Position numbers and translations under genes: made by a program. Below are positions 1 to 64,000 of a stretch of 64,000 nucleotides of DNA, piece after piece. Location of the stretch: NCBI GenBank assembly GCA_051313645.2, contig JBNRSN020000009.1, positions 44,888,001 through 44,952,000 of the forward strand, written 5' to 3'. The DNA comes from Centroscyllium fabricii. Its lineage: Eukaryota. Numbering within the stretch: the first letter of the stretch is position 1; the number at the start of each line of letters is the position of its first letter. The notes below the pieces were generated by a model that was not told the origin of the DNA, searched no databases, and saw nothing but the letters and a program-made list of their open reading frames with translations.

Positions 1-3000
1 GTTGCCTCTGCCTCTCTTGCCAATCACTTTAAATCTCGTTATTGACCCTTCAGCCATTGGAAACAGTTTCTCTTTATTCACTCCATCTAAACCCTTCATG
101 ATTTTAAACACCTTTCAAATCTCCTCTTCGCCTTCTCTGCTCTAAGGAGAACAACCCCAGCTTCTCCAGTCTATCCACGTAACTGTAATCCCTCATCCCT
201 GGAACCATTCTAGTAAATCTCTTCTGTATCTTCTCCAAAGCTTTCACGTCCTTCCTAAAGTGCGGTGCCCAGAATTGGACACAGTACTCCAGCTGGGGCT
301 GAGCTAGTGTTTTATATAAGCTTAGCATAACCTCCTGGCTTTTGCACTCTGTATGGGCAGGATTTTCATTGGGCCATGGAGGCGTGCAGGGGGTTAATAT
401 CTTGAAATCGGGGGGGGGGGGGGGTCACGAACCCATCCCGCCCCTAACCCGCCTCCATGCCAGTTTCAAAGGAGGCGGATACCCGACCCGCACTGCGACC
501 CACCTCCCCGAGGCGGGAAAGGGATTAGTGCCAATTAACTGCTTGTTAACAGGCAGTTTTTAGCCTAATCCCTATTTTTATTGCTGAAGTGTGGGATTCC
601 CGACGGCTCCAAACCACGCCAAGGTAGCGAGGCGGGCCGTCGGGATGAAGGGCTTGGAGGGGTCGAGATGTCCGGTGTTCAGGTGAGTGATGGGCGCATG
701 AGTGCAGAGGTAAGTGTGTTTGGTGTGTGTAGAGTTTAAAGAAGTTTTACTTACATGTACAGCCTTCCTTCCTTCAGGTCTCGGGAGTCCCTCATCTCAC
801 CGGCACAGAAAGCAGAATGACCGCGAGCTGTCAAAAGTTCCAGCATTCAGCTTTCTGTTCCGGGGAGATCTCTAAATCAGCCTGAGAGGAAGGAATTAAC
901 CTAGAGTGCAGATCGTCAGTGTGTGACAGTTTCAAACAGCTATGAAACGCTGATATTTCATCTGTCAAAAGGTCTTGACAGATGAAATATCAATCTGTAA
1001 CGTCACCTGTTGCCGGGTGGCCCTTAATTGGCCCGCTGGGCGGGCTCAACAAGGTCAGTCAAGCCAGAATCGTGTGGGTTAGCTCGAACTCGATGGAGGC
1101 GGGACTACAACCCCGAAAGTTGTAGTCCCGCCTCCTACCCATCTGCTCAATGAAAATCCAGCCCTTAGCCTCTATTTATAATGCGCAGTATCCAATATGC
1201 TGTATTAACTGTGTTGTTAACCTTCAAAGATTTGTACACTAACACCCCCAGGTCTCTCTCTTCTTGCACCCCCTTTAAAATGTACCATTTAATATATATT
1301 GTCTCTCCTGATTCTTCCTAACAAAATGCATCAGCTCACACTTTTCTGTGTTGAATTTCATCTGCCATGCGTCTGCCCATTCTACCAGCTTGTCTATCCC
1401 CTCTTGAAGTCTATTACTATCTTCCTCAGTGCTTACTACACTTCCAAGTTTCGTGTCATCTGCAAATTTCCTAATTGTGCCCTGTACCTCCAAGTCCAAG
1501 TCATTAATGTATATCAAAAACAGCAGTGATCCTAGATTTGAACCTTGGGGAACGCCACTGTGCACCTCCCCCCAGTCCGAAAGTCAGCCATTCACCACAA
1601 CTCTGTGTGTAAATAGCAGTAAGCATTTCACTGTTTGAATTTTCTGTTCAATTCATGTGACAATAAATGTTTTACTTACTTACTTACTTTTACTTACTTA
1701 CTTCTATCCCTTTGCCAACTTTGTATCCATGCTGTTACTGCCCCTTTTATCCCATGGGCTTCAGTTTTGCTAACAAGCCTAATATGTGGCACTTTATCAA
1801 TGCCTTTAGAAGTCCAGAGACACAACATCAACCGCAGTGCTCTCATCCACCCTCTCTGTTACCTCATCAAAAAGCCCAATCAAGTGAGTCAAACACGATT
1901 TACCCTTAACAAATCCGTGCTGGCTTCCCTTTATTCGTCCATGCTTGTCCAAGTGGCTGTTAATTTTCTCCCAGATTATTGTTTCTAAAAGCTTTCCCAC
2001 CACCAACGTTAAACGGACTGGCCTGGAATTGCCAGGTTTATCCTTTGCCCCTTTTTTGAACAAGGGTGTAACATTTACAATCCTCCAGTCCTCTGGCCCC
2101 TCTGAGGAGGATTGGAAGGTTGTGGCCAGCACCTCCGCAATTTCTACCTTTACTTCCCAGAGCAACCTAGGATGCATCCCATCCGGACCGGGTGACTTAT
2201 CCATGTTAAATACTGCCAGCCTTTCTAGTATCTTCTTTCTCTATTTTTATTTCATCCAGTATCCCAGCAACAACCTCCTTTACTGTAACTTTGGCAAAGT
2301 CCTCTTCCTTGGTAAACACCGGTGCAAAGTACTCATTTAGTACCTCAGCCATGCTTTCTGCCTCCACCAATAGTTCTCCATTTTGGCCTCTAATCGGCCC
2401 CACCGTCCCTCTGACAACTCTTTTACTGTTAATATGCCAATGGAAGACCTTTGGATTCCCTTTTATGTTGGCCGCCAATCTATTCTCGTACTGTCCCTTT
2501 GTCCCTCTTATTTCCTTTTTCACCTCTCCTCTGTACAGGAAACAGACTGATCAAGAAAGTTCTCCTGAACACCCTTCAGAAATTCCTCCCCTTTTCTGCC
2601 GCTAACACATTCACTGCCCCATTCAATATTGGGGTAGCTAAAGTCTCCCATTATCACGACTCTATAGTTCTTGCACCTCTCAGTAATTTCTTTGCAAGCC
2701 TGCTCCTCCACCTCCTTCCCACTATTTGGTGGCCAATAAAATACACCAAGTAGCGTAATCGCTCCTTTATTGTTTCTCAACTCCAACCAAATAGATTCTG
2801 TCTTTGACCCCTCAAGAACATTCTCTTTCGGGCTCTGTAATATTTTCCTTAATCAAAAATGCTACCCCTCTTTTTCCCTTCCAAATCTTTCGTGAATACC
2901 CTGTACCCAGGAATATTAAGCATCATATCCTCCCCTTATTTCAGACAGGTCTCCGTTATCGCTGCTGCATCATATTCCCATTTCCGCCTGCTGCTCACCA

Positions 3001-3180
3001 TCCTTATTCACCACACTTCATGCATTTATACACTTGCACTCCAAACCTAACTTAGACCTCTTTGTATTTTCTATGAGATCATCTACTTCTGTATTATTTC
3101 TAAATCTAACTGTTTCTCCCAGTCCTCTGTGCACCTTGTTTCTTCTTTTTGATGCGACATCTTGGTGCCCAATTCCCTGC
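1..3180 (-). mobile_element. Decayed CR1-type LINE (ORF2 APE endonuclease + RT), split by a MITE at 355-1164
   Basis: Collinear minus-strand ORF pieces: VVIMGDFSYPNIEW (APE), KSPGPDGMHPRLL, GVPQGSNLGSLLFLIYINDL/FADDTKLG (RT), PQLEYCVQFWAP (C-terminus); stops and frameshifts between pieces. Confidence 0.92.
355..1164. mobile_element. Non-autonomous PIF/Harbinger-like MITE
   Basis: TIRs gggcaggattttcattg / caatgaaaatccagccc; interrupts the CR1; internal hairpins at about 951-992 and 1096-1136. Confidence 0.75.
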
Positions 3181-3605
3181 TGAATAGTCTGTTGAGTGGA
3201 TTACTTACCCATAGTGTTCATTACTAACCCTTGCTGTTGTACAGTATCTGCTAGAAACGGCATACCGAATCTGCTGAATACAACAAAGGTTCTCTTAGAT
3301 TCAATGCTGTCATCTCTGACACAACACTTTATGTTGTCTGATATGGCCCTGTCTTATGTACTGCAGCCTTTAGTCCAGTGCGTTTATGTACTGTGATCCC
3401 TGGTACAGTGCTGTTAAGTTCATTTATATATAGTTGAAATTATAGAAGCACACACAGGGTGTTATTGTACACAGCCCATCACCAGATCATCATATTATTG
3501 AGCTTTATTCGCTATAAAGTGTAGAACAGGTCTTGTACTTACGGCATGGAGCAGCTTGATAGTAATATCTGGAAACTTTAACTACAGTCTGTATTTTAAT
3601 TTCAG

Positions 3606-3655
3606 GTGATTTTTTTCGTAGCCTCTGGGGTCCTTTTGCTGGCTGGGCACATTCT
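3606..3655 (+). CDS. OGG1: 8-oxoguanine DNA glycosylase, penultimate coding exon
   Basis: ttttaatttcag|GT GAT TTT...CAT TCT|gtgagt; 50-nt exon encoding (G)DFFRSLWGPFAGWAHS, like human GNFFRSLWGPYAGWAQA. Confidence 0.9.
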
Positions 3656-3689
3656 GTGAGTAATAAAAATATACAATTCACAAAGGACT

Positions 3690-4912
3690 ATATGAATCAC
3701 AATGATCAAAAAAACTGAAGGAGGATGTAAGAATTCTAGGTTTTATCACAAGAGATACGGGGCTAGAAATTGGTCAGCCCACGTTTTGTGGCGCTGGCCT
3801 CGGTGCAGCGCTGTTTTTAGCGCCTGGCGATTGGTAGCGCCGTCAGGGCTAAAATTGGCCTGCAGCGCCCATAATAGGAGGGCGGGTGCTAAAACGGGAG
3901 CCCGCCCTCGCTCTTAGAGCGATGCGGCCGAAGATCGGGGCGCGGGTGGGTCGCTGCGCCAAGGAGCGCATAGCGGCGGCCCACGTTACTGCAGGCCTTC
4001 CTCCCCGATTAAAGGGGAGGGGCCTAGTGCGGCTGCGGCTGGAGCCCCACGGGGCCGCCGTGGGACGCCATTCATCAGAGGTAAGAGGCCTGACACCGCG
4101 GGGGGAGGCAGAGGGGTAAGGTGCTGGCAGTCAACCAGCAACAAAGATAGCCGACCGGCACCCTCCCCTTTAAGCAGCGCTCTCCCGCTGTTGTAACGGC
4201 CCGAAAAAGCTGGTGCGGGCAGTGCCCGCCGAAAACTCAGCGGGCACTGCCCAATTTCAGTCACTGGCGCTGTGCGATGGGATGACGTCATTCCCGTCGG
4301 CCAGCTGGGTGCAAAATTCAGTCGGGCGTTACCGGTTACCGCCTACCTTAGCAACCCACTGAATTTCGCGCTGGCGCTAATTGTGTAGCGCCCCATTAGC
4401 GCTGGCACTAATGGGCAGGCGCAGGGTGGCCAATTGCTAGCCCATAGATTATAATGCCAAGAGGTAATGAGGAGCCGATATAAAACCATAATAAGACCTC
4501 CATTAGAGTACTGTATGCAGTATTGGGCGCGACACTAAAAAAAGGATATTGAGGCTTTAGTGAGGATATAACGTAGATTCACTCGGATATTGGCTCCATG
4601 AAGAAATACAAATCCGAAGAAAGACTTGAGAGGTTGAGGCTTCTTTTGAACAATGCAGATTATAGGGTGATATGATAGAAGTGTTTAAAATTATGGAAGG
4701 ATGGGATAGAATAGATAAAGGGTTGTGAACCTTTGGAATTCTCTACCCCAGAGAGCTGTGGACGCTCAGTCGTTGAGTAAATACAAGACAGAGGTCGATA
4801 CATTTTTGGGAATTAAGGGATTTGGGGATAGTGCGGGAATGTGGAGTTGAGGTGGAAGATCAGCCATGGTCTTGTTGAATGACGGAGCAGCCTTGAGGCG
4901 CCAAATGGCCTA
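3690..4912 (+). mobile_element. Old CR1 3' fragment split by a MITE
   Basis: agacctccattagagtactgtatgcagtattggg and a CR1-type 3' UTR. Confidence 0.7.
3760..4443. mobile_element. Harbinger-like MITE
   Basis: TIRs gggctagaaattgg / ccaattgctagccc; GC-rich interior related to 29351-29851. Confidence 0.75.
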
Positions 4913-4914
4913 CT

Positions 4915-5780
4915 GTTGGGTGATTGAGCAGAAGCATGGTAGATGCAGTATAATGTGGATAAATGCGAAGTTATCTACTTTGGTGCAGAAACAGGAAGGC
5001 AGATTATTATCTGAATGGCAATAGATTGTGAGAAGGGGAAGTGCAACGAGACCTGGGTGTCCTTGTGCACCTGTCGCTAAAGGTAAGCATGCAGGTGCAG
5101 CAGGCAGTTAAAAAGGCAAATGGTATGTTGGCCTTCATAGCGAGAGGATTCGAGTACAGGAGCAAGGATGTCTTGCTGCAGTTGTACAGGGTCTTGGTGA
5201 GACCATATCTTGAGTATTGTGTTCAGTTTTGGTCGCCTTATCGGAAGGAGGATGTTCTTACCATGGAAGGAGTACAGCAAAGATTCACCAGACTGATACC
5301 TGGGGTGGCAGGACTAACGTATGAGGAGAGATTGGGTCGATTGGGCTTATACTCGCTGGAGTTTAGAAGAATGAGAGGGGATCTCATTGAAACTTATAAC
5401 ATTCTAACAGGACTGGACAGACTGGATGCAGGAAGGATGTTCCCGATGGCCGGGGAGTCCAGAACCAGGGTCATAGTCTAAGGAGAAGGGGTAAGCCATT
5501 TAGGACTGAGATGAGGAGGAATTTCTTCACCCAGAGAGTGGTGAACCTGTGGAATTCTCTACCACAGAAGGCAGTGGAGGCCAATTCATCAAATATATTC
5601 AAGAAGGAGTTGGATATATTTCTTAAGGCTAAAGGGATCAAGGGATATGGGGAGAAAGCAGGGACAGGGTACTGAATTTGGATGATCAGCCATGATCTCA
5701 TTGAATGGCGGAGCAGGCTCGAGGGGCCGAATGGCCTGCTCCTGCTCCTGTCTTCTCCTGCTCCTGTCTTCTATGTTTCT
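4915..5780 (+). mobile_element. CR1 LINE, 5'-truncated, younger family
   Basis: ORF QRDLGVLVH...RPYLEYCVQFWSP...RMRGDL; 3' tail ctcctgtcttctatgtttct. Confidence 0.92.
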
Positions 5781-6009
5781 GTGTATCCAGATCTTTTTTG
5801 TTCTGTTCTTATAAGAGCAGACTGTTTCTAGTAATTGGGAGGTGTAGAACAAGGGGTCCTGAATACAAGATTTAAATGTAAGACTTTTAGAACAGAGAAA
5901 AATAATTTGATTTACACGGAGTTGAATTCACTTACAGGGTTAAGTGGTTGAGACAGAATCTGTTAACATTCAAGATTAGATTGGATAGGTGGATAAAGGA
6001 AAAGGGATA

Positions 6010-6598
6010 TCATAGAATCATAGAAATTTGCAGCCCAGAAGGAGGCCATTTGGTCTATCGTGTCTGTGCTAGCTAAAAAAGACCTTTCCAGCCTAATCCC
6101 ACTTTCCAACTCTTGGTCCGTAGCCCTGTCGGTTACGGCACCTCAGGAGCATATCCAAGGACTTTTTAAATGTGATGAGGGTTTCTGTCTCTACCACCCT
6201 TTCAGGAAGTGAGTTCCAGACCCCCCACCACCCTCTGGGTGAAAAAAGTCCTCCTCAACTCCCCTCTCATAATTCTATGAAGTACTTTAAATCTATGCCC
6301 CCTGGTTATTGACTTTTCTGCTAAGGGAAACAGGTCCTTTCTATGCACTCTATCTCGGCCCCGAATAATTTTATATACCTCAATCAAGTCTCCCCTCAGC
6401 CTCCTCTGTTTTAAAGAAAACCACCCCAGCCTATCCAATCTTTCCACATAGCTAAAATTCTCCAGTCCAGGCAACATCCTCGTAAATCTCCTCTGCGCCC
6501 CCTCTAGTGCAATCACATCCTTCCTGTAATGTGGTGACCAGAACTGCACGCAGTATTCTAGCTGTGGCCTAACTAGTGTTTTATACAGTTCAAGCATA
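6010..6598 (-). mobile_element. CR1 LINE 3' fragment
   Basis: ORF 6202-6597 LYKTLVRPQLEYCVQFWSPHYRKD; (catagaat)n tail. Confidence 0.9.
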
Positions 6599-6777
6599 TC
6601 GGGAAAGGATGGTTAAATATGATTTGGGCTATTTTTTTTTTTGAGTGGTGGGTAAACGCCAACCCGAATTGTTTGAGCTGAATGACCTGTTTCCATGTTG
6701 TAATTTCTGTGTAATCTGTGTACTGTGATTGATGAGATAGAATACCAGGGAAAGATAATGCAAGAGAGAGTTGATGA

Positions 6778-7802
6778 GGGAAAAATTCAGCTGTTTTGCA
6801 CCTCCCGTTAGAGCCCTAAGAGGGCGCTAATGGGGCGCAAAGCAACAAGCGCCCGGGCGCGGCGATGTTTGCACCGCTCGCGAAATTGACCAGAAATTTT
6901 GCGGCGGCGCTAAACACTACCGCCACGATCTCCTGCACCCGCAGATCATGATGTCAGTCGAGCGTGCAGTGCCCCGGGCTGGATATTGAGTGGCGCTCCC
7001 CTGCCTGTTCGCCTGCCGCTAGCAACGACAGGTAGAGGGGAACATTTTGCAGTCGTGAAGGGACAGGGGGAGCACTATTTAAAGGCGGCCGCTTCCTGAC
7101 TTTTTGTCTGCGACATTTTTGCATCACGCATTCTGAGAGGGAGAGAGACTTCTGGAGAGATTCCACGCTGTGTGAAGGAGTTTTGGGTGCTGAGCAGCAC
7201 CAAGCAGGTTCAGGTTGATTTGACCTTCCTTGCACCGATTTAGAAGAGAATGTGGGGGCTGCACTCTCAGCTCTTTCCCTGGGCCTCTCCATTGTTCTTT
7301 CCAGCAGATTTGATGTACAGGTCTCTCCAGGCCGAGATTCAAGGCTGCAGTGAGCAGGGTCTGGATGGAGAGCAAGATCGACCCTGCCCTTTAAGAACTG
7401 GCCGGTGCCAGTGTGTCTGTGCTCCATTGCTGACTGACATTCAGTTCAATTCAATTCAATTCAAGTTTTATTGTCATTGCAGAGTACTAGTACAATACAA
7501 CGAGACGAAGACTCGCCGCTCCCGAGAGTAGTGCAAATAAATTACATGCAAATTGCATACAGTAAAGTACATTTTCAGTACATTTACATCGCATGAGTTT
7601 CACCAGCGCTCTGAGGTAGCGCCTTGCTCCTTGGTGTTAGCGCCTTAAGAGAGGTGTGTAGCGCCTGATTTAGTGCTCCAATCACCTCCAGAGGCGATAG
7701 AAGCCAAGTTTGCAGTCGGAGGCAATGATTAGCGCCAGGCGCTAAACTTTGCACCCAGTCGATAATTGCGCCCCAAACGAGTTGAAACCAAATTTCTCTC
7801 CC
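6778..7802. mobile_element. Harbinger-like MITE containing a short Rex1 3' end
   Basis: Imperfect ggg..aaatt / aattt..ccc ends; GC-rich arms resemble the other MITEs. Confidence 0.5.
7446..7573 (-). mobile_element. Rex1/Babar LINE 3' end
   Basis: Near-identical reverse complement of 39840-39967, including the (ttgaa)n tail. Confidence 0.85.
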
Positions 7803-7814
7803 ATAGACTATAAT

Positions 7815-8610
7815 GGGCCAGAATTTCGGGTTTGCCGGTTGTTGGGCAACTAGGACCATGCGGAGCCCTTAAGAACCGCACCAACATCGGACTTTTTTTA
7901 CTCTCTGCATTTCGGCTCGGCTCCGCCCCCTTCCTGCGCAACGTGGCAGTCCAGCCACGCTAGGAGCGCAGTGTATGCCCCGCCCACAGATCCCCAATTT
8001 AAATTTAAAAATGCGCACAGATCCCGAGTCGGACCTTTGTGAGAGCAGGGACGTGAGGCGCTGCACTCACAGACTCGGCAGTGAGCAGCGTGGCCAGTCC
8101 AGCTTTTGACCAAAGGTAAGTCAGCGATTTTTTCTCTTAGTTTTTTAACTTCACTAAATTAGTTAAAAATTTCAGAACTCTAAATTTAAAAATTAGCGAT
8201 TTGGATTAGGTATAGCAATTCAAAATCGGATTTGTAATTTAAAAAAAAAAACTTTAACATCGAAATTTAATGATCCCGATCTGGCCACATTACTCCCCAA
8301 AACTGTTAAAACTTAAAATTAAAGGTAAAAAAGTAACTTACCTTGTTTAAGAACGTTTTTCTCTCCCTCACGCACGGGTTACCGCAGCTTTTCTGAAGTG
8401 CATCTCAAGGCTCCGTTGCCCACGGAATCACGCAGCAAATTGACCCTTTTGCACTGGAAATCTTGGGTGCAACTCACTCCTGCGTTTGATGCTGAGGGCC
8501 CTTCTCCCTCAGCATCGGAAATCTCGGATCCGTGGGCATCTCCCGTGCGTTCATCGCATGGGGCATTTCGTCCGTGGGCATCTGGTTTGAGGCACCCGAA
8601 ATTCTGGCCC
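7815..8610. mobile_element. PIF/Harbinger MITE
   Basis: Perfect 16-bp TIR gggccagaatttcggg / cccgaaattctggccc; 3-bp TSD AAT. Confidence 0.88.
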
Positions 8611-8902
8611 AATGTAACTGATGGGTTAAGAGATAATACTGGATATTGGGAGAGCTATAAATGTGTTTAGTAAGAAAGAATCTGTGTCTGGGGTGAATCG
8701 GCTGTGTAATCTGTGATAACTCGCATGCATACTTGGTTGATACGTTGGCGCAAGTCTAAAGGGTAGCAATTATAAGAATTAGACAGTATCCTGGCAGCAA
8801 ACTAAGTATGGCTTAGTGAGTCAATATTGACAGCTTCCTGCCACTATCATGTATTCTCTTTCCACCTCTCAATAGCTAATCATTTGTACTCTTTTATTCC
8901 AG

Positions 8903-8992
8903 GTTCTGTTTTCTGCAGATTTGAAGAAATTTCAGGTATACAAGTCCAAGCAAGAGCTAAACACAACAGAAAAACCAGGAGCTGACAGCTAA
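8903..8992 (+). CDS. OGG1: 8-oxoguanine DNA glycosylase, last coding exon
   Basis: cttttattccag|GTT CTG TTT TCT GCA GAT TTG: VLFSADLKKFQVYKSKQELNTTEKPGADS*, phase-compatible with the previous exon; human VLFSADLRQ. Confidence 0.88.
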   Translation, partial: VLFSADLKKFQVYKSKQELNTTEKPGADS

Positions 8993-9054
8993 ACTTCTAT
9001 TAGTCCTATATAAAATAGAGAATAATGTCATTGCTGTTTTACACTCCTCCACGA

Positions 9055-9285
9055 TATAGCTCTTGTGACCCTGGTCCCGTTTCACCTGTTCAAACTTGCA
9101 GTCCAGCACTGTCTCGGGCCCAGTTTTTTCCTGCGCTTGAACATAAACCTGTCTCTTTCCTCTCATCAACCAGCCTTTTCTGTGCAAATACTTTTCAGAA
9201 TTATCGAAGCCTGAGCCCTTTGATCTTCCGCTATTTTCTGTCATGACCTTTACACTCAGGAATGCTCCATTGGAGAGCAACCTTA
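9055..9285 (-). pseudogene. Processed cytoplasmic poly(A)-binding protein (PABPC1/PABPC4-like) fragment, RRM3 and linker
   Basis: GAFLSVKVMTENSGRSKGSGF...QVYVQAQEK...KFEQVKRD resembles [21 protein letters not shown]...QIYVGRAQKK...KFEQMKQD; no introns; several deletions. Confidence 0.8.
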
Positions 9286-10719
9286 AGGCTATACCACTGT
9301 AATATGGCAAAAGTAAGCCTCTGCAAACACTATTTCGGACTGGGGTTATTCGGTTCAGGGCGCACCTTAACAGATAATGGCTTGGGTACTACTGTGGAAT
9401 GGGAGAATTTAGCAAAGTAACTTTGAAAGAAAACCTATTTCAAAGAAATTACAAGTGAACATCTAGCTACCTAGCGGCACTGTGGCATAATGGTTAGCAC
9501 TGTTGCCTCACAGAGCCAGGGGTCCGGGTTCAAATCCGGCCTCGGGTGACTATCTGTGTGGAGTTTGCACATTCTCCCCATGTCTGCATGGGTTTCCTCC
9601 GGGTGCTCCGGTTTCCTCCCACAGTCCAAAGATGTGCGGGCTAGGTTGATTGGCCATGATAAATTGACCCTTAAGCCCTCTTTTCACTGAGGCTACGAAT
9701 ATCCCGAATCGTCCCGAATCTGAAATTTGTCCGGTTCGTAGATAATTCTCAAACGTTTCCTGCAGTTCTTAAATGATTCTTAGTTGATTCTTAGTTGATT
9801 CGTACAGTTCGCGTGAGTTCGTCGGTCCGCCACGAATGTTTTTGCTTGTCAAAAACATTCGTGGGATGGTTCACGAATTTCAAATTCGTCAACGCTTCGT
9901 AAACACTTCGTGAACCTTTCTTATCGTCCGTAACGGCTTCGTAATCGCTTCTTCTGCATTCTGGCCTATTCGTGGGCATTCGTGATTCCCTCAAATTCGT
10001 GAACCCACGCCGAATACATCACGAAACAGGCACGAATGTCCAGAATCTATTACGAATCAAGTACGAATCGGTCAGGAATCAGGCAGGAGGCGCCAAACTG
10101 ATCAGGTCAGAGTTCACTGAGTGCTACAGTTCACAATTTTTAAAGATGAAGAGATGTCATGGGTGGACTGTCACTTTAAATGTCTAGGCTGCAGTTCATT
10201 ATTGGATCATCACCTATTGTAATGTAACACATCTGATTGGTCTAAATTCTAGATATAAGCCACCTGTTAGCCCTAGGACTTTGTCGGAGTGTTATTTCTA
10301 TGCTGCTGGTTTAAGAGTTCTGTTATTTCCTGTTACCTGTTATTTCTGGAGTTATATTTGTATTCGTTTCCAATCGTTTTGGATTCCTGGTTCCTGCCGT
10401 GTGAGATTACCTGGTACACCGATCAAGGAGTGTCCTTTCCTGAACTGTGATTATTGGAAGTACTGCAGCACCAGACTTTTGGGCCTTGCTTTTTCAACCA
10501 CCAAGGATTTGGGTTTGGACATTTGAACTCTGGCTTACCGGCTATCGGTATCTTGGACTACTGTTTCTTTATTGTGCATTGTGGATTATACTCTGTGTTT
10601 TGATATCTTTATATGCACTGTTGTTATAATTAGGATTAAAGCACCCATTTACTATAGACTGTTTCCGGTGTTCTGCTATTGGGTTCGAAACCGAACCATT
10701 ACAGAACACTCCGACCAAT

Positions 10720-11677
10720 CATGAACCCAGCGGACACACCGGGAAGTCTGGCGCGCATGGAGGAGGTCCTGACACTTCAGGGTCAGGCTTTTGGGGATTT
10801 GTTCTCTAAAATAGAACGGCTAACCTCTGACATGAGGGCGTTCGCTGTAGCAAACCCAGCAGGGACTTCTTCCACACCGGAACCTGTTTCAACAGCTGAA
10901 TCAGTTTCCCTGCCTCTACTTCAGAGCTTCACACCCGAGCCCCGGGTTGGAGTACCAGAGCGTTATGCTGGTGAACCAGAACAGTGCGACCCCTTCATTA
11001 CGAACTGTTCTATTTTGTTTTCCCTACAACCGCGCACCTTTGCCAGCGAGAAGGCAAGAGTAGCATTTATGATCAACCATCTCTCGGGGAGAGCTAGACT
11101 CTGGGGTACTGCCGAGTGGGAGAGAGATACTCCGGCATGCAGTTCTTTCAGAACCTTTTCTGAGGAGTTGAGAAGAGTTTTTGGCAGGGTAGCCTTTGAG
11201 GTGGAGACGGCTGAGGGCCTTATGAGTATGAACCAGGGAAATCAGACGGTTGTGGACTATGCCATTGATTTTCGGATCAAGGCTCGTCGGAGCAATTGGA
11301 ACATGGCTGCCAAATGTGAGGTTTTCCTGCATGGATTGGCGGGATACGTCAAGGATGAATTAGTATCACATAATCTCCCTTCTACTTTGGATGAGATCAT
11401 CAGTCTGGTTACTAGGATCGATCTAAGGATCCAGGCACGACAGCGTGAGAGAGGATTGGGAGAGATGGGTCATCATCCTGGTAAACGGGTTCAGGAGAGA
11501 TTCGTGGCGCCCAGAGATTCGGCCACGTCAGGGATTCCCGAACCCATGCAGTTAGGCCGCACAGGCATTTCGCCATTAGAGCACAGTCGGCGCCGCAGGA
11601 GGGGTTTATGCCTATACTGTGGTCAGGCCGGCCATTTTGTCGTAGGATGCCCGGTAAAAGACCAGACTCACCAGTAG
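10720..11677 (+). CDS. Chromovirus Gag
   Basis: [32 protein letters not shown] zinc knuckle. Confidence 0.93.
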
Positions 11678-14600
11678 AGGGAGTCGTACTGGTGAGCCGA
11701 ACTCCGATTAGACTCTCTTCAAATTCACGGCCTTTGTGCCAGGCTCGACTTCTTCTGCCGTCAGGATCTCGGAAGTTTGCCATATTTATCGACTCGGGGG
11801 CAGATGTTAATATCATTGATAAGGACCTGGTTACACAGTTGGGGATCGACCGGTGTCCACTGCCGCAACCTGTTGCTGCCAACGCTCTTGATGGCCACCT
11901 TCTGGGAACAGTGACTCATCAGACGTCGCCCATTCACTTATTGTTTTCAGGGAATCATCATGAAAGCATTCGGTTCCATATCCTGGATTCGCCTCAGCTT
12001 CCTCTTATTCTGGGACACGCGTGGCTTCGTCGTCACAATCCCCACATTGACTGGAACACGGGAGCCATTTTGGGTTGGAGTCATTCCTGTCACCAAGTCT
12101 GCTTAAAACAAGCCACTGGAGGCCGTCAGTCGGTCACACCTCTTCCCAGTTCTGATCTCTCTGCGGTTCCTACCGAGTATCATGATTTCAGGGAGGTATT
12201 TAGTAAGGCTAGAGCCACTTCGCTACCTCCACATCGCCCATACGATTGTGCTATTGATTTATTACCAGGCTCCTCTCCACCCAGGGGGCGCCTGTATTCA
12301 CTATCGGCACCTGAGAGGAGGGCCATGGAGGTCTATATCGAGGACTCAATATCTGCTGGGATCATCCGTTCTTCCTCTTCTCCAGCAGGGGCAGGATTCT
12401 TCTTCGTTGGCAAGAAGGACGGTTCGCTCCGGCCTTGTATCGATTATAGAGGACTTAATGATATCACTATCAAGAATCGGTATCCTCTGCCTCTTATCTC
12501 GTCAGCATTTGAATTAATTCAGGGAGCTACCATCTTTTCTAAATTGGATCTGCGCAACGCGTACCATCTGGTCCGGATAAGAGAGGGCGATGAGTGGAAA
12601 ACCGCTTTCAACACTCCGTCTGGCCATTACGAATATCTAGTTATGCCGTTCGGGTTAACCAACGCCCCGGCGGTATTTCAAGCCCTGGTCAACGACGTTC
12701 TTCGGGACATGCTGAATATTTTTGTTTTTGTGTACATGGACGATATTCTGATATTTTCAAAGACTCAGGAGGAACATGTGCATCACGTACAGACGGTTTT
12801 GCAAAGGCTTCTAGAAAACTCTTTATTTGTAAAAGCCGAGAAATGTGAGTTTCATGTGACCACCGTTTCATTCCTGGGCTATATCATCGCGCAGGGGAGC
12901 GTGCGAATGGACCCGGAGAAGGTGACAGCCGTTACGTCTTGGCCTAGTCCGGAGAATCGCAAGCAATTACAACGGTTCTTGGGTTTCGCTAACTTTTACC
13001 GAAGATTTATTCGGGGCTATAGCACGGTAGCGGCACCATTATCGGCGCTTACATCTTCTAAGGTGCCATTCAGATGGTCTATCGCTGCTGAGGAGGCGTT
13101 TAAGGAACTCAGGTCCCGCTTTACTTCGGCTCCCATTCTGCAGGTGCCTGACCCGGATCAACAATTTGTAGTAGAGGTGGATGCATCGGATGTGGGAGTT
13201 GGAGCCATCTTATCGCAGAAGTCAGTTTCGGACCAGAAGATCCATCCATGTGCCTTCTTCTCCAAGCGTCTTTCACCAGCAGAAATGAATTATGATATCG
13301 GGGACAGAGAATTGCTGGCGGTCAAGATGGCCTTAGAGGAGTGGCGCCACTGGCTGGAGGGGACCAAGCTGCCATTTCTTGTGTGGACGGATCACAAAAA
13401 TTTGGAGTATATACGTACGGCCAAAAGGCTAAATTCGCGTCAGGCTAGGTGGTCTCTTTTTTTTACGCGATTCCACTTCACCCTCTCCTACAGGCCTGGC
13501 TCCCGCAACATCAAACCCGATGCTCTATCGCGCCTATTTACGAGAGAGGAGGGTTCCGCCCCAGGGCCAGACCTCATTTTGCCAGCCTCCTGCCGTATTG
13601 CTGCGGTTACATGGGAGATCGAGGAGAGGGTAAGAGCAGCTGCGGGGGAGCAGGGCGGGCCCAGCGGTTGTCCTCCCGACCGTTTGTTTGTGCCTAAGAA
13701 CATTCGATCGGATGTCCTTCAGTGGGCTCATGCGTCCAAGCTGTCCTGCCATCCTGGGGCACTCAGGACCAAGGAGGTGATTTTGCGAAGGTTCTGGTGG
13801 GACACGCTAGAGGAGGATACTCGGAGTTTCGTCAATGCCTGTCCGATTTGCAACCAGCACAAGTCTTCTCGGCGGGCACCTGCTGGCCTGCTTCAACCAT
13901 TGCCTATACCCCATCGGCCTTGGTCTCACATAGCCCTGGATTTTGTCACAGGACTACCCTCATCCAAGGGACTGACCACGGTGCTAACGGTGGTGGACAG
14001 GTTTAGCAAGATGGCACATTTTATACCCTTGGCTAAGCTGCCCTCTGCTAAAGAAACTGCAGAGCTCATGTTGCAGCACGTGTTTCGGCTTCATGGGCTT
14101 CCGGTGGATGTGGTGTCTGATCGAGGTCCCCAATTTACTTCGATATTTTGGAGGGAGTTCTGCAGTCTCATCGGGGCCAAGGTCAGTCTGTCGTCGGGAT
14201 TCCATCCCCAGTCTAATGGACAATCGGAGAGGATGAATCAGGAGATGGAGAAGGCACTTCGGTGCATGATCTCCAAAAATCCCTCTTCCTGGTCCACATT
14301 ACTATTGTGGGTGGAGTATGCGCACAACACGCTGACTAGTTCCGCTACAGGACTTTCGCCCTTTCAGTGCGCATATGGGTTCCAGCCTCCATTGTTTCCG
14401 GACCTAGAGAAAGAGGTATCTTGTCCGTCCGTCCAGGACTTCATCCAACGATGCCACAGGACATGGGAACAAGCGCGGATGTCGCTCCTTCGCTCGGCGG
14501 ATCGATACTCGGCTTCGGCCAACCGTCGTCGTTCTACTGCTCCGGAGTATCGGGTCGGGCAGAAGGTTTGGCTCTCCACAAAGGATCTGCCTCTCCAAGT

Positions 14601-15150
14601 GGAGTCCAAAAAACTCGCTCCCAGATTTATCGGACCATTCGTGGTTGAAAGGATCATTAACCCCGCTGCGGTACGACTCAAGCTCCCCAAGTCCATGAGG
14701 GTTCATCCCACTTTCCACGTATCACGTATAAAGCCTGCTCAGGAGAGTGCCTTAGTACCCGTTTCCGCACCCCCTCCACCTCCTCGTATGCTCGACGGTG
14801 GATTAGTGTACACGGTCCGTCGTTTGCTTGACTCCCGTCGCCGAGGAAAGGGACTTCAGTACCTAGTGGACTGGGAAGGGTATGGTCCTGAGGAGAGGTC
14901 CTGGGTCCCTGCTCGGAATATCATGGATCCCAAACTTATTTCCGACTTTCGCAAACAGCACCCTGGTCAACCGAGAAAGGGGAGGGCGATTCCTAGGAGA
15001 CCTGGACAGGTTTTCGACCCCATTTTGAGTCAGGTGGACCTGGACGATAGGGTGGCATCTGATGACGAGGGCCCTGAAATAATGGGGCAGGATGATTCTG
15101 TTTCACCAGATGAGGAGATGGACATTGACAAGAGACCCGAAAATTGTTAG
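11608..15150 (+). CDS. Chromovirus Pol (PR-RT-RNaseH-IN-chromodomain), in the -1 frame relative to gag
   Basis: [43 protein letters not shown] chromodomain; ORF uninterrupted. Confidence 0.95.
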
Positions 15151-17274
15151 TTCCTTCTCCCCGCCAACCCGGTTGTAGGCGATTGGGTTTTGGGGACGTC
15201 AGGTGGCGTCCCTTAAGGGGGGGGTTCTGTCATGGGTGGACTGTCACTTTAAATGTCTAGGCTGCAGTTCATTATTGGATCATCACCTATTGTAATGTAA
15301 CACATCTGATTGGTCTAAATTCTAGATATAAGCCACCTGTTAGCCCTAGGACTTTGTCGGAGTGTTATTTCTATGCTGCTGGTTTAAGAGTTCTGTTATT
15401 TCCTGTTACCTGTTATTTCTGGAGTTATATTTGTATTCGTTTCCAATCGTTTTGGATTCCTGGTTCCTGCCGTGTGAGATTACCTGGTACACCGATCAAG
15501 GAGTGTCCTTTCCTGAACTGTGATTATTGGAAGTACTGCAGCACCAGACTTTTGGGCCTTGCTTTTTCAACCACCAAGGATTTGGGTTTGGACATTTGAA
15601 CTCTGGCTTACCGGCTATCGGTATCTTGGACTACTGTTTCTTTATTGTGCATTGTGGATTATACTCTATGTGTTTTGATATCTTTATATGCACTGTTGTT
15701 ATAATTAGGATTAAAGCACCCATTTACTATAGACTGTTTCCGGTGTTCTGCTATTGGGTTCGAAACCGAACCATTACAAGAGAAAAGCAGGACCAGCCAG
15801 CAAGGCCAAGGGACGCGGCAAAGCCACCAAGCGCGCCCAAGAAGTGATAGAGGACAGCCCGAGGGAAGCAGCTGTACCTCAAGACATCCCTCCAGCACAT
15901 GGAGCCGACCCAGATCTTCCCTCGACAGAGGAAGAGCGTCCGCAGGAGGAGGAAGACCAGTCGCACGAGGTCGAGCTGGAGGCCGACGATGCTGCCGACG
16001 GGGAAGCTCCTCCATCCCCGGGGTCACAGGGGTCCAAGCCAAAGAAGGCGAGGCTCCTGTCAAAACTGACTGACGGAGAACAAGAGGAGGTAACTGTTAT
16101 ATTTATATGTGATATTCCTTTATTAATAATCACTATCGTCAATTTGATTTTGTATACAACTATATTAATTTTATTCTAGGTGGCCCTCTTTCTGGAAGCC
16201 CACGACTTCATATATAACAAGAGGCGTGCGGACCACTGCTTCGCTGACCAGAAAAACAGGGCGTGGGAGGACCTGGCCAAGAGGATGGGCAAGCAGGTGA
16301 AGGCCCTGACAACCTTCTTTGACAGTATCAGGACACAGACGGGGAAGATGAGGAGGAGCAAGAGTGGCCAGGGAACCTTGGAGCTGACTGAGAGGCAGCA
16401 GTGGATCTGGAGCCGCTTCCAGTTCCTCGTACCGCACATCGGCCAGGACATGAGGCGGACCGTGCAGAGCCTCAAGCCTGCTACCACACAGCCGGCTACT
16501 GGAGATCCTGAGGACAGGGATCATGACGTGGACCTGCAGGAAGGTAATGTGACCACGCCACCGCAGGACATCACCCCAAGCTCCACCATCACCACCGCCA
16601 GCAGCTCCAGAGGTGGCAGAGGAAAGGGGAGAGGGTCAGCCATGGAGGAAGAGGAGGACATTGCAGGGGAGATGGCCAGCTTGAGGGAGAGGCAGAGAGA
16701 GCTGCTCCAGATCCTGCAAGCACCCCCTGTTCCTGCTGTTCCCTTTCCGGACCGCCTCAAGTTTTGCGAATTTTTGGGGCATGCATTTCAGCGACTGCCC
16801 ACCCCTATGTACATACAGCTGAGGGACAAAATATCGCTGCTCCTATCCGAAGCTGAAAGTGAGGTGGATGAAATGGAGCAGTCCCGCCAGGCAGAATAGC
16901 TAGCACCACCTCCACCACAACCAGCAGCCTCTCGACATAGACCACGCACCTCATCCACCCTGCCCATGCCGCCTCCTCGTCAGTGGCATCAACCCTACCA
17001 ACAGCAAGGCCAGTGGCAGGCACATCAGTCGCAGTGGCCCTCAAAGCCTGTGATTCCTCATGCTTGGCATCCCGCTGAAAGATCCTGGATTGATCAGCAG
17101 GCAGGAACCTCCAGGCACAGTGATTCCCCCACGTACACGACCCTTAATCCACCTGCAGACAGCCAACAGCCTGACATGAGTGCACCACTGGATGACTCTT
17201 TTGTCAGCCTCTCTGAACACGACACTGAACAGGAGGAATTGGAATATCATTAACATATGTTGTTAATTGTAAGT

Positions 17275-17660
17275 TCAAAAAATTTATTGTTACATGTTAG
17301 TTCTAAAAATTTGTTGTAATAATAATAGTTCTAAAAATTTGTTGTTATATGTTAGTTCTAAAAATTTGTTGTTATATGTTAGTTCTAAAAATTTGTTGTT
17401 ATATGTTAGTTCTAAAAATTTGTGGTTATAATAATAGTTCTAAAAATTTGTGGTTATATGTTAGTTATAAAAATGTGTTGTTATATGTTAGTTATAAAAA
17501 TGTGTTATATGTTAGTTCTAAAAATTTGTGGTTATAATAATAGTTCTAAAAATTTGTGGTTATATGTTAGTTATAAAAATTTGTTGTTATATGTTAGTTA
17601 TAAAAATTTGTGGTTATAATAATAGTTCTAAAAATTTGTGGTTATATGTAAGTTCTAATT
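17275..17660. repeat. AT-rich minisatellite (about 27-bp unit) between the Harbinger genes
   Basis: Repeats of ttgttgttatatgttagttctaaaaat and variants. Confidence 0.9.
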
Positions 17661-18054
17661 TTTTTTTACCAATATACCTTGTTTGCTGTTTAAATCCTGG
17701 TTTCCTTTTGTTGCTTAACACGTTATTTATCACAATAAAAATAACTTTCAAATTAAAATTGTCTCAATTTATCCAAAAAGTCACACAACACCAGTTTCAT
17801 AGTCCAACGGTTTTATTTCAAATCACAAGCTTTCGGTGCTTTTGCCCCTTCGACATGTAACACAGAGAGACTGAAGTCAAAGATCACACATGGGGGAGGG
17901 GAGAAATCTGATCTTATACATCTAACCCTTGAGCACACAAAGGCAAATTATCATACTTTAACACCTCAGTCTATTATCCATATTTATCCATTTATCCTCA
18001 ATTTAACCATAATCACAGGAAATGTCAAATCACTGTCATTGTGTATCCTGAAAT

Positions 18055-19359
18055 TCAAACTTGGTTGTTCAGTCCTGCCACTCTCTCCTGCCACGGAACA
18101 GATCCTGCAGCACTGTTGAAGTAAGCTGTGAGGTAGTCCCTCTGGATCTTGCCCATCTGATGGTCTATGTTGCGTGCATAGGGGTGTGGAACCGCGTGCA
18201 TCTGCATGCCGTCCCTCCAGGCTCCAGGGATGATGTTGTGGTTGTCATCCTCGTGGTCCACCTCTGCGTTTCCAATGGCGGGGAACCTGATCCTCATGAG
18301 GTTGTGAAGGAGGACAGCTGTTTCCACCATGGTGTGCACCGTATCCGGATGTTGTTCGAGGGTTCCAAGGAAACATCTCCATCTGCTGGCCATGATTCCA
18401 AAGCCATTCTCCACCACGCGTCTGCCCCTTGAGATTCGGTAGTTGGCCACCATCATCTCATCACTGAGACCCCTCCTGGAGTAGGGTTTCATGAGGAAAG
18501 TTCTGAGGCCAAAAGCATCGTCTCCCAGGATGAAGTAGGGCGTGTCTTTGTCATCATTAGGCAGAGGGTCGTCGTCAGGGAAGTGGATGGTGTGGTCATC
18601 GATGCATTCCCTCAGTTGTGAGGCCCCAAATATCTGTCCATCAGATTGATGACCTTGTCCACCAGTGTCAATCCAGATGAACTTGTAATCAGCATCCACC
18701 ATGGCCAGCAGAACCACGGAGAAGAAGCTCTTGTAGTTGTAGTAGAGACTGCCGGACTTGGGTGGTTTCTTGAGGGCTATGTGTTTGCCATCCAAGGACC
18801 CCAGGGCATGAGGAACATTCCACCGGTCTTGGAACTGCTGGGCAATGGCTTTCCAGTCCTCCTGGGTCCGGGGCAGTGGCATGACCTCGTCCTTTAGCGC
18901 TTGAATGATGGCGTGGCACACCTCCTTGACGATCACTCCCACGTTGCTCCTGCCACATCTGAAGTCGTAGTGGAGGGTCGGGTACCCGTCTCCTGTAGCC
19001 AGGTGTCTGAGGGTGAGGGCCAGCTTCAGTCCAGCTTCTAGGGGTGGTCTCAGGCGGGTGTGCTGCCTCTGGATGACAGGGGTGATCCTTTGGAGGAGCT
19101 CATCAAACATCTGGGGTGGCATTCTGACATAGTTGGTGAAGGAGTTCTCATCTTCCACCCTCAGTTCCTGCAACAGTCTGTTGTAGTGCCCATATTGTAG
19201 CCTTCTAGCAGGTGTCAGCCATGGTCGAACCCACCAGCGCTTGCGTCTTCTCTGTCTTCTTGGGGGTTCCCTTCTTCTCCGGTTCTCTAACACCAGCAGT
19301 TGGTGTTGGTGCTCCAATTCCATGGCCAGAGCCACACATGCTTTCCGTTGAACATCCAT
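18055..19359 (-). CDS. Harbinger (HARBI1-like) DDE transposase, intact, 434 aa
   Basis: GSLDGKHI, YYNYKSFFS, ILGDDAFGL, RRVVENGFGIMASRW; TATA-like tataaaa about 40 nt upstream. Confidence 0.95.
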   Translation of the reverse strand: MDVQRKACVALAMELEHQHQLLVLENRRRREPPRRQRRRKRWWVRPWLTPARRLQYGHYNRLLQELRVEDENSFTNYVRMPPQMFDELLQRITPVIQRQHTRLRPPLEAGLKLALTLRHLATGDGYPTLHYDFRCGRSNVGVIVKEVCHAIIQALKDEVMPLPRTQEDWKAIAQQFQDRWNVPHALGSLDGKHIALKKPPKSGSLYYNYKSFFSVVLLAMVDADYKFIWIDTGGQGHQSDGQIFGASQLRECIDDHTIHFPDDDPLPNDDKDTPYFILGDDAFGLRTFLMKPYSRRGLSDEMMVANYRISRGRRVVENGFGIMASRWRCFLGTLEQHPDTVHTMVETAVLLHNLMRIRFPAIGNAEVDHEDDNHNIIPGAWRDGMQMHAVPHPYARNIDHQMGKIQRDYLTAYFNSAAGSVPWQERVAGLNNQV

Positions 19360-19964
19360 TGTGGAAATGACCTGTTCAACCGGGGTTCAGGTGATTTTTA
19401 TAGCCTTTCGTCAACCAAGAATATGCCCGAATGTCAAGAACAATGCCGATTATCAAAAACTATTCGTAGATAATTCGTAGTAGTCGTAACTTAATCGTGG
19501 AGGTCGTAGTGGATTCGTACAATAATTCGGCATATTCGTAAGTGAGACGTACCTTATTCGTACAATTCTTACCTGATTCTTTGAATTCGTACTTGTTTCT
19601 TAAACCATTCTTGGCATTCGGCATATCTTTCAAGCGGAATAGCCACGAATAATTCGTGATAGATTCGTAACAGCTTCGTACCTTCTCCCGAATCACCACG
19701 AAATTTCTCATTTTTTGCCGAATCGCCACGAATTTCGATTCGGGACGATTCGGGACGATTCGGCATATTCGTAGCCTCAGTGAAAGCGGGGCTTTAGTGT
19801 TAGGGGGATTAAATATGTGGGGTTACGGGGATAGGGTGGGATATGTGTCGGTGTAGGCTCGATGGGCCGAAATGGCCTCTATCTGCACTGTAGGGATTCT
19901 ATGATTCTATGATACCATACAAGCCACTCGGCATCCAGTGCTGCAATCTCCCTCACACTCCCCC

Positions 19965-20195
19965 CAATCCCAGGACACCGAGGATAACTCTCCTGCTCCT
20001 CTTCAAAATAGTGCAATGGGATCTTTTACATCCACCTGAGAGAGCTCGGGGCCTCAGTTTAATGTCTCATCCGAAAGACGGTGCCTCCGACAGTGCAGCA
20101 CTCCCTCAGTACTGCCCTGGAGTGTCAGCCTAGATTTTTGTGCTCAAGTCTCTGGAGTGGGACTTGAACCTACAACCTGAGCCACGGCTGGCACT
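19965..20195 (-). mobile_element. Deu-domain SINE (SacSINE1/AmnSINE1-like)
   Basis: gggatcttttacatccacctgagag...ccgacagtgcagcactccctcagtactg...ggacttgaacc. Confidence 0.7.
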
Positions 20196-21215
20196 GCGTA
20201 GATGAATTTCATACATCAATGGATAGATGAAGATTTTATCAAGGTATCTTTGTAAATCTAATAAAGAATGAGGGTTATTAATAATGGACTCTGAATCACC
20301 TCATTGCAGGCTACTAGGAAGCTAGTTAGATGCTACAATGTAATTGAAGGGTTCAGGTAGAATATTGGCAACTTATTATTGGCAACTATAAATACTTGAA
20401 GGGAAAACATTTACAGGGCTGTAGGGAAAGAGCAGGGGAGTGGGATTAATTGGATAGCTTTGCCAAAGAGCCGGCACAAGCAGCATGGGTCGAATGGCCT
20501 CCTGTGCTGTATCATTCTGTGATTCTATTTAGTTTGAACTGAATAAGCTTTAGGGGGAGAAGCTTTGAGGGGATGTGCAGGTTTGCAGCTTAAAACACCA
20601 TCCTAAAAACCTTATCTACAGAGTAATCATCGCCAACATGTGGAATAAACAGCTACACAATACAGCGAATACTGGCTCAGCTGAATCATGAAAGGGAATT
20701 CAGTCACCAGAAAAGAGTAAATAAGAACATGAAGAATGCTCAGACTGGGTCCTGAATGGTGTGGTTCCCCTCTAATGTGCTTAAGAATTTGTCCAACCCT
20801 TTAAACCGAGCGATGAAGAATGGACTGCTCAGATGTGGAGACTATTATAGTTCAGTGCTGTGTGCAAACAGTTTCAGCATGAGGTGAATACTTGTGTACA
20901 CATTTTTTCTGAAGTCATTAGTTAAGGATTTTAAAAGAACCAAGCACTGAATCCAATGCCCAACCAGTGGTTACCATAGCAGCCCACACACTGGAATACA
21001 TGTTCCAGACCTTTTGGCTGCTTGAGTGGTTGGCCTCGGAAAACCACACACTAAAACCTGGAATAACAACAGAAAATGCTGGAAAAACTTGGTATCTCGT
21101 CTCATTTTGAATACCTCTTAATGTCTCTTCTCTTTTGTTTTCTCTTCCCTTCTGTTCCCTCCCAGCTCCCCCGGCCTTCTCACCTGTTTCATTTCCTTGC
21201 TTCAGTCTTGACAAA

Positions 21216-21768
21216 CATAGAAACATAGAAGATAGGAGCAGGAGTAGGCCATTCGGCCCTTCGAGCCTGCTCCGCCATTCAATGAGATCATGGCTGATCA
21301 TCCAAATTCAGTACCCTGTGATGCACAATCAATCACAACCAGTCGAAGGTTCGATGCAACCGAGGCTTTTATTGACTTAGAACTGTTGCTCACAGGTCTG
21401 GCGATCTTCTGAGTCAAAGTGAAAGCACCCAGGTGTGCAGGCACTTTTATACCATGTGGGCGGAGCCTGAAGAGGAAGCTAAGGAGCTGAGTCCTCCCAG
21501 ACATGTCCTCCCAGACAAGACAAGGAGTCACAACTACACATACAGGTACAGTAATTACAAGGAGGGGACACAGGGGGGAGACACTATACAATATATACAA
21601 CATGGTGGTTTACCACACCCTGTCCCTGCCTTCTCCCCATATCCCTCGATCCCCACCGAACCCACACCGACACATATCCCACCCTATCCCCGTAACCCCA
21701 CATATTCAATCCCCCTAACACTAAGGGTCAATTTATCATGGCCAATCAACCTAACCCGCACATCTTTG
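21216..21768 (-). mobile_element. 5'-truncated composite SINE
   Basis: TSD gacaaa; SINE body plus CR1 tail. Confidence 0.85.
21319..21617 (-). mobile_element. Solo LTR (Gypsy)
   Basis: tgatgcac...tttaccaca ends like the LTRs at 52368 and 61522; TSD CCCTG. Confidence 0.88.
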
Positions 21769-22208
21769 GACAAAGGGTCCTAACCCGAAACGTCGACTTT
21801 ATATTTCCCTCTTCGCGGACGTTGCCTGGCCTGCTGAGTTTTTCCAGCGTTTTCTGTTATTTCGGATTTCCAGCATCGGCAGTATTCTGCTATCATCACT
21901 AAAACCTGAAGCTGCTGCCATAGTGTCAGCTGGTGATGTTGCACAAGACATCTTGTGCTCCGGCCAATGTGTAATGGCCTGTGGAGAGTTAAAGGTCGTT
22001 ACAAGGGATTCAGTACCAATTGCAAGAGCGAGGGTTAATAGATTTTTTTATATGGTTTGACAACAATCCACAACAAACTGCTTAAGCATAGCTGACATTA
22101 ACCTGGAGCTTAGGCAAATACAAGTAGATTTATTCCACAAAGAGTTATTCACCATTTGGAATATAAGCTTAAAATTACACAAAACCCTTGCCGTGCTCCA
22201 ATTCCATT

Positions 22209-25200
22209 CAGTCACAGGCCCGTGAAAGCACTCTCAGCGCTCTTAAAAATTCCACGCTGGACTCACCGGGTTGCTGCTTCCTGGTGGCTAGGAGATGTCT
22301 GGCGTGGACGATATTGGGTGCCCGGTTGTACTCCGCCTTGAGGATCCTGATAGCATCCAAGTACGATGATGCGTCCACGATCATGGAGTACACCTGAGGG
22401 CCCACCCGGGCGTTGAGGAGCCGTCGTTTGTCCTCTTCGGTCACGACGACCGCTGCGTTCGCTCTCAGGTACGCATCGAAAACACTGTACCAGTGTGTAA
22501 AAGTGTTTGATGCACCTGGTGTTCGGGGGTCCAGTTCAAACGTCGCTGGCTTGAGCATGGCTTCCATCTTCAAAATTTAGTTAATAAAATTGTGACCGAA
22601 ATAACGACCTCGTGGACGAGTAGTTAGAAAGAGAAACAATGCGGCTTTTATTAACTAAATGGTGGGACACGCACCAGCTAGTCGACTGTCCCCAGGTATG
22701 GCCGGGGGATGGGAGACGGCCATTTATATACCCCCTCCTGGGAGGGAGGAGTCGCGGGCGGAGCCAGCATAGGCATGTCCCGGTAATCGTATAACAGGTT
22801 ATGTACAACATGGCATTAGGTACGATTACATAGATACAAACAGGGTGATTATATACAATAAGAAACAGTGGTTTATCACATTCACCCCTTCTTTAAAACA
22901 AAAGTCCGGCGGGGTCAATGCAAAAGTTATTTTATTTATTTATTTAATCATAAATTAAGTCGCTCCGGTGGCCTGGTAATCCTTGTCGAGCGTCGCACCG
23001 CTGGTGGTGTCCGCGGTCGTGGAGTGGCCGGCCGAGTCGGTTGTAGCGATGGTGCTGATGCAGGTTGGCGAGCGGTGATCGTCGGTTGGTTTCTGGGTGG
23101 TGGTGCCCTTATACCGACAGTAGGAGGCGCGCTCTCTCCCTCGTCATCTGACTCTAGGGGGCGTGCACTGTGGAGCCATGCTGGAGGCCATGCCGTGCTG
23201 CTCGCAGGTGCCGGGTGGACGTACTGGGGTACAGGGTCCTCGTGCCGGGGAGCGTACCTTGGCGCCGGTGGCTGGGGTGGCGTGGCTGGCTGCGATGGCC
23301 CGGATGGGGTGGCAGGCCATCTTGGGTGCGCGGGCTGCTGGGCGGGGCTGGGTTTGGGGATCCCTGCTGGTGCCAGGTCCTTGATGGACACTGTGTCCTC
23401 CCTCCCGTCGGGGAACGCCACGTAGGCGTACTGGGGATTGGCATGCAGGAGGTGGACCCGTTCGACCAGGGGATCTGCCTTGTGGCCCCTCACATGCTTC
23501 CGCAGTAGGACCGGTCCCGGGGATAGCAGCCACGATGGTAGCGAGGTCCCGGAAGCCGACTTCCTGGGGAAGGCAAAAAGTCGTTCGTGAGGGGTGGCAT
23601 TAGTGGCCGTACACAGGAGGGACCGGATAGAGTGGAGCGCTTCAGGGAGGACGTCCTGCCATCGGGAGACTGGGAGGCTTTTAGACCGTAGGGCTAACAG
23701 GGTGGCCTTCCAGAGAGTGGCGTTCTCCCTCTCTACCTGCCCGTTCCCCCGGGGGTTGTAGCTGGTAGTTCTACTAGTCGCGATGCCTTTGGCTAGCAGA
23801 AACTGACGCAGCTCGTCACTCATAAAGGACGCTCCCCGGTCACTATGAATATAGCTGGGATAGCTGAACAGGGAGAAGATGCTGTGGAGGGCTTTGATAA
23901 CAGTGGCTGAGGTCATGTCCGGGCAGGGGATGGCAAAGGGGAAGCGGGAGTACTCATCGATCAAATTAAGGAAGTACACGTTCTTGTTGGAGGAGGGAAG
24001 GGGCCCTTTGAAATCGACGCTGAGTCGTTCAAAGGGGCGAGTGGCCTTAATCAAGTGCGCCCGGTCTGGCTGGTAGAAGTGCGGCTTGCACTCCGCGCAG
24101 ACCTGGCAGTTGCTGGTCAGCGTCTTGACCTCCTCGATGGAGTAGGGGAGGTTGCGGGACTTCACGAAGTGAACCAACCTGGTGACCCCCGGGTGGCAGA
24201 GGTCATTGTGAAGGGTTTGGAGGCGGTCTGTCTGTGCGCTGGCACATGTACCGTGGGATAGGGCATCTGGGGGTTCGTTAAATTTCCCAGGCCGGTACAA
24301 GATATCATAGTTGAACGCGGAGAGTTCAATTCTCCACCTTAATATCTTGTCGTTCTTTATTGTACCCCGCTTTTTGTTGTTGAACATAAAAGCGACTGAT
24401 CGTTGGTCAGTCAGCAGGGTAAAACGCTTGCCGGCTAGGTAGTGCTTCCAGTGACGCACTGCTTCAACGATGGCCTGGGCCTCCTTCTCGACTGAGGAGT
24501 GGCGGGTCTCGGGGCCCTGGAGGGTACGTGAGAAGAAGGCCACGGGTCTGCCCGCCTGGTTAAGGGTGGCGGCCAGGGCAAAGTCCGATGCATCGCTCTC
24601 TACTTGAAATGGGACAGACTTGTCCACAGCGTGCATCGTGGCTTTTGCGATGTCATTCTTAATGCCACAGAACGCCGTGCGGGCTTCTGCTGACAGGGGA
24701 AAAGAGGTAGATTTAAGCAGTGGGCGAGCTTTGTCCGCGTAATTGGGGACCCACTGGGCATAATAAGCAAAGAAACCCAAGCACCGTTTAAGGGCCTTGG
24801 GGGAGTGGGGGAGGGGAAGCTCCATGAGGGGGCGCATGCGGTCCGGGTCGGGACCGATGACCCCATTCTCCACAACACTGCCGAGGATGGCCAGGCGGGT
24901 GGTACTGAACACGCACTTTTCGGTGTTATAGGTCAAATTTAATGTTTTGGCGGTGTGGAGAAATTTCTGGAGGTTGGCGTCATGGTCCTGCTGATCGTGG
25001 CCGCAGATGGTCACGTTATCGAGGTACGGGAAAGTGGCTCGCAGCCCGTACCGATCGACCATTCGGTCCATCTCCCTTTGGAAGACCGAGACCCCATTCG
25101 TGACGCCAAACGGGACCCTAAGGAAGTGATAGAGGCGACCGTCAGCCTCGAAGGCTGTATAGAGACGGTCCTCCGGGCGGATGGGGAGCTGGTGATAAGC

Positions 25201-27251
25201 GGACTTCAGGTCTATGGTGGAAAACACCCTGAATTGTGCGATCTGGTTCACCTCTTCGGCTATCCGGGGAAGGGGGTATGCGTCTAACTGGGTGAACCGG
25301 TTTATGGTCTGGCTGTAGTCAACGACCATCCGGTTCTTCGCTCCGGTTTTGACCACCACTACCTGCGCCCTCCAGGGGCTATTACTGGCCTCGATAACCC
25401 CCTCCTTCAGGAGGCGCTGCACCTCGGACTTAATAAAGTCCATGTCCCCAGCACTGTAGCGCCTACTCTTGGTGGCGACGGGCTTGCAGTCTGGGGTGAG
25501 GTTGGCAAAGAGCGAGGGAGGGGCGACCTTAAGGGTCGAGAGGCCACAGGTAGCGCGCCGGGGGTGCTGTGCTGAGCGCCGGTTGCTGACCGTGAGCGAG
25601 GGAAGGGGCCCACCGTACGCCATGGTAACACTCTGGAGGTGGCACTGAAAGTCCAGACCCAATAGTAATGGGGCGCAGAGCTGCGGCAGCACGAAAAAGC
25701 TAAAATTATCAAAGTGCACACCCTGTACAGCTAGGGCCACTGCGCAACGCCCGGAGACGTCCGCAGATTCCAATTTAGAAGCCATCGAAATTCTTTGGCT
25801 CGCAGGCATAACCTTAAGGGAGAAGCGCTCTGCTGTCTCAGGATGAATAAAACTCACCGTGCTCCCACTGTCGAAAAGGCACACCACGTCTTGTCCGTTC
25901 ACTTGCACCGGCATCATTGATTTCCCAAGCGATTGGGTCTTGTTCTGGTCAAGAGTTACTGATGCTAAAATTGGGTCAGCCGATTCCTCTTGATCCACAG
26001 AGTAGTCCTCCGGGGCCGGTCCCCAAGATGGCTGCCGCCATGTGGTGTACTGCGGAGGGGGTGGCTGGGTCCAATATGGCGACTGCTGCCACGCGGGGTG
26101 CTGAGTGGGGGATGGTTGAGTCCAATATGGCTGCTCCCATGTTCCGCACGCGGCGCTGCCCGGTTTCGGTTTAGGGGCTGGTGTGGTCGCCTTACAGACT
26201 TTCGCGTAATGTCCTTTTTTACCACATTTTGAACAGGCCGCTTCTCTTGCCGGGCAGCTACGTCTCGGATGCTGAGACTGCCCGCAGAAGTAACATTTAG
26301 CCATCTTTGCGTGAGCGGCTGCTATCATTTCTTCCGCCGGCCGTTGCGCCGGCGTTGTCCAAGATGGCGGGGCTGGGCCCACATAGTTGCCGGAATAAGA
26401 TGAGAGGTTTAGCGAGGCCACATCCAGCGCGTGTCCCAGATCCGTAGTTGCCTGCAGGTCAAGGCCGTTCTGCTCTAACAGCCTCTGTCTTATATAGTAC
26501 GACCTGAGGCCTGTCACATATGCGTCTCTAATGAGACTGTCCGCATGGATCAGGGCCGTTAGCGCTTTGCAGTCACAGGCCCGTGAAAGCACTCTCAGCG
26601 CTCTTAAAAATTCCACGCTGGACTCACCGGGTTGCTGCTTCCTGGTGGCTAGGAGATGTCTGGCGTGGACGATATTGGGTGCCCGGTTGTACTCCGCCTT
26701 GAGGATCCTGATAGCATCCAAGTACGATGATGCGTCCACGATCATGGAGTACACCTGAGGGCCCACCCGGGCGTTGAGGAGCCGTCGTTTGTCCTCTTCG
26801 GTCACGACGACCGCTGCGTTCGCTCTCAGGTACGCATCGAAAACACTGTACCAGTGTGTAAAAGTGTTTGATGCACCTGGTGTTTGGGGGTCCAGTTCAA
26901 ACGTCGCTGGCTTGAGCATGGCTTCCATCTTCAAAATTTAGTTAATAAAATTGTGACCGAAATAACGACCTCGTGGACGAGTAGTTAGAAAGAGAAACAA
27001 TGCGGCTTTTATTAACTAAATGGTGGGACACGCACCAGCTAGTCGACTGTCCCCAGGTATGGCCGGGGGATGGGAGACGGCCATTTATATACCCCCTCCT
27101 GGGAGGGAGGAGTCGCGGGCGGAGCCAGCCTGGGCATGTCCCGGTAATCGTATAACAGGTTATGTACAACATGGCATTAGGTACGATTACATAGATACAA
27201 ACGGGGTGATTATATACAATAAGAAACAGTGGGAAACAGTGGTTTATCACA
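22209..27251 (-). mobile_element. Ty3/Gypsy element A plus a truncated tandem second copy
   Basis: LTRs 26952-27251 and 22591-22880; PPT aaggggtgaa; 22209-22590 repeats the leader and gag start. Confidence 0.95.
22948..26928 (-). CDS. Gag-Pol polyprotein of element A, intact single ORF
   Basis: Two CCHC knuckles, LFDSGS, FPYLDNV, ESDASD, integrase DFKGP/HSDRG/GQVER. Confidence 0.93.
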   Translation of the reverse strand: MEAMLKPATFELDPQTPGASNTFTHWYSVFDAYLRANAAVVVTEEDKRRLLNARVGPQVYSMIVDASSYLDAIRILKAEYNRAPNIVHARHLLATRKQQPGESSVEFLRALRVLSRACDCKALTALIHADSLIRDAYVTGLRSYYIRQRLLEQNGLDLQATTDLGHALDVASLNLSSYSGNYVGPAPPSWTTPAQRPAEEMIAAAHAKMAKCYFCGQSQHPRRSCPAREAACSKCGKKGHYAKVCKATTPAPKPKPGSAACGTWEQPYWTQPSPTQHPAWQQSPYWTQPPPPQYTTWRQPSWGPAPEDYSVDQEESADPILASVTLDQNKTQSLGKSMMPVQVNGQDVVCLFDSGSTVSFIHPETAERFSLKVMPASQRISMASKLESADVSGRCAVALAVQGVHFDNFSFFVLPQLCAPLLLGLDFQCHLQSVTMAYGGPLPSLTVSNRRSAQHPRRATCGLSTLKVAPPSLFANLTPDCKPVATKSRRYSAGDMDFIKSEVQRLLKEGVIEASNSPWRAQVVVVKTGAKNRMVVDYSQTINRFTQLDAYPLPRIAEEVNQIAQFRVFSTIDLKSAYHQLPIRPEDRLYTAFEADGRLYHFLRVPFGVTNGVSVFQREMDRMVDRYGLRATFPYLDNVTICGHDQQDHDANLQKFLHTAKTLNLTYNTEKCVFSTTRLAILGSVVENGVIGPDPDRMRPLMELPLPHSPKALKRCLGFFAYYAQWVPNYADKARPLLKSTSFPLSAEARTAFCGIKNDIAKATMHAVDKSVPFQVESDASDFALAATLNQAGRPVAFFSRTLQGPETRHSSVEKEAQAIVEAVRHWKHYLAGKRFTLLTDQRSVAFMFNNKKRGTIKNDKILRWRIELSAFNYDILYRPGKFNEPPDALSHGTCASAQTDRLQTLHNDLCHPGVTRLVHFVKSRNLPYSIEEVKTLTSNCQVCAECKPHFYQPDRAHLIKATRPFERLSVDFKGPLPSSNKNVYFLNLIDEYSRFPFAIPCPDMTSATVIKALHSIFSLFSYPSYIHSDRGASFMSDELRQFLLAKGIATSRTTSYNPRGNGQVERENATLWKATLLALRSKSLPVSRWQDVLPEALHSIRSLLCTATNATPHERLFAFPRKSASGTSLPSWLLSPGPVLLRKHVRGHKADPLVERVHLLHANPQYAYVAFPDGREDTVSIKDLAPAGIPKPSPAQQPAHPRWPATPSGPSQPATPPQPPAPRYAPRHEDPVPQYVHPAPASSTAWPPAWLHSARPLESDDEGESAPPTVGIRAPPPRNQPTITARQPASAPSLQPTRPATPRPRTPPAVRRSTRITRPPERLNL

Positions 27252-27432
27252 AGGCAGACTGCTGTGTTCCTTGCAAAGACTTCTATTTGTTGCACAAACC
27301 TTGACAGAAGAATCTTTTTATTGCTGCAATGATTCGGTTTATTTTGTCTGGGCATTTTTGCAGCTAACTTTGTGATATGAGTTGGTACCAAAGTAGTATC
27401 CCTAGACATCTTCATCCCAATAGCCACCGCTG

Positions 27433-28258
27433 GGGAGGATTTTCCTGGAGGTGCGGCGATTGGTCGGGGCGGGTTCCTGTCCTGCCCGGCCAAGGGCCTG
27501 GGAAGCCGACACTATTTTCCTTTAATTGCTCAATTAAATCCCCGTGTGCGGGCTGCCCCTGGTAATTGCCTCAGTCGAGTCGGCAATTACGGAGCTCAAA
27601 CGGGATTCTAGGAGGTTGTTAGACAGCTGCGGGGACTGTGTGTTTACAGTTTCCATGGAAACACTCCACTGTGACATCACAGTGGAGTGCAACCAATGGG
27701 AAAGGCCAAATAATGTGAGTGACAGCTGGGCGGGCGGGCTACAAATCTTTGACAGCTAGAGGCCGGCTGTCAATGGAGCTGGCAAGGTAAGATTTCTAAG
27801 TTTTCCCCCCACAGCTGGTCTTCACCCAAGGTAGTGACTGACACCTCCAGGGTATTGAAGGCCTCGGAAGCATTTTGCTCTAGGTCCTTCAACACCTTGA
27901 AGGAGAAAGTTAGCAACACCACTGTGCTCCTGCTGGGTTTTACCAGCGGGGTTTTAGGATGGCGGGGTTTGGGTGGGAAGGGGTTGAAAATTGCTAAGGG
28001 CCCTTAAAATGACATTACAGATGCCAATTAAGGGCCCTTAATGAGCTTAACAACCATCCCTGCCGGCGGGAAAGATTCGGGGCAGGGAGACAGGGTGGTG
28101 GAAAATGGAAAATCGGCGGGGATCCGGCGGGGGGGGGGGGGGGGGGGGGGTGGGGGGGGGGGAGGTGTCAGGAGGGGTGTCAGGACCCACCGGTTCCGCT
28201 ATTTAGCCGTCCGACCTGCCCAAAACCCCGTCTCACGGGCACATGAAAATTTTGGCCC
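27433..28258. mobile_element. Harbinger-like MITE inside EEF1A exon 8
   Basis: ggg..attttc / gaaaatt..ccc ends; TSD CTG; removing it rejoins the exon. Confidence 0.75.
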
Positions 28259-28321
28259 CTGTCTCTATTATGTACTCCAAAGTGGCCTGTATGAGCACAA
28301 AGAAGTCTCGTTCCAAGGCTT

Positions 28322-28725
28322 ACATAGAAACATACATAGAAGATAGGAGCAGGAATAGGCCATTCGGCCCTTCGAGCCTGCTCCGCCATTCAATGAGATC
28401 ATGGCTGATCATCCAAACCCAGCACCCTGTCCCTGCCTTGTCCCCATATCCCTCAATCCCTATCGAGCCTGCACCGACACATATCCCACCCTATCCCCGT
28501 AACCCCACATATTCATTCCCCCTAACACTAAGGGTCAATTTATCCTGGCCAATCAACCTAACCCGCACATCTTTGGACTGTGGGAGGAAACCGGAGCACC
28601 CGGAGGAAACCCACGCAGACACGGGGAGAATGTGCAAACTCCACACAGATAGTACCCGAGGCCGGATTTGAACCCGGGTCTCTAGTGCTGTGAGACAACA
28701 GTGCTAACCACTGTGCCACCGTGCC
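28322..28725 (-). mobile_element. Composite HE1/V-SINE with CR1 tail
   Basis: tRNA head, V-domain, CR1 3' end. Confidence 0.9.
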
Positions 28726-28839
28726 ACTTTAACAAATGACAATCGTATTTTAAAATTAACCTCATTAGATGGAACATTGCACATTTCTAAAAGCAACTTG
28801 GAACCTAGCAATCTGATTTGCATATAGGCCAAGTCTTTA

Positions 28840-29340
28840 AGAACATAAGAAATAGGAGCAGGAATAGGCCACTTGGCCCCTCGAGCCTGCTCCGCCATTC
28901 AATAAGATCATGGCTGATCTTGGGCTCAAAGCCACTTCCCAGCCCTCTCCCCCTAACCCTTCACTCCCTTACCTTGCAAAAATTTGTCCATCTCCACCTT
29001 AAATGTATTTAATGACCCAGCCTCCACAGCTCTCTGGAGCAGAGAATTCTGCAGATTTATGACCCTCTTAAGAGAAGAAATTCCTCCTCATCTTAGTTCT
29101 AAAAGGGCGACCCTTTATTCTGAGACTGTGCCCCCGAGTTCTAGATTTCCCCACGAGGGGAAACATCCTCTCTGCATCTAAGCTGTTGAGCCCCCTAAGA
29201 ATCTTAATATGTTTCGATAAGATCCCCTCTCATTCTTCTAAATTCCAATGAGTATAGGCCCAACCTACTCAACCTTTCCTCAAAAGTCAACCCCCTCATC
29301 TCTGGAATTAACCAAGTGAATCGTCTCTGAACAGCCTCTT
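28840..29340 (-). mobile_element. CR1 3' fragment
   Basis: EAVQRRFTWLIPEMRGL..RMRGDLIETY; aacataag tail. Confidence 0.85.
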
Positions 29341-29350
29341 TAGAGCCTTT

Positions 29351-29851
29351 GGGGTAAAAATTTGGTTGTGCCCCCTTTGGGGCGCTAACTTCGCCGGGGC
29401 TACTGTAAGTGCTCCCCCTCCCTTTTGGGGCGCTCCCATTGAATATCACGACGCCACGTACAGCAGCGCCACACACGGTACTGCAGGCCTCCCTCCCCAA
29501 TTGAAGGGGAGGGGCCTAGCGCAGCGCGCACCAGGGCCCTGCTGGGCCACTAGGGAGCTGGGTGCCGGCAAAAGAACCCGGCGGGCTGATGGATCGCAGC
29601 CGGCACCCTGCAGCAGGAGGCCAGAGGGAGCAGGTGCTGGCACCTGCCCTTTAATTATCCCCCCCTCCCCCCTGCCGAATCTGTCGGACATAGCCAGAGG
29701 TGCAGCGCCACGGGACGCTACTGGCTGCCGCTAACCTCCTGCTGAATGTTGCGGGAGGCATTAGCGGTGCCATACCCAGGTGCTAGTTGCTTTGCACCCC
29801 GTTAGCACCACCTCGACAGTGGAGGCGCAAAGCAACCAAACTTTTTCCCCC
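29351..29851. mobile_element. Harbinger-like MITE
   Basis: TIRs ggggtaaaaatttggttg / caaccaaactttttcccc; core shared with 3760-4443. Confidence 0.72.
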
Positions 29852-30031
29852 ATTCGGCTTTTCTCCACGGGATTCTTCCAATGGATAATGTAATTACAGC
29901 TGTAAAAATGTAACCTGATCAGAGCCTCTATGTAACTATAAATCAAGGAACAGCATTTTACTGTTTAACCATGGTACAAGGAAGTTGACTGAATTGTCTT
30001 GCATCAAGCTATTCAGCTATCAGCTGCATAT

Positions 30032-30503
30032 GCATAGTGGTTAGCACTGCTGTCTCACAGCTCTGGCGACCCGGGTTCAAATCCGGCCTCGGGTGACTAT
30101 CTGTGTGGAGTTTGCACATTCTCCCCGTGTCTGCGTGGGTTTCCTCCGGGTGCTCCGGTTTCCTCCCACAGTCCAAAGATGTGCGGATTAGGTTGATTGG
30201 CCATGATAAATTGACCCTTGGTGTTAGGGGGATTAACTATGTGGGGTTACGGGGATAGGGTGGGATATGCAGGTTCGATAGGGATCGAGGGGCATGGGGA
30301 CAAGGCAGGGACAGAGTACTGGGTTTGGATGATCAGCCATGATCTCATTAAATGGCGGAGCAGGCTCAAAGGGCCGAATGGCCTACTCCTGCTCCTATCT
30401 TCTATGTTTCTATGTTACGAAGATAGGGTGGGGTATGTGTCGGTGCAGGCTCGATGGGCCGAAATGGCCTCTATCTGCACTGTAGGGATTCTATGATTCT
30501 ATA
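30032..30503 (+). mobile_element. Composite SINE carrying both tail types
   Basis: CR1-derived tail followed by the gattctat tail. Confidence 0.85.
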
Positions 30504-31197
30504 TGAATTAGATATATCTGATGCAGATGAACATGTTTGATTTGTTCACACTGTCTTCCCTACTACGTACTACATTTAAGCATCTTTTCCTCCTCACCCA
30601 TGGAGGCTACCTATTTTGGGGATCATGAGTAGCCTTTTCAGTCCTCGATGGTGATAAGATGTTATCTGACCCGAGAAGGATTCAGTACTTGGTATTCAGC
30701 ACCGTTTGGTTTGAATGCCTCCTGATCAGAACCCAGTTTGGTAAGGAAGGCATTTGGGATAAGAACTGAAATATATGACACTGGAGTTGCAAATGACCAA
30801 ATACCATTCCAAACATTGTTTCTCCTATGCAGTGCTACCTGGAATTAAATAAATACTTCAGCTCAAAGGTCTACATGGGGCATAAGCAGCCATGGGAATA
30901 TAGTCATCCCAATTAGCCATCATCTGTATGACATTTCCAAGGCTGGAGAAAGATTGCCAGCAACTGAGCCATACTGCTACTTATAATGTTATAGGAACAA
31001 CACCATCTCCTCCTTGGAACCTTCAGGAGGCTCATTAACAAGATGGTACAGTGTCTACATTTAAGCACCACAGGAGGAAGACAGCCTATGTAAAACACTC
31101 CAGTGGCACTGCCTTTGGTCAGTGTTATTGAACTTCCAGGCAGGCCTAGGAAGCCTCAAATTATTCATTCATACCAATTAACCAGTTTACCTCAGAA

Positions 31198-32200
31198 CTC
31201 TTTTATTTAAAACCAATTACAAAAACACCATTACTTAAAACATTCACAAAAGAAAATAAAACCCCCACATTACCGCGCTTGAGCAGCGGCAAACTACGAA
31301 GCCCCAATGCCCACAAGGTAGGGGTCAAAGTTTCAAACCCTCCTGCCTACGAGGCAGGGGTCAAAGTCTCAAGTCCTTATGCCCACAAGGCAGGGGTGAA
31401 AGTCACAAGCCTTCATGCCCACAAGGCAGGGGTCACGACCACAAGTCCTCATGGCCGCAGGCAGGGGCCCAAACTCGCCAACCTTCCTGGTCGTCGTCGC
31501 CCGCCCATCCGGACAGTGGGTCTCCGGGAAAACACACAGACGAGGGTCGGCGCTCCCAGTGGATGGCTGGTGCAGATCCGGCAGTCTCCGGTTGACATTC
31601 TACTCCATCCGCAGGGCCCTCCGCATCGCCGAGCGGATCCTCCCACTCTCCTGGACAAGCGGACTGAAAGGAAGCTCAAAAACACTTGATTAATATGATC
31701 TCATTAAACCAAGATCACCCCAGCCGGGGTAACGATGCACTCCAGTCCCCGCTGTGCCCACCGGTCCCGAAAGACTTTGAGCGTGCCGGCGGACGCCGTG
31801 TGCTCCATCTCCAGGGCCACCCGGGCGCGAACATAGCCGCGGAAGAGATGCAGGCAATCGGGCCGAACCACGCCCTCGACTGCCCTCTGCCTGGACCTGT
31901 TAATGGCCACCTTGGCCAAGCCCAGGAGCAGTCCCACGAGGAGGTCTCCGACCTGCCCTCTCCCCTCCGCACCGGGTGGCCGTAGATCAGGAGCGTGGGG
32001 CTGAAGTGCAGCCAAAAGTTGAGGAGCAGCCCCTTCAAATAATGAAACAGGGGGTGCAACCTTTCACACTCACTGTAGATGTGGAACACGGACTCCTCCA
32101 GGCCGCAAAAACAGCACTCAGCCTGGGAACCCGTGATCCTGCTTAATAACTTATTGCACGGGACTGCTCCGTGCAACACCCTCCATGCCAAGTCCCCAAT
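31198..32200 (-). mobile_element. L1/Tx1-clade LINE 3' part
   Basis: GDLAWRVLHGAVPCN..CCFCGLEESVFHIYSEC zinc finger, LLGLAKVAI; 3' UTR with gcccacaaggcagggg repeats and aataaa. Confidence 0.8.
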
Positions 32201-32351
32201 AAATAAGCCCCCACCATCTCCACTAATCCAATAATAACTAACAAACGCCCTCATTGGGCTACCCTGCTTGAAACTAGATTATGATTCCAACAAAGCTCAA
32301 AGGGATAGATATTGCTGAAGTGCTCTCACCAAAAGGAGGGTAAGAGAAGAT

Positions 32352-32512
32352 GGGCGGAAGTCATTGTGTTTGGCATAAAGGATCACCTGGGCAGAGCATG
32401 CAGAAGGGTATTAGATGGGGAGCATCACAGGCCCAGAATCTGCTTGATTTTCCTCTATCCACTGTGCCGAGGCAATCTTTTACACCAAACACAACCATAG
32501 GAAAATCTGCCC
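32352..32512. mobile_element. Small GGGC-ended MITE in EEF1A exon 7
   Basis: gggcggaagtc / ggaaaatctgccc; removal restores MC..FSYPPFG|gt. Confidence 0.55.
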
Positions 32513-33744
32513 AGAGGTCTCCACACATGAGCTTCCTGGGGATCATGACAATGGTGCGAGTGTCAACAGATTTCAGATTGTCCTTCAGTTTTTTGAATTA
32601 GCAGATCAACAGTCAGGAAAGGGTTTTCTGCTTCTACACTTACCAGCCTACAATTTTCCACCCGTTATAGCGAACGGAGGAATAGTACAGAAGCTGAAAC
32701 TCCCAGCCTCAGTCTTCTGCTTCAGTTCAGAAAGCATGCAGGCAATGTGGTCAACATCGGATTTTAGCATCGGGCTGGAGACAACTGTCTAGGATGGTTC
32801 AGTATGATCACTTGAGAAGCAAATGCATGGTCAACCAGCAAAGTACTTAATAATGGGATTGAAGCACAGGTTCAATCCCCAGCTCCTTGGGTCAAAGTCT
32901 AGTGTACAAAAACTAGTTATTGATGTTTATCCAACAGACTTTGTATTCTTAATCCAAAAAGCCATGTAAAAACCAGGTCACCAGGAATGCATTCCAACTT
33001 GTGACTCAACCGATCCAATTACATATGAAACTCACTTCACTTAACCACATATAATCAGTGAGCACACTGAGACAGCTGACCAGAATAGCAATGCATTACC
33101 ATGGAGTACTGTTGTAAATTGAAGGTTCACAACTGTGTTCGCCAGTTTGACTTAATAATCTTGGCTATGTTGCTGAGGCAGGAGGTAAAGCACGTAGAAG
33201 AAATAAGTCATTCAATAGAGACTAAGAACTTCTGACAGCGAGGGAACGTAAGTCAGCTCCAGGTCACTTATGTGCCTCCTGGTAGCTGACAGAGCAGCTA
33301 TGGCAGAAGAATGTTGAGCTGGCAACTTGTACATTCAGTTGGGTGGACAATTACCACAACTCCACTTGGCCACCTGAACTGTGAAGCTTCCAAAGGATGA
33401 GCATTCTTGCTGACTTGAATCACATTGCCACAAATGTTGAATGTCCTTCCATCAACCCATTCTTGACATTGTACCCACATTGTCTCTGCCACAGTTTCTG
33501 CCAGAGCTGAATAGTGCACCCAACCACTTTCACTTCAGTTGAAAGGTCACCACCATGACAGCCTTCAGGGGCATTTTCACTCAGGCTATTGGTTAATCTC
33601 TGACTGGAAATGAGGTGGTAAATTAGAATTTCAATAATTGAATTAGAAGCAATTAAATATTCAGGAGAAGAGGTCAGATCTTAGCTGAACCCACTTGCAA
33701 TCTTGTAGACATCCTTTAGGGGAAGGCGGTGGGTTTTGTCTAGG

Positions 33745-34347
33745 NNNNNNNNNNNNNNNNNNNNNNNNNNNNNNNNNNNNNNNNNNNNNNNNNNNNNNNN
33801 NNNNNNNNNNNNNNNNNNNNNNNNNNNNNNNNNNNNNNNNNNNNNNNNNNNNNNNNNNNNNNNNNNNNNNNNNNNNNNNNNNNNNNNNNNNNNNNNNNNN
33901 NNNNNNNNNNNNNNNNNNNNNNNNNNNNNNNNNNAGGGGGTGAGAGGGAGAGGGGGGGAGAGGGAGAGGGGGGGGAGAGGGAGAGGGGGGGGAGAGGGAG
34001 GGGGGGAGAGGGAGAGGGGGGGGAGAGGGAGAGGGGGGGAGAGGGAGAGGGGGGGGAGAGGGAGAGGGGGGGAGAGGGGGGGAGGAGGAGGGAGAGAGAG
34101 GAGGAGGAGGGAGGGGGAGGGGAGGAGGGAGGGGGAGGGTGGGGGAGGAGGGAGNNNNNNNNNNNNNNNNNNNNNNNNNNNNNNNNNNNNNNNNNNNNNN
34201 NNNNNNNNNNNNNNNNNNNNNNNNNNNNNNNNNNNNNNNNNNNNNNNNNNNNNNNNNNNNNNNNNNNNNNNNNNNNNNNNNNNNNNNNNNNNNNNNNNNN
34301 NNNNNNNNNNNNNNNNNNNNNNNNNNNNNNNNNNNNNNNNNNNNNNN
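33745..34347. repeat. Polypurine (GGGAGA-type) repeat 33935-34154 between two assembly gaps
   Basis: N runs at 33745-33934 and 34155-34347. Confidence 0.95.
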
Positions 34348-35384
34348 AAAACTTCTTACATGATGGTTCCACTGGCATTTACTTCTCTCCAATCCATTCT
34401 CCAGCCATTGAGCCAGAGCATCTGCAAGTTACAATAAGAACCTAAGAACACAATTGAATAGTCAGAAATATCACGCTTCCCAAAAGGCATTTCTGCAGTG
34501 AAAATAACTCAAAACTAGGAATCAGGAACCTACTCAAGTCACTGAGCAGTGGTTCACTTGTTCAGATCATCTCCAGGTTATTTTCACATACTGAATAGTT
34601 AAGCCAAAAGTATTGGGAATTCACAGAATGGTCAAATCAGCCTCAAGCACCAGGAAGGGAATTGTACACAATAAATAACAGTGCGGCTACATTGTTTCAA
34701 AACATTTATTCATTTCTCAAATCCTGAGTTTCAGAAAAGCATCAAAAATATCAGGATTGCTAAACCTGACCGTTGCACTTACTTTTTTTGTTGGACCCCA
34801 GCATGTTGTCCACATTGCATCCGGTGAGTGGTACAAAACCCACTCCAGCAAGATTGTAGCCAACTTTGATTTGAGTGCGCATTTTCTGCGTATCCTTTAT
34901 TGCTTTTGTGTACGTGTGTGTGTTTGGGGTGAGGCGGGGGGTGGGGGGGGGGTGGGTGGCTACTCAGTGATGTCCGTCTTGTTAATCATAACAATTAACT
35001 GCTTGGTCCCCATGGCCAGGAGCACATGTTCTCTGAATTGTCCATTCTTGGAAAGGCCAGTCTCAAACTCGATAGCAACAGCCAAGATTAGCACTGCACA
35101 GTCAGTCTGCAAAAGGAATACTTTAATTCCATTAGAGATGGGCTGATGACTCACTTGACAATAAACCTTCACTCACCATTGTTAGGAAAACCACATAGGA
35201 AACGTTTGGTGAGAAGGAGAGAGAGGGAGAGAAAGGTCTACAATTCGGTAATAGTTTTATCCATCTGTTGGGTAGCGTGTTACTGTGTAGAGTTAAGTGT
35301 CACTTCCCAGATTATGTTCATGTGCTGGAGAAAGATTAGATGAGCAGCAGCCTGTACACACTTTGAAGAGGGCTATTACCAGGC

Positions 35385-35677
35385 TGTGGTAATCATATTA
35401 CCATTGTATATAGTTGGATTGTAGTTGTACTGCACCACATGACCCATGTATATAGTTGCTTGGTGCATTTGATGTATTGGATGTAGAACACGGTTGTAAG
35501 GCCAGGTCAGCCACACCTCTAACTCCTCCCCTCAGGTGGGAGTCTTATAGGTGAGGTCTGCCCTGCCCCCAGTCATTCTGTGCCTGATGTTCAACTGGAG
35601 ACTAGCTCCATCTTTAAGTTAATAAAAGCCTATAGTTAAGGTCACTACTCGTCTTTTGCCTTATTGACGATACGTCA
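35385..35677 (+). mobile_element. Solo LTR
   Basis: tgtggtaa...gatacgtca ends like the element C LTRs; aataaa; TSD CAGGC. Confidence 0.88.
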
Positions 35678-36189
35678 CAGGCAAGTCCCTGTGATCGTGT
35701 TTATGAAGTCCCATTGCCTGGGTAAATCAATGAATGCGATGTAGTCCTGCGTGATCTCAAACTTTAACAGGGAAACGGAAGTGGTGATACAACACGCCCT
35801 CTTTGCCTTCAGCTTATCCAGCAACCAGGCACACTTGAAGAAACCTTTACTCGTCTGCTAATAAAAACGCCTGAGCCGTATCAAAATACAGAAACTGCAA
35901 TGAAGAATGCAAAGATCTTACGATGTATTGCCAAGTATTACAAAGTATACAGCACAGAAACAGGCCATTCGGCCCAACTGGTCCATGCTGGTGTTTATAT
36001 TCCACATGAGCCTCCTCCCACCCTACTTCATCTAACCCCATCAACATATCCTTCCATTCCTTTCTGCCTCATGTGCTTATCTAGTTTCCCCTGACATGCA
36101 TCAATGCTATTCACTCTGACTACTCCTGTGTAGCGAGTTCCACCTTCTAACCACTCTTTAGGTAAAGAAGTTTCTCCTGAATTCCTATA

Positions 36190-36514
36190 CAGGTTGGGCA
36201 CCGTTAATCCGGCACCCGAAAAACCGGCAGCTTCAGACGTCCGGCAACGATTTCCCCGACTGGTCTGCGCATGCACAACATGGCCGCCGCGCTTGACTGT
36301 GCATGCCCGGGCCTCCCCGAACGATTGATGCTTTGGTGAATGATCTGCGCATGTGCCGCCGAACGGCGAGTGCATGCGCAAGGCCATTCAAAATTTCATG
36401 GCGGCCATTTTGAATGATCTGCGCATCCGCCGCCGAAGCTTCAATCATTCGGCATTTTCAACAATTCGGCACGGTGCTGGTCCTGATCCTGCCGGATTAA
36501 CGAACTTCAACCTG
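36190..36514. mobile_element. Tc1/mariner-pogo (Tigger-like) MITE
   Basis: TIRs caggttg..cgttaatccgg / ccggattaacg..caacctg; TA TSD. Confidence 0.8.
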
Positions 36515-37159
36515 TATATGTAATAGTGCCTCTGCTATCTCTTTCCCAACTTCTTTTAATATGTATAGTTGCAATCCACAGGGTTTTATCCTCTCTAAGT
36601 TTGATTAGTTTATCAATGATCTCCCCACCGCCCCGCTCTATCTTAAGTGTCTTTATATCTTTTTAGATTTCTTCTTCTAATGTCATGCCCACCCTATTAA
36701 TCTCCCTGGTAAATACTGAGGTAAAGTAACTATTCAATATTTCTGCCATTTTGCTGTCATCACCTGTGAGTTTATCTCATGTATCCCTTAGTGGCCCTAT
36801 CCTTACCCTGCTTTTTCTTTTGTTATTTATGTGTCTGTAGAATACTTTATTATTTCTTTTTATATTCCTTGATAATTTAATTGTGTAGTTCGCATTGTCT
36901 TCCTAATTGTTTTTTGACATGCTTTCTAACCTTTACGTATTCTCTCTTGTTATCCTCTCCTTTCTTGTCTATGTACTTCATGTATGCCTTTTTCTTTAGT
37001 TTCAGTTTTTGCCCTTATTTCTTTGTTACATAAGAACATAAGAAATAGGAGCAGGAGTAGGCCAATCGGCCCTTCGAGCCTACCCCGCCATTCAATAAGA
37101 TCATGGCTGATCTGATCCTAACAACCAACATACTTTCACAGAAGCATCTCCTGCATCTA

Positions 37160-38550
37160 ACAGAATTAGACACACAAAATAGGAGCAGGATCAGGCTACA
37201 CGGTCCCTGGGCCCGCTCCACTACCCACAGGGCCATGACTGATCTGAACCTAGACTCATGTCCAAATTCCTGCCCGCTCCCCGTAACCTTTAATCGCTTT
37301 TACTACTAGGAAACTGTCTATTTCTGTTTTTAATTTATGTAATGATGTAGCTTCTACAGCTTTTTGGGGCAGCATGTTCCATGGACTTACCACCCTCTGA
37401 GTGAAGTAGTTTCTCCTCATCTCAGTTTTGAAAGAGCAGCCCCTTATTCTAAGTTTATGCCCCCTAGTTCTAGTTTCACCCATCATTGGGAACATCTTCC
37501 CCGCATCCACCCGATCCAACCCCTTCACAATCTTATATGTTTCAATAAGATCTCCCCTCATTCTTCTGAACTCCAATGAGTAGAGTCCCAATCTACTCAA
37601 CCTCTCCTCATATGTCCAACCCCTCATCCCTGGGATTAACTGAGTGAACCTTCTTTGTACTGACTCGAGAGCGAGTATGTCCTTTCTTAAGTATGGACAC
37701 CAAAACTGTATGCAGTATTCCAGGTGCGGTCTCACCAATACCTTGTAGAACTGAAGCAATACCTCCCTATTTTTATATTCTATCCCCCTAGCAATGAAAG
37801 CCAACATTCCATTGGCCTTCTTAATCACTTGCTGCACCTGCATACTAACCTTTTGAGTTTCGTGCAGCAGGACCCCCAGGGCGGCACGGTGGCACAGAGG
37901 TTAGCACTGTTGCCTTACAGCACTAGAGACCCGGGTTCAAATCCAGCCTCGGGTACTATCTGTGTGGAGTTTGCACATTCTCCCCGTGTCTGCGTGGGTT
38001 TCCTCCGGGTGCTCCGGTTTCCTCCCACAGTCCAAAGATGTGCGGGTTAGGTTGATTGGCCATGATAAATTGACCCTTAGTGTTAGGGGGATTGAATATG
38101 TGGGGTTACGGGGAGACGGTGGGATATGTGTCAGTGCAGGCTCGATAGGGATATGGGGACAAGGCAGGGACAGGGTGCTGGGTTTGGATGACCAGCCATG
38201 ATCTCATTGAATGGCGGAGCAGGCTCGAAGGGCCGAATGGCCTACTCCTGCTCCTATATTCTATGTTTCTATGTTTCTATCCCTTTGTACTACAGTACTT
38301 TCCAGTTTCTTGCCATTAGATAATAATCCGCTCTACGATTTTTCCTGCCAAAATGCATAACCTCACACTTTCCAGTATTGTACTCCATCTGCCAAATCTC
38401 TGCCCACTGACTTAGCCTGTCTATGTCCCCCTGCGGGTTCTTTATGTCCTCCTCATTCACCACTTTCCCTCCCATCTTAGTATCATCTGCAAACTTTGAT
38501 ATGTTACACTCGGTCCCCTCCTCCAAATCGTTAATATAAATTGTAAAGAC
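37160..38550 (-). mobile_element. CR1 LINE split by a SINE
   Basis: ORFs 38290-38553 (FADDTKMGG) and 37256-37843. Confidence 0.9.
37879..38280 (+). mobile_element. Composite SINE
   Basis: gggcggcacggtggc head; CR1 tail. Confidence 0.9.
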
Positions 38551-39379
38551 CAAGGTGTGTCATTACAGGCTAGCTTATTCTTGCTTTTTTGGTGGGATGT
38601 CGTTTTCCTGGACTCTGCTGATCACCATTTTAAATGTGTCCCACCGCTCTTCTATTTCATTGTCAGTAAATTTTTCCAGTTTATTTTCCCCAGTTCCATT
38701 CTCATCTCCTTAAAATCAGCTTCTTTCAAATGTATTACTTTGGTCTTTGTCTGAGTTAAATCTTCTGTGTGGTAACTGCACACAATGGTGAAGTGTTGAG
38801 TTTTGAAAGGAATTCTGCACCATGATTAAAAGTTAATGGCGTTTTCATGATATTCTACCTCTGACTAAACAGTCTGTGAGCATTTAAAAAAATGTAAACA
38901 CCTGATTTTCCAAATATTCACATACCCACCACAGCTTGAAAACAATGAAGCCCTCCCATTGTGCTTCTGAAGCACGGCAGTTACCCGCACTTTACAGTAA
39001 CTGAAAGAGCAGATCCTGCTGTTGGAAAATGCTTGAGGGTGAGCATTCCAACAATTCCCCTGGTTAAAGGACCACAGTTAGGCCACAATTATGTTATATA
39101 ATGCTTTAAATTAAGATCATTGGTGCATTTCTCCTTTTCCCCAGGGCTACTTTGAGTTTGCAAGAATGTACATATACAGAAGGTACAGGATTCCATTAAC
39201 TGGAATGAATAACCTCTAAACCCCTTTTAATAATCTGCAGTTTGTGACAATTTAAATCAAATAGAAGAGACACCTTATTCTTGAACTTTGCTCTACATAG
39301 TAACTGAAATTAAGCTGTAAATATTCCATTTGTATTAATCATTGAAATTATTAAAATATGATATTAGAAACTGATTTGG

Positions 39380-39967
39380 TCTCTCCTGGTCACTAAACAC
39401 CTCCTCTCTGGTTAAGAAGGCCCAACAGCACCTGTACTTCCTAAGGAAGCGGAAGAAAGCCAGGCTGTCATCCGGCATCCTCTCCAACTTCTACCGCTGC
39501 ACAATAGAAAGCATACTGACAAGCTGCATCACAGTCTGGTATGGAAATTGCACCATCTCGGACCGGAAAACCCTGCAGCGGGTAGTCAAAACTGCCCAAC
39601 GAATCACCGGTACCCAGCTACCGTCAATGGAAAGCATCTACCTCAAACGCTGCCTATGGAGGTCTCTGAACATTATTAAAGACCCCACACACCCCAGCCA
39701 CAGTCTGTTCGCCCCCCTGCCCTCCGGGAGACGCTACAGATCAATTCGCACCCGCACGACTAGATTTAAGAACAGCTTCTTCCCCAGGGCTGTCAGCCTC
39801 CTGAACTCTAAAAATAAACTCCGGTACCTGCACGCCTGATAATGTACTTTACTGTATGCAATTTGCATGTAATTTATTTGCACTACTCTCGGGAGCGTCG
39901 AGTCTTCGTCTCGTTGTATTGTACTAGTACTCTGCAATGACAATAAAACTTGAATTGAATTGAATTG
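39380..39967 (+). mobile_element. Rex1/Babar LINE 3' part
   Basis: KKAQQHLYFLRK..FYRCTIESILT..DPTHPSHSLF.PLPSGRRYRS; (ttgaa)n tail. Confidence 0.88.
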
Positions 39968-40014
39968 TTAGAATTCAGGATTCAATGAGATCCTGGCTGA
40001 TTTGTACCTTATTC

Positions 40015-40492
40015 GTTGATGGGATGTGGGCATCGCTGGCTGGCTAGGCCTGCATTTAGTGCCCATCCCTAATTGCCCTCGAGAAGATGGTGGTGAGCCG
40101 CCTTCTTGAACCGCTGCAGTCCATATGGTGTAGGTACACCCACAATGTTGCGTAGCGGTTGTTTACAACTGAGTGGCTTGCTGGGCCATTTCAGAGGGCA
40201 TTAGGAGTCAACCGCATTGCTGTGGGTCTGGAGTCACATGTAGGCCAGACCAGGTAAGGACGGCAGATTTCCTTCCCTAAAAGGACATTAGTGAACCAGA
40301 TGGGTTTTTGCAACAATCGACAATGGTATCATGGTCGCCATTACTAAGACTAACATTTAATTCCAGAATTAAATTTAATTGAATTTAAATTCCACCAGCT
40401 GCCGTGGTGGGATTTGAACCCATATCCTCAGAGCATTTGACTGAGCCTCTGGCTTACTAGTCTAGTGACATAACCACTATGCCACCGCCTCC
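40015..40492 (-). mobile_element. tRNA-derived SINE with the tail of the second CR1-like family
   Basis: Tail matches 51688-51820; head has ggttcaaatccc. Confidence 0.65.
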
Positions 40493-40639
40493 CCAGCCCT
40501 CAACTCCGTTTACCTGCCTTTGCTCCATAGCCCTTGATATCCTTACCCAGCAACAATCTATTGATCTCAGTCTTGATCATTTAAATTGACCCAGCATCCA
40601 CAGGCTTTTAGATAGCGAGTTCCAGATTTCCACTATGAC

Positions 40640-41510
40640 AAAACCAACAACAACAACTTGCATTTATATCACATTTTACGTAGTCCCAAGGCACTTTACA
40701 GGAGTGTACTCAGGCAAAAATTGATGCTGAGCCAAGGAAGAAGACATTAGGACAGGTTGGTCACAGAGGTAGGTTATCAGGGGCGTCTTAAAGAAGAAAA
40801 AAGAAAAACACTTGCATTTATATAGCGCCTTTCATGACCACAGCCAATGAGGTACTTTTGAGTGTAGTCACTTTTGTAATGTAGGAAACGCAGCAGCCAA
40901 TTTGCGCACAGCAAGCTCCCACAAACAGCAATGTGATAATGACCAGATAATCTGTTTTTGTTATGTTGATTGAGGGATAACTATTGGCTGGGACACCGGG
41001 GATAACGCCCCTGCTCTTTTTCAAAATCGTGCCTTGGGATCTTTTACGTCCACCTGAGAGAGCAGACAGGGCCTCGGTTTAATGTCTCATCTGAAAGGAG
41101 AGGGAGGCGGAGAGGTTTAGGGAGGGAATTTCAGAGTTCAGGGTCTAGATGGCTGGAGGCAAGGACCCCAGTGGTGGGCTGGGGGATGTACGAGAGGCCA
41201 GAGTTGGAGGAACACAGAGTTCTTGGAGGGTTGTGGGGCTGGAGGAAGGTACAGAGATCAGGAGGAGCAAAGCCATGGAGGGATTTGAACACGAGAATGG
41301 GAATTTTAAAATCGAGGCATTGCTGGACCAGGAGCCAATGCCTTTGTCTTAGGTCAGCGAGCACAGGTGATGAGTGAACGGGACTTGGTGAGAGGTAGAC
41401 TGGGTGAGCAGAGTTTTGGATAAGTTTAAGTTTATAGAGTGTGGAAGATGGGAGGCTGGTCAGGAGAGCATTGGAATAGTTGAAGCTGGAGGTAACAAAA
41501 GCATGGATGA
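40640..41510 (-). mobile_element. L2 LINE 3' fragment with a nested Deu-type SINE
   Basis: DFKIPILVFKSLHGFAPP; ttgcatttatatagcgcc tail. Confidence 0.7.
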
Positions 41511-42770
41511 CTATCTTTTGTGTGAAAAAATGCTTCCTGATTTCACTACTAAATGGCTAGCTCTAATTTGAAGATTATCCCTCTTGTTCTGGATTCTCCA
41601 ACAGAGGAAATTATTTCTCTCTAGCTACTCTATAGAATCTCTTTATCATTTTACACGTCTTGATTAGATCACCCCTTAACCATTAAATTCAAGGTAATAC
41701 TGGTCAGGTTTATGCAACCTGACCTCATAATTTTCACTTTTTAAGCCCTGGAATCATTCTGGTGAATCTGCACTGTATCCCTTCCAAGGTCAATATGTCT
41801 TTCCCGAGGTTCAGTGCCCAGAATTGAACAAGGTACTCCAGATGGGGTCTAACCAGAGCTCTGTACAGCTGAGACAACATCATTTTTAATTCCACCCCAA
41901 TTGAGATAAAGGCCAACATTCATAGAAGCATAGAAACGTAGAAGATAGGAGCAGGAGTAGGCCATTCGGCCCCTCGAGCCTGCTCCGCCATTCGATGAGA
42001 TCATGGCTGATCATCCAAATTCAGTACCCTGTCCCTGCTTTCTCCCCATATCCCTTGATCCCTTTAGCCTTAAGAAATATATCCAACTCCTTCTTGAATA
42101 CATTTAATGAACTGGCGTCAACTGCCTTCTGTGGTAGAGAATTCCACAGCTACACCACTCTCTGGGTGAAGAAATTCCTCCTCATCTCTTTCCTAAATGG
42201 CTTACCCCTTATCCTTAGACTGTGATCCCTGATTCTGGACTCCCCGGCCATCGGGAACATCCTTCCTGCATCTAGTCCGCCTAGTCCTGTTAGAATTTTA
42301 TAAATTTCAATGAGATCCCCTCTCATTCTTCTTAACTCTAGCAAATATAAGCCTAATCGACCCAATCTCTCTTCTTCTGTCATTCCTGCTATCCCAGGTA
42401 TCAGCCTGATGAATCTTCGCTGCACTCCCTCCATGGCAAGGATATCCTTCCTCAGATAAGGCGACCAAAACTGCACACAATACTCAAGATGTGGTCTCAC
42501 CAAGGCCCTGTATAACTGCAGCAAGACATCCTTGTTCCTGTACTCGAATCCTCTCGCTATGAAGGCCAACATACCATTTGCCTTCTTAACCGCCTGCAGC
42601 ACCTGCATGCTTACCTTCAGCAACTGGTGCACAAGGACACCCAGGTCTCGTTGCACTTCCCCTTTTCCCAATCTATTGCCGGTCAGATGATAATCTGCCT
42701 TCCTTGCATTTATCCACATTATATTGCATCTGCCATGCATCTGTCCAATCACACAACCTGTCCAAATCAT
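41510..42770 (-). mobile_element. Old CR1 fragment plus younger CR1 (41921-42770)
   Basis: ORFs 41734-41919 and 42150-42770. Confidence 0.88.
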
Positions 42771-43019
42771 ACTGGAATTTTTAATTATTTTTGTATTTGT
42801 ACATTCACTTTTAATGATTTGTGTACGCAGACCCCTAAATTCTATTGCTCCTCCTCCACAGCTCCTAATCTCTTCCCATTAACAAAATATTGCAATGTCA
42901 CTTTCTCAGATTAAGAGTGGATGGCCTGTATATTAATTATTGGATTGCTGAATACTGCTCTATTTACATTGTAAGAAGTCACACAACACCAGGTTATAGT
43001 CCAACAGTTTTATTTGAAA

Positions 43020-43056
43020 TCACAAGCTTTCGGAGCGCTGCTCCTTCATCAGGTGA
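43020..43056 (-). ncRNA. Minimal type I hammerhead ribozyme motif
   Basis: tcac CTGATGA aggagc agc gctcc GAAA gctt gtga. Confidence 0.7.
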
Positions 43057-43582
43057 AGTGGAGAGCTGCATATAGGCACAGCATATATGGTCAGAGAACA
43101 ATGCTAGATGATTACAGGTAATTCCTCTAACCGCTCTTTATCACACCTCGGCAGAGAGACAATCACAGCAATCAAAGGTGTGAATGGTGTCCAAACAGGT
43201 CAGCCAGGAGAAAAATTCCATCAAAGAACAATGAGGTGGGGTCACAAGGGGCCAAACGCTGCACATGCTGGGGTCTGTATGAAAAACAAAAAACAAACAA
43301 AAAACAATAAAAAATGAAATTGATGTTTTTTTAATTTCATTTTTTATTGCTTTTTGTTTGTACAGACCCCAGCATGTGCAGCATTTGCCCCCCTGTGACC
43401 CCACCTCATTGTTCTTTGATGGAATGTTTTCCTGGCTGACCTGTTTGGACACCATTCACACCTTTGATTGCTGTGATTGTCTCTCTGCTGAGGTGTGATA
43501 AAGAGCGGTTAGAGGAATTACCTGTAATCATCTAGCATTGTTCTCTGACCATATATGCTGTGCCTATATGCATCTCTCCACT

Positions 43583-43619
43583 TCACCTGACGAAGGAGCA
43601 GCGCTCCGAAAGCTTGTGA
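43583..43619 (+). ncRNA. Minimal type I hammerhead ribozyme motif
   Basis: tcac CTGACGA aggagc agc gctcc GAAA gctt gtga. Confidence 0.72.
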
Positions 43620-44131
43620 TTTCTAATAAAACTGTTGGACAATAACCTGGTGTTGTGTGACTTCTTACATTTGTCTACCCCAGTCCAACACTGGCACCGC
43701 CACATCCTGGCTATTTACATTGACTCAGGTTTACATGCTTATCATAAACACAAATGACAGCCTCTTTAATTGTGACCATGGGGCATTATCCTTCCGTGTC
43801 TTCCTCATGCTCTCCATGGCATTTGACATGGTCTACCTTGCCAACCTCCTCTATTGCCTTTTCTCTTTTATCCAGCTCTGTGGGACTAATGTTCTTTTGG
43901 TTCCAGTCCTACCTGTCCTAATACAACCAGCACATTTCCAGCAATAGTTTCTCATTGGACCCCACACAGTCACTGGCAGCATTCCCTACAGATCTATCCT
44001 TGGTCCCTTCCTCTTCTACAGAATTCCTTTGGTGACATGATTTACAGTCACAGAATCAGCTTCCATATCTATACTGACGACACCTGGCTCTACCTCTTCA
44101 CCACTGCCTTGACCACTTCTGTATTGTACTC

Positions 44132-44539
44132 GGGCGGCACGGTGGCATAGTGGTTAGCACTGTTGCCTTACAGCACTAGAGACCCGGGTTCAAATCCAGC
44201 CTCGGGTACTATCTGTGTGGAGTTTGCATATTCTCCCCGTGTCTGCGTGGGTTTCCTCCGGGTGCTCCGGTTTCCTCCCACAGTCCAAAGATGTGCGGGT
44301 TAGGTTGATTGGCCAGGATAAATTGACCCTTAGTGTTAGGGGGATTGAATATGTGGGGTTACGGGGATAGGGTGGGATATGTGTCGTACAGGCTCGATAG
44401 GATCGAGGGATATGGGGACAAGACAGGGACAGGGTACTGGGTTTGGGTGATCAGCCATGATCTCATTGAATGGCGGAGCAGGCTTGAAGGGCCGAATGGC
44501 CTACTCCTGCTCCTATCTTCTATGTCTATGTTTCTATGT
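44132..44539 (+). mobile_element. Composite SINE
   Basis: Same structure as the other copies. Confidence 0.9.
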
Positions 44540-44979
44540 AAGCCTGCTTAGCTGACATTAGGTCGTGGATTAGTTCAAATTTCTTCCAACAATATCAGGA
44601 AGACCCAAACCATAGTTTTTATCTGTCACTATAAATGTTACTCTCTTGCAACTGGCTAAGCTTGAACCAGGCTATGCAACACCATAACACCCTATTCGAC
44701 CCAGAGTTCAGTTTCAAACTCTGTATTCTATCTATTCTTCTACCTCCAGCAACATCGTCCATCTGTATCTCACACCCACTGCTGCTGAAAGCTTTACCCA
44801 CACTTGTAACGCATCTGGAGTTAATTTCTCTAATGTCCTCCTTGCTGACCTTCCAGTCTCCTTCCTCTACAAATTTCAACTCATATAAACTCAGCTGCTC
44901 ATGTCCTGTGCTGCATTGAGTCCTGCTCACCCACTACTCCTGACTTTGCTGAGCCCTGCTGGCACCCCATCTCCCAACA

Positions 44980-46371
44980 CAGGAAACTCTTTTTTATCCG
45001 GCACTGACGGGACCGGCGTGGTGCCGGTTTATCAAAAAGTCCGGATTACAGAGAGGTATAGTTAAAAAGTACAAGAGCCCCGTACACAACAACAAATCCA
45101 GGCGTCCCTGTTGCTCAGCAGCAGGTGCAGAAACCCCGGCCAGAAGATCAGGCGCCCTGTTGCTTAACATAAAAACATAGAAACATAGAAGATAGGAGCA
45201 GGAGTAGGCCACGGGGATAGGGTGGGATATGTGTCGGTGCAGGCTCGATGGGCCGAAATGGCCTCTATCTGCACTGTAAGGATTCTATGATTCTATGATT
45301 CTATGATTCGGCCCTTCGAGCCTGCTCCGCCATTCAATGAGATCATGGCTGATCATCCAAACTCAGTACCCTGTCCCTGCCTTCTCCCCATATCCCTTGA
45401 TCCCTCTAGCCTTAAGAAATACATCCAGCTCCTTCTTGAATATATTCAATGAACTAGCCTCCACCGCCCTCTGTGGCAGAGAATTCCACAGGTTCGCCAC
45501 TCTCTGGGTGAAGAAATTCCTCCTCATCTCTGTCCTAAATGAGTTACCCCTTATCCTTAGACTATGACCCCTGGTTCTGGATTCTCCGATCATCGGGAAC
45601 ATTCTTCCTGCATCAAGTTTGTCCAGACCAGTTAGAATGTTATACGTTTCGATGAGATCCGCTCTCAATCTTCTAAACTCCAGAGAGTACAAACCCAGTC
45701 TACCCAGTCTCTCCTCATACGTCATTCCTGCCATCCCAGGTATCAGCCTGGTGAATCTTCTCTGCACTCCCTCCATGGCAAGAACGTCCTTCCTTAGATA
45801 AGGAGACCAAAACTGCACACAGTACTCAAGGTGTGATCTCATCAAGGCCCTGTACAACTGCAGCAAGCCCTCCCTGTTCCTGTACTCGAACCCTTTCACT
45901 ATGAAGGCCAACATACCATTTGCCTTCTGAACCGCCTGCTGCACCTGCATGCTCACCTTCAGCGACTGGTGCACCAGGACACCCAGGTCTCGCCGCACTT
46001 CCCCCCTCTCCCAATCTATTGCCATTCAGACAATAGTCGGCATTTCTGTTTTTGCCCCCAAAGTGGATAACCTCGCATTTATCCACATTATACTGCATCT
46101 GCCACGTCTCAGCCCACTCGCCCAACCTGTCCAAATCATCCTGGAGCTTCCTGGTATCCTCCTCGCAGCACACACGCCCTCCCAGCTTTGTGTCATCTGC
46201 AAACCTGGAGACATTACATCTTAGCAACCGATACAGGAACCTCGGTTACACGGCCACAGATCCAGGAACGGCCACAAATATGAAGTAAAACGTACCTGAA
46301 CTTACTCCTGAATTTTGCCGGTTAACAGAGATTTCCGATTATTTAGATGCCGGTAAATCGAGAGTTTCCTG
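44980..46371. mobile_element. Tigger-like MITE interrupted by CR1 (45167-46222, minus)
   Basis: caggaaactc..tatccggca / tgccggtaaatcgagagtttcctg; CR1 ORFs 45363-46025 and 45826-46227. Confidence 0.75.
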
Positions 46372-46372
46372 T

Positions 46373-46767
46373 ACATAGAAACATAGAAGATAGGAGCAGG
46401 ATTAGGCCATTCGGCCCTTCGAGCCTGCTCCGCCATTCAATGAGATCATGGCTGATCATCCAAACCCAGTACCCTGTCCCTGCCTTGTCCCCATATCCCT
46501 CTAGAGCCTGCACCGACACATATCCCACCCTATCCCCGTAACCCCACTTATTCAATCCCCCTAACACTAAGGGTCAATTTATCATGGCCAATCAACCTAA
46601 CCCGCACATCTGGACTGTGGGAGGAAACCGGAGCACCCGGAGGAAACCCACGCAGACACGGGGAGAATGTGCAAACTCCACACAGATAGTCACCCGAGGC
46701 CGGATTTGAACCCGGGTCTCTAGTGCTGTAAGGCAACAGTGCTAACCACTATGCCACCGTGCCGCCC
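46373..46767 (-). mobile_element. Composite SINE
   Basis: Same structure as the other copies. Confidence 0.9.
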
Positions 46768-47549
46768 ATTGAGTTTAAACTTCTTCTCATCATCATCAAA
46801 TGTCTCCACAGCCTTACCCAACCCTACCTTTGCAACCTCTTCCAACCTTATGTCTCTTCTTCCACTTTACAGTCCTCTGACTTTGGCCTTCTCTGCATCC
46901 TCTCCCTTTTTGTTTTTCCCATTGGTAGTAGAGGCTTCACCACTTCAGCCCTACTCTCTGGAGCTCGCTCTCTAAACTCCTTCACCTTTCTGCTTCAAAA
47001 TAGGGAGCCCATGTCTCCCATGCTGGTGCTGCCACAAATGGTCCTCTAAATCCCAACTAGCTTGCTGTCAGAGATACAGATGGTCATAAACATGGGCACC
47101 AGCAGGCTGAGTACTCTCACTCACCTCGATACATGCCAATGGAACAGTATTGCCATTACTGGATTTTATGGATCTACCCCATTTATTGGGGAAGCTAGCG
47201 GCACTCAACAAAGTAGTGTTAGCCTCTGCTGGATAATTTAAAACAACTGTGCATGTGCAAGCTTAGGCATGCACAGCTCTTTCAAAGTAGGTCCATCTGC
47301 TACAGAAGCTACCCTGTAATTTAAGAGGTGTGGTTTCTACACCAGTGGGAGCTGGTAATGGAGAACTGGTTCACCAATGCAAATACAAAATTAAACTATA
47401 AATGAACTTGACATACACTTTCCCAGGGCTCAGTCAAGGTAGAGTAGAAAGAATGGACTCAGCTTGGAGAGGAGTGATTTGCCCACAGAACCCTGATGCT
47501 GACCTATAATTTTAAATAACCTGCCACAAAAAACCTGTTTGCAATGTCC

Positions 47550-48235
47550 CAATATCGCTGAATCCGCCACCATCAACATCCTGCAGGTCACCATTGACCA
47601 GAAACTTAACTGGACCAGCCACATAAATACTGTGGCAAGAAGAGCAGGTCAGAGGCTGGGTATTCTGTGGCGAGTGTCTCACCTCCTGACTCCCCAAAGC
47701 CTTTCCACCATCTACAAGGCACAAGTAAGGAGTGTGATGGAATACTCTCCACTTGCCTGGATGAGTGCAGCTCCAGGAACACTCAAAAAACCCGACACCA
47801 TCTAGGACAAAGCAGCCCGCTTGATTGGCATACCATCCTCCACCATAGACATTCATTCCTTCCACCACCGGCGTACCGTGGCTGCAGTGTGTTCCATCTA
47901 CAAGATGCACTGCAGCAGCTCTCCAAGGCTTCTTTGACAGCACCGCCCAATCCCACAAACTCTACCAGCTAGAAGGACAAGGGCAGAAGGTGAATGGGGA
48001 CACCATCACCTCCAAGTTCCCCTCCAAATCACACACCATCCTGACTTGGAAATATATCCTTCATCGTCGCTGGGTCAAAATCCTGGAACTCCATCCTTAA
48101 CAGCACTGTGTGAGTACCTTCACCACACGGACTGCAACGGTTCAAGAAGGCGGCTCACCGGCACCTTCTCAAGGGCAACTAGGGATGAGCAATAAATGCT
48201 GGCCTTGCCGGTGATGCCTACAGCCCATGAATGAA
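47550..48235 (+). mobile_element. CR1-like LINE (second family) 3' part
   Basis: RAGQRLGILWRV..IYKAQVRSVMEYSPLAW. Confidence 0.85.
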
Positions 48236-50962
48236 TCTAAAAAAACATGCAATTTTTTTTCCGATATTTATAAATTATTTTTCCTTCCTGACAGGTCCCG
48301 ACATCACAAACTTTTTGTATCTGAAAGATGGACTGTTTCACTTTATGCTCAACTGTTGGGAAGCATGCAGGAGTCCCTCAAGGATAAATGGCTGGTCTCT
48401 GCTCAGGAACTCCCCCCGCCCTCTCTCCCACCCCTGCCATGGTGGCATAGCTGAGATTGGGACTCGATCAATGAGGAATTGTGGCTACCAAATGACATCT
48501 ACCCATCTGCCCTGCAGCATGTTGGAATTCCAGTGTGCTTTACCACTGCGCTGCCCATATTTATTAGTGTAATCTTTCATTCGCACCCATCCAAATTGGG
48601 TTTTGAATAAGTTATTTTTGTGTGGAATGGTCAGCACATGATTATCGGGAATGGTGGGCATTTCATGCTATATCCAGATTAACCCAGTAACAAACGGGTA
48701 AATGGTTAACCCTGGGGCATGCGATACCATATTCACTACATGCATAAGATTTATGTTTCTGTTCATAACAGGCAGGGTGAGCTTATGGAAGCTGCCTTTT
48801 GTGGTGAGCATGAGTTATGAGTTGGGAAAGGGTGTGTATTGTTACACTGCCATTGTGGACTTTGTGCATTTAGAGACAGACGGGATGAGGAATTTGGGTT
48901 TATGTAGCATCCTCTGGATGGCTCATTGACACCTTTCCTCCCTTGGACTCCGAACTCTCATCTGTGACCCTCACTGCATAGCAGTGGCCTTATCCTGGAC
49001 ACCAACCTATGAATGCCCACGATATATTGATAGTAACCCTCTGACACGGTTCCCCAGGATATCTGGACCCACTTGAAGAGACCACACGGCAGGTAAGTGT
49101 TCTAAGTCGGACTTTACTCGAAAAGACAAGAAGAGGCTAAGTAGCCACTGCTTACATGGTACATGAAAACACAAAGCAAAATAACAGAGAGACAATGCTC
49201 AAACTAAACATAGCACATAAGCCAAACATACTAACAAGCAGTAGAGTGTCCATGAGTTCAAGACTAAGCACTGAGTCCTAGAGAGACAGGGTTTAAGCAC
49301 TCTAGACAACGAGTCCCCAAATGAGGTTCACTCTTTTGGTGAAAAATTAAACTTATTGTCTGTAAAATAAATAAAACTTTAAATAAAACTTTACAACTTA
49401 AATCAAAATAATGTTTTCCGGGTTGTTGATGCACTCCAGTCCCCACGGCGCCCACCGGTCGCGAAAAGCCTCAAGCGCCGAATGAGGTTCAGGTGGTGAC
49501 AGGTTTCTTTGGGAGGTGATGTACTCTGCTGCCACCTGTTTTTGGGGATGGCTAATAATACCCTCAGAGTTGCATAAAACACGGAGGGTGTGCAGTGTGT
49601 CCTCAAGCCATACAGATTTATTTTGCAGGGACTAAGTGCATGCTCAAAGTGATGCCCAGCAAATCTAGCAAATTGATGTAGCTTTGCACCTCCCAAACCA
49701 TGCATACCTAGAATCCGGGTTCGAGAAAATAAAAGTCACCCAACATTATTATGGAATATAATATAAGTGTATTAAGCGTTCACGTGAACTTTCCCAATTG
49801 GAAGTTCCACCGTATTATATTTGATTTTCTAATTTTCTAGGGTATCGCACCATTAATAAACGTACAAAAATCAGTGCACTCCTATGATAACACAGCTCCT
49901 TGTTGTAAGCTGGATACCCTGAAATATATCAATGAAGTAATGGCCCATATTTCCCGATCGCAGGCCTCCCGCAGGCAGAGGCCTGTGATCTGGAAAACTC
50001 TACGAACTTACCTGAGGGCTCCCGGGATGCACACACTTCCGATCGTGGGCCTCTCCAGACACCAAGTGTGCAGAGCCCACGTATCGCAGAGGTGCAGATA
50101 GTTCGCAGCGTCCCTGGGATCACGTGGGCTATGTTGATTCAATCACAGAAGGAAATCTCCCTTCATACATGTTGTATCTATGCTTCAATACATTCAATCA
50201 AGCATGTAGCTACATCGAATTAAATCACAGTTCAGTCAGACAGGTTCAAACTCAGTGCTCACTTTTAATCTCCAAGATGGTTTCTGCCTCATGGCTTCTG
50301 CTGATAGTTCCCACAATGCCATGCACATTACATACCGTAATACCTGGTGTAAACTCGCCTCTTATATTACCATATTACCTGGTGTAAATGCGCAATCAAT
50401 ACACGACACCCCCCTTTTCCTTGGAAAGAAACTTGCAGTTTACAAACAGTTTCTTACAATAACACTGTATAACTTGTTTGGTTTATAACCCTTTACAAAC
50501 TTGTGTCTTATAACAATAACACTGTACAACTTGTTTGGTTTATGAACCTTTCACAAACTTGTGTCTTATCACACAACTATATAATTCCATATTTATACTA
50601 TACATTTAACATCCCCCCATGTAGTTCTCGCACAGTTTATGTTGTGACATAATCAGACAATCTTAGGGGTTTTCTTTTAACCCTTTGAGGTCTGGCTGTA
50701 TTGGGTATGTCTGACATGTTGTTGTCCGTGGGTATTGCCTGTGTCACAGTGGTATGTGTCTCAGAGTCTACTATACAGTCCTCAGTCTCTTGTGCTACCT
50801 CCTGCTCATGGAGTGCCTCTTTTGGTCCATCGGTTCTGTATTTCTTCATGAATGTAGTGTTTCTTGAGTAGCATGCTCCATCTGTAGATTCTACTACTAC
50901 TTGACTCCCTGTTTTATTCAAAACTTTGTGAGGTGTGGCATTAAAAGGAGTGGTGAACCTGT

Positions 50963-51625
50963 CCTTTTGAAGATTTGAGATAATAGATTTGTAAAGGTTT
51001 GTTCTGGGTTGATCTTCATCATTTGTAGGAGATCTCTTGCCGTAAATACCTCATTTTGTAGCTGTTGTCCCAGTATCTGTTTATGGCTTTGATATTCATC
51101 CTCATCAAGCTTTCTGGAATGTTCTGCCTTCTTCAACTCCACTTGAAGAGCTAAATGAGCAGTGGTGGGTTGGTTTAGTATTTCACACAATTTATGATTT
51201 TCACAACGAGCTTCATCAAGCTGTTTCCTCAGCACCTTGATCTCAGTATGAAGTTGTACATTTTCTTCCACCAATTCATGGCAATGTTCCTGCTGTTTCT
51301 GAAGTCTCTCCATAGCATTCTTCTCTCATGCGATCAATGTTTCAGACTTCATCTGATGCATTTTATCTAACTTCCTTCTGACCTCTTCGATAGCCTTGTG
51401 CGACCGCTCTTCCTCCTGAATCCGGACCTTAGCCAATTCCAGCTCTTGCTGCATCTCTGCCTGAAGCTGTTCTTCTATTTGTTTGCGATATACAAGTAGT
51501 TTTGTTTCCCAAAAGTCCTCTTGCACATTTGCTGGATGAAGTGCTGCATATTCTTCATCAACCATTTGAAGTTTATCAACAATAGATTCTTTGTACTGTG
51601 GAATGCAGCTGGTCTGAGCTTCTAC
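50963..51625 (-). pseudogene. OFD1: Spliced, exon-permuted OFD1 cDNA fragment
   Basis: EAQTS..KLQMVDEEYA..YRKQIEEQLQAEM..KSETLIA*EKNAMERLQKQQE..QLDEARCEN..QQLQNE|VFTARDLLQMMKINP. Confidence 0.88.
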
Positions 51626-54600
51626 CACTGCTGAGACATCTGTGCCTATTTGTAAAACTTCCAGTTTAAACATTTAGTTTTATCTATTGATGGGATGTGG
51701 GTGTCACTGGCTGGCTAGGCCTGCATTTAGTACCCATCCCTAATTGCCCTTGAGAAGATGGTGGTGAGCCACCTTCTTGAACCGCTGCCGTCCATATGGT
51801 GTAGGTACACCCACAATGTTGTTAGGAAGGGAGTTCCAGGATTTTGGCCCAGCGACAGTGAAGGAGCGGCGATACAGGTCCAAGTCAGGATGGTGTGTGG
51901 CTTGGAGGGGAACTTCTGGTGGTGCTGTTCCCATGCGTCTGCTGCCCTTGTCCTTCTAAGTGGTAGAGGTCGCGGGTTTGGAAGGTGCTGTTGAAGGAGC
52001 TTTGGCGAGTTGCTGCAGTGCATCTTGTAGATGGTACACACTGCAGCCACAGTGCGCCGGTGGTGGAGGGAGTGAATGTTGAAGGTGGTGGATGGAGTGC
52101 CAATCAAGCGGCCTGCTTTATCCTGAATGGTGTTGAGCTTCTTGAGTGTTGTTGGAGCTGCACTCATCCAGGCAAGTGGAGAGTATTCCATCACACTCCT
52201 GACTTGTGCCTTGTAGATGGTGGAAAGGCTTTGGGGAGTCAGGAGGTGAGACACTCGCCGCAGAATTCCCAGCCTCTGGCCTGCTCTTGTGGCCACAGTA
52301 TTTATATGGCTGGTCCAGTTCAGTTTCCGATCAATGGTAACCCCCAGGATGTTGATAGTGGGGGATTTGATGCACGATCAATTATACTCAAAGACTGGTT
52401 GAGGTTCAACTTAGGCTTTTATTAGCAGTGATCAGAGCCAGGCTCCTTCCACAGTCGAGTCCAGGGGGAAAATGGAGAAAGCCCAGCAGCCGCTGGCTTT
52501 ATACTCTGAATGTGGGTGGAGCCAGCACTGACCGAGTCCTCCGAGAACCAAGGTTTACACACAGTGGTGGCGAATAGTATTGCAGGTAAATATGTACAAA
52601 CAGTGAACAAACAGTGAACAACAAGGCAAACTATTTACACAGTGGATACGTGGTGGTAAACCGTATTGTGGTTTACCATTCACCCCTCCTTAGGATGTGT
52701 TTCCGGCGGGGTCAAAGATTAAGTCTGTCGGGGGGTCTGATGGTCCTGTGCGAGCGGCATAGTTCCGGTTGCGGCGCGGGATCTCCAGGCGGGGTGGTCT
52801 GCGTCGTCGGTGGCGTGGCCGGAGTCATCGGAGAGTTGTGCATCAGCTGGTCCCGGCTCGCAAGCGTACCGTCTACAGGGGCTAGAGAAAAGGAGGGTAA
52901 CAGCGGTTCATCGAGAGATACGGTGGGAGGGTTGGAGATAAGGTGTTGGGGGTGGAAGATTGGTGGTGGGGAGATGGGAAAAGGTGGAGGGGGTTGGTGG
53001 TGGAGAGGTCACCCGGGGGTGCCAGATCCCTGATAGAGACTGTGTCCTCCCGCCCATCGGGGAACGCCACATAGGCATACTGGGGGTTGGCGTGGAGGAG
53101 CTGAACCCTCTCGACCAGGGGATCCGTCTTATGGCCCCTCACGTGCTTCCGGAGTAGGACTGGTCCTGGGGACGTCAGCCACGATGGTAGCGAGGTCCCC
53201 GAGGTGGATTTCCTAGGAAAGGCAAACATGCGCTCGTGAGGGGTGGCGTTAGTCGCAGTGCAGAGCAGCGACCTAATGGAGTAGAGCGCGTCAGGGAGGA
53301 CCGCCTGCCAGCGGGAGACCAGGAGATCCCTAGACCGCAGGGCCAGGAGGGTAGCCTTCCAGACTGTCCCATTCTCCCATTCCACCTGGCCATTCCCTCG
53401 GGGGTTATAGCTGGTCGTCCTGCTCGTAGCCACTCCTTTCGCGAGCAGGTACTGGCGCAGCTTATCACTCATAAATGAAGAGCCCCGATCACTGTGAATG
53501 TAGCTGGGGAGGCCAAAAATGGCAAAGATGCTGTGCAGGACCTTGATGACCGTGGCAGCGGTCATGTCTGGGCAGGGGATGGCGAAGGGGAAACGTGAGT
53601 ATTCGTCAATGACTGTCAGAATATACACTTTCCGGTCCGAGGAGGGGAGGGGCCCTTTGAAGTCGACGCTGAGGCGCTCAAAGTGGCGGGTGGCCTTAAC
53701 TAGTGTAGCTCTGTCCGGCCTGTAGAAGTGCGGTTTACACTCCGCGCAGATGGAGCAACTCTGGGTGACTGCCCGGACCTCAGCGACCGAGTAGGGCAGA
53801 TTGCGGGCTTTTACAAAATGGAAGAAGCGGGTGACTCCCGGGTGATAGAGCTTATTGTGGAGGGATTTCAATCTATCCCCTTGTGCGCTGGCACAGGTCC
53901 CGCGGGATAGCGCGTCTGGGGGCTTGTTGAGTTTACCGGGCCGGTATAAGATATCATAATTGTAGGTGGACAGCTCAATTCTCCACCTCAGGATCTTGTC
54001 ATTTTTGATCTTGCCCCGCTGTTTATTGTTAAACATGAAGGCCACTGAACGCTGGTCAGTGAGCAAGGTGAATCTCTTACTGGCCAGGTAATGTCTCCAG
54101 TGCCGCACCGCCTCCACAATGGCCTGGGCTTCTTTCTCCACCGAGGAGTGCCTGATCTCCGGGCCTTGGAGGGTGCGGGAGAAGAAGGCCACATGTCGCC
54201 CTGCCTGATTGAGGGGGGCGGCAAAAGCGAAGTCGGAGGCATCGCTTTCTACCTGGAACGGGGTAGATTCGTCCACGGCGTGCATGGTCGCTTTAGCGAT
54301 GTCTGATTTGATGCTCTCGAAAGCCACTCGGGCTTCTGCCGCTCGGGGGAAAGAGGTGGATTTAATGAGGGGGCGTGCCTTGTCCGCATAGCGAGGGACC
54401 CACTGGGCGTAATAGGAGAAAAAGCCCAGGCACCTTTTCAGGGCCTTGAGGCTGTGGGGGAGGGGAAGCTCCATGAGGGGGCGCATGCATTCGGGGTCTG
54501 GACTTAAGACCCCATTTTCCATGACACAGCCCAGAATGGCAAGGCGGGTGGTGTGGAAAACGCATTTCTCCTTATTGTATGTGAGATTAAGGAGCTGAGT

Positions 54601-54690
54601 TGTTTGGAGAAATTTCGCCAGGTTAGCGTCGTGGTCCTGCATGTCGTGGCCGCAGATGGTCACATTATCTAGATAAGGGAAGGTAGCCCG

Positions 54691-57600
54691 TGACGTATCG
54701 TCAATATCTCCGATTAAAAGAGTCGATGAGTAGTTACCGTAACTAAAGGCTTTTAATCGCTAAGTTTGGAGCTACCCTCCGGAACGAACTTCTGTACAGG
54801 AATGAGGAGCCTCGGTCAGTTTCCACCTATAAAGGGCCTCACCTGGGGGAGGAGTTAGAGGTGTGGCTGGCCTGGCTCCCGACAGTATTACACAGGTTAC
54901 AGGGCTGTGCCCAACAGTATTACACAGGTTACAGGGCTGTGCCTTACATCCGCACAGCCCATTATTGGCACAATAATACAGTGGTAACAATTACATAATA
55001 TGGTTACCACATTCACCCCTTCTTGAAAATTTTAAGTCCGGGGGGTGGGTGAATGGGCCGAACAATTAACGATCAGTCTGTCCGGCGGTCGTGTCTGCCT
55101 GGAGGACCGCCGGCGTTCCGGTGGTGGTGGTGTTGCCTCCTGGTCCGTACCACTCGCGTCTGCCGGTGGTGACCGCTGATCAGGTGCCGTGGCTTCTGGT
55201 GGCGATGGATCCAGCTGGTCCACGCCGTCCGGGTGGTGGTTTTGTACTGGCCACTGCTGGGGCTCTGGGAAGCTCGGGGGCCATCGTGTGCCTGGTGGGT
55301 TCTCTGGATACAGTGGCTGAGCGGCCTGCTGGCCGACCAGGGGCTCTGCGGTGGTGCTTCCTGCGGGAGCCAGGTCCCTGATGGACACGGTGTCCTCGCG
55401 CCCGTCCGGGAACTGCACGAATGCGTAATGTGGGTTTGCGTGTAGGAGCTGCACCTTGTCCACCAGGGGGTCGGTCTTGTGGCTCCTGACATGTCTCCTA
55501 AGGAAGACCGGCCCCGGCGTCGTCAGCCATGGAGGGAGAGCTGTCCCCGAAGTCGATTTCCTGGGGAAGGAGAAAATCAGATCGTGCGGGGTGGAGTTAG
55601 TAGCTGTACATAAGAGAGAGCGTATAGAGTGCAGCGCGTCTGGGAGGACTGCCTGCCAATGGGACACTGGAAGGCCTCTGGACTTCAGAGCCAGGGTGAC
55701 CGCCTTCCAGATGATCCCATTCTCCCTTTCTACCTGGCCGTTCCCCCGGGGGTTGTAACTGGTCGTTCTGCTCGTGGCAACCCCTTTCTGGAGCAGAAAC
55801 TGACGCAGTTCATCGCTCATGAACGATGACCCCCGGTCGCTATGGATGTAGATGGGGAGACCGAAGATGGCGAACAGCGTGGTGAAGTGTTTTATCACCG
55901 TTGCGCTCGTCATATCTGCGCAGGGGAAGGCGAAGGGGAAGCGGGAGAACTCATCTACTACCGTGAGGAAGTATGAGTTGCGGTCGGTGGAAGGGAGGGG
56001 GCCTTTGAAGTCCACGCTGAGACGTTCAAAGGGGCGGGTGGCCTTAATGAGGTGCGCCGTGTCTGGCCGGAAAAAGTGGGGTTTGCACTCGGCAGAGACA
56101 AGGCACTCTCGGGTCATAGCCTTGATCTCCGTGATGGAGTAGGGGAGGCTACGGGATCTGACAAAGTGGGCGAGTCTGGTGACACCCGGGTGGCAAAGGC
56201 GGTCGTGGAGGTCCTTCAGCCGGTCGAGCTGGGCACTGGCGCACGTTCCCCTGGACAGTGCGTCCGGGGGTTCATTGAGTTTGCCTGGTCGGTAAAGAAT
56301 GTCGTACTCGTAAGTCGAGAGTTCGATCCGCCACCGCAGGATCTTATCATTCTTGATTTTACCCCGTTGTTTATTATTAAAAATAAACGCCACCGACCGT
56401 TGGTTGGTGAGCAGGGTAAAACGATTACCGGCCAGGTAATGAGGCCAGTAGCGCACGGCCTCCACGATGGCCTGGGCCTCCTTTTCCACTGCTGAGTGGC
56501 GAGTTTCGGGTCCCTGTAAGGTGCGGGAGAAAAACACTATGGGCCTGCCTGCCTGATTCAGGGTGGCAGCAAGGGCAAAGTCCGAAGCGTCACTCTCCAC
56601 CTGGAAAGGGATGGATTCATCAACAGCGAGCATGGTCGCCTTGATGATGTCTTCCTTTATCCTTGCGAATGCCGTTTGGGCTTCTACAGAAAGGGGGAAG
56701 ACGGCAGCTTTGAGGAGTGGTCTAGCCTTATCTGCGAACTGTGGGACCCATTGTGCATAATAGGAGAAAAATCCTAGGCATCTCCTCAAGGCTTTGGGAT
56801 TGTGAGGTAGGGGCAGTTCTTGCAGGGGTCGCATACGCTGTGGGTCGGGGCTGAGGACCCCGTTCTCCACCACGTATCCGAGGATGGCGAGCCGATCTGT
56901 ATTAAAGACACATTTGTCTTTGTTATACGTGAGGTCCAGCTTAGCCGCCGTGTCGAGAAATCTGGCCAGATTGGCATCGTGGTCCTGCTGGTCGTGGCCG
57001 CAGATGGTCACGTTGTCCAGGTAGGGGAAGGTGGCCTGCAACTCATTTTGGTCAACCATACGGTCCATCTCCCGCTGGAACACTGACACTCCATTGGTCA
57101 TGCCAAAGGGGACCCGGAGGAAGTGGTAGAGCCGACCGTTCGCCTCGAAGGCGGTGTAGGGGCGGTCGGCTTTCCGGATCGGGAGCTGATGATACGCCGA
57201 TTTAAGGTCGATCGTAGAGAACACCTTGTACTGGGCGATCTGATTGACCATGTCTGAGATGCGGGGAAGGGGGTAGGCGTCGAGCCCGGTGTAGCGGTTG
57301 ATAGTCTGGCTGTAATCGATCACCAGCCGTTGTTTCTCGCCAGACTTCACCACTACAACTTGGGCACGCCAGGGGCTGGTGCTGGCTTCAATTATCCCCT
57401 CCTTCAGCATCCGCCCGACCTCCGACCTGATAAACGTGCGATCCCCCGCACTGTACCGCCGACTCTTAGTGGCAATGGGTTTGCACTTGGGATCGAGGTT
57501 GGCGAACAGCGAGGGGGGGTCGATTTTCAGGGTAGAGAGGCCGCAGGCCGGGCTCCGCTTTGGGAAGAGATTGTCCCGGCTACTGACGGTGAGGGGGAGC

Positions 57601-59555
57601 AAGGTCCCGCCGAACTCCATTGTCACGCTCTTGAGGTGGCACTGGAAATCCAAACCTAATAAGGCTGGGGCACACAACTGCTGGAGGGTATACAATTTAA
57701 AATTATGGTACACGCACCCCTTGACTGTGAGCGTGATGGAGCAGTAGCCGGTGATGTCCGCGGTGTGGGACTGTGAAGCTAGGGAGACTTGGTAGTTAGT
57801 GGGCAGGACCTGCAGTCCGCAGCGCTGCACTGTATCGGGGTGTACAAAGCTCTCAGTGCTTCCAGTGTCAAACAGGCAGTTAACAGTATAGCCGTTAATC
57901 TTAATGGGCATAATAGAGTTGGACAGGGTATGTGGCCTGTCCTGGTTCACTCTGAGTCTGGCTGCTGCAGCCGTGCGTTTTCGTGTGTGTGGGCCCCCTG
58001 CTGGTCGGGGCTGTACACAAGATGGCGGCGCCCCTGGCTCGCACATGGTGGGGCCCTGGATACAAAATGGCGGCGCCCCTGGCTCACACATGGTGGGGCC
58101 CTGGATACAAAATGGCGGCACCGAGGGGTCGCACATGGTGGGCCGCTGTGAGCGTGCTGGCGGCGCCCGTGATTCGCACGCAGCGGACCACGGTGACTGG
58201 GTTGGCGGTGCCCGTGATTCGCACGCAGCGAGCCGCGGTGGTCGGGTTGGCGGTGCCCGTGGTTCGCACGCAGCCGGCCGCGTTGGGGGGTCGCGCTTGG
58301 CCGGCCTTTGCTGCATCGGGGTGGGAGATGGGGGCACTTGTTTTCTACCCCCGGACCGTCGCTGGATCGCGCTGCTATTGCAGCTTACCTGGTGTCTGTC
58401 GGTGCTCTCACAGGCTGCACTGTTGTACCTTGAGCTGGGCGCTGCTGGAGCTGATCTGCAGGCTTTAGCATAGTGTCCTTTCTTGGCGCACCTCTCACAC
58501 GTCGCTGTCCTGGCTGGGCATCTCGCTCTTGGGTGCAGTCCCTGGTTACAGAAGTAGCAGCGCTTATCTTTAGTGGCTGTCGCAGCCATCGTGGGGGTCT
58601 CGACCCGTTGTGGTGCTGCCCAGGCCTGGGTTCGTTGTGGCGCGGCCCATATGTCGTAGGCGTGCGGGTTAGTGCCGCTGTATGCCTCTAATTTGTTTCG
58701 GGCCCCCTCTACTGAGTTGGATATCTTAATCGCATCCTCGAGGGACAGAGTGTCTTTCTCCAGCAGCCGCTGGCGGGCTTCCACACATCTAAGTCCAGTA
58801 ACATAAGCGTCACGAACGAGGAGGTTCGCCTCCTCTTCAGCCGTTATTGCTTGGCAGCCACAGACCCGTACCAGGGCCTGGAGTGCTTGCTCGAACTGCT
58901 CGTTAGTCTCACCCGGTAGCTGAGATCTGGTTGCAAGCACATGTCTGGCGTAGACCGAATGTACCGGGCGCTCGTAGCACTTCCTTAGCTTCTCCACGGC
59001 CACTGGGTAGGTTGCGGCGTTTCTGATGAGGGAGAATACCCTGCTGGAGATCCTCGACCGGAGGACCTGCAATTTGTTCCTGTCTGTTGTAGCCTTGGCG
59101 GCGTCCATGTAGGCCTCCAGGAGGCCGAACCAGTGTTCGAACGTGGTAGCAGCGGCAGGGTCCTGGGGACTGATGTCCAGCTTCTCTGGTTTAACTGCGC
59201 TGCTCTCCATTTTAAAATACTTAGCGATTAAAATTGACGTATCGTCAATATCTCCGATTAAAAGAGTCGACGAGTAGTTACCGTAACTAAAGGCTTATAA
59301 TCGCTATGTTTGGAGCTACCCTCCGGAACGAACTTCTGTACAGGAATGAGGAGCCTCGGTCAGTTTCCACCTATAAAGGGCCTCACCTGGGGGAGGAGTT
59401 AGAGGTGTGGCTGACCTGGCTCCCGACAGTATTACACAGGTTACAGCGCTGTGCCCAACAGTATTACACAGGTTACAGGGCTGTGCCTTACATCCGCACA
59501 GCCCATTATTGGCACAATAATACAGTGGTAACAATTACATAATATGGTTACCACA
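54691..59555 (-). mobile_element. Gypsy element C, full length, inserted in the RT of element B
   Basis: LTRs 54691-55011 and 59235-59555; TSD GCCCG. Confidence 0.96.
55032..59210 (-). CDS. Gag-Pol polyprotein of element C, 1392 aa, intact
   Basis: CCHC knuckles, LFDTGS, FPYLDNV, integrase DDE. Confidence 0.93.
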   Translation of the reverse strand: MESSAVKPEKLDISPQDPAAATTFEHWFGLLEAYMDAAKATTDRNKLQVLRSRISSRVFSLIRNAATYPVAVEKLRKCYERPVHSVYARHVLATRSQLPGETNEQFEQALQALVRVCGCQAITAEEEANLLVRDAYVTGLRCVEARQRLLEKDTLSLEDAIKISNSVEGARNKLEAYSGTNPHAYDIWAAPQRTQAWAAPQRVETPTMAATATKDKRCYFCNQGLHPRARCPARTATCERCAKKGHYAKACRSAPAAPSSRYNSAACESTDRHQVSCNSSAIQRRSGGRKQVPPSPTPMQQRPAKRDPPTRPAACEPRAPPTRPPRLAACESRAPPTQSPWSAACESRAPPARSQRPTMCDPSVPPFCIQGPTMCEPGAPPFCIQGPTMCEPGAPPSCVQPRPAGGPHTRKRTAAAARLRVNQDRPHTLSNSIMPIKINGYTVNCLFDTGSTESFVHPDTVQRCGLQVLPTNYQVSLASQSHTADITGYCSITLTVKGCVYHNFKLYTLQQLCAPALLGLDFQCHLKSVTMEFGGTLLPLTVSSRDNLFPKRSPACGLSTLKIDPPSLFANLDPKCKPIATKSRRYSAGDRTFIRSEVGRMLKEGIIEASTSPWRAQVVVVKSGEKQRLVIDYSQTINRYTGLDAYPLPRISDMVNQIAQYKVFSTIDLKSAYHQLPIRKADRPYTAFEANGRLYHFLRVPFGMTNGVSVFQREMDRMVDQNELQATFPYLDNVTICGHDQQDHDANLARFLDTAAKLDLTYNKDKCVFNTDRLAILGYVVENGVLSPDPQRMRPLQELPLPHNPKALRRCLGFFSYYAQWVPQFADKARPLLKAAVFPLSVEAQTAFARIKEDIIKATMLAVDESIPFQVESDASDFALAATLNQAGRPIVFFSRTLQGPETRHSAVEKEAQAIVEAVRYWPHYLAGNRFTLLTNQRSVAFIFNNKQRGKIKNDKILRWRIELSTYEYDILYRPGKLNEPPDALSRGTCASAQLDRLKDLHDRLCHPGVTRLAHFVRSRSLPYSITEIKAMTRECLVSAECKPHFFRPDTAHLIKATRPFERLSVDFKGPLPSTDRNSYFLTVVDEFSRFPFAFPCADMTSATVIKHFTTLFAIFGLPIYIHSDRGSSFMSDELRQFLLQKGVATSRTTSYNPRGNGQVERENGIIWKAVTLALKSRGLPVSHWQAVLPDALHSIRSLLCTATNSTPHDLIFSFPRKSTSGTALPPWLTTPGPVFLRRHVRSHKTDPLVDKVQLLHANPHYAFVQFPDGREDTVSIRDLAPAGSTTAEPLVGQQAAQPLYPENPPGTRWPPSFPEPQQWPVQNHHPDGVDQLDPSPPEATAPDQRSPPADASGTDQEATPPPPERRRSSRQTRPPDRLIVNCSAHSPTPRT

Positions 59556-62500
59556 GCCCGCAGCTCATGCTGGTCCACCATGCGGTCCATCTCCCGCTGG
59601 AAGACGGATACACCGTTGGTAACGCCAAAAGGGACCCGGAGGAAGTGATAGAGACAGTCGTTCGCCTCGAAGGCGGTGTACTGGCGGTCTTCGGGGCGGA
59701 TGAGGAGCTGGTGGTACGCGGACTTCAGGTCGATCGTTGAGAACACCCGTTATTGCGCAATCTGATTTACCATGTCAGAAATGCGTGGTAGGGGGTACGC
59801 GTCCAGCTGGGTATACCTATTTATGGTCTGACTGTAGTCGATTACCATGCGATTTTTCGCTCCGGTTTTAACGACTACCACTTGGGCTCTCCAGGGGCTG
59901 GTGCTAGCCTCGATGGCCCCCTCCTTCAGGAGCCACTGAACCTCGGCTTTGATAAAAAGCCTATCCCCCAAACTGTAGCGTCTGCTCTTTGTGGCTATTG
60001 GCTTGCAGTCCGGGGTGAGGTTAGCGAACAGTGGGGGAGGGGTGACCTTAAGGGTCGACAGGCCACAGACCGTGCGTGGCTGCGTTTTGGAAACCTGCCG
60101 GCTGCATACTGTGAGGGGGGGAGGGGCCCACCCTACTTCATCGTGACGCTGTCGAGGTGACTCTGGAAATCTAGCCCGAGCAGAACGGCAGCGCAGAGGT
60201 CAGGGAGGACAAAAAGCTTAAAGTTATTATAGACTGTGCCCCGCACAGACAAAGTGACAAAATAACAGCCGCCAACATCTGCAGTCTGAGTCCGAGAGGC
60301 CAGGGAAATCAGTTGGCGTGCCGGGCGGACCGGGATGGAAAGCCTCTTTACTGTGTCCGGGTGGATAAAACTTTCCGTGCTGCCGGAGTCAAAAAGACAG
60401 TTTGTATCGCGACCGTTTACCTTGATGTCCATAGTTGATCTGGCAAGCTGATGGGGCCTGGATTGGTCCAGGGTGATGGAGGCCAGGTGAGGCAGCAGCA
60501 GGTCCGATTCTCTAGCTGCAATCGGTGAGGTCTGTAGCAAAGATGGCGGCGCCCACGGGTCGCACGCGGCCGGGGAGGATTCAAAATGGCCGCCCGATTC
60601 AAGATGGCTGCTCGCACGTTCCCCACGCAGCTGGAGAAGATGGTGGCTGGAAGATGGCGGTGCCCACGAATCGCACGTGGCCGTCCAAGATGGCCGCTCG
60701 GCCGGGACACACGCGGCACTGCTGGGGTTGGGGGAGGATCTGGACTTGCAGACACTAGCGTAGTGCCCCTTTTTCTTACAGCCGGAGCACGTTGCTTCTC
60801 TCACCGGGCAGCGCTGTCTGGGGTGCTTGGTCTGGCCACAGAAGTAGCATTTCTGGGCGCGCGTTGCCGCTGCCGACATTAGCGGGGGCGGGGGGCAGTG
60901 GGGGTTGAAGTTCCTACCGTCCATGCTGGCTGCGCCCGCGCTGTCTGCGAGGTGGTTGGCTGGTCATAGGCCTCTGCATTCCAGTGTGCCACATCTAGTG
61001 ACTGTACCAGGGCTGCTGCAGCGTCACAGTCCAAGTCTTTATTTTCAAGCAGCCGCTGGCGAGTGTGGTTCGACTGTACACCGGTTACGATCGCATCGCG
61101 GATGAGCTCGTCGAGGTGGTCTTCCGCCGAGACGGCCTGGCGGCAGTCCAGCCCAAGTTCCCGCAGCGCCCGGATAAAATCGATAGCTGACTCGCCGGGT
61201 TGTTGGCTGCGGCTCAGAAGAAGGTGTCTCACGTAGACTGGGTTAACAGGGGCTGCAAACTGCTTTTTGAGGACCCGCATGGCTTCGATGTAGGTCGTTA
61301 CATGTCTGATCATCCCATAAATCGACGGGCTGACTCGGGACAACAGGACCGCCAGCTTGTTCGCGTCTAAAGCGACGGTGTCACCAGAGGCAGCCAGGAA
61401 CAGTTCAAAGCATTTGAGCCAGTGTTCAAACCTTCACGGGCTGCTGGCTGATTGGAGGTCTAGCTCCAGGAGCCGTGGCATCAGGATTTTGTCCATTGCC
61501 AAAAATCACTGCTAATAAAATTAATGCACGATCAATTATACTCAAAGACTGGTTGAGGTTCAACTTAGGCTTTTATTAGCAGTGATCAGAGCCAGGCTCC
61601 TTCCACAGTCAAGTCCAGGGGGAAAATGGAGAAAGCCCAGCAGCCGCTGGCTTTATACTCTGAATGTGGGTGGAGCCAGCACTGACCGAGTCCTCCGAGA
61701 ACCAAGGTTTACACACAGTGGTGGCGAACAGTATTGCAGGTAAATATGTACAAACAGTGAACAGACAGTGAACAACAAGGCAAACTATTTACACAATGGA
61801 TACGTGGTGGTAAACCATATTGTAGTTTACCACAGGATTCAGCGATGATAATGCCATTGGCTGTCTCCCTTCCTAGCAACGGTTCTCCAGGGGCTTCTAC
61901 TACAATGAACTCCGCCTGCTGAGTGCTCTTACCTATTGTAATCCCACATGTGTCACGCTATTTCCAGTCACAGTAAATACATAGTCATTTTGTTTTACTA
62001 CATTGTTCACACTGTGTTTCTTTGCATCCTTTGTGTGGCACATTTTGGAGAAGTGATCCTTTCCCTTGCACTTATGACACATTTGTCCGCGTGCTGGGCA
62101 TTTCGGATCTCTGCCCATGTGGTCTGTGTGTCCATATCTGTAGCTTTTCCTTTCGTTCTTATTGCCGTTTCCCTTTGGTTTCTCTGACGAGCTTTTCACA
62201 TGATACCCTCTTTTCCCTGTAACATGATGAACAGTATCTGTCTCCGCCTTCTCTGTACATGACATGGCTGACATCTGCTCCTCGACGTTTTCACATATTG
62301 AGGCCAGTTGCAATGTGTGGGCGAGCATTAAATCTTGCCCTTCCTCTAGCAATTTCCTCTGCACATAGGCTGACGTACACCAACTCAGGATAGCGTCTCT
62401 CATTTGATTATCCGCATCCCCCCCAAAAGCACAGTCCTTTGCAGCCTGCCGCAAGCGAGTGGCAAATTATTGCACAGTCTCACCTGTCTTCTGAGACAAC

Positions 62501-64000
62501 TTGTGAAAAGTCTGTCTAGCAAATGCTGCGTTGACCTGGGGAAGAAGTAGAGATTTAAAGCACTAACCGCCGCCGCGTAGTCTGCTGGCTCTCCTGTGTC
62601 CGGTAGAGTCGAAAGGATATCCCGGATATCTCGTCCTGCTAAGTGTAGGAGTAAAGCTCTTCTTCTCTGCTTTTCAGCATCTGTAGAGGTATCGTTGATA
62701 ATGAGTCCTTTGCCATCGGCATAAAGCTCAAAAGACGTGAACCACCTCATCCATCTCGGACCCAATGTGGCTGGCTTGGTGAAACATGCAAAATGTTGAA
62801 TGCCGGTCTCCTCCATCCTCACTAACTAAAGCTTGGGCACCTACCTATCTAAAACAATTCAGTTTATTTTCCTTGTCGCCAATATTGTATCTATGCTTCA
62901 ATACATTCAATCAGGCATGTAGATACATCGAATTAAATCACAGTTCAGTCAGACAGGTTCAAACTCAGTGTTCACTTTTATTCCCTAAGATGGCTTTTCC
63001 TCATGGCTTCTGCTGGTAGTTCCCACAATGCCATGCACATTACATACCGTAATAGTCGGTGTAAACTCGCCTCTTATATTACCGTATTACCTGGTGTAAA
63101 CACGCAATCAATACACGACAATACATTTGACAGGAAGACCTGTCAAATATATGAATGGAGATCACTCCAAAAACATAGTAAAACTTTAAAAAAAAAAATT
63201 TTTAAATCACATTTTTTAAATGATTTGAAATTGCAATATATTAACTATTTTAAACAAAAATTTTAATTTTTGAGAAAAGTAATTAAAGTTTTTTAGGGGC
63301 TTAAAAATAAACTTACCTTTTTTTAAAAGTATTTTTAAATGATAAATCAGTGAAAATTAAGAAAACATTTTTAAAAACTTTTTTCAAAGTCTTATCCTTA
63401 TGTCTGCTTTTACCAGGTGTAAGAATTGTAAGGGTTTTCTGCGGGCAGAGGATCTCCAAAAAGCGGAACTATCCGCCTGCAGAGGCCCTTCTCTAAGGCA
63501 GCCGCAGGCTCTGTCAAGAGCATTCGGAAATGCTGGTTTTCAGCGCATGTGCAGTGCATAACGGCATTTCCGATGTCCCTACGGGTGTGTACACAGCTCG
63601 CACACACCAGGAAGTCCTCCATGTCGGGATCGGAATACCTGGGCCATTATTGCTGTTTCGCAGTGACTGCCATTAGGCTTTACCAGTAGAGTAGACAGAG
63701 AGGTGCTCAGGGACATGACTCATGGTGCGATAACATCATTGTATCAATGATCATTGTTTGCCCACAAAACTCTTGATCCAGAAAGAAAAACCCTGAGTTG
63801 CAAAAATTTGTGCTGCAAATGCAGTATTCTGGGCTGTGCGGCGCTGCAAACTGGGTCAGTCCCAAACTGTTGCAATATGCAAGGGAAGGCGCCTTTTTTT
63901 CGTCCCCATCTAAATATTTTGCCTTTTTCCCCTCTTTCGATCTTCCAACTCGAAGAAACATTCTTCAGCTTAAGTAGTCGTCAGGCAAGCTGCCAGTTAC

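Follow-up and report, generated by a model that had tools for sequence, protein, structure and literature searches.

A probable long and differently built form of Tf1-type self-priming in a clade of single-frame Gypsy retrotransposons from Centroscyllium fabricii

The window (a stretch of 64,000 nucleotides from the Centroscyllium fabricii assembly GCA_051313645.2, contig JBNRSN020000009.1, positions 44,888,001 to 44,952,000) was found to contain three Gypsy elements on the minus strand, referred to here as A, B and C, each with one gag-pol frame that is open in A and C. All three are Ty3/Gypsy LTR retrotransposons, with TG...CA LTRs of about 300 bp, target-site duplications (5 bp for B and C), a polypurine tract (PPT) and the domain order protease, reverse transcriptase (RT), RNase H and integrase. 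In element A, the 5′ LTR (26952..27251) with a TATA box at 27084..27091 is followed by a single gag-pol ORF (22948..26928), encoding two zinc knuckles, protease, RT, RNase H and integrase and giving no chromodomain match, and then by a polypurine tract at about 22881-22894 and the 3′ LTR at 22591-22880 (together 22591..22894; all minus strand). Element C (5′ LTR 59235..59555, single gag-pol ORF recognized from its frame and domains at 55032..59210, 3′ LTR 54691..55011) is nested inside element B, which is broken and split by the insertion of C, with a 5′ LTR at 61522..61834 and a 3′ LTR at 52368..52678 (all minus strand). In A and C, YLDN stands in place of YxDD as the catalytic motif of RT, and both YLDN and YLDD were present among their relatives. 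A chromovirus of the Tf1/sushi type on the plus strand (D, 10155..15778), with Pfam Chromo and SH3_Tf2-1 domains, was used as the control. In D, the 11-nt LTR partner (10283-10293) for its primer-binding site (PBS, 10705-10715) starts about 29 nt after a TATA motif, which is the Tf1 layout.

Behind the 3′ LTR of element A, a second leader, PBS and gag start were located at 22209..22590 on the minus strand, forming a truncated tandem unit within a 663-bp repeat (99.4 %). Element A is a tandem over 22209-22880, with one LTR common to it and the truncated second unit; this arrangement recalls the integrase-independent insertions of Tf1, and arrays were also present among the genome matches. Elsewhere in the window are a 443-aa frame with a DDE_Tnp_4 (Harbinger-type) domain (18055-19386), a 700-bp self-inverted, palindromic segment with 92 % identity (42970-43669) and a tandem array of 27-28-nt units (17244-17685).

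In each of A, B and C the LTR end CA (TA in the 5′ copy of B) is followed by one A and then by the complement of a stretch of the LTR itself, and this partner stretch ends in AWTAAA(A), followed by GCC. For element A, the PBS at 26936..26950, behind a one-base spacer at 26951, is complementary at 15/15 positions to the partner at 27007..27021, which ends in AATAAAA. For element B, the PBS at 61505..61520 is complementary to 61571-61586 at 16/16 positions. The PBS of element C at 59219..59233 matches the partner in the 3′ LTR (54751-54765) at 15/15 positions, and the partner in the 5′ LTR (59295-59309) carries two substitutions. These complements, all on the minus strand, had been described in an earlier note on this DNA and were confirmed. 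Sequence contigs from four runs contained T>G at 26943 together with A>C at 27014, a compensating pair in element A. No poly(A) loose ends were found in the contigs from these runs, and the viral contigs searched gave no match.

Related elements were drawn from 800 kb of unselected genome sequence, 80 metagenome loci and pattern matches (7,053 against 150 for the control). The genome is 7.2 Gb in size and the clade is very abundant, with tens of thousands of copies. Among 110 gag-start records the duplex was called in 69, and the remaining 41 comprised 31 records anchored inside gag, 1 nested record, 4 mutants selected by pattern, 3 lacking an intact LTR and 2 from another clade. The 37 duplex types that had not been chosen by pattern were grouped into 27 families, from this genome and the metagenome contigs. 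Pattern-selected loci were excluded from the statistics, element B was a manual addition, and one record (L287) duplicates another (L286).

Duplex positions -1 to -13 were paired in 25-27 of the 27 families, though most of these positions vary, and -14 was paired in 14/27. The conserved core across the 27 families is 13 bp; the complement of 15-16 nt given by the earlier note holds for the window elements but not for the clade as a whole. With shuffled partners, 12-14/27 families were paired at the variable positions, in a shuffle that keeps column make-up and not kinship, such that the p-values serve as a guide only. The self-complement is far beyond chance, and the covariation upholds the earlier claim that pairing is kept while the sequences differ. 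Watson-Crick pairs filled 469 of 481 cells and G-U pairs 2, a low G-U count being favoured by a search that scored Watson-Crick matches. Two records, L097 and L098, are near-identical apart from one compensated pair.

Several positions are fixed or nearly so, with G at -10 (26/27), A at -11 (24/27), A at -1 to -3, RCC directly after the duplex (27/27) and a one-base spacer A after the LTR CA (26/27). The loop between partner and PBS ranged from 23 to 67 nt among the 27 families. The hexamer AATAAA or ATTAAA lies within the duplex in 21/27 families; the earlier description of the segment as ending in this hexamer applies to these and fails for the other six, two of which have a canonical hexamer in the loop. 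Measured from the start of the TATA box, the duplex begins some 70 nt further on, which corrects the previous figure of about 60 nt. A splice-acceptor reading of the conserved AG was rejected, the AG being absent in several families.

A TGG directly after the LTR was found in 0/55 types, and the Mag-like neighbours (L057, L061) had TGG sites. On this evidence a tRNA-type PBS is absent from these elements, in agreement with the earlier note. The longest match between a PBS and a tRNA was 7 nt in a comparison with 11 genes, of tRNA-Cys and tRNA-Lys only. The family-specific covariation argues against half-tRNA priming, that is, by an internal tRNA fragment.

An RT tree of 39 rows, midpoint-rooted and thinly sampled with one chromovirus only and no named reference sequences, placed A, C and 30 relatives in a 32-row clade (100/100) excluding control D, with three Mag-like rows nearest. 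Matches to Chromo and SH3_Tf2-1 were found in D, and neither domain gave a match in A or C. With no chromodomain and an RT apart from that of D, A and C appear not to be Tf1/sushi chromoviruses, and an origin of self-priming independent of the chromoviruses is likely. Sharks and rays supplied the nearest named proteins, and relatives were present in nematodes, a sea anemone and a damselfly. A provisional name is taken from the Cigr-1 clade of Ty3/Gypsy in Ciona, molluscs and annelids, Cigr-1 having a 245-bp LTR and a 3.6-kb ORF. The likeness is drawn from description, both being small single-ORF animal Gypsy lineages, and the accessible text of PMC6238403 and PMC8556966 makes no mention of a Cigr-1 primer site.

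Because an initiator-like motif lies 30 nt after the TATA box and plus-strand DNA could overrun the PBS on a self-primer, fossil copies of such overruns were sought. The search pattern, consisting of the LTR end and PBS without the normal leader, was built to catch only longer read-through copies. Family A had 149 matches, group C had 713 and a third family had 7, against 0 in controls. Ordinary group-C junctions gave 71,441 matches (some double-counted), which corresponds to about 1 read-through per 100. Beyond the PBS, the faulty copies continue with LTR sequence in reverse-complement orientation. In the 84 copies examined (the first-listed 39/149 of family A and 45/713 of group C), the copied stretch ended at 15 nt in 1, at 16-51 nt in 20, at 52-56 nt in 22, at 57-58 nt in 4, at 59-165 nt in 5 and at the LTR start or beyond in 32. 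The concentration of 22/51 ends within 5 nt (52-56) has a p of 2e-19 against a uniform distribution, with the bin drawn after the data and the position predicted before.

Copy by copy, the ends at 52-56 nt coincide with the initiator A (-52 to -54), 30 nt past the TATA box (-82 to -85 in these copies and -81 to -87 across the shark families). The 26 copies ending at 52-58 nt represent 22 distinct junctions. Several of the start-site-ended copies show no further templated base and most then resume forward at scattered gag-pol places; in L301 the normal leader resumes after a 53-nt copy. Given these copies, the template was likely an RNA with its 5′ end at the initiator A, and the simplest reading for families A and C is that transcripts start about 53 nt upstream of where the duplex ends. 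No RNA run was found to contain the sequence, and the start site and the cut are read solely from fossils in genomic DNA, with start-site ends in two shark family groups (A and C). Such a start does not lie at the paired segment, in keeping with the earlier proposal of a geometry unlike that of Tf1/sushi. Plus-strand DNA that annealed to an intact second RNA is another possible source of the start-site class. For the window, the putative self-primer of element A is 54 nt long, from the initiator A at 27060, 31 nt after the TATA box, to the last paired base at 27007 (27007..27060), and same-family read-through copies end at this initiator. That of element C would be 53 nt (59295..59347), with the TATA box at 59370-59377 and the initiator A at 59347, where group-C copies end; for element B, with TATA at 61657, an initiator A is predicted at 61627 from the sequence (all minus strand).

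The largest single class, with ends at the LTR start or beyond (32/84), would fit fold-back of plus-strand strong-stop DNA carrying a PBS copy and is uninformative on primer length. Five of these copies, and L264 in addition, run through U3 and the PPT into pol. Start-site ends were 0/6 in the third large family, which had 5 LTR-start ends and 1 PPT end. Family B and B-like fossils gave 2 and 5 matches, with one read-through of 28 nt, and the chromovirus control gave only 3 matches, one a fold-back through the TATA box. Arm-versus-LTR divergence (1.05 % vs 2.5 %) did not separate the read-through classes. Proof of an RNA cut was not drawn from copies with a left LTR starting close to the cut site, because the opening of a DNA hairpin would give the same result.

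Folding predicted the 13-bp core in 26/27 leaders. A hairpin RCCY...RGGY of at least 4 bp, starting from the junction, was found in 18/27 (shuffles: mean 7.4, max 15), being weak in window elements A and B, and a stem to the LTR end of at least 5 bp in 15/27 (shuffles: mean 6.9). In element A, ViennaRNA also predicts a hairpin at 27025..27053 (minus strand) within the unpaired 5′ part of the putative primer. One poly(A)-tailed copy (1 match) was found, in which a tail of 17 A follows the junction by 15 nt and sits at the hairpin end; if this site is general, about 15 nt would be left for the first strand transfer. In L358 (1-1540), this element RNA with its 17-A tail lies beside LINE-like sequence, possibly as a retrocopy of an LTR-element transcript.

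From the observed duplex, its register, its covariation and the fossil ends, we infer the start, the pairing of the 5′ piece and the cut as follows, and consider it probable that these elements use Tf1-like self-priming, the primer being the initial ~53 nt of the element RNA, cut just after the hexamer and probably by the element RNase H. Transcription would start at the initiator A, at about -53, and the 3′ 13-16 nt of the 5′ RNA piece would pair with the PBS. The cut in the RNA would fall on the hexamer/RCC junction or no more than 1-2 nt from it, where the small hairpin has its base. An RNase H domain was found in the element, and its presumed role as the cutting enzyme follows the analogy with Tf1, for which RNase H cutting after base 11 is described in the available part of PMC7175516. 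Strong-stop DNA (24-68 nt) would then jump to the 3′ end via the ~15 nt between the cut and the poly(A) site. Plus-strand DNA would copy the primer, as a rule stopping once the useful part is copied, with overrun leaving the fossils. The 13-bp core would fit the RT if spacing resembles that of Ty3, whose RT active sites are given as ~13 bp apart in the accessible text of PMC5371799. By analogy, primer copying would rewrite the PBS, since for Tf1 the available portion of PMC11042837 reports that the primer is copied into cDNA ends and the copies are kept. For Ty1 and Ty3, the source text at hand has the PBS not inherited from the primer, and therefore covariation by copying is not assured.

Several alternatives share part of this evidence. 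A primer of the same 5′ origin might be cut a second time or trimmed to 13-16 nt in the normal cycle, leaving the 53-nt piece as an intermediate seen only in faulty copies. The sharp 13-bp boundary would suit such trimming, as would the rarity of read-through (only ~1 % of junctions), the 20/84 copies ending between 16 and 51 nt and the family without start-site-ended copies. However, no cluster of ends was found near 13-17 nt, though the patterns caught only longer copies, and the 52-56 cluster indicates that full-length 5′ pieces are copied; we regard trimming as unlikely. The primer could instead be the 3′ R copy of the genomic RNA, from the same or a partner molecule, trimmed back to the hexamer. 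This is suggested by the copies (5/84, plus L264) that run through U3 and the PPT into pol, and by arm-versus-LTR mismatches that pile up at the variable position -8 (6/25, p 1e-4), so that templates can differ. Against it, the density of ends is 0.56/nt just inside the start site, 4.4 at it and 0.08 beyond (7-fold and 50-fold), and the 5′ copy lies only 23-67 nt from the PBS and is predicted to be paired in nearly all leaders. Moreover, a 53-nt primer copy annealing to any 3′ R would yield the PPT class too, and the -8 cluster, which points to different templates for PBS and LTR, would be expected under the 5′-cut model if the LTR stretch is rebuilt from 3′ R. A 3′ R primer thus appears distinctly unlikely, and the transcript 3′ end, which the earlier note had put forward as a possible primer, does not stand as the main one, with 46/84 copies ending at 16-58 nt and only 5/84 running through U3 into the PPT.

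Two further readings seem more remote. Ordinary Tf1 geometry, with a start at the paired segment (e.g. the conserved A-11/G-10) and a primer of 10-13 nt, could draw on the resemblance of these two bases to an initiator and on the short-LTR non-shark families, in which no clear TATA box was apparent by eye. Positions -12 and -13, upstream of such a start, nevertheless covary, and the shark families have TATA at the distance given above with fossils stopping at -53 in families A and C, making this geometry highly improbable. Least probable of all, and scarcely credible, is that the duplex serves solely to hide the 5′ poly(A) signal while an unknown host RNA or tRNA fragment primes. The canonical hexamer is within the duplex in most families; according to folding, it would be inaccessible in 5′ leaders and, for A and B, exposed in the 3′ context. 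Masking alone, however, would not need the single-base register to the LTR end, and the fossils run on from the PBS into LTR sequence; in six families the duplex holds no canonical hexamer, a common host primer is incompatible with 55 different site sequences, and the tRNA genes compared, 11 of tRNA-Cys and tRNA-Lys only, matched over at most 7 nt. Taken together, the observation is real and clade-wide, and the system is most likely a long, differently built form of Tf1-type self-priming.

Under self-priming from the 5′ piece, a side effect may be that the 5′ hexamer is buried in the duplex and the 3′ copy left free. In the ViennaRNA predictions the hexamer of 5′ leaders is paired, and in the 3′ context it is mostly open for A and B, but not for C. 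Poly(A) masking is thus a possible second role and, because the hexamer is inside the duplex in 21/27 families and absent there in 6/27, not the defining one. Retroviral 5′ poly(A) occlusion is exemplified by the HIV-1 poly(A) hairpin, with the hexamer in a stem near the 5′ end. In the present elements, by contrast, the partner lies only behind the 5′ LTR and is itself the PBS. A second 8-9-nt complement of the hexamer stretch was observed in the U5 of element C (59252-59262) and in the group-C relatives L054 and L087. It covaries partly with the hexamer stretch, is predicted to pair with the hexamer in the 3′ LTR of element C, and may form an alternative fold.

Self-priming has been described, in the available portions of PMC6317226, PMC4600332 and PMC10085805, for Tf1/sushi, Tcn1 and the copia TAR lineage. 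Tf1/Tf2 of Schizosaccharomyces pombe, Tj1, Tosmo/Tcry and Tf1/sushi elements likewise have no tRNA PBS, and their PBS complements a stretch of their own LTR, according to the accessible text (PMC7175516, PMC4600332, PMC10085805, PMC11042837). The use of a 5′ transcript piece as primer and the extra short stems beside the duplex would be further likenesses to Tf1/sushi as these sources present it. The Tf1 primer consists of the first 11 bases and is wholly paired, whereas here it would be ~53 nt with ~38 unpaired 5′ bases, and unlike in Tf1 the poly(A) hexamer is part of the duplex, which stops at RCC. The three-duplex pretzel of Tf1 is only partly matched, by the hairpin at the cut in 18/27 families and the stem to the LTR end in 15/27. 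In plants, self-priming has been predicted from an LTR complement after the 5′ LTR for Tcn1 and the TAR lineage of Ty1/copia (Houba, Osr-1) (PMC6317226, in the part available); these are copia or chromovirus elements and place self-priming outside Tf1/sushi. No report was found of self-priming in a non-chromovirus animal Gypsy element, or of a primer over the poly(A) signal, in a literature search to which subscription papers, Repbase and the Cigr-1 paper were external, such that a prior mention is possible.

A broader reading is held tentatively, at somewhat under an even chance: that self-priming arose separately in an animal Gypsy lineage that has no kinship with chromoviruses, with a capped ~53-nt primer, one duplex both hiding the 5′ poly(A) site and setting the primer cut, primer copying driving PBS covariation, and a fossil record that gives start site, primer length and poly(A) site without RNA. 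Proof of self-priming exists for one yeast element, and the trait is assumed to be characteristic of the Tf1/sushi group. A separate lineage whose primer differs in length and whose cut site carries a fixed code (G-10, AAA, RCC hairpin) would give a second natural system in which to study how an RNase H recognizes and cuts an RNA-RNA duplex. It would also connect priming with the choice of poly(A) site, account for the failure of tRNA-based PBS finders to detect these elements, and provide a general means of mapping retroelement start sites from genome sequence.

Some of the collected copies had unusual structures. Two U3 ends, the LTR and an inverted U3 ending in CA, were present in L261-L266, L272, L280, L281, L300, L308 and L337, apparently integrated fold-back cDNA. 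Near-identical read-through junctions were shared among L296, L306 and L339 and between L299 and L310, possibly amplified non-autonomous derivatives with an extended PBS. L277 carries an in-place inversion of the loop that separates its LTR partner from the PBS, and the PBS of the chromovirus copy L355 has a second partial match in U5, onto which it folds back.

Follow-up and report, generated by a model that had tools for sequence, protein, structure and literature searches.

Retroviral transduction yields defective genomes in which host coding sequence is fused to gag and which spread with the aid of a helper. Captured host sequence in LTR elements is exemplified by maize Bs1 and HERV-K/FAM8A1, as cited in the accessible part of Tan et al. 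2016, which describes template-switch capture, chimera formation and re-mobilization for linear mRNAs; its main text contains neither the stem "circ" nor the word "shark" (PMC5131818). For circular RNAs, the closest case is a set of 33 high-confidence mouse pseudogenes derived from circRFWD2, which carry the back-splice junction, have LTR-rich flanks and are associated with MMERVK10C-int, and whose mechanism was left open (PMC4897178); the LTR suggestion is restated in the accessible portion of a review (PMC5408686). Here, we analyze a 64,000-nt stretch of the genome of the shark Centroscyllium fabricii (the window), in which a Gypsy element carries permuted, intronless sequence of the OFD1 gene. 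Reading the circle from its genomic copies alone, we consider it probable (roughly 0.84) that a circular RNA was captured by template switching of the reverse transcriptase (RT). The literature that we searched, which takes in few subscription papers, held no prior report of this shark family, of circOFD1 or of a full-lap capture; within it, the new elements are a complete single lap with mapped switch points, a non-mammalian Gypsy carrier with hundreds of copies and a frame-preserving merger with a second gene.

The carrier lies on the minus strand and is a Ty3/Gypsy LTR retrotransposon by its LTR features and PR-RT-RH-IN order. Its 240-bp LTRs (5' LTR at 63120-62883, opening with TG; 3' LTR at 50408-50170, ending in TACAACA) are 92.9% identical, have TG...CA termini and are bordered by a TGTAT target duplication at 63125-63121 and 50169-50165. 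Directly after the 5' LTR stands a primer-binding-site-like motif, TGGCGACAAGGA (62881-62870), which may correspond to a tRNA-Ser 3' end. Gag and a partial protease follow at 62816-61858, 90–93% identical to other copies, with about 200 nt of protease deleted and the region broken in the window copy; in the sister copy L066, Pfam identifies Retrotrans_gag (weakly) and Asp_protease_2. The end of the protease region (51667-51626) is joined to OFD1 sequence by a recurrent RT deletion, in frame in 59/60 copies, and the far side of the insert is occupied by the integrase C-terminal tail (stop near 50637), the 3' UTR and a polypurine tract (50959-50409). This tail is contiguous with the rve/H2C2 integrase in full-pol copies, one of which, L096, contains RVT_1, RT_RNaseH, Integrase_H2C2 and rve in order, with protease upstream. 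No env was seen in the element. The family is non-autonomous, being without intact RT, RNase H or integrase yet multicopy, and full-pol partners share its LTRs and ends; as in LTR retrocopies, intronless host sequence stands in place of internal ORFs between LTRs of one family.

An earlier note on this DNA had placed the insert inside a Gypsy element, which holds, with the correction that between gag and the insert lie a LINE fragment and, nested in it, two LTR elements. These later insertions (61857-51668) lie outside the capture: the LINE 3' fragment is split by an LTR element at 61832-52367 (target-site duplication AATCC), within which lies another at 59555-54691. Their LTRs are 97.8% and 98.4% identical, respectively, and the inner one has a long single gag-pol frame. 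Elsewhere in the window, repeat pairs at 10155-15527 and 22209-26869 are 100% identical over 300 nt and are probably the LTRs of very recent insertions, the second pair surrounding pol sequence related to the nested elements. The window also contains a tandem array with a 27–28-nt period (17244-17685) and a MITE-like 243-nt inverted repeat, 98% complementary with 214-nt spacing (42970-43669).

The minus strand from 51625 to 50960 encodes pieces of OFD1 that are intronless and permuted in order. Pfam left the OFD1 part of this insert unnamed; its best matches are shark OFD1 proteins, top among 55 (83% identity, E 7e-78). A LisH_2 family search of the genome located the parent OFD1 at G000:C335:27.81-27.72 Mb on the minus strand, where we examined 120 kb and mapped 15 coding exons, with AG acceptors at internal exons and GT donors at exons 2–15; we take our exon numbering to equal the human convention. 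Mapped on these exons, 51625-51288 is exon 6 (from nt 63), exon 7 and exon 8 in spliced form (91–99% to the parent exons), carrying an 18-nt deletion and a stop that are private or found in a minority of copies; 51266-51050 is exon 13 (from nt 105) followed by exon 14 as far as the splice donor; and 51049-50960 is exon 4 with the first 22 nt of exon 5, with a 1-nt deletion in the window copy and an end at a GGACA(A) homology with integrase. The protein matches and the exon mapping bear out the OFD1 identity, lack of introns and permuted order that the earlier note had described. The internal jump that it reported is present too, but lands at parent residue 443 instead of near human residue 436, with 21 nt of a second gene, PMFBP1 (51287-51267, HCHELVE), in between. 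Its view of the insert as nearly one lap of a circle fails for the window copy, which keeps about 643 of the 1233 nt of the exon 4–14 circle, and stands for other copies, which are near-complete. The same family search returned a second LisH_2 match over the cut-off (L022, G000:C1548:61786-61863), which by tblastn is not OFD1 and is probably another LisH centrosomal gene. Within the parent locus, several intronic repeats on both strands match residues 759–796 of a database OFD1 isoform (P0001), a segment that looks like a repeat-derived exon or an annotation artefact.

Exon 14 ends at window position 51050 and exon 4 begins at 51049, each in phase 0. In the parent gene, exon 14 ends in TAAATGAG|gtaaag and exon 4 starts at tcacag|GTATTTAC, again both in phase 0; because these splice sites coincide with 51050/51049, the junction is an exact join of a donor to an upstream acceptor, as the reading of an exon 14-to-exon 4 back-splice had predicted. 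A tandem duplication of the parent, proposed beforehand as the competing source of such an order, is absent: each exon is single-copy in the 120 kb scanned, with no second exon 4 downstream of exon 14, and exons 9–11 occur as genomic exons in one place only. Linear contigs of two other organisms contain, in normal order, exons 3-4-5, 70 nt, exons 6–8, 268 nt and exons 11-14-15, so that in these relatives 70 nt separate the end from the start of the window insert; since they are collinear, the permuted order is specific to the element. No inverted repeat pair connects parent introns 3 and 14 today, such pairs being present in 35 of 91 intron pairs, and none of the 25 contig pieces examined, out of 524, bridges the back-splice junction (four runs, from organisms A, B, C and G, searched with copy L052; contigs drop rare forms). 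The four belong to a set of 24 runs containing parent exon 16, none of them registered as RNA, so that they say nothing for or against expression; runs X4 and X6 gave no coverage of element parts, which likewise carries no weight.

The junction sequence AG|GT provides 4 nt of homology across the back-splice, which leaves room for an RT switch at this very point. RT might accordingly have jumped between linear OFD1 mRNAs, the match to splice sites being coincidental, in keeping with the many homology-driven switches in the family and with AG|GT being common to exon junctions. However, of the 9776 backward joins in the OFD1 coding sequence that have a microhomology of 4 nt or more, only 10 coincide with a donor-acceptor pair, and the 4-nt abutment of the insert's ends, described below, would be a second coincidence; we regard such a jump as extremely improbable.

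To find copies of ancestral type, we used a sequence pattern for the exon 8/9 join together with exons 9–11 as queries, and scored 40 of 315 candidates. Among these 40, at least nine intronless copies retain exons 9–10, and one more is truncated in exon 9. Four of the nine cross the back-splice junction, end at exon 6 nt 56–58 and continue into the integrase tail; in two of these four, the insert opens at exon 6 nt 63, next to the RNase H start, and the full lap is seen at both ends. The exon 4–14 circle comprises 1233 nt, or 411 codons, and is stop-free. Because the insert starts at exon 6 nt 63 and ends at nt 58, the capture in these rare copies amounts to 1229 of 1233 nt, 99.7% of one lap, with its ends 4 nt apart, and none of the nine copies with exons 9–10 has exon repetition beyond one lap. 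At the exit junction (exon 6 nt 63/RNase H), a GAT(A)GCAGA homology is present and the frame is kept; at the entry junction (exon 6 nt 58/tail), homology is limited to 1 nt and the frame is lost. All copies mapped hold exons 4–14 only, 2–13-nt BLAST overruns aside, lack poly(A) and directly adjoin element sequence. They thereby combine the sequence features of circRNA-derived pseudogenes: a non-colinear junction at parent splice sites, only exons of the circle and no poly(A).

The splice-exact junction, the 1229 of 1233 nt and the ends 4 nt apart support the template switch onto a co-packaged circRNA that the earlier note had put forward, and they bear on two further explanations. A linear RNA with repeated exons, produced by trans-splicing, exon repetition or a lost tandem duplication of exons 4–14, would give an identical splice-exact junction, and circle and repeat look alike in contig-level RNA data. 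Against such a template stand the unduplicated 120 kb of the parent and the collinear contigs of relatives, and a linear repeat gives no reason for ends that lie 4 nt apart of 1233 (about 1% by chance, by our estimate) and never overlap, so we judge it highly unlikely. Alternatively, another RT, such as that of a LINE, could have made a circRNA-derived pseudogene whose transcript the Gypsy element later captured. A nicked circle copied end to end would give one lap, and the 1-nt entry homology fits a free RNA end; yet all nine copies with exons 9–10 adjoin gag, PR, RT or LTR sequence of the same family, no free-standing copy was found among them, and element sequence abuts the cargo without flank, poly(A) or linker. 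This two-step route, which would still require a circRNA, has in our estimation very little chance of being correct.

For direct capture of the circle, the following course of events would account for the copies. A Ty3/Gypsy element with a single gag-PR-RT-RH-IN frame would have packaged, along with its own RNA, a back-spliced circle of OFD1 exons 4–14. During minus-strand synthesis, RT would leave the integrase tail, enter the circle at exon 6 nt 58 and copy it, presumably backwards, via exon 4 and over the junction into exon 14, until it came back to exon 6 nt 63. At this point the template would end, the circle having been nicked or the entry site cut by RNase H, and RT would return to element RNA at the GAT(A)GCAGA homology at the RNase H start. 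An RT that cuts the template behind itself, or a circle nicked once, would be expected to give exactly one lap. A separate capture would have brought eight spliced PMFBP1 exons into the family; recombination at homologies of 6–10 nt would then have swapped OFD1 from the exon 8 end to exon 11 nt 40 for PMFBP1, a switch to a full-pol partner would have yielded the exon 5/integrase end, and serial deletions would have led to the window type, the order of all these steps being suggested by nesting. Derivatives would be mobilized in trans by full-pol copies, and the lineages that spread would be those in which a single frame stayed open from gag until about 200 nt or less before the normal stop. 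The back-splice junction, the one-lap extent and the junction sequences are themselves preserved in the copies. Parts of pol are replaced rather than interrupted, with switch-point homologies of 10 nt at RT/OFD1 and GGACAA at OFD1/IN; homology at the switch points is 5–10 nt at most junctions and 1 nt at the original 3' junction.

The 21 nt of PMFBP1 in the window are the remnant of a stretch of about 700 nt that lies, in longer copies, between OFD1 exon 8 and exon 11 (for example, L052:2552-3253). A word-based search for this second cargo was negative in all 267 candidates and ESM Atlas returned generic coiled-coil matches only; phmmer matched the stretch to a protein named pmfbp1 (E 4e-43). 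A cryptic OFD1 exon was considered as its source and rejected, there being no match within the OFD1 locus. The parent PMFBP1 exons are on C667, and the cargo is spliced and collinear. In the chimera, PMFBP1 stands in place of OFD1 exons 9–10 (from the exon 8 end to exon 11 nt 40), with OFD1/PMFBP1 joins at GCAGGA and GAGAAAGTGA homologies; splicing of the exon 8 end to PMFBP1 was likewise rejected, since the join is the GCAGGA homology inside a PMFBP1 exon. At least 8–9 copies (L107-L114, L086) have a PMFBP1-only form made up of RT, eight exons and the tail, whose insert of 1158 nt (386 codons) is in phase 0 at both ends. At the 5' junction of this form, element GAG|GTGAGG meets the start of an exon; the 3' junction falls within the final 8 nt of an exon. 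The PMFBP1-only form and the chimera have 17 differences from the parent in common and the chimera has four more, which fits descent of the chimera from the PMFBP1-only form, although the order is unpolarised. In the samples taken here, the chimeric form outnumbers each single-cargo form. The copies contain 57 unexplained gaps, none of which suggests a third cargo by its position or an open frame. In one copy, L101, about 47 nt of PMFBP1 lie in frame between RT and the integrase end, and weak exon-like PMFBP1 matches of 38–45% identity at G000:C1155:137.70-137.75 Mb mark a possible paralogue.

PMFBP1 may have entered the family by splicing from an element donor, by a second whole-circle capture or by plain double switching; scans of the two parent loci (160 kb for PMFBP1, 120 kb for OFD1) revealed no copy of the element. 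Since one end of this cargo coincides with an exon start and the other lies about 5 nt or less from an exon end, it can tentatively be read as a second captured whole circle, cut open at the back-splice of that circle. In mammalian sperm, PMFBP1 connects the head to the tail and both centrioles contain OFD1, according to the available part of one source (PMC8471410), and these sperm roles may indicate that the element was active in male germ cells. The fuller scenario, in which both cargos were whole circles, assembly of particles took place at the centriole of the spermatid and the in-frame cargo routed them for paternal transmission, is in our opinion quite doubtful.

To characterize the junctions of the family as a whole, we surveyed 112 copies, with 13 loci dropped (duplicates, parent exons or flank) and joins with gaps above 25 nt or overlaps above 30 nt ignored. 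Eighteen types of junction are recurrent. Thirteen of them lie upstream of the integrase tail, and each of these preserves the frame in nearly all copies (46/48 for the back-splice); of the five into the tail, two are in frame and three out of frame. Single-copy joins are in frame in 16/26 cases, and the in-frame share of homology pairs is about 0.2–0.6, mostly 0.3–0.5, with 32/91 for exon-pair back-splices. Two of the 13 use an in-frame homology of 18–20 nt and are not independent; without those two, 11/11 at 0.5 corresponds to about 5e-4. Two of the out-of-frame tail joins amplified well, reaching 24 and 8 copies, with a stop within about 60 nt of the normal stop, and frame therefore matters only upstream of the tail. 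The ancestral out-of-frame form stops somewhat before these two amplified forms; its out-of-frame 3' end was rejected as the cause of its rarity, given the amplification of the other two.

Across 77 cargo copies, the ratio of nonsynonymous to synonymous non-CpG variants in gag and protease was 23:17 for shared versus 464:153 for private variants (p 0.024); in the cargo it was 23:7 versus 511:158 (p 1.0). From these small counts, Gag and protease look mildly constrained and the cargo amino acids appear to drift neutrally, and the few shared variants leave scope for weak selection on the cargo. A kept frame together with a neutral cargo suggests that what was selected is an open frame rather than the cargo protein. 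The open frame is more likely than not explained by a need for near-full translation in RNA stability and packaging, for which yeast Ty1 offers a loose parallel: in the accessible part of PMC3945221, translating and packaged Ty1 RNA form one pool without cis-preference, and some translation may aid stability. A useful Gag-PR-OFD1-PMFBP1 fusion, for instance one that steers particles to the centriole or sperm neck, could also account for the frame, as both cargos are coiled-coil parts of centriole or sperm-neck proteins (PMC8471410, in the part available), L066 has a 484-aa open stretch (gag-PR-OFD1-PMFBP1-OFD1) and the chimera is more numerous than each single-cargo form in our samples. We find this unlikely in view of the neutral ratio for shared cargo variants and of the successful lineages, whose cargo deletions differ and overlap and leave as little as 21 nt of PMFBP1; the element protease may, moreover, cleave the cargo off.

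The 19-mer spanning the back-splice junction has 236 exact matches in the genome versus 1 for the reversed control, and 23 of 41 sampled junction copies match it exactly. Together, these figures suggest a family of roughly 400 copies, and probably more, because sampling was by best score, not random, and favors well-preserved copies. In the first search, 39/39 copies carried the junction, having been chosen by likeness to the window. The other LTR copies with the same insert that the earlier note proposed to look for are thus found as a family of several hundred, in which the window copy is a deleted member. The median LTR-LTR mismatch is 4.9% (25 copies). Element and parent OFD1 differ by eight fixed amino-acid and 17 synonymous differences, with Q and R in the element where the parent has L513 and S109 on the two sides of the back-splice; at four of the eight, the element agrees with most of eight outgroups, one is element-derived and three are ambiguous, a pattern that argues for an old capture. 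Two family-typical deletions are found in run X1 (organism A, 48% of sampled parent-exon words in common), each in a single contig at 85% likeness; this hints that the family arose before a species split. In run X23 (organism G), protease and tail are covered very deeply and the cargo only as exon-sized, low-depth pieces; depth is not a measure of copy number, and the pattern hints weakly at a Gypsy element without cargo in organism G.

The route from circRNA to DNA was left open for the mouse pseudogenes (PMC4897178), and the shark family preserves such an event together with its partner element and its entry and exit points. The implied rule is that an RNase H-bearing RT should copy a co-packaged circle a single time. 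The family would also be indirect evidence that an ancestral shark had a specific circRNA in its germ line, and permuted exons could be searched for, with no need of RNA, in the non-autonomous LTR families of any genome. The 13/13 in-frame junctions and the neutral cargo suggest that LTR element RNAs filter captures for open frames, a filter that would bias gene capture towards ready-made protein fusions.

The circular RNA-derived pseudogenes to which the earlier note referred were mammalian; the mouse case is indeed known, but the precedent was understated, as circRFWD2 pseudogenes already hold ERV internal sequence (PMC4897178). Those pseudogenes and the shark family are alike in being multicopy, in their non-colinear exon junction, in lacking poly(A) and in their LTR/ERV association. 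For circRFWD2, the mechanism was called mysterious and the main text gives no switch points (PMC4897178), although the mouse structure may be closer to ours than that text says. The shark family differs in its Gypsy carrier, in switch points mapped on full-pol partners, in covering 99.7% of a lap and in its hundreds of copies, and its cargo continues the gag-pol frame and has undergone recombination with a second gene. With the retrocopies of Tan et al., so far as the accessible part of that paper describes them, it has in common a partial mRNA that takes the place of ORFs inside an LTR pair, brief sequence similarity where templates were switched, chimeras of several genes and further rounds as non-autonomous elements, whereas its template is permuted across a back-splice junction and its frame is conserved over many junctions (PMC5131818). 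Like retroviral transduction, Bs1 and HERV-K/FAM8A1, the last two as cited in the same part of that paper (PMC5131818), the family pairs a defective genome with host sequence fused to gag and spread by a helper, and its PMFBP1 5' junction (GAG|GTGAGG) resembles an element donor joined to a host exon acceptor. Unlike retroviral transduction, it shows no env, no sign of selection on the cargo protein and no element copy in the parts of the parent loci searched.
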